Source of the DNA: Isurus oxyrinchus
Lineage: Eukaryota
Assembly (NCBI GenBank): GCA_026770705.1
Contig: JANJGN010000100.1
Location: forward strand, 992,001 to 1,056,000
Reading direction: 5' to 3'
DNA length: 64,000 nucleotides
Part shown: piece after piece, positions 1-64,000 of the stretch
Numbering within the stretch: the stretch's first letter is position 1
How the letters are laid out: each line of letters begins with the position of its first letter
Notes under the pieces: model-generated
What the model was told of the DNA's origin: nothing
What the model saw: the letters and a program-made list of their open reading frames with translations, nothing else
Databases searched by the model: none
Program-made: the position numbers and the translations under genes

Positions 1-75
1 CGTCACCGCCATGGATACCAGGTAACAAATGATACATCTAGAGAGACAACACCTTCTTCGAGACAGGATCACAAT
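1..75 (-). pseudogene. GPR139-like GPCR copy A, 5' part of exon 2 (continues beyond window start)
   Basis: Reverse strand reads ttacag|ATT GTG ATC CTG TCT CGA AGA AGG TGT... = IVILSRRRCCLSRCIICYLVSMAVT, homologous to ILSRGRCGLSKCITRYLVAMAM of copy D. The first 14 nt of exon 2 (CTAACTTGGCAGTG-like) are missing, so splicing from the phase-1 exon 1 is frameshifted. Confidence 0.85.
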
Positions 76-1121
76 CTGTAATACAGATAAAGATATTGTA
101 AGATACGTTGTGTAAGAAAGAGAGATAGAGAGAAAACGCATCTGGGAGAGATCAAGATCAAGAAACTTTGTGAATTTCCTCCACCTGCAGCCCCACAATC
201 CTCTTTCCCACCGCACCCCAACAACCTGCCAATCCCTCAAGAATATTGCTTTAAAGGATTCTGGTGAAAATGATACATATAAGACGTGATTATGAGTTCA
301 AAAGTATCGCAAAAGATAGGGACAATTGTTTCCATGGTTGAAATAATAATCCTAAAACTAAGGTAGGTCAATGACATAAGAACATTATAAAGACACGCAG
401 CAGAGAGCACGAAGACATCCAACAACATTGGAGCAGCAAATAGATAGAAAGTAAAATAAAATATCTACTACATCGACAAATTCTATCCATAATAGTGATG
501 CAGCTGGAAAAAAAAAACAATTGGACAATACCTGTGGAAACTAGCCAGAAAACAAATTATGTCAGGTTGAGCATCAAAACTGACCCCAGTCAACGAATGA
601 CTGTAAAAAATACCGAGCCTTGGAAATGACCGCAGTCAACTTGCTCAATTTGTTTGAGACTGAGAAACAGAACGTTGAGTTTGAGGCAAATACCAATCAT
701 TCATCGAAACGTTACTTTTACGTTGCTTAAATATCTGTCAAAAATCGGTGCCTAATCAGGCTCCTTAGTCAATTGAGCTACTAAGTTCAGCTGGGAAATA
801 TTCAATCAATTATCGATCATTCAACCATTATTGGGAATTATTCCTTTAATCGCAGTGGCAACAAATCAGTGGAAATGCATTTGCACTTTAATATGTTTTT
901 TTTCAATAAACAACGGGAACACGGTCAAGAATACAACTGAACTATTTTTACACTGTCATAAAACTCACAAGAACCTTGTAGCAACACAGTGGAAGTACAA
1001 TTACACCCTGATAACAATGTGCTATTCCATAGAGCCAGTTAGAAAATAAATTTTCATTCACATTGTAACAACATTTTGATTAATCACCCATAGGAACTCC
1101 ATCATAATGGTATGATTATAT

Positions 1122-1640
1122 AAACATAGAAACATAGAAAATAGGAGCAGGAGTAGGCCATTCGGCCCCTCAAGCCTGCTCCGCCATTCGTTATGATCAT
1201 GGCTGATCATCCAATTCAATAACCTGTTCAAGCTTTCCCTCCATACCCTTTCACCACTTTCACCCCAAGAGGGCGAATATCGAAATTCTTCTCAAAAACA
1301 TACAATGTTTTAGACTAAACTACTTTCTGTGGTAGCGAATTTCAGAGGCTCACCTCCCTCTGTGTGCAGAAATTTCTCCTCATCTCAGTCCTAAATGGTC
1401 TGCTCCGTATCCTCAGACTGTGACCCCCGGTTCTGGACTCCCACATCATCGGGGACATCTTCCCTGCATCTACTCTGTCTATTCCTGTTAGAATTTTCTA
1501 GGTTTCTATGATATCCCCCCTCATTCTTCTGCACCCTAACAAATATAGTCCTAACCGAGTCAATCTCTCCTCTTATGTCAGCACTGCCATCCCAGGAATC
1601 AGCCAGGTAAACTTTCATTGCACTCGCTCTTATTTTCCCT
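1122..1640 (-). mobile_element. CR1-type LINE 3' end inserted in intron of copy A
   Basis: Begins with (AAACATAG)2 tail complement followed by ataggagcaggagtaggccattcggccc, typical of an antisense CR1 3' UTR; continues into degenerate RT C-terminal sequence. Confidence 0.75.
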
Positions 1641-2178
1641 GGATATCAGCGCCAACAATGGAATTGCATTTAATGTTTAACAATACGGTGAAAATAATTA
1701 ATCCACAGTAATGGTGTCGATAGCACAATTGAAGTACGTTTACATCGTCAGATGGATAACAGTAAATAATACAAATTATATAATTAAAGCAATGGAATGG
1801 GGTTGGTCATTGGAGGATAGTGCACCATTACAGGGAGGGAATTATAAAGGTAAGATGGGGAATAAGATGGATAGTGGAGAAACTATCACATTCATAGAAA
1901 ATAAATCAACAGCTTGAAGAAAATGCATTATTAAATTAGACAAAAAGAACCTTAAAATGGCGAAGTGATATAGGTAAAATAGCAAAAAAATGTAGTTCAG
2001 GCGTAAAAAAAAGTATATATACCATTTAAAGGGAAAAATGCACGGATGAAGCGGGAAAGTATATCTCATTAAGTGGGAGAAAACATTCGTATCATGGGGA
2101 TGTGCGACAGGCGAAATGGGTTAACTAATGCTGCCTACCATTCACAATTGAAGCTACGAAATAACTACAATACTTTAC

Positions 2179-2248
2179 CTGGAACCCTGATAGCTGCAAG
2201 GACGGGATAGTAAATGGCAAACACCAGACCAGTCGATACTCCATGCAT
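2179..2248 (-). pseudogene. GPR139-like GPCR copy A, coding exon 1
   Basis: ATG at 2248; MHGVSTGLVFAIYYPVLAAIRVP + G, then GTAAAG donor at 2178; 70 nt as in all paralogues. Confidence 0.88.
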
Positions 2249-2299
2249 TTCTATCTGACTCTTTGAGCGGGTTCTGCAAATCGTTATCAAATGGTCATA

Positions 2300-2394
2300 T
2301 CTATACACGGCCCCAGGCTCCAGGGAGATAATTAAATGGCCTGAAACTTTACATTAATTAAATTTAGGTAAAGAAAAACAGATCATTGCAGCTG
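2300..2394 (-). promoter_or_regulatory. Proximal promoter of copy A: TATA-like box, HD + O/E-like composite, E-box
   Basis: TATAGA 2305-2300; TAATTATCTCCCTGGAG 2334-2318; TTAATTA ~2354-2360; CAGCTG 2389-2394. The same layout recurs at all five paralogues. Confidence 0.7.
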
Positions 2395-2779
2395 CTGCTC
2401 AGCTGGTGTTCTGGACTTAATTGCTTGGAATGTTCTTTAATGAGATTTGAAACGAATCTAAAGTGAACCAGCGACATATATATATTGGTTGGATACTGGT
2501 GTTAGGCAAGGCAGTGGTGGTCACTACTGACCACGCTGATAATGGCAAATGTTACTAAGAAAACGTAGAGAAGTTCTCGCTCCTGATTATTGCTCAGCAC
2601 GCGTTGTCACGAATCAGATGCAACCTGTTGTCAACTGCCTTGAGACTATTCACCCGCTTTAACACTACTGTCTGTGTATTAATTGAGGATACATCCAGTT
2701 ACATTCGCTTGTCGTCGGTGTCCATAAGCCCAATTCCTCACGCTTGCATTAAGTGCAAGCTCAGATCTTTTTCATTATG

Positions 2780-3790
2780 TTCATTGTGGACAGGATCAGT
2801 TCATCGTGTGCATTTCCAATATGGAAAACTAAGGTTAAGAGTGGACATGCCTAATTTTCCAAAGGTACATTTGATATCGACATGTCCTGGACAATGTCCG
2901 TAAAGTCAGTGTATACTGCTCTAGTTCGGGTTAATTACATTTTGTTTGTACAGGTTCAGATTGACGTATTCCCATCCAATGTGGACCAGGTTTATTCAAT
3001 GATTTCTGGGCCAGGTCGCATTCAGCATGGAGGAATTCCCTGTGTTCACTAATCTTATCTTCAGTACAGCCTGCTTCAGGAACAGCTCAGCACGATGATA
3101 TCCAGCGAAGAGAGATCCAGTACATAAAAAAATAATTTCATGGTCTGCAAATCATTTCCTCAAGTTAAAGGTAGCGCAGCCTCGAGCATAAGAGTGTTGT
3201 TATATCTATGATGGACAGGGCCACGTCAGGATATTTACAGCTTGGAAAATTTGCAGTTCCGTTCAACATGGTGTCATTCAGTGTGGATTGGTCCAGTTCA
3301 ACATAGAGACATTCAGTGTGGATTGGTTCAGTTCAACATAGAGACATTCATTGTGGACTGGTACAGTTCAGCATGGTGACATTCAGTGTGGACTGGTTCA
3401 GTTCTGCATATTGACATTCAGTGTGGACTGGTTCAGTTCAGCATGGTGATATTGAGTGTGGACTGGTTCAGTTCAGTATGCTGACATTCACTGTGCACTG
3501 TCTCAGATCAGCATGTTGACATTCAGTGTGGGCTGGTTCAGTTCAGCATGTTGACATTCAGTGTAGGCTGGTTCAGTTCAGCATGGTGACATTCAGTGTG
3601 GACTGGTTCAGTTCAGCATGGAAACACATCTTTTTGGCCTGCGTTACACAAGGCATTTTCTTTCTGCTTACACAGGTTCAGTTCTATACAGCACAACTGC
3701 AAAATGACAAAATCCTATTCAGCAGGAATGCCTTCAAATTGAACGGATTCACTTCAGCACGATTACTGGCTTAATGTAGCCGTTCAACTA
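2780..3790. repeat. 35-bp minisatellite upstream of copy A (homogeneous core ~3270-3620, ~10 units; degenerate flanks)
   Basis: Unit GTGACATTCAGTGTGGACTGGTTCAGTTCAGCATG; GTGTGG-like anchors at 3281, 3316, 3351, 3386, 3421, 3456, 3491, 3526, 3561, 3596. Confidence 0.9.
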
Positions 3791-4089
3791 ACAAAGTTAT
3801 ATTTGGTCAGAAATAGTTATATAAAATGCTGGAAAATCTCAGAACGATTCAGTTCCTTTTGCCACAGGCGCTGTCAGATATGCTGTATGTTTCCGAAATG
3901 TTGTATTTTAATTTCTGGTACACAATGCCCTCTGTACATTTCTGTTACGTATAGTGTGCACGGGAGCTTTTCAACAGGTCCCCAGTAATTGGGCATACGA
4001 TTGTATGAACACGAATGTATGACTTTTGCAAAGGCCTTATTCTTTACTGTCCCACTCTGTGCGGACCGTGTCTGGTCAGCGTGCCTCCA

Positions 4090-4390
4090 TGCATTTTGGA
4101 AACACCCCATTCAATCTCTTCCCACCTCAACCTGTTACATGCCTGAAGTCCCCGCCACATGAAAAGTTTCCAGTTTCCTGTCCATATACATTTCCTTTTC
4201 ACTATGGACATGCAGTCTGTCCATCCAACCATCCATCCCCTACCAGGGTAGCTTGACAGATCTTGGTTCATTTCTTGAGATAACTTCCAACTATTTTCAA
4301 TCCTTCACGAGAACACACACCTTCCCTATTTGAATCTGCTGTCACACTGAAAAAAAACTTCTCCTTTCACTCTAGTCACTTCTGTCAAAT
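4090..4390 (-). mobile_element. Degenerate CR1 3' fragment
   Basis: Antisense CR1 3'-end-like wording (tttcctgtccatatacatttcc...ccaaccatcc...ggtagc...cagatc). Confidence 0.4.
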
Positions 4391-4445
4391 AAATATATTG
4401 CTATAGATACACGAATGGATCCTAGTGATATCGGTTGCTTTAATC

Positions 4446-4575
4446 GGAAAGGGTCATGAGGACTCGAAACGTCAACTCTTTTCTCCTCCGCCGATGCTGC
4501 CAGACCTACTGAGTTTTTCCAGGTAATTCTGTTTTTGTTTTAGATTTCCAGCATCCGCAGTTTTCTTTGTTTTCA
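4446..4575 (+). mobile_element. Penelope-like terminal repeat fragment
   Basis: gaaagggtcatgaggactcgaaacgtcaac...gatgctgccagacctactgagtttttccagg...gatttccagcatccgcag; the same element recurs at ~19400, ~23930, ~42940, ~51930, ~60400. Confidence 0.6.
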
Positions 4576-5165
4576 ATGCTTGAAATTTGGTTTGTTTCAT
4601 TCTTCCTCATGTCCCCTCCCTAATCTCCTTCTGCGGCACATTTCTGAGTATATCAGTTCAGTCTCCTGCTCTCAAACGCTGCTCGGGATAGCAGTTAACC
4701 TTATTCCAAATTCCCAACATTCCCAAACCTTGACATTGTCCCCCTCAGTTTTTTCCATTCTTTTCCTTGAATATGCTTGGAGATAAGCTTTCAAATTTCC
4801 CCACTGGTACTCTGACTCCAACAGCACAATTTCCTCGCACACTGCTTCCTATAAATTATGCATTGTATTCTCCGGTTTTTCTGAATCTGCAAAACAACTC
4901 CTCTGAATATTTATCCTTCATACCAATGCTCAGAGAGGGCTTTAATTTCCCTCAGCTGAGGATATCCACACTGTCATGGTTGTGAGAGCAAAAGAGCCTG
5001 CCTGTTCTATTTTCCAACATCCCTTAGCCCTCTAGTAATTATTTTGGGTTTCCCCTACCCTCACACAACCAACCAAAGCATTCAACGTGGAATCCCAATC
5101 CCCTGTCAGGTTCAGGAGGGGCACTTTAATCTGCATCCCTCGCGTTATGATCAACAACTGCAAAA

Positions 5166-5167
<2 letters not shown>

Positions 5168-5204
<37 letters not shown>

Positions 5205-5300
5205 TCTCCCCTTCTCACTGCCACCTCTCCCTTCCCTCTTTCACTCTATCTACCCCCTCCCTCTCTCCCCTCTCTCTCCCCCCCCTCTCTCTCTCCAGGG
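5168..5300. repeat. (CT)n microsatellite / polypyrimidine tract
   Basis: Pure (CT)n 5169-5200 followed by C/T-rich sequence. Confidence 0.95.
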
Positions 5301-5619
5301 AACTGCCCTTTGAGGTGAGGTGAGTGCTTGCCATGGAGCAAAACCTTGCACATGGAGTCTTGCAAGTTGAGAGCCTAAAGCACTGCACCTAACGCTCAGT
5401 TTCAGCTGACGAGGAACTCTTACAATTTAAACACCTGCCTGATATTGAGGGAAGTACACATTTTTTTGAAACAAAGAGATATCGGACCTCCTACGAATGC
5501 AACTGCTGCGTTCATGAAGTCCTGGGGAGGGACTTGAATGTCGAGCGTGTGGCTGAGAGGTAGGAATACTTCCACATGACTTGCATACGACAGCAGCAAC
5601 CTTCCCTATGACCATCTGC

Positions 5620-7160
5620 AGTGCAAGCAAATGAACTGCAACACTTGCCATTTTACCCTCCTCCTCCCAAAAATCAAATGGCTGAAGGTACCAGAAACAT
5701 CAAGAGCGATGGGACCTGATAATATGGCGTCAGCAAATGTGAAGACTTGTGCCTCTGAACTAGCCTCACTGGCAGCAAAATGTTCCAGTGCCCTAACAAT
5801 GCTCTCATCCACCAGACGATGTGAGAGATTGACATTCATGTCCTGACCACAAAAAGTAAGACAAAATCAATGCGCTCAAATATCATCCCATCTGTCTACT
5901 CACACTAATCAGCAAAGTGCTGAAATAATGCTTCGGCAGAGTTATCAGGAGGCACTGACACAGGCGTAGCCTACATACAGATGCTAACCCTGGGCTCATT
6001 CATGTTCACTTGCCTCCTGGCATCATTGTAGACTTAGCCCTATCATGCACAAAGGAGATAAATTGCAAAGGGGCAGCGAGGTTCTCTGTCCATAATATTA
6101 ATGCAGCCTTTGACCACATCTGGCACCAGGTACCTCTGCAAAACTGAGTCAATGGAAATCGGAGGGAATTTCTCCACTAGTTGGAATGATACCTAGCAAA
6201 AAGGAACATGGTTCTCGTTGTTTCATGTTCATCCTCTCTGCCTCAGAATGTACATACACACGTTTATCAGCCTGATGTCCGATATCCTGGAGTTGAAAAT
6301 TGAGAAGGAAATCAACAGGAAAAGCCTAGAAATGCTACAGCTACAAGAGCAGATCAAACACTCCAAGTATTGCAAGGCGCCATTCCAATCTTGCCTCCCC
6401 AAAAGCTGTTCACTATCTGCACGTCCAACTCAGGAATGTGCATGAATATCCTCCCCTTGCAGGGACGAGTACCGTCCCAGCCGCAGTCAGGAAAACGGGC
6501 ACTCTCCAGAAAAGCAATAAACAAACAGCTGTATTGGCAACCATTCACCATCTTGAGCATTTACTTCCTCTACAAAAACTACACTGTGACATCCATGAGA
6601 ACTATATAAAGATGCACTGTTGCATCGCGCCAAGCCTTGTTCCACATAACCTTCCAAACCTCCGATCATTGCGTATTAGAAGGACAAAGACTGCAAACGC
6701 ACAGGTGCACCACCACCTGCAAGATCACGTTCAAGTCACAGAAAATAATGAAAAAAGAGAAAGGGATGAAAATCTTCTTTGTAACTGGGTGTTTTTTTTT
6801 TGCGGAGGGAGAACATGTGGTTCCATTCCGGCTATCTATCAAATGACTGCCAATTATTTTGCAGATTTGATTCAGCTATTGCAAGAAGCTCGGCAGCATC
6901 CAAGGCAAAGCAACACACTTGATTGGCAGCCAATACACAAACATTGACTCATTCCACCACTGCCGCACTGTGGCAGCAATGTGTATCATCTACAAGATGT
7001 ACTGCAACAGCTGCTGAACCATGACGCCTTTTCTTCAGTGTCACTGAGGCAAAATCCTGGAACTTCATCCCAAACTGCCCTGTGGGTTCGCCTGCACCAC
7101 ATGCATCTCAGAGGTTCAAGAAGTCAGCTCTCCTCCACCTTTGTGGAAGCATAAATAAAG
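5620..7160 (+). mobile_element. Decayed CR1-superfamily (HER1-like) LINE RT region and 3' tail
   Basis: ORF fragments SRAMGPDNMAS...KTCASELASLAAK (RT N-terminal KAxGPD motif); tail gttcaagaagtcagctctcctccacctt matches other copies in the window. HER1 name is from memory of shark LINE/SINE pairs. Confidence 0.7.
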
Positions 7161-7639
7161 CAGCATGGCAGAGAATGACAAATTAATATGTTATTGGGTA
7201 GGGGATGATTTGTGCTGAGCTAAGGTATGTTGGTTGGACGGCAAAGAAGTTGGGGAAGAAGAAGGGGAAGGAGAAGAAGAAGAAGTGGAAAAAAAATAAA
7301 AGAATGCTTGAGAAAAATGTAAACTGTTCTGCTAACAGGCAGAGGGGAAAATATCTGTTACCGTCACTCTATAAACAGCCAACATACAGTTGCAGTGGTG
7401 AGTGATCTCCTCTTGTTGTAATGACTTTTTAACGCATTGCTTCACCAATCCAATACAGGTGCCTCCTCCCTAGGTACAGGGCCAAACACTAATAATATTC
7501 CGAGCTCATTCTTAACAACACACTGTAGATTCGCATTACCCGAGCTAGGCAACTACCTATGGATAAAGTCACAATTAGCAAGAATATGTTTTAAATGTTG
7601 AGGCCACAATGAATAAAAAAACAATTTCTTGCTCATTAG

Positions 7640-8452
7640 AGAACTGCTCCCTGTACAAATACGAGGTAATGCATTTTGGAAGGTTTAATACAGGCAGGAA
7701 TTATACATTAAATGGCAGAACACTTAAGAGCATTGATGGGCACAGGGATCTGGATGTACAGAGCCACAGGTCACTGAAAGTGGCAACGCAGTTGGATATA
7801 GTAGTCAGGAAGGCATATGGCATGCTTGCCTTCATTGGCAGGGGTGTTGAGTATAAAAGCTGGGAAGTCATGCTGCAGCTGTATAGAACCTTGGTTAGGC
7901 CACACTTGGAATACTGCGTGCATTTCTGGTCGCCACATTACCAGAAGGATATGGAGGCGTTGGAGAGGATGCAGAGGAGGTTTACCAGGATGCTGCCTGG
8001 TCTGGAGGTTATTTGCTACGTGGAGCGTTTGCTGAAACTCGGATTGTTCTCCCTAGAGTGATGGAGATTGAGGGGCGACTTGATAGAAGTTTACAAAATT
8101 ATGAGTGGCATGGACAGGGTAGATAATCAGAAGTTTATTTTCAGGGTTGAAGAGTCAATTACTAGGGGAACAGAGATTTAAGGTGAGAGGAGAAAACCAT
8201 ACAGGAGATGTGTGGGGCAAAGTTTTTTTACGCTGAGGGTGTTGAGTGTCTGGAATTCGCTGCCAGAGAAGGTGGTGGAAGCAGGTACGATAATGATATT
8301 TAAGAGGCAGCTTGACAAATACATGAATAGGATGGGAATAGAAGAATACGGACCCCAGAAATGCAAAATGTTTTAGTTGACGGGCGATATGATCAGCGCA
8401 GGTGTGGTGGCCGAAGGGCCTATTCTTGTGCTGTACTTTTCTTTGTTCTTTG
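7640..8452 (+). mobile_element. CR1 LINE 3' fragment (RT C-terminus + 3' UTR)
   Basis: ORF 7609-8061: EVMHFGR...KAYGMLAFIGRGVEYKSWEVMLQLYRTLVRPHLEYCVHFWSPHY...ALERMQRRFTRMLPGL; ends in a TTCTTTGTTCTTT tail. Confidence 0.93.
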
Positions 8453-11339
8453 CGCCGAGAATAAAAAGTGAAACGTGGAGCTTCTCGTCGCTGTGCTAAA
8501 GATGAACAAAACCATTGCACAACTATAAATTCCTTATAGAGGAATCAGAGCAAGAATGGCGCTGGTAACGATGCTGGGTTCATTAACCATCATTCGCTGG
8601 GGGGATTTCCATCGCAGAGAGCGGTCAAGGAGAGGGATACAAAGAGCGAATGCGAAATTGGGATAGTTAGGAACACAAATCAGTACATATAAACTTACAC
8701 AGGCACAGACAGACAGAGAGGCACAACCGGTGACTCATACAGCCAGAAAATCAAAGGTGAAATAAATTTCACAAAACCACCTCCATGTTCATTCATATTG
8801 ACTGAGAAAAAAATACAGGCTTGAATTTATTTAGCACAGTTCAATTCAATCTTATAGGCGTGCCAAATTGTATAATAATCTAGAAAGCGTTTCCAAGTGT
8901 AATCTTGTTGTAATGTAATTACAGAGCTCGGTTAAAATGCAGAAGCAGCAAATTGCCAATTAACAGAATAGAATTATTGATAAATCTGGATTTTTTTTAA
9001 ACTTTCTGTACCTCCATATTGATTGATGCTGACCCAAAGCGCTTAATTTTGAAATGTTGTTCAATTAAAATTCCATTGTTCCAGGAAGGGCTGGCACAAA
9101 GAATCAGCCTTCCAACCAGTTTAAAATCAATAAGATTCACTTAAGTTGCATTCTATTTTTATGTCCGATAAGTACACGGAGAATTTTAAGAAGATACGAA
9201 ATGGTAAAGCAACACCTTTGTATCATGAGAAATGCTGCCTGTCACACCCGGCAGTGAATGTTCGGCTGTTACGTCATAGATAGAGATATTAACAAATGTA
9301 TGAGCAAAGGTCATGAATACCTCTCAGTTTCTTACAGAGGTTTTCAATCACGTTTCCTGCTCCAGTGAATCATTTCAACTGTGAATTTGATGAGACTTGG
9401 GTTAATGTTCGAACATTCATTGTTGAACAGAAACAAAAATATCACATTCCCACCTCTCGGTATATAAAGGTCCCAAGTGAAACGACGTAGCGTCAGGCGG
9501 GAGAAAGACAGAGAGAATCAGCCCTAGTCAGAAAAAAATGTCGAAACTGTGAATCTCCCTGATATTGCAAAGGCAAGCATTCACATACACATAAACATGC
9601 AAAACACATATACACGCAGGCAGCTACATACATATGCACATCGACACGTATGTATCTGCCTCTGATAATTTCTATGTTTTTTTCAAGTAGATAGTGACAG
9701 AGAAGCTGTAAGAAACACTGCCGCTAATTGGGCTTAATTTGGTAACACACAGTTTACTAAACTGGAGGACCTGACAAAATTGTCAGGATGCGAGGAGGAC
9801 AGAACTGGTCAGAGCTCAGAAATCAGTTGATGCCAGCACTACCTATTGTGTCGAGTGGTAACGCGGCCGCCATTCCTTCAGCAGCTTAAGTTCATTATCA
9901 CTTGTCAAGCACATACTGGTGTTCAGCTATCAAGACCACCAGAACCCACAAACATATAGAATATCAGCTTAAACTTTCAGAATGTAAGCTAAGAATGTAG
10001 CTAAATTCCTCTTTCAAACACTGTGTCGTTAGGAATATCAAGATCCCATGCTTACTAAGTGTATTTATTAAGCCTTCTTTAATTGAATAATCAGAGTTTC
10101 CAGGCACATGTGGATTCAGGACGGTGTGCAAGTGGCTGCTGGATAACTTAATTAAAATACAATATCATTACAGAGGCATGAACATGCAACAAGAAGTTGC
10201 GGATGAGTATAATTCTCAATTTACACAGTACACAAGATTTTGCAAAGTTCACAAGCCCAGAAATCAAATAGGCCTTTAAAGTTGCTTTCTACTCGCATTC
10301 ATGACAGAGCATTAAACGGACCGTATCAAACTCGAGGCCCCCTGGAGTAAGATCAATGGCTACTGGACAATCACTGTGCCTCTAGGTGTTTTATCCTTTT
10401 CGTGTTAGAAACACTGATGTCAAACTAAGTTAATTTCAGAACCCATTTGATTATTTTCAATGATCAAGCAAACAGTAATAAGGACAACATGACCTAATTG
10501 TATATTGAATTTATTGCAAAGAAACAGCTGTAAATTCTCATAAGTCAAATTTGAAGAAGTTCCATAAACGGTCTACCCAAGGGCCAATAAAAGTCCAAAT
10601 CATCATCCATAGACTTTCACCTTGAAATCGTACAGAAATCTTGGTTTTCATTGCAATATCTATCCAATATAAGTTGCTGGTAACGCATTTGGAAAGAAAA
10701 CATTTGAGCCATTTCTGTACAGGGAACAAATGAATGGTAACAGTACATTCTGGATGTATTGGTATTTCAGCAGGTATAATGAGCAGATGTATCCCTTTAC
10801 TGAATTCGAGCAGGTGAAAGCCAGTTCCGTGGTTTTGTGTCTGCTGGTGGTAACCGACACATACATTCATTCAGATATATCAGCTTTCACCCGCATTGGC
10901 CCTCTGGAGGGAGCACCAGCAGGCTGGGCCCTGGCCACAGTCTGGGCAGTTGAATGGACGCTCCTCCGGCTGGCTGTGTATGTGGGTCAGCAATGAAATA
11001 TAGGATTGAAGCCATTGCTGCACTTGGAACAATGAAGGGCTGACCACTGGTGTGGATCTGTGGGTGGATTACTGTTTGGAATACGTGAAATAACTCTTAA
11101 CCTCACTGAGGAAAGAGCAACGGCCGAACCATCTCCTCGGCTGCAGAGCACCCGCTAGCGCCACAGCAGTTTGGAGGACAGCGGGAATTCCCTCATGCAC
11201 ACTGGACGGGAGAATGTCCTTGCCCCAATGTGTACACACCAATTTGTCGGTGGTTCAGCTACCTTTATCTATTCCCAGAGAAAATTGACTTTAATCGAGA
11301 TCATAATGTGCCTTCGCTGTATAGGTATCATAATTCTAC

Positions 11340-12990
11340 ATCAACTAGGTCAGAATTTTACCGGTGGCCACAATGTCCCAATGTCTCCCAGGCATCCCTT
11401 TGAAAATTCGAATCTGTCTCAGATGCATTGGGATCTTAAGACAACCTTCAGGAGCCTTATTTTCAAAATGCGCCAAACATGTTATCACCCCATGGCCATT
11501 TGAAAATCGCTGCCCTTCCTTCATATTTTGTTTTAAAATACTTCGGAATGTCAATCATAAATTAGATAACATAGCCGTGAGACAGAAGCGGGCGGCCGGT
11601 AAGATAAGGGGTGCCAGTTGAGCGATACAATCAGTTAGGAGTTGTGGCTGGGAGGGAGGACGAGTGCTGACATGGCCGCTGTCAGATTCAAATGGCAGCC
11701 AGCATTAGTTCCAAAGGCAGTCGTTCCATTGGTACAGTGAGGGATAGCAACATAGCAAATAGCAGAGGGAAACTGAGCGTCGGGTCAGTGATGTCACCCT
11801 CCATATGTTCCTCCGATCTGTAGGCTCTCAGAGAGACATCCTGAGAAGATTGGCTGGCCAAGGCAAGGCAGGGATGGAGGGCTGCAACGGAGGAGACAAG
11901 CGACCTTGTACTGGTCCCATATAGGAGCCTGGATTCAGTGCTGAATGAAGATCAATGACATGACCGCCCTGACAAGGCGAATCTGCCTCGAGGTGCATAA
12001 CTATAGCCTGGCAGCCTTCAATGCGACTAATTATGAATCAACTTCCCAGGAGGTGTTGCTCAGGCATTAATATTCGGCTGTGGGTGGAGTGTTGGCCTTT
12101 CCAGGCAAGACACAGTTGAGGCATCCGCGAATACAGCACAGTCTGTGCTAAATGGCCGCATGCCAATCAGCATGATGGGCAGTTAGTCTGCCATCTCATA
12201 GAAGCCACGTGTTTTGATGTGAGGAATAATGGAAATTTATTTTTTTTTGCGGGAAAACAGAGCAAAATCGAAGGGAAAGATCAAGCAGCAGAGGAGGCGT
12301 CTCCGCGAAGGTATGGTTGAAGAGGCGTTGGAGCTGGAAGTTGTAGAAACAGGGCGAGCTATTACTAATTGTGAAACAGGTGTAGTGCTTAGAAAGTAAA
12401 TGAGCTAAAGCATAGGGACAAGGGGCGCACTAGTACAAAGCCCAATGTTCCTCTGTGCTGCACTGGTCAGCTAGCAACGATCAGTCAAGGGGACCAGTTG
12501 ATCTAACTTAATTCTTCCCTCTCTTGCAGGACATGAAGAGGAGAAGCCAGATACCAAGACTGTAGAACATCATCGGAACACTGAGGAGGGAAATAGATTC
12601 TCTGGAGTCCTTGTCAGATAATTCCTTTCAAATCCTCCCGGAGTGCTGATCCATTCAGGATGTTGGGAGGTGGGATGGAAGGAGAGTCAGGGTCACGATC
12701 CCTGGTGGACAGCACAGAAGGTTGCAGAGACACCAAAGTCATGACAGACTGCCGAGCAATGATCAGCTTCAGAATGATGGCATCATTCTGGTGTCATCAG
12801 CAAAACTGCAGATGCAGCAGGAGTCCTGTGAGAATTGGGCAGAGATTCAAGAGAATACGTGCACCTATGGACCATGGTGAAGTTCATTCTCGCCATGAGT
12901 GCAGCACTTTTTCGAGAATGAAAATTATGAATGCACTGCCAGAGATGCCAATGTCACAGCGCTCACATACAATGAAATAATGATATTAAA
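11340..12990 (+). mobile_element. Decayed PIF/Harbinger-like element (Myb/SANT-like gene remnant)
   Basis: 11930-11962 reads WIQC*MKINDM, matching the WxQCRKKxNDL motif of Harbinger-associated Myb/SANT proteins. Boundaries uncertain. Confidence 0.4.
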
Positions 12991-13249
12991 AAACTCTGCC
13001 TCTCTAACATCCCAACCTTACTGGGCTCCCACGTCATCGAGGCTGATGTGAATGTAACGTCCTGTTTCAGCACGGCACAACAACTGGAAACTAACTGAGA
13101 AGAAAGAACCATGTTTAATTATGCATTAATGTTGTGTTCCTTGTATATTCTTAATGAGTAAAGATTTTACAGGGAGGCAACTTTGGAAGCAAGACTGTGA
13201 GTGATATGGTCAGCAGGATGCCCTGCTGCAGTACAAAGTATTGATGAAT

Positions 13250-13432
13250 TATCAATTGTTAAATATTTTAATAATTAGGTTCAGTGGATATTTCACCCCA
13301 TTCTTTAACTCGTCTCTGATTTTACTCTGGGTCCCAGCATAAATAAATGGGTTGAAACAGGAAATCAATAGCTGAAGCATATATACAAATTTCTGGATAA
13401 TGAATGCGACGTTAGTGAAATCAGAATTTGAG
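13250..13432 (-). pseudogene. GPR139-like GPCR copy B, residual 3' end of exon 2 (TM7 + C-tail)
   Basis: Reads ...FIIQKFVYMLQLLISCFNPFIYAGTQSKIRDELKNGVKYPLNLIIKIFKQ; homology stops near 13432, so TM1-TM6 are deleted. Confidence 0.88.
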
Positions 13433-13489
13433 GTATTGGTAACATTGGCGGATATTTTTTATCCCAGTAAACAATTGTTCCCATCCAAC

Positions 13490-13610
13490 TGAAGTACATG
13501 AGCTGCAGTGGTTGAATAAGACGATTCACCACCAATTACTCAAGGGCAATTAGGGATGGGAAATGAATGCTTCCAAGCAGAAAGGCCCACAGGACGTGAA
13601 AGGATATGGT
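13490..13610 (+). mobile_element. HER1/HE1-like 3' tail
   Basis: caccaccaattactcaagggcaattagggatgggaaatgaatgc matches the tail at 48700-48770. Confidence 0.65.
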
Positions 13611-15012
13611 AATAAAAATGCGCTTCGAGTTGGAAAAGCTGGCCGTCAACTTGCTCAAAAGCATCCTCAAGCAGAATGATGCCACTAAACAGTTACATAT
13701 CTCCGAATTTGCAGGGCACACTTTGGATTGGAGGTAGTGGTAAACCTGAGATCTTTACCTTATCATAAACTCAGGTCTTCTGCGTCGATCTCAAACAGTG
13801 GAACTGGCAGATGAGGAGTTGACATTTGGCTTTTACTTAGCGCTGCACTGTGGTGTTGGGATAAATTATGACATTTATCGTGTAGTAGATATTTAAAAGA
13901 AGGACGTTATACGGCTCATGTGAGGGATGAGGCCACTTCTGGGGCTTCAATCAATATGGAGAAAATCACGAAGATGTGAACATTCAGAGACAATGTCAGA
14001 AGCTCGGCACAAAATAAAATCCTCTGCTCAGCAATGAGGAATTTAGAACTATCAGCAGCAGCGAATTTCGGAGAGGAGTGCCTGGTTGAAGCAGGGGGTG
14101 TTAGAGGCTAAGAACAGAAGTTCTGAGCTCTCTGACTCACTGGCAAAAGACATCTACAGCATTATTATACGTCTCACCATTTCAGTGACTAATAATGTTC
14201 CTTAATTATATCAATCCATTAAATTCAGTGGAGATCCTTCGATGGTTTCAAGCAATGGATTATGGGTCGGAATTTTTCCGTTGCTGTCAAAATCAACCGG
14301 GCAAAACAAAACTGCTTAGTTTTAACAGTGTGAGAATTCACTCTAAGTGACAGAGCCAATAACAGAATCAAACTTCATCTGCATTGTGTGAGAAATCACC
14401 ATCAGAGAAGGGCTCGATGCCACAATAGAACTAAATTTAGAACACAACAACTTTGTGTTAATTCAGCCAAAATTGTACTGACAATAGCACAATGGAATTC
14501 TCTTTACACCGTGATAGCGTTATTTTTTTTTTAACCACAGTAACAGGGTCAATAACACAATCAAAAAACATTTTCATCATCAGATGTTGGACATAGATGG
14601 AAGAAATAATATAACAGAAGAAATAAAATTGTACCTTTCACAACGAGATAATCAAAGCTAAAGGCGATCAACAATATAGGTAATATGAAGAAACTATGCT
14701 GGTAAATCGCTGGAATGGCAATGCTAAAGAGGGAGAAATTATAACATTAAACCGTGAAATTATATCGTTAATGCACAGTTATCATAATTTTAACGTGGCG
14801 AATCAATACTGTTAAAGTGAATGAATTATGCTGTAAAAGATAATAAATTATACCCTTTAACAAAGCACATTATACCCCTGCAGAGGAACATTATACTCCA
14901 TTAAACGGGAAAAGGCATATTTGTGACATAAAGAACCGCTACGGTTAAATATGAGAATTTCTGCAGCTAAACAATAATTCAATACAACTGCTAAGGAACC
15001 ACAATGTCTTAC

Positions 15013-15082
15013 CTGGAACGCCGATAACTGCAAGGAAGGGTTAGTAAATGACAAACGCCAGACCTTTTGGTGCTGCATGCAT
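15013..15082 (-). pseudogene. GPR139-like GPCR copy B, coding exon 1 with nonsense codon
   Basis: MHAAPKGLAFVIY*PFLAVIGVP; TAA at 15043-15041; GTAAG donor at 15012. Confidence 0.9.
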
Positions 15083-15130
15083 TTCTTTCAGAAGCTAGAG
15101 CGTGCTCTGCAATCCACTTTGTATGGTTCT

Positions 15131-15243
15131 CTTATACCTCATGCCAGGCTCTAGAGTAATAATTAGTTGACTTGGTATCTTGCTTAATTAAGTTAAAATA
15201 AACTTCAATTAAAGTTATTGTAACAAACAGATTAGTGCAGCTG
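15131..15243 (-). promoter_or_regulatory. Proximal promoter of copy B (O/E-like half degraded)
   Basis: TATAAG 15136-15131; TAATTATTACTCTAGAG 15165-15149; TTAATTA ~15184-15190; CAGCTG 15238-15243. Confidence 0.6.
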
Positions 15244-15689
15244 CTGCTAACTATTGTTTTCGTTTCAATGAAATGGAATGTTTTCTTTCATGAGTTCAGG
15301 TGCGACTCTGAAGTAAAATGCCCAGAGACCATAGAAGCAACCGAATTGCAATGTTTGTTTTAAAAAAAAATTAAATTAAAAACGATGAGTGCCTGAACAT
15401 TGTGTTCAGGTTGAAGCAACGTTTTTCACAACTGCCCACCTGAAAAGTGCAGAAAATCGCAGTCAATTTTTCATCAGCCTCCACGATCACCATTCAACTT
15501 CAACCGGGTTGCAAGTCTCTCTGAGACTTGACACACTCTAATACAACTGTCGTTATTCTATTCGATGTAGCAGCTACGGTTAAGTCGTGTTGCCTTCAGG
15601 AAACATAAGGGTACATTTTTCATAATTTGGTTCAGTGCACACTAGACCAATTCATCGTGAGAAGCTCCGATAGAATACAATTACAATCA

Positions 15690-15880
15690 TTTTTTATTCG
15701 TTAATGTCTAAACCAGCATTTATTGCCATCCCTAATTGATTTTGAGAAAGTGTTGATGATCTGCCTTCTTGCATCGATGCAGTCCATGTGGTATCAGTGT
15801 ACCCACAGTGCTGTTGGGAAGCAAGTTCCAAGATTTCGCCCAGCGACAGTGAAGCTTCGGCCACATATTTTCAAGTCAGT
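15690..15880 (-). mobile_element. HER1-like LINE 3' tail
   Basis: cagcatttattgccatccctaattg...gagaaagtgttgatgatctgccttcttg is the reverse complement of the tail. Confidence 0.65.
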
Positions 15881-16530
15881 GCGTGCATATCCAGTTTAGC
15901 AAAGGCACATATGATTTCAATGTCGACTTCACCATCTGTTAGATCAGTACAAAAGTATATATTTCAGAATAGTTACATTCCGTGAGTACAATTTCAGATT
16001 AGCATTGAATATGATCAGATTAATACAAGCGTGCCTCAACACAGCCTGGGCATTCACAGTCAAACTGATTGTGCTCAGGTGCATTTCTCTATTATTTTAT
16101 TCAACACAGCCTGATGCAAGTCAAGTTCGGGAAGTTATATTCAGAATGGCGACATCTAGTTCATCATAGTTAATTTCAGTGTGGACAGAACCAGTTCAAA
16201 AATGTTAAAATCTTTATGGGCTAGAAAGTTCAGGGTTGCTACATCTCGGCAGATAGGGCCAGTTTCGTTAATTTATATTCAGTTATGACAAGTGCCATTT
16301 AGTTCAACATAGTGACAGCCTGTGTGGATTGATTCAGTTCAGTTCAGCATGGATACATGCAGTGTTGACAAGCCCACCAGGAAGCGTTTACACTCATGGT
16401 ACACAGGTCCATTGCTGCACATGTATATTCTGAGTTGACAAGGTGCTATTCAACAAGATTCCTTTCAAAGGGAACACATCCAGCTGAACACCGTTACTGC
16501 TGTAATGGGAAGTCCAAGTCGATTAGTTTT
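15880..16530. repeat. Degenerate 35-bp minisatellite upstream of copy B
   Basis: Units such as ttcagtgtggacagaaccagttca and tgtgtggattgattcagttcagttcagcatgg match the 3270-3620 unit. Confidence 0.7.
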
Positions 16531-17239
16531 TATCTGGCCTGAAATTAATAAAGCAAGGATAAAATGCTGAAATTCTCAACAAATCTGGTAACATGTTTTG
16601 GTACTTTTAGAACAGCTGAGCGATTCCAGTATGTTCTGATTTGAATTACGTTTTTCAACAACCACTGCATTCTGAAAGGAGACGCATGCATTCATGAACA
16701 CCTCAAGTCGTGACCCTTCTCCTGCCACCCCCTTCCCCCTCGCCGCCCCCACCTACCACCCCTTCCAAGCACCGCCCCACCCCCCCCCACCCCACCGCAC
16801 CCCCTACAACCACGCCCGACCACCATCGCCGCATTGATGGTTTCCAGTTTCTTGGCATTAAAATCTCCTTTTCAATGTAGATATACAATCTCTTCCCACC
16901 TGTGTCGCCCACCAGGATGATCATAGAACTCTATTGTTTCTATTTTGCAAGATGCACCGAACTGTTTCCATCCATAAACAAGATTCCCTTTGCACTATTT
17001 CAACTTCCTCTAACACTAGCTGCCTTTTAAAGTTTCAAATTTCCTTGAAACTGGCCAGAATGTAATATCTGCTATTCCACCTCCTCCACGCCAAAGCTGC
17101 TTATTCTCTTTTGAGGTGGAAAGCAGATCCACTCGTGCTTCTTTCAAATTAGGATTCAGTATTCACTGCTGAAGATTGTCTATCCACTGCATCCTATGCT
17201 GGTTTCAGTAACACCAAATGTCAATCCTTAACCAGTTCC

Positions 17240-18920
17240 ATTCAACTTATGTGATATCACAAAACCTCTGAAGACACTGAAGGCAGAAAAGGCTGTGGAC
17301 TCTGACAACATCCGAGAAGAACTCGTCAAGACTTGCAACCCGAATGTGGCACTGGGACCGATGCAGCACCTGCATATAATGGGAAATGTGGAACATTGTC
17401 CAGGCGTGTCCTGTGAATTAAAAGCAGGATAAATTCATTTTGCCAATTACCAATTACATCTACTCTCGACTGTCACGGAAGTTTTGACTGGTTTCATCGG
17501 TAATGCTGTCATGCTGTATTTAAACAGGAATAACGTGTACCTGATGCTCTCTCTGATTTCTTCAAGTATCAATCGGCTCCTCTCGCCATTATGAAGTTGT
17601 CATAATCATTCTCAAACAACCTCAATTCTTCAGGGACGGTAGCACTTGGTATTAAGGCTGCATTAAAACGAGTGTGGCATGGATTTATCCTTAGATAAAT
17701 AAAGCCAATGGAAATTGGAGGGGATGGGGAGCTCTCTAGGGGTTTGACTGACAGGCAGCGTAAAGTAATTATCTGTGGTTGTCGAAGGCTCATCGCCTCA
17801 GCCTCAGCAAAACCCTATGTGTACTGCTGAGGCTTGTGTACGCTGCCCAGCCCCATCCAAAAGCTCTATAATTGACATTACCTCAATTTTATATCAGACG
17901 TCCTGATGTCAGTTGATGTTTGCACATTCTGGACTTCACAGAAAATGAAGCAGTCTTTGCACATATTCAGTAATAACTGAACAAACAACAGACTAGCTTT
18001 GTTAAGTGACAAGTAACAATAACACCACGTATAACTCGGATAATTGGCATCTCCAAGAAAGAAAATATAAACACAGCACAAGGTGGTGTAGATAGTTGCA
18101 TAGTGAGAACGTCGCTGTACTCAGAATCCACAGGCCAAGACTAATGTTCTGTGGGCATGGTTTGGAATCCCACAATGTCCGTTGAGTGCCAGTCTCAGTA
18201 ATGATGCTCATGAAAATATTGCCGACTTTCATTAAAAAAAAACCTGGTTCACTAATACCCTTCAGAGAAGGCATGGTCCAGCTGGCATGTGACCCCAGAT
18301 CGACAGCAATGTGATTGAATCTTAACCACAGCTGGAAATGACATGGTGCAGCAAAGGACTCTGTATGTGCATTTAGGGATGGGCAACAATTGCATGCCTT
18401 GCTGACAATGCTCTCATCCCAGGAATTAATTTAAAACAACAATAAACGGCATTAAACCACATAATCCCCCACCATCAAAATGATGGTGGTTAACTCTGAG
18501 AAGAAAATAAACTGAAAGAATTTAGAAATGTTTTCAGTGAAGTAGCAGATCAGAAATTGTGAAAAGTGCGGGCAGTAATTCCTCTCTTATGTCCCCAAAA
18601 CCTGCCCACAGTCTATAATGCGCATAATAAGACAATGGATGAATATCCTTTCATTTCCAGCTAGAGTGGAATCTCAATTATACTCAAGATTACCGACAAT
18701 ATTCAAGAAAAATTATCCCTCTTCATTGGCATCATACCAATTATTTAAAAAAAAATGGTGCAAACTGGGGCGGGCCTTGGTGGATGAACTGCAGCATCTC
18801 ACGAAGCCAAATTCCACATAACCTTCCAAACCTACGACGTCTGCCAATGGGAAAGACAAAGGCTATAAACGCAATTAGGCACAACCAGCCCCAACTTCTC
18901 TTTCATGTCACATAAACTGT
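17240..18920 (+). mobile_element. Decayed HER1-like LINE, paralogous to 5620-7160
   Basis: aaaggctgtggactctgacaacatc (KAVDSDNI); colinear similarity to 5700-6730, including ttccacataaccttccaaacct. Confidence 0.65.
18079..18440 (+). mobile_element. tRNA-derived SINE (HE1-like) nested in LINE
   Basis: tRNA-like head (ggtggtgtag...ggtttggaatcccac), body ctggttcactaatacccttcagagaagg, tail agggatgggcaac...ccttgctgacaatgctctcatccc. Confidence 0.7.
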
Positions 18921-19394
18921 TGCAAAAGCAGCAAATAATGTAATTTTGTATTTATAGCTCAGGATTATGGGTGAGTGGGAAATCACGGCTCAAATCATGC
19001 TGTTTATCAAATAACAGAAAAGAATTTGTAAATCAGTTTCAGCGACTCTGCCTTTTCAAATCATTCCATGAGTATGGAACAGGCTCCTCGGCTGTCAATG
19101 GTTTTAACTTCGAAAATGAACCTGGATATAATAGGTAGCGTCCCAACCTCTCAGCAGAAGCTGCTGTGAACCAACTCCAAAAGACACCCCCAGCCCCGCC
19201 CTCCCACTGGCTTTGCTGGGTAAAGGAGGGCAGTTCATTATCCAGCCAAACAAATTGACTAGCAACCTGCAAACGCATCCATGCACAACAATGGCAACAG
19301 TAAATTGGGAGATGCCTTCTGGTCAGTTATGTGATGGAAACAACCTTGGAGCCTCTGCCATCACTTTCCACAGTTCCAGACAACAATACAAATG

Positions 19395-19580
19395 TAAAAG
19401 CAAAATACTGCGGATGCTGCAAATCTGAAACAAAATCAAAAATTCCTGGAAAAACTCAGCAGTTCTGACAGCATCTGCGGATCAGATGAAGATTCATACA
19501 GACTCGAAATGACAACTGTATTAATCTCGGCAGAAGCTGTAAGACCCGCTGAGTTTTTCCAGGCATTTTTGTTTTTGTAA
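19395..19580. mobile_element. Penelope-like repeat in inverted (palindromic) arrangement
   Basis: cctggaaaaactcagc...cagcatctgc at the left arm mirrors cagaagctg...gctgagtttttccagg at the right arm. Confidence 0.6.
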
Positions 19581-19821
19581 TACATATGTAAAAATGGATG
19601 TTGTCTTCAGAAATGTGACTTCGTCGTTGCCCGAAAACAAACTAACAGATTGAATTTCAGTAAGGGAACCTTCCAAAGTCATTTTTTTTGAAACGTCAGT
19701 AATCGTGTAATGTTACCTGGGCCTGGTATTAGTAGTCAGTGATATTACATCAATATAGGCCTGCATGAATTATTGTTTGTGGAAAATAACTAATGCTTAA
19801 TATACAATTTATGCTGATAAG

Positions 19822-22800
19822 TGTTAGGAACCATATATAGTTTTAAGTAAGGCATGTTTCTATTTGTTGATGTTAGGAACAAGGCATAGCTTTCAGTTTA
19901 ATTTTTACTTGGGTGTTGAGAAAGGTGAAAGCTGGGTTTGCTTTCATGTTAGAGATTGTTATTGAGATGGAGCCAGGAAGTCTCCAGACCCTGTATGTAC
20001 ACATGCATTTTTTAGTGAGGTTTATGACACTTGAAATGGAGAGCTGCGTTAATAAGCAGTTGGTACTTTAAGGAAGTTGAAACAAACACAAAAAACAGTG
20101 AAATAAATAAAACTGTGCTATTGCCTAGCACCAGGGGATCAGAGTGACGCCCATCGAGAAATGCAGCTATTAGTTCAGCTGGCAGGCATATAACAAAGTG
20201 AAGGCAGGAAATGTCTAAGACTCTCTCTCCAGCAGGGCATGATGCCAGGTTTCTGAGGAAATGATTCGAAGGAGTTGCAACGTATTGCTATAACACTGAA
20301 GTAATTTTCAATTTAAACTGAATTTCGCTGATAATTCAAGGGCGATACCAATCGTGGAAAAAAAAATTGCATGAGCTTTTCGAAGTCTACAAGAAAAGAA
20401 ACCTATTTGCAACTGAACCAGTGTTAGCCTTATTGTGGGAATCATGGTACTGGAATGTTCTGTCCATAAGGTGTATGGCTGGCATAAAAGGGACGGCGTG
20501 ATTTTGGATCTTTTTTCCTTGGGGTTTGTGTTGAAATATTTCCAACATTTTTGTTGTCTAATGTACTTTAGTTAATGTTGCTTGTTTTGAGAATTTTGAA
20601 GCGTTTTGTAAAAACAAATCAACAACAGACTCTTGTGAATCTCTTTTAAAATGTACTTCCCACGATTACAAATATAATTAACATCTATGAGGCCAGATTC
20701 CATTGTTGGATCTGACATGTCGAGTAATAACATCAGTTGGGGTCATAAGATAGCGAGGGCTCTTGCAGAGTTAAAAATTTTTGAATTTATGTGAGATATT
20801 TGAACCCTTAAAGAAACGAGGAAGCTGAGTTACTCTGCATAGAAACAAGATTTGCTGTAAAGTAATGCAAAGTTTGGAGAACAATATTTGCCTTGATTAT
20901 TTCTAATTTCTTATAGGAACAGAAGATGTAACTGTGGATTATTAAACATCCTTTACTAAGATTACACTGAGAGAGTTAGCTCATGAATAGAGTGGAAAAA
21001 GAAAAGCAGCATTTCGTAAAGATGATGTGGTTAAAGACCCTAACCAGCATTTAGAATTAAAATGATTTAGCACAGCACCAGTTAGATAAGATTCATCTAC
21101 AGATGAACAAAAGAGAAAACTTGAATTGGAGGAAAAATAAAAGTGAAAGAGAAATGAGCAGCTTTGAATTAGAAGAAAACGAGAAAGAGAAATGAAAAAC
21201 CTCTAATTAAAGAAATACAGGGAAATTAACAATAAATGAATAAGAAAGAAGGCAAAATGAAAAAAAAAGGAAAGAGCAAGATCAATGGAATTGAAAAAAA
21301 AACTCAAATTAGAAAAGGGAAGAGGAATGGAAATGGAAAACTCTGAATGGAAATAGGAGGGAAAACAGAGATTGAAAAAATGGAAATTCAAAAACTTGAG
21401 CTTGAGTTTCCAAGAGAGGAAGATCTGAGGCAGCATGATTGGATGGTGATAAGGTGTGAATAAAGAAAGAAAGGCTGGATAGCCTTTCATGGGATGATAT
21501 TGATTCCCTTGAGGAATTTGATTTAACTGGAAGTTTTCTGCTCATGCCTAAATTTACAGAGGATTTGGCTAAATGTTATTCCATTCCGTTTGAAAAGGTA
21601 GCAATGAAGTTTAAGTTGCTAGAAGGTATTTGGCGTTTAATGCTATAATATCTCGTGACAGGTACAGCAATGAATGTGTATAATAGTTACTCAAAAGGAC
21701 AATCAGCATACTATGTTGCTGTACATATTGATGAAATGTTTGTGTTAGGCCATACTTTAGAATAACATTTACAAAACTTGAACAAATTGTTTGTTGGATT
21801 ACAAAGAGCCAATTTGGTCATAAGTTTTGCAAAGCGTGAATTTACCAAAACACGAGTGACATATTTGGGCTAAATTGTGCGTCAATGCCAAGTAACACCT
21901 AGACAATCAAAAAATAAGGGCCTTTTTAGATTTTCCAATGTCTAAAGCAATGAGGAGGATTTTGTGTACACAGACAGAATAGATTTATTCGGAATTTCAG
22001 CAGGATTTCAGCACCTTAGGGGATATTCTAACAAGATTGTTGAAGAATTGCAAAATATTTGAATTTCCAGAGGAGTCTCAGAGTGCTTGTGTTAGCTTCA
22101 AAATTGTACTAACTATTGAAATGGTTTTAGCAGCACCAAATTTAACCAAGCCATTTAAACTGGTTCTTCATGCCACCGACATGGATGTTGGTGCAGTTTC
22201 GGCACAGGGGGACGAGATGTGGATCGGTCAGTTACCTCTCTGGAAAGTTAAATTCTGTCATAAGAAATATTCAACTATGGAAAAGGAGAATTTGCGTTTC
22301 ATGTTGGCGCTACAGCACTTTAAAAGCCACAAATTCAGCATATCTGCAGAGGCTTTTACACATATGGACCATAATGCTTTAACCTTTTTACCAAAGTTTC
22401 GTAAGAATCTGACACAATTCTGGCGGGGTTTAGAGCTACAAATATAAAATTTGACAAAACATTCAAGTAGCCGGAAGAGACAATAAAGAACCAGGTGCTT
22501 TAACAACAGCAAATATGGAGGAAGAAGAATATTGTGATCAAATTGTGTTTGCAGTAGTTGATTCTTATGGAAAATATTCATAATTTTTTTGTTAATTCAT
22601 TGCCACAGCTAGAGTAAAATCTGTATAAATAACATGGGATTGGTAATAAGAGCAGGTCATAATGTAAAACGAACATGTTTCTGATTGATACCTTTTCATT
22701 TTTTTGTGGGGAGATGTTAGGAACTAGATATAACTTTTAAGTTTTATATTTGCATAAAACATGTTTAAGAAAGTTGAAACCTCGGCTTCCTTTTACTTTA

Positions 22801-23910
22801 GCGTTTTTGTGTATTAGGAACCAGGAAGTCTCCATGCTCTTTCGTTAAAAAGACATTTTTAATCAGGTGCTATGACCATTGAAGTGAAGAGTTGGGTTGC
22901 CACGGATTTAATAGTCAAGGAAAGTTGAAGCAATCAAGAAAGGTACGAAAACACACTGTGCTGCTGACAAACAACAGAGGTTCGGAAAGAAACACTCAGA
23001 GAATCAGGGGGAGGCAAGAAAGGCAGGATTTAGTTCAGCTGGTGTGTGCATCCCGCAGGAAGCAGGCAGGAAATGTTTAAGACTCTGTCTGTTGCTCGAA
23101 ATGATGACAGACAGCCGAGGAAATGAATTGAAGGTACTCATACGCATTGTTCTATAGCTAAACTAATAGTAAATCTTGGCGAGTTTTCAGGGTATCTCAA
23201 GGGAGAAAGCAATTATGGAAGGCATTCTAGTGAATTTTCAGAAGTCTAAAAGAAGAGAAACCTCTTTACAACTGAATCACCTCTAGACTTGATGTGGATA
23301 TAGGGGTACTTCTTCACTGGAGTTTTTGGTCTGTTTGAAATTCCTGGATAAAAAAGCATAACATGATTATGAATCATTTTTTCCTCAATTCCTATGTTGA
23401 AACATTTCCGAACTTTCCATTCCCTAGTGTAATATAGTCAATGTTCCTGGTTAATGAATGTTTTATAAATTCGTTAAGAAATTCTATCAGAGACTCCTGT
23501 GATTTTCTTCCAGTAAGTAACCTCCACGTGAAAAAAGTGTATATCAAGCCAGCTTCTACCCTTGAATTTGCCTTGCTCAGAAATAACATTAGCTGGGATC
23601 ATAAGGAAGTGAGGGCTGTTGCAGCATTTAAGAATCCTTCAATTTAATTTGGATCTGTGAATCCTTAAAGAAATGTGGGCTTGGAGCTATTGTGCACAGG
23701 AACAGAATTTGCTGTGAAGCAATACACGGCTTGGAATGCAAAAATGGCTCAGAGTGTTGATAATGCTTTTCTGGGAGCAGAAGGTGTCAGGAAGAAAATA
23801 ACTGAGAACCAGGCTGAATGTAGAATATATGAAATTGGAGACTCTTATTTTTATGTGCTGTGGAATCATAGGCAACTTCAGGAAGTGAAGAAAAACGACT
23901 GTGTTTTAGG
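19822..23910 (+). mobile_element. Decayed Ty3/Gypsy LTR retrotransposon (Gmr1-like), LTR-int-LTR-int start
   Basis: LTRs ~19871-20750 and 22715-23606 both start TGTTAGGAAC and end near GG(A)TCATAA; polypurine tract GGGGAGA before 22715; E/K-rich gag then PKF...FEKVA; RT YIDE ~21722; RNase H VLAAPNLTKPFKL...KYSTMEKE...LALQHF...DHNALTFL. Confidence 0.85.
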
Positions 23911-23924
23911 TGTGGAGATGGATA

Positions 23925-24035
23925 ACAAAAACAAAAATAAATATACCTGGAAAAACTCAGCAAGTCTGGCAGCATCTGCGAAGAGGAATACAGTTAAAGT
24001 TTCGAGTCCGAATGACCCTTCAACAGAACTAAGTA
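23925..24035 (-). mobile_element. Penelope-like terminal repeat with hammerhead-like core
   Basis: Reverse strand ctgttgaagggtcattcggactcgaaactttaac...gatgctgccagacttgctgagtttttccagg. Confidence 0.6.
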
Positions 24036-24351
24036 AAAATGGAAAATAGGTGAAATATAAGCAGTGGAGATGGATGTTTGAAGGGATAAGGAAGGATAGG
24101 ATCAGAAGCCATTATGTCAGAGGTCACTGAGGATTCTGGAGGAATTGGAGATAAAAGGCAAGAAGATACTGAACTCACGTGGTTATCGTTGAAATTGTGC
24201 AGTCACATTGGGCAAGAGGACACATGGTGAGCTTAGTTAGTTGGACTGTGCGGAACAAAGAGAATATGAGTGACCAAGATCAGATGGAAGGATACTGCTG
24301 TGAGAGATATAAGGGCAGTGGCAATGGAAGAGAATTGGGTGATTACATGGA

Positions 24352-24645
24352 GAGCAAGAAGAAGAATTAATAATGATGATAATAATAATAAGAAAAAGAA
24401 TAATAATAATAAGAAGAACAAGAAGAAGAAGAGCAAGAAGACGGTAATGATGAGGATGATGATGGTGATGATGATGTTGATGCTCAGGATGATGTTGATG
24501 ATAGTGATGCTGATGATGTTGGCGATGTTGATGTGGGTGAGGATAATAATAATGCTGATGATAATAAAGTGTATGAGGATGCTGAATATGATGGTGCTGA
24601 TGATGATTTGGATGACGATACTAAGATGCTGGTAATGAGGATGGA
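24352..24645. repeat. Compound trinucleotide repeat (AAG/AAT/GAT)n
   Basis: Runs of aag, aat and gat triplets; these generate the spurious M/I-rich ORFs. Confidence 0.95.
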
Positions 24646-25879
24646 CACTTAAGGAACATAAAATTACAGGGCTACGGGGATAGAATGGGGAGATTAAACT
24701 AAAGGGATTACTCTGCATAGGTCCAGCATAGACTCGATGGCCGGATTCGCCCCTGTGCATTTTACTGACTTCAGAGAACCCAGTTGCAGCAACGTATGGC
24801 AATTATATCTCTCCCTAGGTAAGGAGACCAAAGCTGAACGGAGTACCGCAAACACATTGTTAACAACACCATACATAAAAGCAGCTTAACGTCCATACTC
24901 TCATTATCCCAGCCGCCCGCAATAAAGTTGCCAAATCCGTTGTTGTAGTTTTAGTGTTTAACAACCTTCACTGAGTAAAAACCACAGACACATAGTCCTC
25001 TTGCATATTTAACCCTCTGTTTCTTTCTGTTACAATTAACATGAAACACAAGAAATATAAATGCAATTCGACACGCCACAATAAATCCTTGTTCATCAGC
25101 GAGCTGAAGACAGAATCAACAGTAATAGATGTAGTTCTTCATCAATATATTAAAACTGAACAAACCTATTGCGCCATTATAATTTTCTAACAGAAGCGTC
25201 AGAGCACGAATCGAGCTAGAAACAATCCTTTGTTGACTGACTAATAGCAGAGGGAGAGTTTTCATCACTCGGGGACATCAAGGAAAGAGAAGAAAAGCGA
25301 GTGAGAAAAACAGAGTTAATGACCCAGACAGAACGACAGTGATCGGCCGAAATGGAGAGGCGCAGGCAGATAAAACAAACATACACCAACTGAGACACAG
25401 AGAGCCAGAGACCAGAAAGTGCAGCTAGATTTCATAATCCCATCCCTTTGTTTATTTATAGTGACTGGCATAAAGCAAGACTACATTTACATAGCGCCGT
25501 TCACTAACTCAGAAATTCAAATTGCTGAACAGACAAGGAAGTAATTTTGAAGTGTAGTTACTTTTCTAATGTAATGATTGAGTTACAGAAAAAATGCGGA
25601 ATTGAAAGGTGCTTAAAGAAGCCTCAGGAGCTATTTGCTATTATGGAATCTAGCTTTCCGTACCATCTCTTTTCCAGATGCAGATCCAGCAGTTGTTATG
25701 ATTTCTTGAATTTTGACATGCTGCTCAATTGCAATTTTATTCGTTTAGTGTTCCCAAAAAGTGTGGCTCAAAGCGTTGGGCCTCTAGACCGTCTTCAACT
25801 AAAAAAATATTAGAAAGTTGTACATTCTCTTTAGGTTCTACAAACATTTCAAGGAGCTCTTTAAGAAGTCATACAATCG

Positions 25880-28060
25880 GAAATAAAATCCCCTGAATGG
25901 AACAGTTGGTGTCTCAGAAGGTTGGGGGACTGGGTGAATTCCTTCTCGCAGACGGAGCAGAAGGTGACCTCGCTACGGTGTGGACTCACCAAAACATCTG
26001 CAGTTCGGACAGCGGCCTGAACCTATCTCAAGTTGGGCTTAAGCTGTATAACCTAACCTTGTCTGCAGCATGATCAGGACGATTGGACATTTCCCTCACG
26101 GGTGTTGAACCGAAAGTTCTAATTCACCAGTCTGCCCTCTGGACACTCTGCATTGCTTTTCATCTCCGCCCACAAAGCTTAACTGGAACAGTGGCACTCG
26201 ACAGTGTCGGCGAGTGGCACATTTTATACCCTGCAATGCATGATGAATTCTCAAGAGACTCGATTAGATTTTTGGAAATTAAAATGGAAAGCCAATCAAT
26301 TCAGAATGCGCCTGACACCAAAGGAAGTATTTTCGATTTATTGAAATGCATTGTAATCTATTGACAGGGTTAAAAGAGAAATAGAGGTATAGAAAATCGC
26401 AATTAAAGAATTCAGAATTGCATTTAAACATGGAATCCGATTTTACACATCTAGAAATATTCATTTTGTCTGATACAGTTCAATGAGGAGCACCAAAGTG
26501 AAATTGAAACTTCATCAAAATCACAATCACCCAGTCCCCTGCTGAGAAAGGGTGCTTCATGTTGTGATGGCAGGGGTTTTGTCGGTGTCCACAAAGGGGA
26601 GCCACAGGCATGGAAGTGGGAACGTGATCTTCTCAGGGCAATTTAAATAAGGCCTGCAATACGGGGGACCCGGGCAGTTAAGCCTCGCTTGTGGCTGGAA
26701 GTACCGTCGAAGGAAAGACACGGTCCATGTGTAATTGTAGCCAGCAGGACTTTCAAAGGCATCTGCCTTGACAAAACCGCCATTGATAGCATCATGGAGA
26801 GAGTATAGGAAGGATTGCGGCCTAGGCTCAATGATGCGCCCCAGTCATGCTCTAACAGGCCATCAGACTCAGAGGAAGTTCTGTTCGCTTGGAGGCAGCA
26901 GGAGGAGATTGCTTCGCCAAACTGAGCACTGTGGCGATAGCGGAAGATGTGAGAAGCTGTGTGCTGGTCCCAAGTACCGACTTGGCTGCAATGCTGAAAG
27001 AGTATCAATGGGCCGAAGCTTGCTGTCAAGGCAATTGAATAGTAATAAACATTCAACCATAAATCCGAGGAACAATGAAGGGGCTGTCCATCCAAATAAT
27101 TTCCAGATATCAACATCGGCTGCCAGAGGACTGTTAGCCTCTCTGTGAAAACCACCAGTGAGGCTTTGCTGATACTTGCACTGTGCTGAATATGGAAGTG
27201 CAGGAGACACGCCATTGGCACGATGATGGGAAGTTAGTTATCCACCATTTTGATGATTTAATTAGTTTCTGATGGGTGTTCACGAATGTGAGGCTTCATG
27301 CCTGCAGGAAAAGTTAGTTCAAAACAAAGAGGACACGGCAAGAACTGAATGTGGTGTGCTAGGCATGGCCACCCACAAAGCGGGGACAGAGAGGCTCTGG
27401 AACTGGAAGGCAAGGAAGCAGTTTGGATATTCACTCATGGTGGAGGCGGGTGTGAAACCGCTGATTAACGAATGCCCTAAAGGATGGAACACAACACATC
27501 ATGCCCACATGTGCTTGACTGGTCATATAGAGCACCAAATGATGAGTAGTCGGATGGAAATGTTGTTCTGTCATCTCTCTTCTTTCTCTTGGACAGCGTG
27601 AAAGAGAGCAGCCAGACTGCGTTGACTTGAAAACATTCCTCCAACACTGAGGAAGAGAAAAAGATTTCACAGTGTTCACGTCACATCACCCCACTGCCAT
27701 CCAGCAGATCAGGTAATCTCAGTTTGCTGGTGGGTGGAATGACAGCAGTAATAGGTTCACAATCCCGAGAGCCAAGGGCAGACTCACTCAAGCACTGGGA
27801 GGGGCAGTGACAGTTGAGGCAACTCAACTCGGAAGGCTTCTGGCTTCAGCTCAGCTTCAGACTGAAGACATGTCTCTGGAGTCATCACCAAGGCCGCAGA
27901 TGCAGATGCTGCAATGGGAAGTGCAACAATACCTGGCACGAATACAAGAGGCCATGCACTCCTATTCGTGAACAATGGAAGAGCCAATGAAGGTGAAAAG
28001 CACAGCCAGAACGCTGGCATGATGGGAAAGTCAGAGATGGGCGGAATGTTGCCTTTGCCA
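25880..28060 (+). mobile_element. Decayed PIF/Harbinger-like element (Myb/SANT remnant; possible transposase traces ~25900-26200)
   Basis: 26870-27010 reads EEVLF..GGSRRR...WLQC*KSING, matching Harbinger Myb/SANT motifs and paralogous to 11930. Boundaries uncertain. Confidence 0.4.
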
Positions 28061-28184
28061 GCAATGCTCAAATCCCATAAAAAAATAATAAATAACACAA
28101 TAAACAAAAACAAACAAACAAACAAAGAGTCGTGCAGAAAGACAAAGAGACAATCAGCCAGGTATATAGCCAGGGTAATGGATG

Positions 28185-28390
28185 GGCAGACAAATGGGCA
28201 TGCAGACAGACAGATAGACAGATAGATGAACAAATAGATGGAGCGTTTGATAGATAGTGAGATAGATGGATAGATGGATTATTATATGTATATAGATTGA
28301 TTGATGGGTAGATAGTTGTCGAATACAGGGATGGACTGATTGACAGAAGGAAGGATCGAAGGACGGATGGATGAATGGACGGAAGATGCC
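28185..28390. repeat. (GATA)n/(GACA)n/(GGAT)n degenerate tetranucleotide repeat
   Basis: gatagacagatagatg...gatggatgaatggacgg runs. Confidence 0.85.
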
Positions 28391-28624
28391 CTCGAGGCTG
28401 ATGGGATGCACCAGGCCTGGGTAAGTACCAGTAAGAGAACAGGAAACTAACTGTGGTCATTTCTCTCACTCAATACCGCGGTGATGCTGTGTTCCTTATT
28501 CATTTCTATGTTGACACATTGGGAATGGATTTCAAACCGAGAGGACTTTGGATGTCTCGTCTTATGTGGCTTGGAGAAGGGGGTGAAATATTGGCAAATA
28601 ACGTAAAGATATAGCAGGATTTTC

Positions 28625-29542
28625 CTACTCTCCAATTTTAACTATTTTAACCAAAATGTTCACTGGATATTTCAGCCCATTCTTTAACTCGGTCCTGAAT
28701 TTACTCTGGGTCCCTGCATAAATAAACGGGTTGGTACAGGAGCTCAATAACTGAAGTATAAATCCTTTTTCCTCAAGAGTAAATGTTCCTTCAGTAGAAG
28801 CGGATCCTGAGAAATAGGTTACTTTCGCAATTTGGACATAGATGATAGATATAAATAAATAGCAAATATAACAAAATGAACCTTCCTGAGATGGCAAAGT
28901 GTAAAACAATTCACTTTCCCCGCTTCTCCATCACTGGGTCACTCTGATTTTCTCCATTGCCCTGGGTACAGAGTCTCCTGCGAGCACTATTGGCCGCTAG
29001 AATGTACCAGGCAGTCAGAGCATTGAGGGGTAAAATCAGAATGAATGGTAGACAAGGGGTTACAATGCAACAAATCCAGTCATTTGCGGCCCATGCTGCC
29101 GACTTGTAAAATATTGCTTTTACGCTGCAGAACCAGGGTATATTTTTAATTGTGTATCTCGGTCCATATATAAAATACAAGAATGCATTTTTTACACAGG
29201 TGAGTGCGGATACGATTCCAATGACCCATGCTACCATCCTCTCGTTGCAATTTTTAATTTTCAGCTCCCTGCCACAAATGGTCACAAATCGATCAAAGGT
29301 GATAGCGACCGTTAAACAGGCAGAATTGTCTGTAGCTGCAAAAATTAGTGCAGAACGGAGACTGCACATTGGTGTGATGGACAGGAAATTGAATAGGAAA
29401 TAAATCCCAGAAATTCGGTTTAATTTTACAGCCGTAACTATGACCAGGAGATCCATCACCGCCATGGACACCATGTAATATGTGATATATCCAGAGAGGC
29501 CGCATCTTCCTCGAGACAGGATCATGATCACTGCCAAGTTAG
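28625..29542 (-). pseudogene. GPR139-like GPCR copy C, exon 2 (nonsense + frameshift)
   Basis: Acceptor tattgcag at 29543; ANLAVIMILSRGRCGLS...MDLL...TFDRFVTIC...PCLPFILILPLN; TGA at 28913-28911 replaces Ser of RKSI; +1 frameshift ~28850; NPFIYAGTQSKFR; stop 28625. Confidence 0.92.
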
Positions 29543-31798
29543 CTGCAATAGAGAAAGGGAAAGAGAGAGAGAGACAATGTGTGTGAGTTAGATTGTGAAC
29601 AGGAAAATTACTTGCTCTTCTCCAAACAAAATCATCCATTTTGCAGTTGTGAGTGAAGCTTATAGCTTCGAGACTTGATACACAGTTGAAAATTATCTAT
29701 CATGCAGTGGACGATTATTTTGCGTTTGAAATAATCATTCTGTTTCAAAATAAGTTAAGCCAATGACTCTGGAATGAAAAATATTCTCATGAAGCTTAAC
29801 AGAGAATGGAAAGGAATTAAAAACTTATCGATATCAACACAAAATACTGGAACACGCAAAAATGAAAACACATCAGCGAAGAATAATAGGAACGATTGAA
29901 GTAGACAAATAAAGCAACCATCATTATGCGTGAAATCTAAGAAGAATGGATTATGTCTGACTGAGGATCAGAAGTTGGTCTTACAAATGAAATTCTGTAA
30001 GCTTATTCGCTGTTGAAAATGTCAGTAATGAACAGGGTAAAACATATTCTCAAACAGAACAAAGTGCATGGAACATTAACACTTCCGTATATGCTGTGCA
30101 CATTTTAAGTAGGATGCACAGTATGTCAGAACTCTTCACCTGATAATCACTTGGAATTTTGTTTGTCGATCTGAAGCAATGGAACCAATGGTAATTGACG
30201 AGGTCTCCTTTGGAGAAGTAACCTTCTACAATGTAACACTTCTCCTGTCCTGCACTCCACAGTCGGTATAAGGGCCATGTGTAGCCGAGAGTGGATATTT
30301 GAAATAAAAATATTGCATCTTGACTGAGAGGATACCACCACTTATGGATCCTCAATTAATGCTGAGAAATTGCGAGACATTGCCGCGTGCTAGGAACAGT
30401 AGGGAATCCCACACTCAGCAGTCATCAATTTAGAACGAACAGTAGTAGCGCATGTGGAAGAGGAGAGCCGGATGAATCAGTGAGTGTGATAGATTGAGAG
30501 CAGAAACATGATGCTCTTTGATTGAGGGACATATGCCAATTATTCATTAATGGACAAATCTTTACTTTGATTGTACACGTTTCAGCATTTCACTGCCCAA
30601 TAACTTCCCTTCAATGAAGTAATTCGGGAATTGGTTGAGTGATTGCCCTTCGCAGCGAGGAGGGAGATGGCCATCCCGTGCGAAGAAGGTGAATGTGGAG
30701 CCTTTTAACATCAGGAGGTTCTTGCGCCACAACTACCACATGCTTCCAGCTGACTAGGAGCCTCTCATGGGCTTAGCGGCTGTCTTGGACGTGTTGGAAG
30801 GAGTTGCAGCTTAATGCTTACCTATTTAGCAATGTTATGTCCACACCTCCCGAGATCATATGGCCCTGGGCTCGAATCCAGAATATCTTGCTCACAGACA
30901 GAGACACTACCTGCTGCATCACAACACCTCCCAGTCGGGTAATATTCACATCTCAATCAATGAACCACATGTGGGAATTATGCCCCCATTATCGAAGTCA
31001 ATAGATCTAAACACAGTGACCGCGCAATGATTATTCACCCAAAGTAACAGTGGCAACAACACAACTGAGTTGCACTTGCATTGTGATAACGGCATGTTAA
31101 TTCACTCACAATGTCGGTACCTCAACTGATCTACATTGCCACAGAGATGACACTGTAATACTCCTCCGTCTGTCACTGAGACAATGGCACATTTGAACTT
31201 CAAATACACTGTGATCACAGTTTGAAAATTTAGCCAAATGAACAGTACCAATGTCACAATTGAACACTCTTCGCACCAAAATAACTTCTTGGTAATCTCC
31301 CCCAAATTTTGTCAAAAATGTTATAGAATTGCCTTCATATTGTGATAGCAGTATATTAATTTAAGCACAGTAACAGTGCCAAAACCGCCATCCAATTGTA
31401 CCTACGTCGCGAGATGGTGAGATAGTTGGGACTGATGTGATGAAATTATGCTTAACACGAACAAATCAGTTAAAGGATTAAAAATATGCAGATAATGTAA
31501 AGAAACATTGCTGGGTTCATTAGCACTGTTGCAGAGGAGGCATTATAGCATTAATACTGCGAAATTATGCCAGTAAATTGAAAAAATTATAGCGTCAAAT
31601 TAAAAGATAATACCACTAAATTAGAGGAATGATAGCAGAACGGAAATTATGCCAGCTAATTGAAAAAAAAAACAGAAATTATATTCCATTAGATTGGAAA
31701 ATGACATCTGTAACGTGGAGATGCGCTACTGGTAAATGGGAGAGTCGATATAGCTAACCGATAATTCACACAGCTACTTACTAACTACAATACCTTAC

Positions 31799-31868
31799 CT
31801 GGAACCCCGATAGCTGCAATGGCGGGATAGTAAATGGCAAACAGCAGGCCTTTTGGTACTCCCTGCAT
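31799..31868 (-). pseudogene. GPR139-like GPCR copy C, coding exon 1
   Basis: MQGVPKGLLFAIYYPAIAAIGVP + G|GTAAGG donor at 31798. Confidence 0.9.
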
Positions 31869-31918
31869 TTCAATCAGAAGGTCTGAGCGCGTTCTGCACT
31901 GCATCAAAAATTGACAAA

Positions 31919-32002
31919 TTTATACCTGATATCAGGCACCAGGGAGATAATTAGATGGTTTAAAATAACCTTAATTTTGTAAGAAACAAATTAGTCCATC
32001 TG
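31919..32002 (-). promoter_or_regulatory. Proximal promoter of copy C
   Basis: TATAAA 31924-31919; TAATTATCTCCCTGGTG 31953-31937; TTAATT 31971-31976; E-box CATCTG 31997-32002. Confidence 0.7.
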
Positions 32003-32129
32003 CTGCTGGGACTGGTCTTTGTTTTACTGCAATTGAATGGAAGATTTTTCATGGAATCTGACACGGATCTAAAGTGAAATGTACAAGATGATCACAGTTA
32101 TATGTCTGCATTAAAACAAAAATAGGCAG

Positions 32130-32420
32130 GCATGCATTTTGGCCAGATCAGCCAATTTCACTAGTGACAGGCCGATTTCATCCTGATTGCATTCCATCTG
32201 CAGTTCAGCACAGTTATATTCGGTATCCATATATCATGTTCATCGTGTGCAAATTCAGCATTAATTGGCCAAGCGCAGCAGGGTCACATCCTGTGTGTGT
32301 GGAAATTCAGTTGATCATGGTTCCATTCAGTATGAACGCGAAGTACTCCAAATCCCATACAGTGTTGGACATTCAGCATGTCAAAGCTACCCTTTTTCGA
32401 TCGTAAAGCATTCAGGCAGT
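32130..32420. repeat. Degenerate 35-bp minisatellite upstream of copy C (truncated by CR1)
   Basis: cagttcagcacagttatattcggt, ttccattcagtatgaac, cagtgttggacattcagcatg. Confidence 0.55.
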
Positions 32421-32429
32421 AACGATTCC

Positions 32430-35400
32430 ATGCTGGGAGATTCGAAATCCGATCTCCCCCTTAACTGGTGTAGGTGCTAACCACGATAATAACGTGGAAC
32501 TAACTAGGTTATCCAACCAACCGATGTTATGCCTCTAGTATGTGAGCGAAGGGAGTTGACATGTCTTTTGCTTCTGTATACTGATTTGTTCATCATTTTC
32601 AAGCCAGCCAAATGTACAAGTCTCTGCCTGTTAGTACACAACCTGTCAATTGACAAATCCTTCCTGTTGCTGCTCGTAACGACACATGGGAACTTGTGGC
32701 CCATGGCTAAAGGGTCGGAGGAATTTGAAGGAGATATGACTCTAGGATGGCATGTTACTTCCCTGGTGCCAGGATCAAGGATATCTCAGATTGGCTGTAA
32801 GACATTCTTCGGCGGGAGATTGGTAGGGGAGGGGTGGTGGAGAGGGGGGAGGGGTGGTGCTGTGGTGACAGAGGCCCTGGTCCACATTGGTACCAATTGC
32901 TTAGGTAGGAAGGGGATGTGGTCCATCAATCAGAATTAAGGGAGATAGGTAGAAAATTAGCAAACAGGACTTCAAATGTACTAATCTCTGCATTACTCCC
33001 AGTGGCCCATGTCTCTGAGCACAGAAATAGGAGGATAGGGTACATGAATATATGGCTGGAAAGATGGTGCAGGAGGGAAGGCTTTCGAATGTTGGGCACT
33101 GGGGCTGGCTCTCGGGGCGATCGATCTGTAGAAGCTGCACAGGTAACATCTGTACAGAATTGGGACTGAGTTCCATCCGGGGCGTTTCGCTAGTGCAGCT
33201 CGGACTGTGCAGGAACCAGGAGAGGATTTTAGAGAGGTACACAAAATACTGGGAAGGATCGTTAGTTCTAGAATGGAGAATAGTAAGTTAATGGGTGGAT
33301 TTGGGATGAGGGAGAAAGTAAAATTTAAATCAGGGTTACTATGCTTTTATGTGAATACACAGAGCATAGTAAATAAAACTGAGGAGTTTCAGGTGTAAAC
33401 CGCCATGTGGAAAAACAATGTCGTGGCGATAACAAAGAACTTGCTCAAGGAAGAGCAGAACAAGGTGCTAAATATTCCCAGGTAGAAGGTGTTCAGAAAA
33501 GATAGGAATGAAAGAAACGAGGAGGGACGGTGGCATTGGTTAAGGAGGGAATTGCAGTACCAGAGAAAGAGGGTGACCCAGAGGGTTCAAGAACTGAATC
33601 AAGTTGGCTAGAGCTAAGGAAGAATTACATTGCTCGTTCTGGTCTTTCTACTGCTAACTACTGGGAAGGATGTAGAAGAATAAACCTGCTGGAACATTGC
33701 AGGGAAATACAAGCATGAAAGAGCAGTTATAGTGGGGGACTTTAATTATCACGTATGAAGATGTTGGGAGAATGGATGTGTAAAGGGTGGAGAGGGGGAT
33801 AAGTTCTTATATTATGTTCAGATTTTTTTTCCAGAGCAATTAGTATCCAATCCATCAACAAAAAGATGCAACGTTGGACCTGGTTCTGGACCTGGAAATG
33901 AAGTTTTCCAAGTTGATCAAGTGTCAGTTGGGAAATATTTAGAAGAGAGTGACCATTGTATTGTACACTTTAGGATAATTTTAGACACGACTGATAGGTA
34001 ATTCAGAGTAAGAATAATTAACTTGACAACAGCCAACATCAATGCAGCAAGAATAGACATGAGCCGGATAGACTGGAATGAAAGATTGACGGGAATATCT
34101 GTAGCTGAACAATGGATTACCTTAAAAAACGAATTGCTTCGTGCACAGTCATGGTACATTCCATCGAAAGAGAAAGGTGGACAAAACAAATCCAGATTTC
34201 CCTGGGTGAGAAAGGAGATAGAATTTAAGATAAAGAAGAAAAGATGTGCTTGTGACAGGTGCCAGGCAAAAATTACAATTGAGAACCAAGAGGAATACAG
34301 AAGGTTCAGAGGGGAGGTGATAAATGGATATTAGAGAAGGGAACATGGATTATGAAAAACGACTGTCAGCGAACCTAAAGGGGAATCCCAAAGTCATAAG
34401 AATAGTAGAAGGGTTGTGAAGGGAGGAGTATAAGTAATTAGTAAAAGATAATTTACACTTGGACGAAGGGGCTATTGCTGAGGTACTAAATGAATACATT
34501 GTATCCATCTTTACCAAGGAGGTAGATGCTACCCAGGTCATGGTGACAGAAGAGGAAACTCTGTCACTAGACTAGTAGGGTTCAAAGTTGATAAGGAGGA
34601 GATGTTGAATAGACTGTCAGTACATAAAGTTGACAAGAGACTGGACCAGACATGGTACATCCAAGGATATTGAAGGAAGTGAGGGTAGAAATTGCAGGGG
34701 CATTTTCAATACATTTTCAATCCTTCTGGGACTCAGCGGAAGCGCCAGGGGACTGCAAAATTGCCAACATTACGCTCTGTTTCAAACAGTTTTCAGGATA
34801 AGCCCAACAATTACAGACCAGTCAGTTTAACTTTAGTGGTGTGCAAGATTTTAGAAACAATTATTCGTGATAGAATTAGTAGTTACTTGGAAAGATGTGG
34901 ATTGGCAAAGAAGAACAATATGTATTTCTAAAGGGAAATTCGCATTTAACTAACTTGCTGGAGTTTCCTAAAGAGCTAACAGAAATAGTCAAAGAGGGTA
35001 AAACTATTGATTTGGTGAACATGGGCTTTGAAAAGTTATTTGATGCAGTACCACACAACTGACTTGTGACAAAAGTTATTGCTCATTGAATAAAAAGAAC
35101 CGTGGCAACATGAATACAAAATCTGATGCAAAGTAAGAAACAGAGCTTAATGGTCAATGGATACTTTTCGGGCTGTGGGATGGTTCTTAGTAGAGTCCTC
35201 AGCGGTCGGACTTGGAGCTCTTGTTTTTCCTGATATATATTAATGATCTCGATCTTGGTTGTAGGTGAGAATTTCAAAGTTGGTGGATGATATGACGCGT
35301 GGGAATGTCGCAAACTGCGAGGAGAGTGTAGGTCTTCAGAAGGTCAAAGACAAGTTGGTGGAGTGGGCAGGCAGGTGGCAGATGAAATCCAATATGGAGA

Positions 35401-36200
35401 AGTGTGAGGTGACGCGTTTTAGTCGGAGGAAAATGGACAGGCAATGTAAAATAAGGGGTGAAATTTTGAAGGAAGTGCAGGGATCAGAACGAACTGCATG
35501 TATATGCACTTAGTTCATTGAAGGTGGCAGGACAGGGAGAGGGAGCAGACAACGAAGTGCACAATTACCTGGGCTTTATTACCAAGATCATATAGTACAA
35601 TAGCAGGGAGGATATGCTGAATTTATGCAAGACACTCGTTAGATCTCAGCTGGGGTATTGTGCACAGTTGTGGGCGCGACATTGTAGGGAGGATGTGAAT
35701 GCATTGGAGACGTTGCAGAAGAAGTTCACAGGAAAATTCCCAGGGATGAGAAACTTCAGCTGTGAGGATATATTGGAGAGGTTGCTACTCTTCTCCTTGG
35801 AAGGCAGAAGACTAAGAGAAGATTTGATAGAAGTTTTCAAAATGATGAGGGAAGTGGACAAAGTAGACGGGGAGAAGCTGCTCCCACTCGTAAAAGGTGC
35901 AAGAATGAGAGGGCAGAGATTTAAAGTGATTTGCAAAATAAGTAAATGTGACTCGAGAAAACCTTTATCATACAATGAGTATTTCAGGTCTCGAATGCAC
36001 TGCCTGGAACTGTGATCGACGCAGGTTCAATCAAAACATTTAAGAGGGCGTTAGATGATTATTTAAGTAGAAAAAATGTGCAGGGGTGCAGGGCAAAGGC
36101 AGAACAATAACACTAGGCCATAATGCTAATTTGGAGAGCCAGTGCAGACACAATGGGCCGAATGGACTTCTTCAGCGCCATTAGATGTAGTGATTCTGTG
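32430..36200 (+). mobile_element. Near full-length decayed CR1 LINE (ORF1 esterase, ORF2 endonuclease + RT)
   Basis: ORF1 SGNH-esterase motifs (PGARI-like, VHIGTN, MNIWLERWCRREGFR); ORF2 YVNTQSIVNK, GDFN, NYRPVSLTLVVCKILE, KLVDD, LCKTLVRSQLGYCAQLW; 3' tail gtgattctgtgat. Many stops and frameshifts. Confidence 0.92.
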
Positions 36201-37539
36201 ATATACGGTGCGCAGGTGGACAGGTCCTGTCAATCATGAACTGAGCTCCCAGCTTTGGGCATAAAAAGCAACTGCGTGCGGGTACCTCGGGAGAGTTAAA
36301 GGCTAATGGAGTACAGACTGACCAAGTAAATGTTGAGTTGAGCCCAAAGCAAAACCGATTTCGAAACATGACACCTGTCCGGAAACTCCACCATATTGAT
36401 GTGAAACAGAGTGCTTTGCATTACTTTTCATTCAACTGCAGAGGACAAGAATGCCGTGATGTTTGGCCACCCCAGGGTATCTATGCATTTGGACCAATAC
36501 TACGTCATAGGGCCTGCACACCAGCTTTAGTACAGAGCTTGAACACAGCAGGGGATGGAGAAGGAAAAGCTCAAATCTGTTGAGGTAGAGGATGAGTGCT
36601 TTGTGTTTTGTTCGAGATATGCGGGGGGGAGCTGCATTTGTTCTCAATGTGGTGCCGGCGCAGTTGCTCTGGGTTACTCCGTGACGTCATTGCGAGCGAC
36701 TGGCGATGCAGCAGCCAGGAGCAGAGATGCTTATGAAACAGTTATTGAAGCCATCTTGCCCTCAATTTGAATATGTATTTTGAGCCAATGCAGACGCTGG
36801 AAGAAAACAACAGCCAATATCCCCTCTCCAAAGGAGTTTAAAAAAAACTCAAATTGCGCCCAACATCATTTGCCCACATCCTACACATTGTTATCCCTGG
36901 CATTTAAACTGATCTTCAGCACCTTTTCTGCTCCTGAAATCGATGTGTGCTGTCCCATAATTTTGAAAATGCAACAATTATTGCAGACAAAACTGGAAAG
37001 GCAGCTATTCTTTCAATCGATGATCAAAATTGTTGCATTGACAGTATTGTTTTTGTGGCAAGGAAATCAACTTTATTCTCCTCTGTAGTGTTACAACGTT
37101 GTGGGTCATTGCCAATCAAACCTTACATTCATTGACAAGTCTGGAACATCAGAAATGAAACAATTTCACTTTTTTTCAGTTAAATGGAAACTCGTGAGCC
37201 TAATTTTTTCTGAATAATTATAGCGGAATCGATAAAATCAACTTCTTTCAGATTTGAAAACAATTTTAGCTTTTGAATTCAAATTGTTTGGTTTGAAAAT
37301 AGAAAATAAATCACCCAGCAGTGCATCTTGCCTGGACTGTTTATTTAAACGAGAAGTCCTGCCCCAGCCACCTCCACAGAATTGTTTCTTTGAGAAACGT
37401 ATTTTACTGGCACCGGGTCTCTGTCCAATGGCGTCACTGGTTGCCTGTTCCTGTACGGACAGGTGTGCATGCGCAGACGTGTTCCGGCGGTCATGTTGCA
37501 CGGCCCCTCTGGCAATTGGCATAGTCATTTTGTTTAGTT

Positions 37540-39050
37540 CTTTCTAATGTCAACTCACACTCTATTGTCATTTCTTTCTGTATCAGTCTTACTTTCTCTT
37601 TACTTCACGACTGAACTTATTGTCTTTGGCTTGTTCTTCACTTGAGTATTTCAGCTCACATGCCAAATTAATTTTCTATTTTCTCTCCATTTTCATTCTC
37701 CATCGCATTTGTCATATTCGGAGATCTGTCTTACACACTTGCTGGAATGGGCCAAACCTGTGCTGAGACGTCTCTTCCTGAAAGGTAGCCATTAGAGTTC
37801 CCTCATCAAACTTTTGGTGTGTTTTCGATTTTCTAGATCCCTTTTCTCACAATGAATTTAGCTGTCTCATAATTTAAAGCAGTTGCCTTAATTGCTCTGT
37901 GCGCTCCTCTCTTAATAATCTGAACATTGTCAATGATGATCGCTCTTGCTCAAAAGCTCCCTCTAATATTATTTGGTTCACTTAGGCCCACTTGATTCCT
38001 CAGTGCCTGGTCAACCAAAGTTCCTTCCTAGTTGGGCGGAGAACATACTGGTCAAGGAGGTTCCCGTGAACAAATTGTAGAAATTCTTCCCCTTATCCAT
38101 TGTTTTATCGTGATTGAAAACGACATTTTGGTAGTTACATTTCGTCAATATCAGCACTGTATAGGTATTGACTATGATTTGCACCATATTACAATTAACT
38201 CTGTGAATTCCTGGCATCAAGACTTCCCACCCTCTCTCTCTCTCCAAACCTCTATCTCACTGTCACTATCTTTAGACCTATAACACAAACCCAGGAGTGA
38301 GATTATACCCACTTAGCCTCTGATATCTGACCTGATGCATTATATTTTTGTCGCCTTAAGAACATTCTTTCTTTCCAAATCATCAACGTCTTCTCCTAAC
38401 AGTATTGCCAGCAACATTCCTTTTTGGAAGTCTGTATTTTCAGAACATTTTCAGTGTTGAATAATAAGTTTCCACTCCTCAGAATATTTTAGCCATGCTT
38501 GCATTATTGTCGCTGCAGCATAATACCTTTTCACTGTTTGTCCTTGTAATTTACAAATATGGCTGTTCGTGTTTGTAACTCAGCAAGATTATTCACCCAG
38601 AATTGTGCAATGGCAGGCATGCGTTCTAAACTTTTACTTGTATTTTGCGTAGTCCTTCTTTCCCTTCTCCGATCTAAGGTGGTATTATTTCCTTCGCCTG
38701 TCCAATGAAATGGCAACATGCATGGTGCTATTTGTCAATCTTGAATTCGATATGATGGTGGCCATTCCTTAATAATTTAGTTTAAATCCTCCCCAACTAA
38801 AACAGTGAACTTTCGGACGAGTACATGAGCCCAGGTTCTGTTGAGGGGCAACCCGTCCATTTTGTATTGGTGCTTCTTGCTTCAGAATTAGGCGCAAGGC
38901 CAGAAGAATTGTAGCCGTGTCCCATTCCTGAAGCCATGCATTAAACGTTGACTCAATCGTATTTCGACCCACGCTAATAAGTGGCACTGCGGGAAATCCA
39001 AAGATTATCAGCTTCCAGATCCGAATTTCCAACGTTGAACTTCATTCTGG
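37540..39050 (-). mobile_element. Old CR1 LINE fragments
   Basis: Antisense CR1 ORF1/ORF2-like wording (aatccagagattat-like, cccccaac, ttcctttttgg). Highly decayed. Confidence 0.45.
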
Positions 39051-39354
39051 AAATCAATTCAGGTCTTTGAGAAAAACCTCCAATTCGAACTGTATGACCT
39101 CATTGTCAAATCCGTGACAATGGATTGGAATTAATTTATTCAGAAGTTCAAAATTCAATTTTGGTTTATGCTGTGGCATTTTTGCATACCCGGCTAAATC
39201 AGCAGATCAGCTGCACACCAGTTAGCCTTTAGGTAGCACTCGTTGTAGGGAAACTGATATCCTGAAGGAAACTCAACTCGCAAGAAGGAAATATATTGCA
39301 TTTCTAATTTGAATTAAAACCATTTGACCGACATCTGGTTGAGTCATACAAACT

Positions 39355-39860
39355 TATGCACATCCGAATTAAGAACAGGGATAGGCCACTCGGCTCCTCG
39401 GTCCAGCTCCGCCATTCAATAAGATCATTGCTGATCCGACTGCAGCATAAGATAAAAGGAAAGTGCTGAGGATGCTAGAAACCCGAGGCGCTGAGATTTT
39501 CCAGCATTTTCTGTTTTTTTTTTCTGTCTGTGGCCTAACGGCGGTGACCTCTCACCCCCTTACTCAACAAGAAAATATCTATCTACGCCTTGAAGCATTT
39601 GAAAGACTCTGTTTCCATCATCTTTGGAGGAAAATGGTTCCAGAGACTCACAATCATCTGAGAGAAAAAAACATTCTCCTCATCTCTCTCTGAAATGGGT
39701 GACTGCCTGATTTAAAATAGTGGCCCCATGGTCAAGATTCTCCCACAAGCTTACCATGTACAAGTATACTCCTCAGAATCTTATATGTTTTAATCAATTA
39801 CCTCTTACTCTTCCAAACTTCAGCGGATACAAGTCAAGTCTGTCCAAACTTTCCTCACAA
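39355..39860 (-). mobile_element. CR1 3' end interrupted by a Penelope-like fragment
   Basis: ataggccactcggctcctcggtccagctccgccattcaataagatcattgctgatc; Penelope-like gctgagattttccagcattttctg at ~39490. Confidence 0.7.
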
Positions 39861-40891
39861 AAGGGGTAACCTATTTCATTCCATTCTGATTAATATTATT
39901 CGTATTCAGCGGCAGCTTCGTGGATACAGATGACAAAGAAATATTTGTAACGCTCGCTCTATTGTGTCCTTCATGAGGACACATCTGTGAACTCAATTCA
40001 CTGTTCGGTATTGTGTTGACATTGGAGTGGAAGCTCTTCTGTGTCAGAAGTTATGCATTGATTTCAGCTTAATTTGAAACAATACGAGAGAAAAGGACAT
40101 AGCCAGAGATGTTAACACGATTAGAAATGGATAAGGAATGAGAAACTGAAAAAGTGCGTTTGTGTGAGAGCTCAACAGAGAGAAAGTGAGAGAGAGATGG
40201 ACACAGAGACCAAATGTGATATATACGGATAAAGATAAGCAGGGAAAGCTAAAGATGCTAAAGATGTAGAGAGCGAGAGTACAACGTGAGAGAGAAGCTA
40301 TGTGAGAGGCAAATAGCCTGTCTTTCAAATCTAGAGATTAGTATGTAGTTTTGGGTAAGTTTATTAAGTGGTACTAAGCATAAATGAGTCACTGTAGTTT
40401 AGGTGCAGACCAGTCACGATATACATCAATGGTAAAATAAGTTGGAGGGGTTGAATGGTCTCTTCTTGCCCTTGTTACCCGCTAATTCATGGGATCCCAG
40501 ATTCCTCTCCCAGTACTATCTCTGACAGTATAGAGCAAGGGTGCACACAATGCGCTAAAGAGTGCATCAATGTCCTCTTCATAGATCCGTGATGTAGATG
40601 TGTGGTTAGTGCAATGGAGAACGATGAGATGACACACTGTTGTGATTTTAATGGTAATATTACCTTCAAAAAATAAACAACTGCACGAATGAAATAAGGC
40701 CCTTTAATTAAATACGAAATTTGGCTTACTGCACATCATGGCTCAGGCTGTCTTTTTCAAGCATGCTAGTCAAAATGCTCCATGATATCGCAGCTTGTGG
40801 ATCTGCACACGGCGTGACCCACCGCCGGCAGAACAGGATGGTTCCACTGAAAGGTGATATAGGGCGTAATTAAACACAAGTGCACATTTTT

Positions 40892-41801
40892 TTATTGTTG
40901 AGTAAATTTTACAATAAGAATCCATGGATATTTCAGCGCATTCTTTAACTGGTCTCTGAAATTACTCTGGGTGCCTGCATAAATAAACGGGTTTATACAA
41001 GAACTCAAAAGCTGAAGCATTATTCCGATTTCCTCCAGGACAAAATTTAGTCCATTGACACCAGAACCAGAAAAATACGTGACCCCCGCAATTCTGACAT
41101 AGAGACAATTAATTAGAAGCCAAATCCACAACAGGACGAAGTTTCCTGAGATACAAAAGAGCAAGGCGATGGACTTCCTCCGGTTCTCCATCTGTGGGTC
41201 GCTCTGATTCTCTCCATCTCTCTGCGTCCGGAGCCTCCTGCGGCTCTATTAGCCACTAGAATGTATCTGACAGTCCGAGCGTTGAGCAGTAAAATCAGAG
41301 TGAATGCGAGGCAAGGCATTAAAATGTGGAGAATCAGGTCATATGTGGTCCATGCAGGTGATGTATAAAATGTTCCTTTTACGCTGCAGAACCAGGGGGT
41401 ATTGTTAATTGTGTGCAGGGGCTCATATATAAAATACAGAAAGGAAGATTTGAAGCAGTTCACTACACAAACCGCACCTATAACATACGTCGCCATCTTC
41501 TCAGTGCAATATTTGACTTGGCGCTTCCGGCAGCAGATAGCCACAAATCGATCAAAGGTAAAAGCGATCGTTAACCAGGCGGAAGTGCCGAAAGCTACAG
41601 TGTTTAGCACGACACGAAGGCTGCATAAAGGTGTGATGGACAAAAAACTGTCTCGGAAATAGATGCCAACAATCCTGTTTAAGATCACGCTGGTAATAAT
41701 AACTAGGAGATCCGCCATTGCCATGGCCACCAGGTAGCGAGTGATGCACTTGGAAAGACCACACCTTCCTCTGGAAAGAATAGCAATAGCCACCAAGTTA
41801 G
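40892..41801 (-). CDS. GPR139-like class A GPCR copy D, exon 2 (single 1-nt frameshift at ~41242)
   Basis: Acceptor gttccag at 41802; ANLVAIAILSRGRCGLSKCITRYLVAMAMADLL...TFDRFVAICC...PCLAFTLILLLN...; GCC(C)GC lacks one C; then RRRLRTQRDGENQSDPQMENRRKSIALLF...LQLLSSCINPFIYAGTQSNFR...; stop 40892. Restoring one base gives a 326-aa 7TM protein with exon 1. Confidence 0.9.
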
Positions 41802-42339
41802 CTGGAACATAGTAAAAGAGGCAGAGAGAGAATGAGGAAATATGTAAAATGTATGTGTGTGACACAGCGAGAAAGGAACCGTTTTTAATCTTACACCAAA
41901 CAAAACCATCGGTTTTGCAGCACTTTCAGTGATACCTGCAGCTTTACCCATGACCCTGAGTTGGGAACTATAGCTGCCTCTACGGGCAGTTCCTGCGATT
42001 AAAATGATCATTCTTATTCGCAATACGGCAGCCCAAAGACATCAGAGCATACAATAATACAATGGAAGATAAAGGAAAACAAGGAGGCATCGGAAATTAG
42101 TTCAATCACAGAAATGCAAAAACTGGCCCTTCTCACAGGTCACATCCCCCTCAGCACAAAGATCGTCCTCGGCCCAAAGACATATGCAAAAATACTCACT
42201 TCTAGAATGCACGGTAATCAGCATGTTCGAAAGCTTCACAGAGAGAAGTGAATGAACAACTATCGCTTCCCTACTTTGGGAGGAGATGTTGGTGAATGCC
42301 TGTTCTAACTCCGGCCGCCTGCTTATGTAGTCATGCGGC

Positions 42340-42700
42340 TGTTCATGGCACAGTCACTGATCTAATAATCCAGAAATGTGGGTTAATGCGCCGTGGACGT
42401 GGGTTCAATCCTAGCACAGAAACTCGTGGACTTCAAACTCAATTAATACGTCTGGAATTGAAAGCTATTTCCAATAATTATACATGAAATTATTATTGTT
42501 TATCATACAACCTCGTCAGTATCACTAGAAGGACATCTACAATCACTTGATTTGGTCCACATGTGACTGCAGACGCACCGCAATGCGATTGACTCTGCCC
42601 TATACGATGGCCTGATTAGCCATTGGTTCAAGGACAACTAGGGTTAGAGAACAAAGACATGCCTTGACAATGGCACCCACATCCTATGACAGGGTGAAGA
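42340..42700 (+). mobile_element. HE1-like SINE in intron of copy D
   Basis: ctaataatccaga...gggttcaatcctagcac head; tail caaggacaactagggttag...gccttgacaatggcacccacatcctatg. Confidence 0.65.
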
Positions 42701-42929
42701 ATCGCCAGTTCGGTTTGAACCATTGAGCAAGTGGCAGGAGAGGAGGCTTCAATGAGCGGAAGGACCGTCCCCACTCCTCCCAGCCCCCGGCCCTTACAAT
42801 GCATTATCGTCATAATCGTACATTACATTGTTTGGAATATTGACCAGCTTATTCAGAGAGTGGATATCGAATTTAATGCTTATTTAAATGAAAGCAAAAT
42901 GCTGTGGCACTAGAGGTCTGAATTTAAAA

Positions 42930-43115
42930 AAAAAGAAATGCTAGGAAAAACTCAGCAGGCCTAGCAGCGTCTGTGGAGAGAGCGACAGAGTTAATGTTTC
43001 AAGTCCAATATGACTGGTGTTCCGAAGAAGAGTCATGCGCACTTGAAACATTCCTCCCCTTTCTCTCTCAACATATGCTACCAGACCTGCTGAGCTTTTT
43101 CCAGCACATTTTGTC
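42930..43115. mobile_element. Penelope-like palindromic repeat
   Basis: aaaaactcagcagg...tgtttcaagtc...atgact mirrored by agtcatg...acttgaaaca...cctgctgagctttttccagc; centre ~43020. Confidence 0.65.
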
Positions 43116-44126
43116 TTTAATACGTTTGTACTCGGATTCGAGAGCTGGTGAAATTTAAACAACCCCACACAATGTGGGGCAAATAGGTATATTCCCGGAC
43201 CTATCCAGTTGTTAGGATAAGAAAGAACACCAGAATTCAGCAGGGGTCACTTTGGAACCGTCAACAGCAGCAATGCGGAAGGCAAGAGCTTGGTTGAACC
43301 AATGAATTTTAAAAACAGAGAGCAGCGGCTGTCAGTTTGGGAAAAAAATGCAGACAAATTGAGAAAATGTATACCCGTCACATAGCTTATATTTCTGTTA
43401 AACATGGGTGTCTAATAATATTTCTTCAATAAATTCACAACTAACGTTCAATGAGACTAATGTAATGGTTAAATACTTTCAATCAGCAATGTAATTGTGT
43501 AAATTATTTATTGTCAATACAGGAAAAATGCATGAGAGCTATTTTTATGCCGTGATACCAGTGTGATAATTCACCAAGGGTAATAATGCCAATAACGAAG
43601 TAAAGCTACGTTTATGTTGAGATAACAACGTGACAATGTACCCACAGCAACATCCCAATAACGTAACAGAAATATATTTACATCTTGAGGTGCTATGGTA
43701 ATGGCAGGAATCAATTGTATAATCAATGGTTGCGGTAGGGAGTGGGGAGTGGTATCGATCAAGGACAGATGGTACAATATTAAAAAATGAAGATTTTATA
43801 CCGATAATGTGAAGAAAACCATGTTGATGAACTGATTGAAACGACGCTGTTAAAAGCGAGATATTGTGCCATCAACAGTAATAAATTACAGCGCTAATAT
43901 TGAAAAACCTAGTAGTAATATGTAAAATGGTAAAAATTATACTTTAAGTTAAGCAAAATTATACCAGCTATAAGGAGGGAAATTGCCCAGTGACAAAAAG
44001 ATCAAGTAAATTTTGACTTCAGATTGAAGGAAGAATATTGTACGATGGAGGAAGAGCTGCTGAGGATGAGCATTAATGCAGATATTCAGTGATACCGTAA
44101 GTTAATAAACGCCTACAATAATTTAC

Positions 44127-44196
44127 CTGGAATCCCGATAGCTGCGAGGACAGGATAGTAAATGGCAAAGACCAGGCCTTTTGGTGTTCCATGCAT
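44127..44196 (-). CDS. GPR139-like GPCR copy D, coding exon 1
   Basis: MHGTPKGLVFAIYYPVLAAIGIP + G|GTAAAT donor at 44126; intact. Confidence 0.9.
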
Positions 44197-44247
44197 CTCT
44201 ACCAGAAGCTCCGAGCGCGTTCTCGACTACACCGGGATATTGTCACA

Positions 44248-44340
44248 TTTATGCCTAACGTAAGGCTCCAGGGAGATAATTAGATGCATTGTTTCTTTTT
44301 ATTAATTGGACTGATTGAAACAACTAGTTAAGTCCAGCTG
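44248..44340 (-). promoter_or_regulatory. Proximal promoter of copy D
   Basis: CATAAA 44253-44248; TAATTATCTCCCTGGAG 44282-44266; ATTAATTGG 44301-44309; CAGCTG 44335-44340. Confidence 0.7.
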
Positions 44341-44669
44341 CTCCCAGGCGCATGTTTGTTGTTTTTGGGACGGACTGATTTTTTGAAGAGGTCAGCTTAA
44401 AACTGAAATAGCCCGACAATATCCGATGAGCCCAAATATATTTCTTCATCAATGATAATAAAAGGTTTAAAAGGAAGTTCCAATGATTAAAGTGAGCGTT
44501 GGACATTTTGCATTAGCGGGTTCAAAGTCCTCAGTGACGCAGTATCAGCACAAGAGAGAAATGAGCAGAGATATTCTGAATTAGAAAGATAACACAGTCA
44601 GGGCCTGGTCTAAATCATTTTTCATTCCGTGTGGTCACCGCTCACATGCAAAACAGTTACTGTGCATCC

Positions 44670-45180
44670 GCTTTAAAATTGCGATGTTTAATTCAGTTCG
44701 GTTATATTTAATGCGGACAGAACGAGTTTGATCTCACGGTAGTGAAATTGTTCAGTTCGCCATTGGCATATTTCTCCTGTATAGCACCCGGTCAGCAAAT
44801 TTGTATTCAGTGATGACAAGCCCACTTCAGTTCACAGCAGTGATATTCAGCGTGTCCCGGCCCAGTTCAGCGCGGTTATATTCTTTTGCCATGGCCCAGT
44901 TCAGCACCGTCGCACTCATGGTGTCCTGCTCCAGTACAGCGCGGCTATATTCAGTTTGGATTGCTCCATTTCAGCTCGGTTACATTCAGTGTTGACAAAT
45001 CCAGATGAAAATGGTTCTAATCATGTTGCACAGGTTCAATTCAGTGTGGGTACATTCCGTCTGTGCAGTTCCAGATACACACACTGAAATTCTGTGTTGA
45101 AATATTCTATTCAGTACCTATACTTTCAGCATGGACAGGCCCAGTTCAACACCGCTACTGCCAGAATGGCTGGTTCCACG
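44670..45180. repeat. Degenerate 35-bp minisatellite upstream of copy D
   Basis: gatattcagcgtgtcccggcccagttcagcgcgg, tattcagtttggattgctccatttcagc, ttcagcatggacaggcccagttcaac. Confidence 0.7.
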
Positions 45181-45749
45181 TCAGAGCGATTGTACTTTGT
45201 GAGCAATAAAACGTAAACTGCTGGAAATACTCGGAGCAGATGCTTTCAGACCATCTGAACATTTCGATCATGTTACTGTTAATTTTTATTTCCTATTTCC
45301 AAGTTTTGAAGTAGTGAGAGAAAGTGCAGGGAGGCGGTGATTGTGATCTTGTCGCTGACTAGTGTTCCAGAGACTCTTAGGACGGGAAACAGTCGTGAAA
45401 TTTGAATTCGATTGAAAACTGGAATTAAATGTCCGATGATGTGGTGAAAAAAAAACTATATGGACTTTAGGGAAGGCAGGTTTGAGAGTGCCCAGCAACA
45501 TTTGCTGACTGCAGCACGTCTTCGCATTAATTCTAATAAGGTTATTTTTTTCTGACAATTTTACCCCTCAGCCCCACTGCAAAGGTTGATGCATCATCTG
45601 CCCATACAGAAGCGCCCCTGAGAGAGAGCTGAAAAACATCATCCGCTGCACTGCGGCTGCGCGCTGCAATGGCTGCAGGTACAGACCGGATGGCCAGAAT
45701 TCTTTGACGAGGACTCCCTGCGAGTCGTTATCCAGGTTGCGAGGCCATG

Positions 45750-45940
45750 ACTGGAGGTGTTTCTGCCTCAAGATGGCAAGAACCTCCTTGGGGGAAGTCC
45801 GGGAACTCCCTCCCTAACAGCACCGTGGGTGTTCCCACAACACAGGGACTACAGCAGCTCAGCACTACCTTCTGAAGGGCAACTAGGATTCGGCGGAAAT
45901 GCTGATCCAGCCAGAGACGCCAACACCCCATGAAATATTA
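45750..45940 (+). mobile_element. HER1-like 3' tail
   Basis: ggaactccctccctaacagcaccgtgggtg...cagctcagcactaccttctgaagggcaactagg. Confidence 0.65.
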
Positions 45941-46824
45941 ATGTGAAAAATTTGACATCGCCCTAAGATCAAACAAGGCTGAATGGAGTTCGGAGAGGAG
46001 GTCAGCAATTGGGTATCCAAGCAGTTTCATAAGAGCCTGAATGACCATGTACATTCTGTGAAGGTCCGTGGTTGGCATTTTTTTCTGGTTTGAGCAGCCA
46101 CCTCAGGAAGAGTGGTCCGGGCCCACGCAACTAGGCACCTTGTTCAGTTTTGAACCACCTTCAGAAGGAGTCGTTAAGCATGCATTCCACCCTGTATTGC
46201 TCTCGGAGAGAAAGAGTGCTTTCAGAATGAAAGGGAAGGGTACGTCCTGATAACAAGAAAAGAGTGCGACCTACAGACTGGCATGCTGTGTACATAAAAG
46301 GGGTATTAATTTCAAGAGATGATCCCAAACCATCTGTCCCATTCCTTGCAGGAGAAGAGGAGACATAGCGGCCCGGAGCCGAGGACACCCGGCTCATGTG
46401 AGGACATTATGTCTATCTGCTCTTCATGAAGGAGCAGGTTCTTGAGCTGGCCGTTCATCAGTCATGCAGGACATTTGACAGTACAGAGGCTGGATTTCGG
46501 CGTGCTTGGGGTGGAGATTGTGAGGGTCTTCATCTGGCTTTGGGAAGAAGGTACAGATGGTGGCCGCTGGGTATGTTTGAAGGCCGCATGCAGCCCTTAG
46601 TGCATTCCAACATTAGCGGAGGGAGGAATGTTGGTGCGTCCGCTGAAATAAGGAAGTTCGTGATACTGGTCAACGGTTTCCATGGCGAGATTGTATGGGA
46701 AGAAAAGGTTTTCCCTGAGGTCAGCACGTTTGACAGTGAAGTCATTATGGCACCTTGCATTTATTTTTCAAAAGCTAATCCATCGAACATGCAACTAAAA
46801 GTGACAAAGAGCCAGCTTTGAGAT

Positions 46825-48785
46825 TGGAGGGGGCGGAAACGTTTTGATAACGTGACTGAATGAGTAAGCCAGAGGCAAATGTGAAAGCTCAGGACACGGT
46901 TCCAAATCCCATCACGGGAGCTGGTGAAATTTAAATTCAATTAATAAACCTGGAATTAAAAGCTACTCAAATCGTGACCATTACACTTTTGCCGATTATC
47001 TTCAAAACCTGGGTCACTAATATTCTTTAGGGAATGGGATCTGCCCTCCTTACTTGCTCTGACGTTTATGTCACTCCAGACCAACAACAATGGGGTTGTA
47101 TTTTTAGCGAGCTTTGCAATGAGTCAGCAAGACATTCGGCTCTATGAAAACAGCTGGAATGTTTAAATTGAAGGAAATCATAGTGAGCACATGGCAGCAA
47201 CTTGGGAGCCAGAAAGGGCAACGGAAAAAAAAAAAAGCCTTGTTAGCGATGTAAAGCCCTCCATTGTCCCAGAAACCTCCATCACCATCTCTGGCTAATA
47301 ACTGCTGAGCCGACAGGAGAGACTCGCCAGACGTGGTGGCACGGTGGTATGCAGTCGCCTGGGAATTTCCTTGGGAGACCTAAAGATAGATTCTGGATCT
47401 CATGCAGATTCATGTCATCAGGTCAAACATAGCCAAGGAAACCTCCTGTTGATTAGAGCCTCCACCACAAAGCGCCCACTAACGCCCACCTCCCCCCTCC
47501 CACCACCCACCAAACCACCACAGACGCATACATGCACTCCTCTCATTGATGATTTTGTACTGCTCAATGTTGAGCATCACTTGAAGGATGCACTGAGGGT
47601 AGAAAGGGCACGTATTGCACCCTGGGTTGGGAATTTCATTGCCCATCACCAATGGTTCCTCCGTAGCATGAATGCTGACAGAGCTGATCGTGTGCTCAAG
47701 AAAATAATTGTTAAACTTGGTCTCCAGCAGGTGGTAAGAAAATTACTTTACCTAGACCTCACAAATATAACTCTCCCAGAAGCATCTTCACATGACAGTT
47801 TTGGCAGGAGTGGACACTGCACAGCCCTGGTGGAGACGAAGTCTCGTCTTTCTACTGAATGCACCCTCCATCGTGCTGTGTGGCACCACCACGGTGGTAG
47901 ATGAGATAGATTTCGATGAGGTTTAGATGGCTCCTCAAATACTGAAGCAGTAGGGGTCCATATGCAACAAGACCTGGGCAGTAATCAGGTTTGGGGTGAT
48001 AATTAAAGTTTGAGTCACATAATTGCCAGGCTATGACCATCTCTATCCAGAGACAGGCTAACCATTGTAGCCTGACATTCAATGGCATTACCATCGCTGA
48101 ATCGCCTGTGTCAAAATATTTGGGCTTATCAATAACATGAAACTGAACTGGACCAGACATATCAGTATGGTTGTTGCATGTATAGATCAGAGGCTGAGCA
48201 TTCTACATAATAACACATCTCCTGTCTCCCCAAACTCTGCATACCATGTGCAAGACACAAGTCAGGAGTGTGATGGAATTATTTACATGTGTCTGGATGC
48301 GTTCAGCTCCAAAAGCAGCCAAGAATCTCGGCAGCATCTAGGAAAAGGTAGCCCGCTTGATCGATACTCAATCCTCCACCTTAAACATTCACTCTGTCCA
48401 CTTATGACGCACAGTGACAGCAGCGAGTACCATCAACAAGATGTATTGTGGCAACACTTTAAGGATCCTCAGACTTCCATACCCGCGACTTGAACCAGCT
48501 AGAAAGAAAAGGGCAACAGATACATGGTTACACCACAACCTTCAAGTTCAGCTCACAAGCAATTCACCATTCTGGCCTTGAATTGCATCACCATTCCTTC
48601 AATGTCATTGGGTCTTACTCGTGAAATCCCCTTCCTAACATAACTGTGGGTGCACCTACAGCACAAGGACTGCAACAGTTCAAGAAGGCGGCTCACCACC
48701 ACCTTCTCAGGGCAAGTTATAGATGGGCAATAAATGATGGCCTAGCCAGCGATGCTCGCATCGCATGATCAAATAAGATAATGAA
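46825..48785 (+). mobile_element. HE1-like SINE head followed by internally deleted HER1-like LINE (endonuclease remnant, RT C-terminus, tail)
   Basis: SINE-like 46830-47150; ORF 47344-47904 endonuclease-like (VKHSQGNLLL...VEHHLKDALRV...WVGNFIAHHQ); tail gttcaagaaggcggctcaccaccaccttctcagggc...gggcaataaatgatggcctagccagcgatgc. Confidence 0.75.
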
Positions 48786-49194
48786 GAAGGGGGCGCCTCA
48801 GAGTGGACATATTGCCATACTTCCACTGGACGTTGCAAGAGCCCTGATACTCGCATCCTACTCGATTAACATGCTTCAGCGAAGAGGAAACACACACTTC
48901 AAAAACTGAAGGCTGCACGAAACTGACACATGCAGGAATGTTGGAGGGCGGAGCCCCATTCTAATGATGGGAACAGGAGTGGACTGTCAGGGTGGAATGC
49001 TGCTGGAGTTGCAGGAATGTCTGGCTGATCTTAAATACGATATGTGTGACCTAGCACAGAGTGAAGAGGAACAATCCTAATGCATGCCTCCTGTGATCTC
49101 CTTCTCTTCAAAATGCATGTCTTCTCTCCTTGAGAGACTGGTAACTCATATGGATTTCCATGCCTAACAGCATTTTCAATGGCAGCTGGAAATA

Positions 49195-49620
49195 TGAACA
49201 TAAATGCATACGAATTAGAAGCAGGACTAAGGCACCTGGCACCTCGAGTCCTCTGCACAATTCAATCAGATAATGGGTGATCTGATATTAATCTGAGCTC
49301 AACTTTCCCGCTTATCCTCGATACCGTTTCACTCCCTTGGCTTGAGAAATATATCTAGCTCTGCCTTCGAAATATTTCAAGACACTGCTTCCATTGCCTC
49401 TGGGAGAAGAGATCTCAATGTTTTCCTTATCGCTACCTTAAATGGGAGACACCATATATTTAAACAGTAGGCTATCTCACAAGGGGGTTCATGCTGTACA
49501 CGTCCATCTTGCCACCTCCACTCAGGATCTTAATGGTTTCAATAAAGGCGTCTATTACATTTCAAACTTTTAGTGGAGTCAAGCCTAATGCGTTCCAAGC
49601 TATACTCTGGCTTCTTGCCT
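49195..49620 (-). mobile_element. CR1 3' end
   Basis: gaacataaatgcatacgaattagaagcaggactaaggcacc...ataatgggtgatctg; resembles 39355-39860. Confidence 0.7.
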
Positions 49621-50519
49621 CTGAGCTGATGCAGCCAGAGTCACCTTGATATGGTGAGGTCCTGGTTAGGGGTGGGGTGAGAGAGGGGGTGTGGAGGGGT
49701 GCGTGTGTGTTTGGAGAGGTACCAAGTGTTGAAGCCTGGCTCCAATGGCTCAAGTTGGGCGGGGCCTTCCTGGCGATGGACAACGGGAGGCCATCGCCCG
49801 GACACTTGTATTATAAAATGCCCCACCCGTCATCCCAGATGATATCGTTCGCCCCCATCTTTGACCTCTGGGGGAGGTGATGCAGGAGGTAACGTTGCTC
49901 CTGAACGTTCTGACGGGGCTATGTTGAGTGTGGGTGTTGATCTGGAGCCGCTAGCTGGCTCTACCTCTGCTCCAATCCCACCCAAGTGTCAAGGGCAGCG
50001 GGGTCCTCTCTGGGCCACTGGTGGCAGCTCAGAAGCCCACTCTGCATCAGACGTCAGGTCACCCGGTAAGTCTGGAAAAGTTTCTGGACTCTGGATGGAG
50101 GGGCCCTGCGCCGAATTTTGGGAGGGAGTGGTGTGGCCCTCCTCGCCACTGCTCCCTGAATGGTAAGGTGCTTTCGGGTGGGTTTTTCCACCTCAGGAAA
50201 GTATGGCAGGCCAAGCCGAACTTAGGGCAGTGGATAGGCAGGAGCATTCCACACTGGAGGTCACCTCTCAGTGCGTTGTCCTCATTTACTCAGCCAGTGG
50301 CACCAGCATCACAAGATGCCGCAGCAACACGTAGGACAGCTGAGGCTTTTTGAAAACCCTCATCAGGTCAGGGCCCACAGGCCGTCAGGAAAACAAAGAG
50401 TGCCCACCGACGTCATTCCAGGCATAATGGTTCGAGGATCAGCAGGCTGCATCCAGTGCAGCAGGCAGTGAAAGTGGAGCACCACAGTGCAACGGATGTA
50501 GAATACTTTAGAATTCTGG

Positions 50520-50995
50520 AGTATGATGTGCTAAAATATGAGGCTGTCCATTTTAGCAGGAGGAATAGCAAAGAGGCATATTACCTGAATTGTTAGAAAT
50601 TGCAGAGCTCCTGGATTGCAATAAGATCTATGTGCTCTGGTGCATGAATCGCAAACGGCTGGTATGCATGTTCAGCAAATAATTAGCAAATCTTGTTGAA
50701 TGTAATCGTTTATTGCGAGGGAGAGTGGATAGGAGAGTAGGGCGGCTATGCTTCAGTTGGACAGGGCATTGTTCAGGTCACACCTGGAAGTAATGTGTTC
50801 AGTAGTTGTCTCCTTTTTTTGGGAAAGATGTAAATGTGTTGCAAGCAGTTCACAGGAATTCTACTCGATTAATACCTGGAATGAGTGCGTTATCTTCTGA
50901 AGAATGGTTGGGCAGGCTAGGCATGTATCCGCTGGAGTTTGGAATAGCAAGGGGCGATTTGAAAGAAACATATAAGATCCTATGGAAGCTCTAAT
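50520..50995 (+). mobile_element. CR1 RT C-terminal fragment
   Basis: EAVHFSRRN...; KDVNVLQAVHRNSTRLIPGM...LGMYPLEF...RGDLKETYKIL. Confidence 0.85.
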
Positions 50996-51499
50996 CCTGT
51001 TCCAAATTCGTATTTTCATATGTTCATAAATGAAATGAGACACACGTGGGGAGAAAGGGTTGGTTATATCCTTTGTTTGTATTTGACATTAATTATTGAT
51101 TTACTTTGTTATAGGCTAAATTGTTATCTCATTTAGGCGGGTGGTCTCAGGGAAGCATATTGGCTTGAGGTGATGGTAGGCAGGAATTCGTCGGCCTTGT
51201 GTACACCTGTGGCGCTGCTTTGTGCTTACATCTCATTTCACTTATGGGCAATGACCCTTTTTGGGGGTGCTGATAGCTTGCAGTGACATAGCAAAGGCCC
51301 AAAATAGGACGATGTTTTCCACAGTTGTCTTCCACAGTTTTGGCATGAGATGTGTCTGTGCGCAAGATTCCCGCGTCTCCCTGTCACCATTTGCATTTGT
51401 CCCTTGTCTTCAGCTTCCGGTTTTGCTGGGTTCTATACCTCGTCCACTGATTTCTCCTCCATATCATCATCTGTAGATGGGCCTGATCCGTGAGATCCT

Positions 51500-52900
51500 T
51501 CTCTGTTAAGGCTTCTCCTCTCTGGAATTCCAGTTTATGCGGGCAAGGCAGACGGTGACATTCACCAGCTCACAATGAACATAACATGCTGAATGGAACT
51601 TTCCTATCCAACTAACCTGGACCGATGCAAAATACCTTGAAACATGCACAGTTGGGTCTGTCTCCACTCGACGTAATTTTGAAGCAAACAGTACAAAACA
51701 CAACCATGCTGAACAGGAAGTTTGCCCACTAGATGCAAAGAAGTACAACGATACCATTGCAAACTCAATGTAGCCGGGCATGGCATGTTCACACATAAGA
51801 GAATTCAAGTGGACTACTACATACCAAAGGCTACTGTTCAGAGACTGACCTGTGCATCTGGAATATAGCCTTCTTGATCTAGTTATTTACACACTGAATA
51901 TAGCCATACCAAATGAATTATTATGAGAAACAAAATGTTGGAAATACACATCAGGCCAGTTAGCATCTGTGGAGAGAAACTGATTTGACGTTTCACTTTC
52001 ATTATTGTTCATCAGAGTTTCAAAAATGTGAAATGTAAAACGTTTAAATGATTTTTTTAGGCAGACAAAGGGTGGGAGTGGGGAGGAAACATCAAAATGG
52101 AAATTATGTGATGGAGTGGAAGGAATGGGGTGTTATTAACAAAGTGGATGGTGCATAAAAATGCTAAAGGAGGTGGTAATGTTCAAATTATTCCCAGACT
52201 ACTTCGTTTCAAAAGGAACAACAAGTTAGTCGATCATTTCTTACAAATGACTTCCCTGTCAGGAAGACCAATTGAAACCAGTTTTCCAGAATTATCTTAA
52301 AATTACTTTGGCCAGGCATTCCTCAAAATTGCAGGCTTTCTGAGGCTTACAGAGTTTATCGCATTGCTGAAGAAGACCTTCTCAAATTAAGCCATGGCTT
52401 TCGGGAACTCGATCTGTGCAGGCTGAACGTGACTGTGCTAAACTGAAACTGCATGCACCGAATATGGTCCCTGAATGCTAGTCTTGGTAGGGCTGGGTGC
52501 AATCATGTTGAACTAATTTGAAATTTTTAACACTGTAAATTAATTAACTTGACTGGTGCAGTCCACCTGAAATTTTACCATGATGAACGGGATGAGTCCA
52601 CAATGACTTTACAGTTGCAGAACAGCGTTTAACGTGCTGAGTTGGACTTTTCTGCCCTGACTATAAAACCCGTGTACTGAACTCTATTTGTCAGAATTGA
52701 AGATAAATTGGAATTGTCCATACTGATTTTAAACATGCTGAAATGGTCCAGCCCCTGAATGCACGAAACACTGCTGTAATGAACCACTACATAATGAATG
52801 TATCCGCAAATATTTAAGATTGTACACGCAAAATCTATTTATGCTGACCTTAACCAGCTTGCAATGACCTTTAACAGGGCGAGCAAGACCGGCCGTCAAG
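51500..52900. repeat. Degenerate 35-bp minisatellite upstream of copy E (inverted), split by a Penelope-like fragment
   Basis: Reverse-complement units: catgctgaacagg, cagtccacctgaaa, catgatgaacgggatgagtccacaatg, catgctgaaatggtccagcccctgaatg. Confidence 0.6.
51928..52020 (-). mobile_element. Penelope-like repeat with CTGATGA...GAAACGTC core
   Basis: Reverse strand ctctgatgaacaataatgaaagtgaaacgtcaaatcagtttctctccacagatgct. Confidence 0.55.
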
Positions 52901-53284
52901 AATGCAACGATGTTGAACGACTTATCGTCACACCAAATTTACATGTGTTGAAGTGAGTGGGATTACCAGCAACTGTGACTGTGCACGTACAGTATATAAG
53001 CAGTGAGTTGGAAAAGACCGTACTGAAAAAGATAATGAAAAACTGGTCAGTGAACGCCGAAAATAATGCTAATTTAATGGATCTGCCTATAGTGAGTCCA
53101 AAAACAGTTGTGCTACAGTGTGTGCACTGTCTCAGAGACGTTTGGAACCACGTTGTGCTAACCCATGTTCACAAAGACTGAATATTAACCAGGATGGAGA
53201 AGTATGGCTGCGTTTTCTGTTAGGTGAAGGATACCGCTGATCAGTTTTACCTTCACCTGAAACAAAGTTTCTTTCTTTATCCTT

Positions 53285-53660
53285 TCATCAGTTGCTGGCG
53301 CCCCTAGCAAGGCCAGAATTTGTTGCTCATCCTTAATTGCCCTTGATATCTTCGCCTTTCTCGTAAAATGAGAGGGCAATAAAGAATCAACCTCGGTGTT
53401 GTGGATCTGGAGGCACATGTCGGCTCAGGGTGGCGGGTTTCGTTCCCTCGAAGGAAGTCATTAGCGAACCAGGAAGTATTTCATAACTATAGATCATAGC
53501 TTTAAAGTCGCCAGTGCCTGTGAATAGCTTTCAATGCCAGATTTTATTAATTGAATTCAAATTTCAACATCTATCATCAGGGTTTTGTATCCCATATCGA
53601 CACGATACTGGCCCGGGCCTCTTTTTTACTAGTGCAGGGGCATTTCCTAATCCCACTGCC
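53285..53660 (-). mobile_element. SINE (HE1-like)
   Basis: gctggcgcccctagcaaggccagaatttgttgctcatccttaattgcccttga is the reverse complement of the HE1/HER1 tail. Confidence 0.6.
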
Positions 53661-53874
53661 TCACCCTCAGCTTTGAGAGGTTCAGGACTTGAGTTCCTCC
53701 TGTTTAACGCCCAATTTCACTGTTGCAGGCGTCCATTTCCATTTTCGTTACATTTTAGAAAATAAAACGGTCATCAGAATTGCGCTGCTGTCCCGGAGAA
53801 TTTCAATTAGAGCCGTGTGAGATACCTTGAAAAAAACATTGGATTCTATCAAAGCATAAACAAGGGTCCGACAG

Positions 53875-53970
53875 CAGCTCAAAAAATCTGTTTGTTTAAT
53901 TTAGCGTAATAAATGTTAAAAAAATGCAAATCATGTCATCATCTCCATGGAGCTTGACAATGAATATAAA
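53875..53970 (+). promoter_or_regulatory. Proximal promoter of copy E (degraded)
   Basis: CAGCTC 53875-53880; TTAATT ~53896; TCATCATCTCCATGGAG 53936-53952; TATAAA 53965-53970. Confidence 0.6.
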
Positions 53971-54020
53971 TTTCACAATCTTTGAGTGAATACACAACGT
54001 GTTGAGAGATTCAGTCAGAA

Positions 54021-54090
54021 ATTCACGGATCAGCAAAAGGCCTGTTGTTTGCCATTTACTACCCTGTCCTTGCAGCTCTCGGCATTCCAG
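54021..54090 (+). pseudogene. GPR139-like GPCR copy E, exon 1 with lost start codon
   Basis: ATT (for ATG) CAC GGA TCA GCA AAA GGC... = (I)HGSAKGLLFAIYYPVLAALGIP + G|GTGAAG. Confidence 0.88.
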
Positions 54091-54461
54091 GTGAAGTATT
54101 GTCCTTGGGTTTTAGTGACAGGCATCATTGGTTATCCTTCATTACTGCTGTCAATTACTAGCGGCGTTGTTCCATGTTATCTCGACTCCTCAGCAGGATA
54201 TATTATCTCTTTGAACTGGAGAATTTCTCCATTTGAATTGCTGTAATTTTCCCTCTTTTCGAATATTATGTTTCCTGCTTGTTTCATCAGCATGAAATCT
54301 CAGTTTTAACGATATAATTTCTTGCCTTTACTGACATCAGTTGTTGTCATTTATGTTGTAACCGCTCAATTTTAACTGCGACGTTTATTTCCTTTACAGT
54401 TATAGATTTTTGTTTTCACATAATAGTATATTTTCCCCTAGTAAATACAATATTTACACTA

Positions 54462-55115
54462 TTCATTCCATCACTGGATGCGAGCGTGGCTGACCAGGTC
54501 AGCATTTATTGCCCATACGTAATTGCCCTTGACAAGGTGGTAGTGAGCTGCCTTCTTGACGTGCTACTGTCCGTGTGGTGTAGGTTCACCCACAATGCTG
54601 TTAGGGATGGATCTTGGCCCAGTGACAGTGAAGGAACGCTGATATAGTTCCAAGGCAAGGTGATGGGAGGCTTGGGGTGCGGGGGGCTGGATTTCACGTG
54701 ATGGTATTGTCATATATCTGCTGCCATTGCCCTTTTGATGGCACTTGTGGGTTTGGAAGGTGCTGTCTAACGAGACTTGTTGAGTTCCTGCTCTGCATCT
54801 TGTAGATGGTGCACAAACTGCTGCAACTGTGAGTCAGTGGTGGAGGGAGAGCATGTGTGCACGCAGGGTGCCAAACAAGCGTGCTGCTTTGTCCTGTGGT
54901 GTCAAGATTCCTGAGTGCTGTTGGAGCTACACTCATCCAGGCAAGTGGAGAATATTTTGTCATACTCTGGACTTGTGCCCTGTAGATTGTGGACAGGCCT
55001 TGTTAAGTCAGAGCATAAATTACTAGCCACAGGATTCTTAGCATCTGACCTTTCTACAAAGAGTATTATTATGACTGCACCAGGTTAATTTCTGGTCAAT
55101 GTAATCCCTCATGAT
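54462..55115 (-). mobile_element. HER1-like LINE 3' fragment in intron of copy E
   Basis: cagcatttattgcccatacgtaattgcccttgacaaggtggtagtgagctgccttcttga; antisense to 48050-48770. Confidence 0.8.
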
Positions 55116-55348
55116 GCCTATAGCATAAGCAGCACGATCATTCAGTTATTTATTGGCATTGTTTCTTTTGGTGAAATACCACATTGCTGGCGTTTTAAAT
55201 GTAGTATTAATGTGCAACTTCCACTGCTTCTGTTGCCAGCACCATAGGAAATAAATGTCATTGTGCAGTTCAGACTGTGACGTCTGTTCAGTAACGAATA
55301 TGTTGTCTGGTTCAGAATTTAGATCCTTTATGTTTTAACATTGTTAAA

Positions 55349-55412
55349 GTGTGTGTGTGTGTGTGTGTGGGGTGGGGTGGGGGGCGTGGGGGGCGCGGTG
55401 GGCGATGGGGGA
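55349..55412. repeat. (GT)n microsatellite plus G-rich tract
   Basis: (GT)10 followed by GGGG runs. Confidence 0.9.
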
Positions 55413-55789
55413 ATGGTCCACACTGTTATGATGTAAATGCAGCTTTATTAAATTCCTTTTATTCCTATCATGGATGAAGTACCCCAATGTTACCACTGCG
55501 TGAATGTGTCATTGATAATTTGGGTGTGGTATTGTGTTATTGACACTGATTGTGGCAGAAGTATTTTCTATAAAACGTTGATTGTTAACTGAGTACGGAA
55601 TAATACAACAGCCGCCGACTGAAAATCATTAATTGATTCATTAAAATGATTTAATTAAGTATCAAAATGCTTCAACAATTATGTTTAATGTAACAGGGAC
55701 TTGTTTAGGATTGCATTTTCCCCAAATTATAAGTGCACCCAAAACCTTCATGCCTGGAGTATTCCAAAGAATTACAAACATTACGTTGA

Positions 55790-58010
55790 GTGCAGACATT
55801 TCTTGTCATCTCCGTCATCCATGACCTTCCCGCTATTTGGAATCCCAGCCCTGTAGTTCAGATTCCTCAGACGTTGGAAACAGCCTCTCAGTGTCTACTA
55901 TCTCAAGGCCCTTTGGAACCATGCAGGTTTTAATGAGGCAACGCCCATTTTACTAAACTCCAGAGAATTTCGGCCCAGCCAGCCTCTGATCAGAGGACAG
56001 TGTCTCACCTCAGGCGTTAATCAAGTGAAACTTTGCTGTATTCCCGCCAATGCAAATATGGCGACAAGAACGCATACAACGTTTCAGCTGTGGTGACTCA
56101 AAGCCTCCTACAATTGTGCCAGGCATAGTTATTCTTGTACTGAACTACCCTTTCAAAAAAGGCCACATTAGGATTGCCTTCCAAGTGCCTTGCAATTTAA
56201 TGTATCTGCATGCTAACTTTATATGTTGCTTGTATAAGTGCACCCAAGTTTCTCTGAACATCAATATGTAGCAACGTCCATCCCTTAAAGCAATCCTGCT
56301 TTTCTATTCTTAAAAACCAGGTGAATAATCTCACATTTCCCCACTTTCTACCAGTTCTGCCGCATTGTTTTCCATTCACTGAGCTTATATAAATCTCCAA
56401 AACTCAGCCTCTCTTTGTCCTTCTTAAAAATTAAATTTGTACTAGCCCTGTATCTTCTGTAAACCTAGATACATCGACCCCTGTCTCTTCATGTAAGTCA
56501 TTAATACTGACTGCGAATAATCGAGGAGCAAACACTGGGCCTTCCATCAATCCATTTGACACAAACTGCTAATTTGACAATGTCTTAATTATGACTATTC
56601 TCTCTCCTTTCATGAATTTCAGTTTTATTCTTGCTAATTTGCAATCACCTGGGACTGATCGAGAATCTAGAGAATTTTGAAAAATAATAGGCAGCCCTAT
56701 CCACTTTCTCGGCAGTTATCTCTTCTAGAGCACAAGGATGGAGGACGTCAGGTCGTAGTGGTCTATCACGTTTTAATACCTTCAGTTTCTCGAAAAAATT
56801 TTTGTCAGTTAATAATAATTTTCTTAATTTCCCCATTTTACTTATCTTTCGAGAATGCCAATTTTGTCACCAACAGTGAAGGCAGTCATTAATTCATTGA
56901 TCATGGCTTATGCCATTTCCTCATTCTCCATAATAATTCCTACCGCCTAAGTTTTTTTCGACGGAATCAACGTTTGTGTCACCAAATCTTCTCCCCTTTA
57001 TATACCTGTAAAACTCTCACAATCTTATTTTTTTTTACATTCCTGGTCAGTTAACTCTTTTTAAAAATGTGCCTTAGCCTTTTTATCAACTTATGGTTGT
57101 TCATTTGCTGATATCGGAAACACTTCTAATCATCAAATTGCGACAACTCTTTGGGACATTACAATATTTTTCTCAGATCTCACATTATCCTTAATTGAGA
57201 GAGAAAGACACAGGTGCATATTTGATGCTAAGTTTTTATTTCTCAATGGAATTTATTCTTGCTGAACATTCTAAATTGTTTCTTGAAATGTTTCCAACTT
57301 TTTATTTAATGCCATAACTTTGAGTCTATTTACCCATTCAACATGAGCGAGTTCATCTCTCAAACGATATAATTATCATGATTTAAGTTTAACATTTGGT
57401 TTTGTAATTAGAGAATGTCACTTTCAAGGTTGACATGTAATTCACTTGTATTATACTGGCAAATTCTCTTTGAATCTTCTGTTATGTGGTAACTAATTGA
57501 CTCTGCATCATTACGCAATACTGGATATAATATAGCTTTATTTCCATGACATATTACTCCAGGAAACTGTCACAAATATATTTTGAGAACGCATCTTCAA
57601 GACCAACCTTGCCAATTCGATTGTTTCATTCTACATCAAGACTAATTATTGCGTCTCCATTGATACGATCTTCTCCAAAGTACCTTCTGTCCAAAGTATC
57701 AGGTCCGGCTCAAAGTCGAAGCTCATTAGTGTTTTCTAACTTTCCCCAGGTTGATTTTAGTTCACGATGATCTGAACAAAGCTCTGTCATCACTAGTGTG
57801 CAATGTCATTCCTTGCTCTCAGTGTTACCGATCCTTTTTTGCCATTCCCTCCGATGTTTGAAAGTGTTGTACACACTTGAATATTAATTCCTCAACATTG
57901 TTCAACGTGAAACATAGTTCCGTGAGGGCAATTAGATCAGATCCATTTATCTCTGTTTTTGCCACAAATCCATCAATTCTATTTGGTATGCTTTGCCTAT
58001 TCAGTTTAAG
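55790..58010 (-). mobile_element. Decayed CR1 LINE in intron of copy E
   Basis: Minus-strand fragments NRQSIPNRID...DLIALTE (endonuclease), EKLKVLKRDRPLRPDVLHP (RT), DVQRNLGALI. Confidence 0.75.
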
Positions 58011-58691
58011 AGTCTTGAAATGCATATCTTACCTGCATGGGCCTCGCTCAGAGCAACACAGCAATCCGAGCTATCTATCGGGAGAAGTGTGTGGAGGTAT
58101 GAGTGCGTTAATGAAAAAAAACACACTTCCACAAAGTCAGAGAGTACCATTTGTTCAGTCGCTCTTTTCTGTTTGAAAATATGTTGAACAAGTTGACGCC
58201 GAATTTTGTAAGAGTGAGAAATTTTACACTAGTTTATCGGATTAATGCAGTTTAGACCATCATATAATAATCCATTTTCAAATTAGCTGCTTTGTTGATT
58301 TGCTGCTAAGTAACCCCTAAATATAGTCTGCGGTATTTGCTGATGTGGTATTGTTCTTGTTTATTTGATTTATAGTATGTTCCTGTGGTGGTTTCGACTT
58401 GTTTTCGAGGTTTTTTTCTTATCCTTTACGTTTAACTTTATTATATTACGTTCTGGTGCGACGGACCTGTCTTATTTTGAACCAAATTGTTTGTTTTAAA
58501 CACAAAAACAAGTGCCCTCAGAGAAAAGGTTAGTTTTCTTTTCCAGTAACAAAGCTGGAAATTTTTCGCAGAACATGTCAGTTCAGGTGATTTTTCAGGG
58601 CATTGGCACAGGGATTTTTTTCATCCTACTCTCGCCCACACTAACAGTCATTTTATTTCCCCTCTGAGTCACTTGTCCCCCTCTGTTACAG

Positions 58692-59596
58692 CTAACTTAA
58701 CAGTGATTGCCATCTTATGTCGAGGAAGATGTGGCCTATCCAGATGCATCACCTGCAACCTGGTGTCTATGGTGGTGGCTGATCTCCTGCTCATTATCAG
58801 CACTGTATTATTGAACTGGATTGTTAGCATCTATTTCCCACTGAGTTTCCTGTCCATCACGCCAGTATTAATTTTTCGTTCTGTTGTAACCTATGCAGCA
58901 ATTGACAGTTCCTCTTGGTAAACGATGGCTTTCACCTTAGAATTGTGACCATTTGCTGCCAACAGTTAAAAATCAAACATTGCACTGAGAAAACAACGGC
59001 CTGGGTCATAATGATTGTGTGCGCGCTGAGTTGCATCAAAAATATTTCCCTCTTTTTTACACATGAACCGTTAACCATAATCAACAACGTCCCTTGGTTC
59101 TGCGGCATTAAATGAACATTCTATATCTCAACTGGATGGGTTACATTTCACTGGATTCATTGTATTTTAACGCGTTGCCTTCCTTTAATTCTGATTTTAC
59201 TGCTGAATGCTCTGACCGTCAAATATATTCTGTTGGCCAGTTGAGCCCGAAAGAGGCTTCGGACCCCGAGTCTTGGAGAGGGCCAGATTGACCCAGAGTT
59301 GGAAAACCGGCAAAAGTCCATTGCTTTACTCTTCGCCTTTTCAGGCAGTTTCATTATTTTATATTTATTGTTTTTTATAACCATCTTCTACGTCCGAGTT
59401 GCGAATATCACTTATTTCTCAGGTTCAAATTACAGTGAGTCTACATTCATTCTGGAGGAAAACGGATATATGCTTCAGCTCTTGAGTTGTTGCATAAACC
59501 CGTTCATTTATGCAGGGCCTCAGAACAAAAATCAGGGAGGAGTTAAAGAAAGGAGCGAAAAGCCCACTGTGTTTAATTGTTAATTTAGTTAAACGA
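58692..59596 (+). pseudogene. GPR139-like GPCR copy E, exon 2 (multiple stops and frameshifts)
   Basis: Acceptor gttacag at 58691; ANLTVIAILCRGRCGLSRCIT...ADLL; TAA 58919-58921; deletion removing DR of DRF; TGA 59113-59115 and 59242-59244; ENRQKSIALLF...CINPFIYAG; frameshift ~59530. Confidence 0.92.
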
Positions 59597-60391
59597 CGAA
59601 TACAGTTTGATCAAACATTAATTTAACATTGTAGTTCACCATATACCTTCGTTGTGTCCATGTCACACATGGACTTCCCTCCCGGCTACATCTTTACTCT
59701 TTTTGTGATCCTGAGCAAATGTGAGTGTGAGAATATTTAATAAACGCCGTGTCCATTCAATATTTTTGCCAGCTGTCAGTTAGTTTCCAGTTGTCTTCCC
59801 GGTTATACTCAGGCCTGGTGCATTCCTGTGAAACCGCAATCACCACTGAGCATTTCTGCTTTAATTTGGGAGACGTGGACTTTGACCTCTGTCTGTCAGT
59901 GGATGCCAAAGTTTAGCTATTTAATGAATTGACCCAACTCACCCTTCTAGGAACAGTTTGGATCTTAAGTGTCGGTTATGCTTTGAAGTTTGAACACCTA
60001 CTTTCCTCATGCATTGGTTCTCTTTCACTAGGCTGTGCCGCTGGGTGGAGCCGCCGCAGGTGCAGATCTTGGTGGTAGTAGCAAATATTCAAACGAGAAC
60101 TTTGAAGGCCGAAGTGGAGAAGGGTTCCAACAGTAGTTGAACATGGGTCAATCGGTCCGAAAAGTTCCACTAGGCTGTACCGCCCCTGTGTCAATGAACA
60201 TGTGATGGAGGATTTTTTGCATGATAAAGACAAATCACCATCCACTTAATCCGCTACTCTTTCCTTTGTGCAATTATTACAACAACAACAAATTAAAAGG
60301 GGCACAAAAACAAACAAAAAGATATCAGAAAAATAATGTATCGAATTAATTCATGTTATTAACTGTACTATCAAGCATTTACTTCCGGTGG

Positions 60392-60590
60392 TGAAAGAAA
60401 AATACTGCAGGTGCTGGTAATCTGAAACAAAAAAAAAATCTGGAAAATTTCAGCATGTCTGACAACATCTGTGGAGAGAATGACAGTCTTAACGCTTCGA
60501 GCTCTGAAGAAGAATAATACAGAATGGAAGCGTTAGCTCTGTCTTCTCCACAAATGCTGTCAGACCTGCTGAGATTTCCCAGCATTTTTT
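60392..60590. mobile_element. Penelope-like palindromic repeat
   Basis: tcagcatgtctgacaacatctgtggagag...taacgcttcg mirrored by gaagcgtta...ctccacaaatgctgtcagacctgctgag; centre has ctgaagaag. Confidence 0.65.
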
Positions 60591-62099
60591 GTACATACTT
60601 CTGGTGCTTTCACTTGCACGATCCTGAGGTTCCTATTATACAGCTGTTGACTAATTCTGGAAATTAATCTCCATCACATGGCCTGCAACACTTTGAAGCA
60701 TTAGGGCAAGAAAGTGCCAGCGCTGGAGAGTTTTTCGAACCATATGGCCAAAGCTTACTGCTTCGCTGAGGCTAGGCTTTACTTATTACATTTCATGTCT
60801 CAAATTACTCACACGCTCATTCACAAATCTGTATTTTCTGAATGGAGTGTGTCTAATTTGCATTGCCAGAATCAATATTAACTACTTACATTGTATTTCC
60901 ACACATGCTGCTCCAAATATAGACTGCTTAGGCAAATGTTGTTACAGTAGATTATTTCTGATTTTGCCTCATTCAAGGTTTGTCCGTGCACTCCCGTTCT
61001 TTTGTAAGGCTAAGCCTACAGAGCTTGACCTGAAGGAGTCGCATTAGTATATTGAAAAAAATCTTAATCTATGTCATTGTTCGAACTTCACTTTTAAATG
61101 AGAGCATCTTCAATTTGCGTTTGATTTCCTCCAAGTCAAACAAATCCATCCCTTTAATTATTCTCCTTACTCTCCTCTGTGTTCATTCAGTAGCTGCAAT
61201 CTGCTGTAACATGCAGAATATTGCACATTAATTTAAAATATATTGCATACATAACCCATAATCTGGCAGGAATATGTCATTATGTGGCTTTAATATTGAA
61301 CTTTGAATTAAACTCAATGTTTGATTCTTATAGTCATTGTTATGATAAATTCAATTTGTTGTCAATCCTAAAACAAAGATCCCATTTTCCAGGCACAGTG
61401 ACTTATTTTCCCTTTGCGTTCTAAGTCCCTTTTGGGATTTGTACACTTCACGGGAAACATTTTGCCTTTCTCTGCAGTGAATTTCATCTGGCGCTTGTCT
61501 GTCCAATTTCCAAGCCTTTTAATTCTCCTTTATCATGTTCAACATTACAGTAAATTATCTTTCTAAGATTTGCTTGTTTCATTTGAACTATAATTTTCTA
61601 TTCCCATCTGGGCACCAAGTTCGAGATTATTGATAGAGACATTAACCAACGCTGCCCAAAATGGATTTTTGTGAGACCTACTGGAAATACAGATAAGACT
61701 TCCTCCATTTATACACATGTATTTATGATATTGCTTCCATCGGCATTAGTTAATGTATCACCTAACAGTGGCGTCTGTACACTTGGATATACAACTCTCT
61801 ATTCCCTCACTCCAGACATGCATTTTATTGTTCAATTTGTTGTAGTTCGCTTCCATTTACTTCAGAAAGATGCATGTTTTATTCGTTTCAATGTTCATTT
61901 TTCTCAGGGCAACATACAATCTAGGGTCACGGCAGAAGAAAAGCTTTATAATTGTATAAATGCAATCATCGTCGTCTACTATATTTGTTGGTTGAAACAC
62001 ACTTTCGTTAATAACACTACAGTTATATGAATGATTGTAAAATACTGTCTACTAGGCAGTTATATGAATGACTGTATAAGATTGTCTACTAATCATTGA

Positions 62100-64000
62100 A
62101 ATATAATGTGCAAGAATAATTTGCTTATGTTTAGCTCAAATAACTATGTATATGGGCAGCGGCGGAGATAATAATAAAGAGAATACGAAGAGCCTGGTCA
62201 TGAAGATTGGGGGAGAAAATACCATTCAGAAGACAAAGAGTAACAATACAATTAAATGATAAAGAAGAATATTACAGTACAGGAATTATCGATTGGAACA
62301 AGTTCACTAAGAGATTGACAGGATAAAATCTCAGAAGCAGCTGCAAAATAGCAAGAACATGAAACAAGTATTTGGCTTCAGTGTTTGCCACCGAAAGAAA
62401 TGAGGTGAAAATAAGAGGAAACGATGCAATTACAAATCGTTTCGAACTTTGAAAATAAGAAGAAAGCTGCTAAATTTAAAACAAAAAACAAATACAAAGA
62501 GAACCAAACACCTGATGCAGTTGGACTCTCTGCGCAGTTTAAAACAATCTAGGAAAGAGATAGAACTAATGCAAATATTTAAAAAATCTTTGGAACAAAA
62601 AATGTGCAAGAGGGTTTCTTGATAGCTAATGTTATGTCTATATAAAAAAAATGACACACCATGTTAAGGACTACGGATCTGTCACTTTAACACATAACAG
62701 TGGGGAAAATTTTGAAAACATTACTAAACGAGAAAATGGTGAGGGGCGGGGAGTTGATCCGGGTAAGTGTAATGGAATAAGGGGAACATGTTACATTTAA
62801 TAAAAATAATAGATTTCAAAAGGCTTTATTGAACAAACTCATTGACGTATTTGAAGAGGAAACAACCAGAGTGGAGAAGTTTCTTAGATGTAATTTATCT
62901 AGATTTCCAAAAGGCCTTGTATCAGGCACTACATTATACACATTCAGAACTCGGAATGCCAGGGGACATTCCGGACAATAGATCTCTGGGTGGCTGTAAA
63001 GCAGAAGTTCCAGAGCATGTATAAGTCTTAGGTGTTGGGAAGAGGGTGCCTCAAGGATCTATGCTGGGGAAACAGTTGTTCCATCCTTTCCGTAATTGCA
63101 TATCAAAAGCACAATTTATAAAATTGATAACAATGAAAATTGGGGAGATTGTGATTACTGCGGATAGCTGCACTGAATGATAAAAAGGCATGGACAAAGG
63201 TGGATAGCAATGCATGTAATTGACAAGTTAATTTTAACACAGATAATTATGACGTCTTTCATTTTGCTAAGAAAATAATAAGGTGACACTTTTATTGGAA
63301 AATACTATGTAAACTCGTTTGGTAGCAGTCAAAATGTGTCTGTGGGTGCAAGTCAATAAGTCACCCTAAAGAGTGAAATGAACAAATGAAACCATAAGAA
63401 AAGAAAAGACTTTTTAGGAGCAATTTCAGCAGGAAGACAATTTCAAACTAGCAAACTTATGCAAAATCTGAAAGCAACCATTCTTATGACAGACTGGTGG
63501 TGCTATGTGCGCATCTGGTCACCATGTCATAAGGAGATGGACATGGTATGGAGAGCAGGCAAACGAAAATTTACAGGTTGATACCAGAAATGTCAATTAG
63601 AAAAAGATATGAAGAGCCTGGCTGTATTTATTTTCCTTTGAAGTGAATAAAAAAGACCGAGGGCTCTTTAGAATTTTGAAAGGCTTTAATGGACACCATG
63701 CAGAGAATATTTCTCAACTAAAATTTAAGGTAACGCATTTACGCAAACATATAATAATTCATACATGGATCAGAGAAAAAAAAAGCTTTGCTCAGTGAGT
63801 GGTGAAATTATGGGTCTGGTTACCACAGTATTTATAACCTAAATACAAACCAGAGGACTTCCATTCAAGACTGGCGTGAGGAGTTTGTTATTTGTTTCTC
63901 CGCTTCGTTAGTCTGTGAAATTGTCTTCTCCAGAGAGAAGTAGAGGCTGGATCATTGCATGTATTCAAGACGGAGTTAGACAGATTATTGATCGAAAAGG
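62100..64000 (+). mobile_element. Old CR1 LINE ORF2 (RT) remnant
   Basis: LDVIYLDFQKA at ~62880; gggtgcctcaaggatctatgctggg (GVPQGSMLG); 3' part ttcaagacggagttagacagatt. Confidence 0.8.

What the first reader, a model, noticed from the sequence alone, without database searches (positions are those of the whole stretch)
1..59596. Tandem cluster of five GPR139-like receptors: candidate unrecognised chemoreceptor family of cartilaginous fish
Seen: five paralogous two-exon 7TM genes (LAxxD-like, DRF, NPFIY motifs) about 10-16 kb apart, with very short N-termini (~10 aa before TM1) and independent inactivating lesions, i.e. birth-and-death turnover. Known: mammalian GPR139 and GPR142 are single-copy receptors activated by aromatic amino acids (L-Trp, L-Phe); amino acids are major odorants for fish; sharks have few canonical OR genes. 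Inference: this expanded, diverging, pseudogene-rich cluster with olfactory-type promoters may be a lineage-specific chemosensory (amino-acid) receptor repertoire rather than neuromodulator receptors.
Basis: partly seen in the sequence, partly recalled or inferred. Interest (0 to 1): 0.85.

Follow-up and report, generated by a model that had tools for sequence, protein, structure and literature searches.

The report
Decayed shark orphan-receptor gene cluster
This stretch of shark DNA holds five old, broken copies of a receptor gene family that has multiplied enormously in sharks and rays and evolves the way smell receptors do, but nothing yet shows where the working copies are used.

Summary
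The window has five paralogous two-exon class A GPCR genes (A-D on the minus strand, E on the plus strand), 10-17 kb apart. Each has a conserved ~150-nt TATA/homeodomain-site promoter, a 70-nt coding exon 1, a phase-1 intron and a ~0.9-kb exon 2.

All five carry different disabling lesions. D has only a 1-nt deletion, and that deletion is absent from DNA contigs of a ~3% diverged relative.

The family is real and very large: 1548 database proteins at E<=1e-5, and all 120 listed are elasmobranch. It shows species-specific bursts, and its variation is concentrated in the ligand pocket.

"GPR139-like" is only a best-hit label. Human GPR139 scores 69 bits against a family profile, against 60 for the prolactin-releasing-peptide receptor. 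The GPR139 arginine that holds amino-acid ligands is present in 3 of 110 members. The true sister lineage is a single-copy amphibian/sturgeon orphan.

No RNA evidence could be obtained, so the chemosensory reading is plausible (about 0.45) but untested, and the amino-acid-ligand idea is unsupported.

I found no paper describing the expansion. The scan has already noted and followed up the same family on other pieces of this genome (s1-864206, s1-870781, s1-871174).

The parts
1..110 (-). Copy A, start of exon 2 (TM1 end to TM2), cut by the window start. The acceptor region has changed and one codon is missing.
   Evidence: tblastn (aa 22-53); direct reading
2179..2248 (-). Copy A, exon 1 (MHGVSTGLVFAIYYPVLAAIRVP + G), intact, donor CCAG|GTAAAG
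2249..2400 (-). Copy A promoter block: E-box-like AGCAGCAGCTGCA, TAATTA sites at -112 and -86, TCCCTGGAG, TATA-like site at -57
13252..13449 (-). Copy B, relic of the exon 2 3' end (aa ~262-326, NPxxY region to stop). The rest of exon 2 and part of the intron are deleted.
15013..15082 (-). Copy B, exon 1 with in-frame TAA at 15041-15043
15083..15250 (-). Copy B promoter block, degraded (no TATA-like site found)
28625..29542 (-). Copy C, exon 2: premature stop at 28911-28913, frameshift between about 28885 and 28854 (TM6), NPFIY kept
31799..31868 (-). Copy C, exon 1 (MQGVPKGLLFAIYYPAIAAIGVP + G), intact
31869..32010 (-). Copy C promoter block (TAATTA at -85, TATA-like at -56)
40892..41801 (-). 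Copy D, exon 2. The only lesion is a 1-nt deletion at 41241/41242 (ICL3, after ..VANRA). All four laid runs of a ~3% diverged relative have one more G there.
44127..44196 (-). Copy D, exon 1 (MHGTPKGLVFAIYYPVLAAIGIP + G), intact
44197..44345 (-). Copy D promoter block (TAATTA at -112 and -86, TATA-like at -57)
53870..54020 (+). Copy E promoter block, partly degraded (TATA-like at -56, homeodomain site lost)
54021..54090 (+). Copy E, exon 1 with the start codon changed to ATT
58692..59626 (+). Copy E, exon 2: stops at 58919, 59113 and 59242, frameshifts near 58940 and 59516-59565, DRF lost

Best explanation
Shown. The window is a decayed tandem array of five anciently diverged paralogues of an orphan rhodopsin-class GPCR family that is greatly expanded in cartilaginous fishes; RefSeq labels its members 'probable GPR139'. 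Each copy keeps the family's gene plan: a ~150-nt TATA/homeodomain-site promoter, a 70-nt coding exon 1, a phase-1 intron of 2-4.6 kb and a ~0.9-kb exon 2. All five copies are disabled at different places in this assembly. D's single 1-nt deletion arose after the split from a ~3% diverged relative, or it is an assembly slip.

Inferred. Intact family members are G-protein-coupled sensors with one shared intracellular signalling interface and a diversified ligand pocket, turned over by birth and death.
- Invariant or nearly so: ICL1 RGRCGLS, DRF, ICL3 SDPEMExRRKS, N..IY.
- Hypervariable: 3.28-3.36, 5.42/5.43, 6.49-6.54, ECL2, ECL3, 7.39.

The most likely use is detection of varied external chemical cues in a sensory epithelium (nose, oral or skin chemosensory cells). 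The ligands are not predicted to be the aromatic amino acids of GPR139. I put the anatomy and family assignment at about 0.95 and the chemosensory use at about 0.45.
For: - Five copies, gene plan and independent lesions.
- Family size: 1548 proteins at E<=1e-5 of 1911 candidates. The best 120 are all elasmobranch, from 15 species, 66 of them Heterodontus francisci. In the 50%-identity representative library, 119 proteins reach E<=1e-30.
- One Callorhinchus member.
- Species-only clades of 20 and 33 Heterodontus rows, next to 1:1 shark-skate orthologue groups.
- Entropy across 110 members: 1.34 bits on the extracellular side against 0.74 on the intracellular side (Mann-Whitney p 8e-13). For 26 canonical pocket positions it is 1.65 against 0.91 bits for other TM positions (p 1e-6).
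- Invariant intracellular motifs.
- Promoter block -150..-1 is 0.60 identical among the copies, against a shuffled mean of 0.44-0.47 (maximum 0.53). Introns and flanks are at or near that background, except the first 100 intron bases at 0.58.
- A 21-nt promoter motif is found 3 times with 0 expected.
- D's frame is open at the lesion in 4 of 4 laid runs of the relative.
- Sharks lack a sizeable canonical class A olfactory repertoire (passages of PMC11979771, and of PMC10116579).
Against: - There is no expression datum. No RNA run holds copy D, and the four laid runs are genomic contigs that cover the intron.
- All 140 family proteins whose sources I saw (120, 10, 10) come from genome annotation (NCBI, UniRef, eukprot), none from run assemblies. 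This is weak evidence, because the look-up needs exact full-length matches.
- Catshark olfactory neurons are reported to be all microvillous, Go/TRPC2-positive and V2R-dominated (PMC10116579 passages).
- The 50 most specific genes of the 'brain & olfactory epithelium' library include no GPCR (PMC11979771 section 11). V2Rs are not in that list either.
- Extracellular-side variability is common to many GPCR families, so it is not diagnostic.
- The O/E-like site is not better than chance.
- Every copy in this window is dead, so this locus itself says nothing about use.
- The alignment for one search is biased to one subfamily and one species (66 of the 120 proteins it was drawn from are Heterodontus).
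Confidence: 0.45

Rival explanations
1. Internal receptor family. Intact members sense diversified endogenous ligands (neuropeptides, immune or reproductive peptides, metabolites) in brain, gut, immune or gonadal tissue. The expansion would track a co-expanded ligand family, not external odours.
For: - The nearest solved relatives after GPR139 are peptide receptors (PrRPR, CCKAR, NTSR1, NMUR2, TRHR, chemokine receptors) at 52-60 bits.
- The protein atlas neighbours outside the family are invertebrate FMRFamide-type and peptide-receptor clusters.
- The sister lineage is a conserved single-copy gene in amphibians and sturgeon, which is the pattern of an endogenous-ligand receptor.
- Some catshark V2R and OR genes are themselves expressed outside the nose (PMC11979771 passages).
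Against: From my own knowledge, vertebrate GPCR families with many tens of genes per genome, many pseudogenes and species-specific bursts are nearly all chemosensory or sensory-neuron receptors. No expanded ligand family is known. Pocket hypervariability fits many ligands.
Confidence: 0.3
2. One reading: the family is an amino-acid (L-Trp/L-Phe-type) odorant receptor repertoire that inherited GPR139/GPR142 ligand chemistry.
For: GPR139 is the top solved hit for the family profile (69.4 bits). Position 3.33 is aromatic in 91 of 110 members (Y 76, F 15), like F109. Amino acids are classical fish odorants (own knowledge).
Against: - A single member scores 49.5 bits to GPR139 and 50.9 to PrRPR.
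- The R244(6x51) equivalent, which holds the charged part of the amino acids in the GPR139 model (PMC5430874 passages), is Arg in 3 of 110 members.
- The N271 equivalent is Asn in 31 of 110.
- The H187 region (5.42/5.43) is hypervariable.
- W6.48 is Tyr in 56 of 110.
- In the tree the family is sister to an amphibian orphan and is separate from another conserved 'GPR139-like' orphan that sharks also keep. True GPR139 was not among the 150 best representatives: the 10 most distant hits I named held none, and P0258, the one of them tested against human GPR139, scores only 59.5 bits.
Confidence: 0.05
3. Largely functionless genomic expansion. Copies spread by segmental or TE-associated duplication in large, repeat-rich shark genomes, and most are neutral relics, with only a few conserved members doing a conventional job.
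For: 5 of 5 copies here are lesioned. The array is interleaved with LINE/LTR relics and a high-copy repeat. No transcript-derived proteins were seen.
Against: - Hundreds of RefSeq models keep full open frames of ~325 aa with invariant DRF, N..IY, ICL1 and ICL3 motifs.
- The copies keep intron, promoter and exon 1, so they are not retrocopies.
- Paralogues ~30% diverged at the DNA level still keep recognisable frames, which implies long purifying selection before death.
- 1:1 orthologues with short branches are shared by sharks and skates.
Confidence: 0.1

Closest known systems
Human GPR139 (PDB 7VUG, 9M42), neuromodulatory orphan activated by L-Trp/L-Phe
   Same: Class A 7TM receptor. It is the best-scoring solved structure for the family profile (69.4 bits, E 2e-18). 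It has an aromatic residue at 3.33 and an N-x-x-x-Y motif without a strict proline, which 42 of 110 family members (Thr at 7.50) share.
   Different: The margin over peptide receptors is only ~9 bits, and a single member ties with PrRPR. The Arg 6x51, Asn 7x38 and His 5x43 equivalents are not conserved. GPR139 is single-copy and brain-expressed (abstracts listed), whereas this family has at least 66 distinct proteins in one shark. The N-terminus is much shorter here, and the two-exon plan splits TM1.
Single-copy amphibian/sturgeon orphan GPCR (e.g. Pleurodeles XP_069092602, Xenopus tropicalis P0411; RefSeq 'probable GPR139')
   Same: It is the sister clade of the expanded family in the careful tree (97/91*), at 32-36% identity.
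   Different: One gene per species, 66-74% identical across frogs, caecilians and salamanders (20 amphibian clusters of 25 hits), so it is conserved and not expanded. Its function is also unknown.
Conserved gnathostome 'GPR139-like' orphan next to TMEM183A (Latimeria XP_005988539 group); possibly one of the 'GPR210' clades of PMC6504862
   Same: Same broad GPR139-like neighbourhood, at 33-34% identity to the family (P0226, P0235). The cartography paper reports unnamed orphan clades beside GPR139/GPR142 in coelacanth, gar and fishes (passage).
   Different: It is a separate clade (100/100*) that sharks also keep as a single copy 66% identical to coelacanth, so the expanded family is not its orthologue. 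I could not map the paper's Ensembl ids onto these proteins.
Vertebrate class A chemoreceptor repertoires (OR, TAAR; by analogy V1R/ORA, T2R)
   Same: Tandem clusters, many pseudogenes, species-specific bursts, a conserved intracellular face with a variable pocket, and a short conserved TATA/homeodomain-site promoter.
   Different: No sequence kinship beyond class A. The coding region is split by an intron, whereas OR and TAAR coding regions are intronless (own knowledge). No sensory expression has been shown. Catshark olfactory neurons are described as V2R/Go/TRPC2 microvillous cells (PMC10116579 passages).

Membership tests
Rhodopsin-class (class A) GPCR | Pfam 7tm_1 above the gathering score | tested here: met
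   49.2 and 53.9 bits against a cut-off of 30.5 for the exon-2 ORFs of copies C and D
Rhodopsin-class (class A) GPCR | N1.50, D2.50, D/E-R-Y/F at 3.49-3.51, NPxxY-type motif in TM7, Cys3.25-ECL2 Cys pair | tested here: met
   In 110 members: N25 109/110, D54 110/110, D107-R108 110/110, F109 98/110, N294 and Y298 110/110. In the 53-member alignment C83 and C162 are nearly invariant. The window copies C and D read DRF and NPFIY.
GPR139/GPR142 subfamily | Clear best similarity to GPR139 over other class A receptors | tested here: inconclusive
   Family profile: GPR139 69.4 bits against PrRPR 60.3 and CCKAR 59.8. Single member: GPR139 49.5 against PrRPR 50.9. No true GPR139/142 sequence was available for a tree.
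GPR139/GPR142 subfamily | Conserved agonist-contact residues F109 3x33, H187 5x43, W241 6x48, N271 7x38, R244 6x51 (PMC5430874) | tested here: not met
   Of 110 members: 3.33 is Y 76 / F 15; 6.48 is Y 56 / W 48; 6.51 is Y 42 / F 34 / L 15 / R 3; the N271-aligned column is Y 47 / N 31 / F 25; 5.42 and 5.43 are hypervariable
Chemosensory-type receptor repertoire (evolutionary mode) | Large copy number, tandem arrays and lineage-specific expansion | tested here: met
   1548 hits at E<=1e-5; 66 distinct Heterodontus proteins among the best 120; Heterodontus-only clades of 20 and 33 rows; five copies in 60 kb here
Chemosensory-type receptor repertoire (evolutionary mode) | High pseudogene fraction with independent lesions | tested here: met
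   5 of 5 copies in this window are lesioned at different sites; A is only probable, and D has a single lineage-specific 1-nt deletion. The genome-wide fraction was not measured.
Chemosensory-type receptor repertoire (evolutionary mode) | Variation concentrated in the ligand pocket, with a conserved signalling face | tested here: met
   Pocket 1.65 against 0.91 bits (p 1e-6); extracellular 1.34 against intracellular 0.74 bits (p 8e-13). This is entropy only; no dN/dS was possible because no coding DNA of intact members could be fetched.
Chemosensory receptor (function) | Expression in a sensory epithelium, sparse and one or few receptors per cell | not testable with these tools
   No RNA run holds the locus. 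The laid runs are DNA contigs.
Chemosensory receptor (function) | Activation by external chemical cues | not testable with these tools
   Needs heterologous expression assays
Olfactory-receptor-type promoter (homeodomain + O/E sites near the TSS) | Conserved proximal block with a homeodomain-type TAATTA site and a TATA box at fixed positions | tested here: met
   TAATTA at -86/-85/-83 in A, D, C and B; TATA-like site at -57/-56 in A, C, D and E; the block is 0.60 identical against a 0.44-0.47 background; the 21-nt motif gives 3 hits with 0 expected
Olfactory-receptor-type promoter (homeodomain + O/E sites near the TSS) | A credible O/E (EBF) site, consensus TCCCNNGGGA (recalled) | tested here: inconclusive
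   The best match has 2 mismatches in A, C, D and E and 3 in B. Of 2000 random 150-nt windows, 26% reach 2 mismatches or fewer. The site is conserved, but it is not demonstrably O/E.

The most novel reading that the evidence does not exclude
The family is a fifth major vertebrate olfactory or chemosensory GPCR repertoire, specific to cartilaginous fishes. It would have arisen by expansion of an orphan class A lineage that stays single-copy in amphibians and sturgeon. It would be expressed one per cell from a homeodomain/TATA promoter and would account for the keen chemical senses of sharks despite their tiny OR, TAAR and ORA sets.
Probability: 0.35. Interest if true: 0.85.

Novelty: new member of a known kind. 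Interest (0 to 1): 0.6.

Why it matters
Sharks and rays are known for keen chemical senses, yet the papers I read credit them with essentially one olfactory family (about 35 V2Rs) and only a handful of OR, TAAR and ORA genes (PMC11979771, PMC10116579).

This class A family has many tens to hundreds of genes per genome, evolves by birth and death, and has a hypervariable pocket. It is already present in RefSeq under misleading automatic names and is absent from the papers I could search. That makes it a concrete, cheaply testable candidate for the missing receptors.

Existing catshark, skate and bamboo-shark tissue RNA-seq could settle the question in days. If the family turns out not to be sensory, it would be an unusual case of a massive expansion of internal GPCRs in a vertebrate.

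For this window itself the result is modest: it is a graveyard array, useful mainly for dating and for the conserved promoter.

Tried and rejected
- Intronless model. My first reading of copy C as an intronless pseudogene was dropped when one search showed a separate exon 1 upstream of each copy.
- Expression test. The look-up of sequencing runs gave no RNA holder. The five holders (share 0.28-0.30) could have been exon-only RNA, but read laying showed contigs across the intron at ~3% divergence. They are therefore DNA of a relative and give no expression evidence.
- Cross-species promoter comparison and dN/dS on intact genes were planned through the look-up of encoding contigs.
- NCBIfam gave nothing for 3 proteins, as expected for a prokaryote-oriented library.
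- The protein atlas gave only the family's own clusters and generic peptide-GPCR neighbours.
- The first identity measure used free end gaps, so shuffled sequences scored as high as real ones. I discarded it and replaced it.
- Synonymous/non-synonymous count for D against the relative. It covers only the 12 listed differences (6 and 6); 68 further differences were not shown. I draw nothing firm from it.
- True GPR139/GPR142 sequences could not be put in the trees, because none came back from a search and I did not type any.
- I did not predict a structure. A generic 7TM model would not separate the rival explanations.
- Papers: I saw search listings only. I read passages of PMC11979771 (including the whole of section 11), PMC8455134, PMC6504862, bioRxiv 10.64898/2026.08.31.747588, PMC10116579 and PMC5430874.
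- Supplements were closed. Supplementary datasets S7/S8 and the expression tables of PMC11979771 may already contain expression values for these loci.

Full report
WHAT IS THERE. The window has no N. Two long minus-strand ORFs (28911-29639 and 41113-41865) are 7tm_1 proteins. tblastn with 8 intact homologues returned by the protein search resolves five gene copies, each made of two coding exons.

Exon 1 is 70 nt: ATG, 23 codons of the type MHGxPKGLVFAIYYPVLAAIGVP, plus one base. It ends at a conserved donor, CCAG|GTRA. In C, D and E, exon 2 starts after YAG with CTAACTT and runs about 0.9 kb to the stop. Introns are about 2.1-2.3 kb in A, C and D and 4.6 kb in E.

Copies A-D lie on the minus strand and E on the plus strand, so D and E are head to head. 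ATG spacing is 12.8, 16.8, 12.3 and 9.8 kb. N1.50 is residue 25, which leaves fewer than about 10 residues before TM1.

STATE OF THE COPIES.
- A: exon 1 is intact. Only 32 codons of exon 2 are in the window. One codon is missing at the junction, and the position of the family's acceptor reads TAT. The only nearby AG would give a wrong frame and an early stop. A is therefore probably dead, but it is incompletely seen.
- B: TAA at codon 14 of exon 1 (15041-15043). blastn and tblastn find only the last ~65 codons of exon 2 (13252-13449), so a deletion has removed the intron's 3' part and about 240 codons.
- C: stop at 28911-28913 (after ..MEKRGK) and a frameshift in TM6.
- D: a single 1-nt deletion after ..VANRA, at 41241/41242.
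- E: start codon changed to ATT, stops at 58919, 59113 and 59242, two frameshifts, and DRF lost.
No lesion is shared, so the inactivations are independent.

COPY D IN A RELATIVE. The look-up of sequencing runs found no RNA holder. It found five runs of unknown kind from two studies of one coded organism that hold 0.28-0.30 of the words. I laid four of them. Their contigs cover exon 2, the whole intron and the promoter at about 3% difference (40 of 1246 and 33 of 1088 letters), so they are genomic DNA of a close relative. All four carry one extra G behind 41241, exactly at D's frameshift. This turns GG into GGG and keeps the frame ..ANRARRRLRTQRDGENQSDPQMENRRKS.. open. No other indel was reported in exon 2. 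D was therefore disabled after the split from that relative, or the window assembly has a slip there. Of the 12 exon-2 differences listed, 6 are synonymous. The list is incomplete, so I draw nothing from it.

AGE AND CONSERVATION WITHIN THE ARRAY. Global identity among copies:
- exon 1: 0.82
- exon 2: 0.67-0.70
- upstream -150..-1: 0.60
- first 100 nt of the intron: 0.58
- all other intron, upstream and 3' flank partitions: 0.49-0.54
Shuffled sequences give means of 0.44-0.51 with a maximum of 0.54. blastn shows the same picture.

The copies are therefore ancient paralogues, not recent duplicates. They kept frames long enough to remain recognisable, which implies long purifying selection before each died.

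The promoter block holds an AGCAGCAGCTG E-box-like element, TAATTA at -86/-85/-83 in A, D, C and B, a TCCCTGGAG element, and a TATA-like site at -57/-56 in A, C, D and E. The 21-nt core occurs 3 times at 3 mismatches or fewer, with 0 expected. The 'O/E' reading of TCCCTGGAG is not statistically supported. It has 2 mismatches to the recalled consensus TCCCNNGGGA, and 26% of 2000 random 150-nt windows do as well. What is shown is a conserved proximal promoter with a homeodomain-type site. An 'olfactory-type' promoter is not shown. This matches the earlier follow-ups s1-870781 and s1-871174.

THE FAMILY. The exon-2 ORF of D finds 1548 proteins at E<=1e-5 among 1911 candidates. The 120 best are all elasmobranch proteins of about 325 aa. 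Counted by hand from the listing, they are: Heterodontus francisci 66, Heptranchias perlo 18, Pristiophorus japonicus 9, four each from Stegostoma, S. torazame and S. canicula, and smaller numbers from Mustelus, Rhincodon, Rhinoraja, Amblyraja, Mobula, Leucoraja and Chiloscyllium.

The automatic names are inconsistent: mostly 'probable GPR139', but also GPR15-like, capa-, FMRFamide-, sex-peptide- and TRH-receptor-like, and GPR142. An exhaustive HMMER scan with the intact member P0005 gives 119 representatives at E<=1e-30 and then a sharp drop. Of 20 further representatives that I named, 19 are elasmobranch and one is Callorhinchus milii, so chimaeras have at least one member.

In the 144-row tree there are Heterodontus-only clades of 20 and 33 rows beside short-branched shark-skate orthologue groups. 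Window copy C groups with two Mustelus asterias proteins (75% identity, 95*), which suggests a carcharhiniform source.

RELATION TO KNOWN RECEPTORS.
- Against solved structures, a single member scores 49.5 bits to human GPR139 and 50.9 to the PrRP receptor. A 53-member profile scores 69.4 to GPR139, 60.3 to PrRPR, 59.8 to CCKAR, and 52-57 to neurotensin, neuromedin U, TRH and chemokine receptors.
- The nearest non-chondrichthyan proteins are salamander genes (36% identity), a Latimeria gene (34%), a teleost gene (33%) and amphioxus 'GPR139' genes (31-32%).
- The Latimeria gene belongs to a conserved single-copy clade found in sturgeon, teleosts, amphibians and reptiles. It is also found in sharks themselves: S. 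canicula at 66% identity, plus Stegostoma and Pristiophorus. Some models are fused to TMEM183A.
- The salamander gene belongs to a single-copy clade of 20 amphibian clusters at 66-74% identity, plus one sturgeon protein.
- In a careful IQ-TREE analysis of 39 rows the expanded family is one clade (92/77). It is sister to the amphibian lineage (97/91*) and separate from the conserved clade (100/100*).
- PMC6504862 (passage) mentions unnamed orphan clades ('GPR210A/B') beside GPR139/142 in coelacanth, gar and fishes. One of them may be one of these lineages, but I could not map the ids.
So 'GPR139-like' is a best-hit label, not an orthology statement.

LIGAND POCKET. Mutagenesis defines the GPR139 site as F109 3x33, H187 5x43, W241 6x48, N271 7x38 and R244 6x51, with the charged part of L-Trp and L-Phe bound by N271 and R244 (PMC5430874 passages). 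I used the HMMER alignment to 7VUG/9M42 and 110 family members of 300-345 aa (119 proteins had passed the length filter; nine of them dropped out of the list through a slip in the script, not by choice). The counts are:
- 3.33: Y 76 / F 15
- 6.48: Y 56 / W 48
- 6.51: Y 42 / F 34 / L 15 / R 3
- N271-aligned column: Y 47 / N 31 / F 25
- 5.42 and 5.43: among the most variable positions

Mean entropy is 1.34 bits on the extracellular side against 0.74 on the intracellular side (p 8e-13). For 26 recalled canonical pocket positions it is 1.65 against 0.91 for other TM positions (p 1e-6). The intracellular motifs RGRCGLS (ICL1), DRF and SDPEMExRRKS (ICL3) are invariant or nearly so.

This fits one shared signalling partner and many ligands. 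It gives no support to GPR139-type amino-acid recognition. There are caveats: the measure is entropy and not dN/dS; the sample is biased to one subfamily and one species; and extracellular variability is common among GPCRs.

EXPRESSION AND LITERATURE. No expression evidence could be obtained. All 140 family proteins whose sources I saw come from genome annotation (NCBI, UniRef, eukprot) and not from run assemblies. This is a weak negative.

Searches for GPR139 together with shark or cartilaginous terms, for 'GPR139-like', and for shark GPCR expansions found no paper on the family. The catshark papers I read:
- do not mention the family;
- state that V2Rs are essentially the only olfactory family;
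- report that all olfactory neurons look microvillous and Go/TRPC2-positive;
- note that no GPCR is among the 50 most specific genes of the 'brain & olfactory epithelium' library.
The whale-shark paper speaks of a relative paucity of GPCRs in cartilaginous fishes. Supplements were closed and may hold expression values for these loci.

VERDICT. The family evolves in the chemoreceptor mode and appears undescribed in print, but its tissue and ligands are unknown, the amino-acid inference fails the residue test, and this array is a set of dead copies. The scan has reported the same family on other pieces of this genome, with follow-ups reaching the same conclusion (s1-864206, s1-870781, s1-871174). 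The searches used single-exon ORFs and intact database homologues.

Noticed in passing
window exon 1 of all five copies (2179-2248, 15013-15082, 31799-31868, 44127-44196, 54021-54090): Exon 1 is 0.82 identical at the DNA level among the copies, clearly more than exon 2 (0.67-0.70), even in long-dead copies. Possible causes are extra constraint (a signal anchor or a promoter-proximal element) or old gene conversion. It is unexplained.
   Followed up: partly
window 42886-43118 (intron of copy D); related pieces at 4449-4536, 19390-19580, 23933-24029, 60392-60592: A short interspersed repeat hits in both orientations within the window. It reaches summed contig depths of about 1e5 in the relative's runs, against about 40 for the flanks, so it is a very high-copy SINE- or MITE-like element.
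   Followed up: partly
window 22037-22447 (+): The ORF matches Pfam RT_RNaseH_2 and RT_RNaseH (E 3e-7 and 2e-6): a relic of an LTR-type retroelement between copies B and C.
   Followed up: partly
window 7609-8061 (+) and 35614-36015 (+): Two ORFs share a 63-aa stretch at 44% identity (E 9e-16), with a ..LEYC..W.P.. motif that I recall from the C-terminal part of LINE reverse transcriptases. Pfam gave no hit.
   Followed up: partly
proteins P0226, P0290-P0407: A conserved single-copy 'probable GPR139' orphan is present from sharks to reptiles, and some models are fused to TMEM183A. It is neither GPR139 (70 bits to human GPR139) nor the expanded family. I do not know of any functional work on it.
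   Followed up: partly
proteins P0218, P0408-P0427: The sister lineage of the shark expansion is one well-conserved gene per amphibian species (66-74% identity) plus a sturgeon protein. It is absent from the other groups among the hits returned. It would be a tractable model (Xenopus) for the ancestral function.
   Followed up: no
family alignment A1 and the 110-member alignment: Unusual class A features of the family: W6.48 is Tyr in 56 of 110, P6.50 is present in only 8 of 110, P7.50 is Thr in 42 of 110, and there is an acidic residue at 3.37 (D in 80 of 110) and at 5.39 (D in 93 of 110). ICL1 CGL and ICL3 D..R are invariant.
   Followed up: partly
window 24233-24802 and 27784-28469: Long low-complexity ORFs on both strands (I/L/M-rich, S/L/I-rich) mark simple-sequence tracts between copies B and C.
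   Followed up: no

Follow-up and report, generated by a model that had tools for sequence, protein, structure and literature searches.

The locus described here raises the question whether much of the shark odorant repertoire has gone unnoticed, and with it that of the age and portability of the Lhx2/Ebf code. In cartilaginous fishes the olfactory organs are large and the known receptors few: 6-13 OR, 3-5 TAAR, 2-4 V1R and 8-43 V2R genes (PMC10116579). The candidate family considered here is labelled by best hit only. The window, by which we mean the whole 64,000-nt stretch analysed, comes from an elasmobranch and contains five broken genes, each of two exons, that belong to an expanded 'probable GPR139'-like class A GPCR family; they are here called copies A to E. 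Rfam scanning of the window gave 0 matches. The coding parts are as follows.

2179..2248, minus strand: copy A, coding exon 1 (70 nt, GT donor)
1..75, minus strand: copy A, beginning of exon 2 without its first five codons, remainder beyond the window
15013..15082, minus strand: copy B, exon 1, stop at codon 14
13264..13449, minus strand: copy B, exon 2 remnant, family residues 262-323 only
31799..31868, minus strand: copy C, coding exon 1
28625..29542, minus strand: copy C, exon 2, 7TM GPCR, stop near 28911 and frameshift near 28856
44127..44196, minus strand: copy D, coding exon 1
40892..41801, minus strand: copy D, exon 2, 7TM GPCR, one frameshift only, of 1 nt within a C run near 41243, which could be an assembly error
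54021..54090, plus strand: copy E, exon 1, start codon ATT
58692..59600 (end approximate), plus strand: copy E, exon 2, three stops and two frameshifts

Concerning the identity of these genes, the first-pass annotation had called them a non-OR GPCR family, and the protein evidence agrees. Pfam detects 7tm_1 only, in all three window pieces and in the relatives P0001, P0128 and P0058 (E up to 0.1); 7tm_4, the OR family, was not found in the same sequences at that threshold. The closest solved structure by sequence is of the GPR139/GPR142 type (E 2.6e-10). A protein search returned 1072 hits; among those listed, 120 of 120 belong to sharks or rays, and 60 of them come from one horn shark, which has at least 60 distinct proteins of this kind. 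The window genes are 59-70% identical to the 120 hits listed and share their short exon-1 N-terminus, and C, D and E reach 66-67% identity to P0001 over 302 codons. In 122 full-length members, entropy at pocket positions is 1.64 bits as compared to 0.98 overall and 0.25 on the intracellular side, a variability measured on top hits only and in a receptor class whose extracellular halves are generally more variable. The family is large, dynamic and pseudogene-rich with a variable ligand pocket, features that fit chemoreceptors. Orthology to GPR139 was rejected, the family being multi-copy and its match to human GPR139 reaching only 43.7 bits; true GPR139 exists as a single copy and keeps 70% identity between human and zebrafish (PMC7318219). 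A literature search covering few subscription papers found none on a shark GPR139-like family or its promoter. The white shark genome paper (Marra 2019) reportedly may list additional GPR139-like genes, in which case the expansion would be less novel.

The promoter analysis is based on the five window copies and on peptide read-throughs of relatives. In front of each copy, on the strand and at the place given by the first-pass annotation, lies a 17-mer that joins a homeodomain site to an O/E-like site.

2318..2334, minus strand: copy A, homeodomain (TAATTA) plus O/E-like 17-mer, intact
2300..2305, minus strand: copy A, TATA-like box TATAGA, Inr-like A 30 nt downstream, at 2275
2389..2405, minus strand: copy A, two CAGCTG E-boxes, that at 2394-2389 being the one common to B, C and D
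15149..15165, minus strand: copy B, motif with four changes, all in the O/E half, TAATTA intact
15131..15136, minus strand: copy B, TATA-like box, Inr-like A 28 nt downstream
15238..15243, minus strand: copy B, E-box CAGCTG
31937..31953, minus strand: copy C, motif with one change
31919..31924, minus strand: copy C, TATAAA, Inr-like A 29 nt downstream
31997..32002, minus strand: copy C, E-box CAGATG
44266..44282, minus strand: copy D, motif, intact
44248..44253, minus strand: copy D, TATA-like box CATAAA
44335..44340, minus strand: copy D, E-box CAGCTG
53936..53952, plus strand: copy E, motif with three changes, two of them in the homeodomain half
53965..53970, plus strand: copy E, TATAAA
53790..53809, minus strand: second TAATTG plus O/E-like site with a 3-nt gap, about 130 nt upstream of the E motif

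The motif is identical in A and D, and TAATTA is intact in four of five copies. In all five a TATA-like hexamer (TATAGA, TATAAG, TATAAA, CATAAA, TATAAA) starts exactly 12 nt past the motif, as had been noted. The ATG said to follow 54-57 nt from the TATA start has these distances (57, 54, 56, 57 and 56 nt), but in copy E the codon is ATT. The O/E-like and homeodomain sites lie near the TATA box and the inferred start site, as in OR-type promoters. The further upstream words are present as described: an E-box in four of five copies (none in E), at -49 to -78 and therefore at no fixed position, and TAATT or AATTA in five of five at variable offsets. Words of the TAATT kind are common here, TAATTR alone occurring 149 times in the window. 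The additional TAATTG site is found in copy E only, whose own motif is degraded. A promoter HMM finds five sites and no sixth copy within the window. Searching the motif pattern with up to three mismatches, which leaves out copy B with its four, gave 4 matches against 0.16 expected, and none of 100 shuffles reached 4; this excess reflects paralogy, not function. The fixed 12-nt spacing was dropped as independent evidence, since it is unremarkable alone (P of no indel 0.38 for the 12 nt, 0.06 for motif, spacer and TATA together).

Further upstream, a 35-bp repeat was newly noticed before all five promoters.

2759..3640, minus strand: upstream of A, array with CTGAA core, homogeneous part 3256-3621
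15957..16371, minus strand: upstream of B, degenerate units
32198..32339, minus strand: upstream of C, degenerate units
44686..45068, minus strand: upstream of D, degenerate array
52414..52748, plus strand: upstream of E, degenerate units

Does the 17-mer stand out from the DNA around it? In the five-copy promoter alignment it ranks 1st of 211 17-column windows, with an identity of 0.81 over all five copies (0.96 for A, C and D) as compared to 0.51 in the adjacent spacer. The expectation that it would exceed flanking paralogous DNA is thereby confirmed, and no other non-coding block in the five paralogous promoters is as well conserved. Intron 1 lies at 0.50-0.53, coding exon 1 at 0.82 and four-fold sites at 0.52-0.72 (25/47, 18/25, 12/23); the neutral level is about 0.5-0.6. 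A max-window test gives P 0.0001 upon resampling of intron columns. Upon permutation of promoter columns it gives P 0.097 for five copies, 0.010 without B and 0.0017 for A, C and D, leaving out B and E from the conservation tests being a post hoc choice. Significance for five copies varies with the baseline: most choices give P 0.0002-0.1; a neutral identity of 0.60 gives 0.055 and one of 0.65 gives 0.32.

An intact gene of another shark bears on the same point. The Heterodontus francisci (horn shark) model P0128 is 61-62% identical to C and D and translates its promoter in frame, with the same seven residues as A and D over the motif. The order is motif peptide, four codons and TATA codons, 57 nt before the start, and the spacer peptide matches C at three of four residues; motif, spacer and TATA are retained before an intact gene. 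A second read-through model, P0167, has TATA codons at the same distance and does not keep the motif peptide; it may have been spliced at the motif position. Among 315 proteins examined, 132 had a recognisable exon-1 start and 10 any upstream extension; five of the 10 had at least 28 residues, two of these with TATA codons and one with the motif peptide. A search with the P0128 extension (residues 5-62) returned P0128 itself only (one hit of two candidates). In a FastTree phylogeny of partial sequences, D falls outside (support 0.80) a clade of 83 members that includes C, E and P0128 as well as genes from several shark orders, therefore the element is old.

Common descent or conversion between tandem paralogues, combined with post hoc choice of the best window, could in principle produce such a block without special constraint. 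The whole promoter aligns at about 0.60, the five-copy permutation value is 0.097, the P0128 spacer resembles C as well, and homogenisation by conversion has been proposed for V1R promoters (PMC1955453). We regard this as very unlikely: A and D are identical over 20 nt yet diverged in the adjacent spacer, whose last 9 nt show an identity of 0.37 (A, C, D), neutral simulation gives P <=0.0016 for these three copies, and the same peptide occurs in another species. Fainter still is the prospect that the block is no factor-binding site but the splicing signal of a non-coding exon further upstream, made up of branch point, pyrimidine tract and AG acceptor. CTAAT, a brief stretch of pyrimidines and a closing AG are all there, and P0167 may join exactly at the motif; but GAG is a poor acceptor, the branch A would lie too near, only 15 nt away, copy C has no AG, and TATA and Inr-like sites come next at their canonical distances. 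The 17-20 bp block was, with high confidence, under purifying selection while the genes functioned.

The first-pass annotation had also held that the state of the motif tracks gene damage. This is true of the ranking of D (one lesion, no motif change), C (two and one), E (six and three) and B (a stop and loss of most of exon 2, four changes). Copy A departs from it, its motif being perfect though its exon 2 lacks the first five codons. After pseudogenisation the motif would decay.

Which factors could read the block? A and D match the O/E consensus TCCCyngrgar, as given in Table 1 of PMC3247239, at eight of ten specified bases beside TAATTA. The best register lies 0 or 2 nt from TAATTA; at 1 nt only 5/10 consensus bases agree, while the pyrimidine/purine pattern at 1-bp spacing fits in both copies. 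TAATTR within 0-3 nt of an O/E match occurs at five window sites as compared to 1.2 expected, and three of them are A, C and D. Perfect TCCCNNGGGA or YTCCCYRGGGAR consensus sites number 0 in the window. A published 17-position degenerate composite pattern (methods of PMC11643329) fits A-D in register with one mismatch, position 7 being T where a purine is wanted. Its sites in the window number 136, 1350 and 5600 at 0, 1 and 2 mismatches; at about 23 per kb with at most one mismatch the fit says little, and the pattern was rejected as strong evidence. The first-pass annotation had taken the homeodomain and O/E composite for a hallmark of OR promoters as well as enhancers, which for promoters is at odds with PMC12547500 and PMC11643329, where the side-by-side composite is enriched in OR enhancers and depleted from OR promoters. 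An Lhx2/Ebf-type reading of the motif is plausible.

One long-site factor, for example a zinc-finger protein, or some other pair might instead bind the constrained element, its Lhx2/Ebf likeness being coincidental. An ambiguous and imperfect O/E register would suit this; however, a homeodomain site adjoining an O/E-like site is expected about once per 50 kb and yet coincides with the top-ranked window, which makes coincidence distinctly improbable. Blood or immune factors come slightly closer and are still unlikely: GATA on the overlapping AGATAA together with the E-box, or the B-cell pairing of Ebf1 and E2A, the family then being leukocyte or epithelial receptors. The GATA word is perfect in A, C and D and lost in B and E, four of five copies have the E-box, and expanded GPCR clusters also occur in immune cells. 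The word spans only 6 of about 20 conserved bases, though, with conservation extending to both sides; WGATAR occurs 156 times in the window; and the E-box lies 50-80 nt away at variable distance, as opposed to the roughly 9 nt of GATA-TAL spacing.

Returning to homeodomain and Ebf factors, we propose that the five sites are paralogous proximal promoters of five broken genes from an elasmobranch-expanded, GPR139/GPR142-related class A family. Their layout, read from the sequence with an inferred start site, would be E-box, TAATTA joined to the O/E-like site, 12 nt, TATA and an Inr-like site 28-30 nt later, with a 5' UTR of about 27 nt. Some 45-60 bp ahead of the start, TAATTA would be bound by a LIM-homeodomain or Emx protein and the half beside it by an Ebf/COE dimer; together with a proneural bHLH on the E-box they would recruit TBP at the TATA box, a scheme towards which we lean slightly. 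The nearest characterised relatives sense aromatic amino acids, GPR139 and GPR142 responding to L-Trp and L-Phe (PMC7318219). Such a factor code, a clustered birth-and-death family, a variable pocket and amino-acid-sensing relatives would together point, tentatively, to expression in olfactory or related chemosensory neurons. Against the olfactory reading counts that catshark olfactory neurons are apparently all microvillous (PMC10116579), the composite being documented for mouse OR and TAAR enhancers (PMC5608512, PMC7804114 and PMC8213717). The 50 top genes of a catshark brain-plus-olfactory library include no GPCR, which is uninformative for sparsely expressed genes. That these are Lhx2/Ebf-type chemosensory-neuron promoters and the genes candidate receptors for waterborne odorants is a tentative view, a little short of an even chance.

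Homeodomain and Ebf factors may also act here in cells that are not olfactory, such as neurons of the brain or elsewhere, sensory cells of ampullary or lateral-line organs, taste cells, solitary chemosensory cells or endocrine cells of the gut. GPR139 is restricted to the brain, and GPR142 is a receptor of pancreas and intestine (PMC7318219); Lhx2 and Ebf also bind together at thousands of sites beyond the OR clusters (n = 3805; PMC5608512), and the microvillous shark neurons agree with a non-olfactory setting. Yet a family grown to at least 60 proteins in a single species, with numerous pseudogenes and a pocket that varies, shows the pattern regarded in PMC10116579 as an olfactory hallmark, and we give non-olfactory cells a minor share of the probability. 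More speculative than the chemosensory reading as such, though a serious possibility, is a fifth olfactory receptor family in sharks and rays, derived from the GPR139/142 lineage of amino-acid sensors, larger than the V2R repertoire and with an independent recruitment of the Lhx2/Ebf code, through an enhancer-type composite seated in the TATA promoter of every gene. If true, the shark nose would no longer be just a few dozen V2Rs, and the composite grammar would date to the base of jawed vertebrates.

Among known systems, vertebrate GPR139/GPR142 provide the solved structure nearest by sequence and the origin of the NCBI name, and share the two-exon gene with the shark family. The shark family is far more distant, massively expanded and pocket-variable, therefore the NCBI name 'GPR139' is a best-hit label. 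The shark V2R/OlfC repertoire is likewise dynamic in copy number and rich in pseudogenes across cartilaginous fish, but is class C with proven sparse olfactory expression, whereas the window family is class A; PMC10116579 treats four receptor families, the window family not among them. Mammalian OR proximal promoters (PMC3247239, PMC12547500) also carry O/E-like and homeodomain sites within 100 bp of the TATA box, in AT-rich context and in a clustered multigene family; there the two kinds of site stand apart at varying positions and the composite is depleted, whereas the shark sites are fused, positionally fixed and followed by a coding first exon. The Greek Island composite of mouse OR, class I J element and TAAR enhancers (PMC5608512, PMC7804114, PMC8213717) differs in its register (1 nt as compared to 0 or 2 nt in the shark, with T at position 7) and in serving intergenic enhancers; the shark motif occurs once per gene in the gene's own core promoter, 12 nt from the TATA-like box, before non-OR genes. 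Both have TAATTR beside a pyrimidine-then-purine O/E-like half over 17 nt, A-D fit the published pattern with one mismatch, and the TCTCC core is common with the Sfaktiria EMSA probe.

Five paralogous TATA promoters (copies A to E), each with a conserved block made of a homeodomain site and an O/E (EBF)-like half, stand before genes of an expanded G protein-coupled receptor (GPCR) family other than the olfactory receptors (ORs). The 17-nt motif was located in all five copies where the first-pass annotation had placed it. Downstream of each promoter come a coding exon 1 of 70 nt and a long exon 2 whose product is a rhodopsin-class seven-transmembrane (7TM) protein; as assembled, all five genes are broken:

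2334-2318, minus strand: motif of A; first five codons of exon 2 lost, remainder of exon 2 beyond the window
15165-15149, minus strand: motif of B; stop in exon 1, residues 24-261 lost
31953-31937, minus strand: motif of C; stop and frameshift
44282-44266, minus strand: motif of D; one frameshift
53936-53952, plus strand: motif of E; no ATG, three stops, two frameshifts

The sole lesion of D, one nucleotide missing from a run of C near 41243, may be an assembly error, and D possibly is an intact gene. An HMM built from the five promoters revealed no sixth copy in the window.

As annotated, a TATA-like box lies 12 nt downstream of the motif in five of five copies. The distance of 54-57 nt from TATA start to ATG is correct throughout, except that the codon in E is ATT. 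An E-box in four of five copies was borne out (-49 to -78), and the further upstream TAATT was recovered as TAATT or AATTA in every copy, at varying offsets. BBCABW is the initiator consensus. A word of this kind occurs in A, B and C (3/5), its A located 28-30 nt past the TATA start; D and E carry an altered word at that position. In A, B and C the word suits a genuine core promoter, whose 5' UTR would measure about 27 nt. The 12-nt spacer resembles a palindromic word of CRE type that has decayed (TGATATCA in C, 31927-31934; TTACGTTA in D, 44256-44263), and the family protein model P0167 would be compatible with TGACGT there, yet the spacer is the least conserved part in the window copies. The octamer ATGCAAAT (53924-53931, plus strand) lies a short way upstream of the motif, in E alone.

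All five promoters have, 0.25-1.5 kb upstream and in gene-sense orientation, a tandem repeat of degenerate 35-bp units whose core is CTGAA:

2759-3640, minus strand: repeat upstream of A, recently homogenised
15957-16371, minus strand: repeat upstream of B
32198-32339, minus strand: repeat upstream of C
44686-45068, minus strand: repeat upstream of D
52414-52748, plus strand: repeat upstream of E

All 31 matches of the repeat matrix fall inside the five upstream regions, 21 of them outside the training array, and the repeat remains where adjoining DNA is no longer alignable. Since it precedes every promoter, the duplication unit measures at least 1.5 kb. ORF fragments between the genes (7579-8061, 34002-34334, 35596-36015, 21983-22447) look by eye like remnants of LINE (CR1-type) and LTR reverse transcriptases, and low-complexity ATG/TAA trinucleotide repeats at 24233-24802 give spurious His-, Ile- and Met-rich ORFs.

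The motif is better conserved than flanking paralogous DNA, the comparison proposed in the first-pass annotation: mean pairwise identity among the five copies is 0.81, versus 0.51 in the adjoining spacer and 0.55 in the 20 nt upstream. It amounts to 0.61 in the 5' region past the TATA box, 0.82 in exon 1, 0.50-0.53 in intron 1 and 0.90 across the 8 nt of the E-box block; within A, C and D the motif reaches 0.96. Among 211 windows of the five-copy promoter alignment the motif ranks top, and the maximum-window statistic against intron columns gives P 0.0001. Permuted promoter columns give P 0.097 for five copies, 0.010 for four (without B) and 0.0017 for A, C and D, the two subsets having been picked after data inspection. 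Neutral identity at four-fold sites is 25/47, 18/25 and 12/23; star-tree simulation of five copies yields P 0.0002, 0.003, 0.055 and 0.32 at baselines 0.50, 0.55, 0.60 and 0.65. For A, C and D its P does not exceed 0.0016. From these ranks, permutations and simulations, on few and partly decayed copies, the motif is likely under constraint; absence of constraint, to which the five-copy permutation and the highest baseline leave some room, is quite improbable. The fixed 12-nt spacing carries little further weight (P 0.38, or 0.06 when the 35-nt block is taken whole).

TAATTA is intact in four of five copies. The O/E consensus TCCCyngrgar (PMC3247239 Table 1) matches A and D at 8/10 when started 0 or 2 nt past TAATTA, the latter being the register of the annotated YYYCARRRR, and at 5/10 when started at 1 nt. 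TAATTR within 0-3 nt of an 8/10 O/E match occurs at five sites in the 64 kb (40 Markov-resampled windows: mean 1.2, maximum 5):

the motifs of A, C and D
one site 130 nt upstream of the motif of E
one site in the intron of E

The site upstream of the degraded motif of E (TAATTG plus O/E-like, 53790-53809, minus strand) may have arisen by chance or turnover, or be a second site that was already ancestral. Our main argument is that a putative homeodomain plus O/E-like site coincides with the top-ranked conserved window. On this basis we lean slightly towards binding of Lhx2/Emx and Ebf at the motif, with bHLH input; binding of some other factor is a minor alternative. A GATA or B-cell code is hardly more probable: a GATA word overlaps the motif in A, C and D, but explains only 6 of about 20 conserved bases.

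Independent support for the motif comes from the horn shark, Heterodontus francisci. The 44-residue N-terminal extension of NCBI model P0128 is the promoter read in frame: seven residues over the motif identical to A and D, four spacer codons, then TATAAA codons 57 nt before the normal start (tblastn against the C promoter, E 1e-9). The peptide determines about 10 of 17 motif bases, third positions being free. By this read-through, an intact gene of H. francisci carries the motif in front of it (61-62% protein identity). On the other side, the motif peptide is present in only one of five models with extensions of at least 28 residues, and a dedicated search found no further read-through examples. 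P0167 keeps the TATA codons and has no motif peptide, being either spliced at that point or devoid of the motif; that the motif itself is a splice signal is very improbable. In a quick tree of 135 sequences, the window copies being partial, D falls outside an 83-member clade (support 0.80) containing C, E, P0128 and genes of several orders.

The 7TM proteins match Pfam 7tm_1 alone. Exon 2 of D retrieves 1072 proteins at E <= 0.001; among the matches listed, 120/120 belong to sharks and rays and mostly bear the name 'probable G-protein coupled receptor 139'; H. francisci supplies 60/120, most of them on one 59-Mb contig. A full-length member retrieves 2184 matches at E <= 1e-10. The closest solved structure, human GPR139, scores only 43.7 bits, whereas true GPR139 is 70% identical between human and zebrafish (PMC7318219), so the family is a separate expanded lineage. 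Many NCBI models in P0121-P0165 lack the 70-nt exon 1 or have unrelated sequence spliced in, and names there are inconsistent (capa, FMRFamide, sex peptide, GPR15, TRH receptor-like). These faults may have concealed how large the family is.

Filters on length and start reduced 165 named matches to 122 full-length members, whose mean identity is 0.68. Numbered via motif anchors, with TM6 approximate, these members show an entropy of 1.64 bits at 18 pocket positions and 0.25 bits at 22 intracellular ones, against 0.98 overall; in TM3, 5 and 6 the extracellular halves vary about three times as much as the cytoplasmic ones. The variable pocket, clustering, copy number and pseudogenes, taken together, match the pattern that PMC10116579 names a hallmark of olfactory families. 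Expression in olfactory neurons is predicted at a little under even chances; the same factors acting in other neurons or endocrine cells would be an unlikely, though the foremost, alternative. PMC10116579 covers OR, TAAR, V1R and V2R only, and describes catshark olfactory sensory neurons as all microvillous. PMC6504862, in the part consulted, notes GPR139/142-related orphans in bony fish and no sharks, GPR139 goes unmentioned in the consulted parts of PMC11979771, and no description of the family in sharks appeared in the literature searched. The family may be an olfactory receptor family that has been overlooked in sharks, an idea open to a cheap test.

In the mouse composite, 1 bp separates the two halves (PMC11643329), and pyrimidine/purine runs may be loose (PMC5608512). 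A and D fit our own strict pattern TAATTR-N-Y4-N2-R4 (4 occurrences in the window), and A-D fit the published, very permissive 17-position pattern with one mismatch. In the relevant parts of PMC11643329 and PMC12547500 the composite is reported for enhancers, not promoters, so a per-gene, TATA-proximal composite would be a new arrangement.
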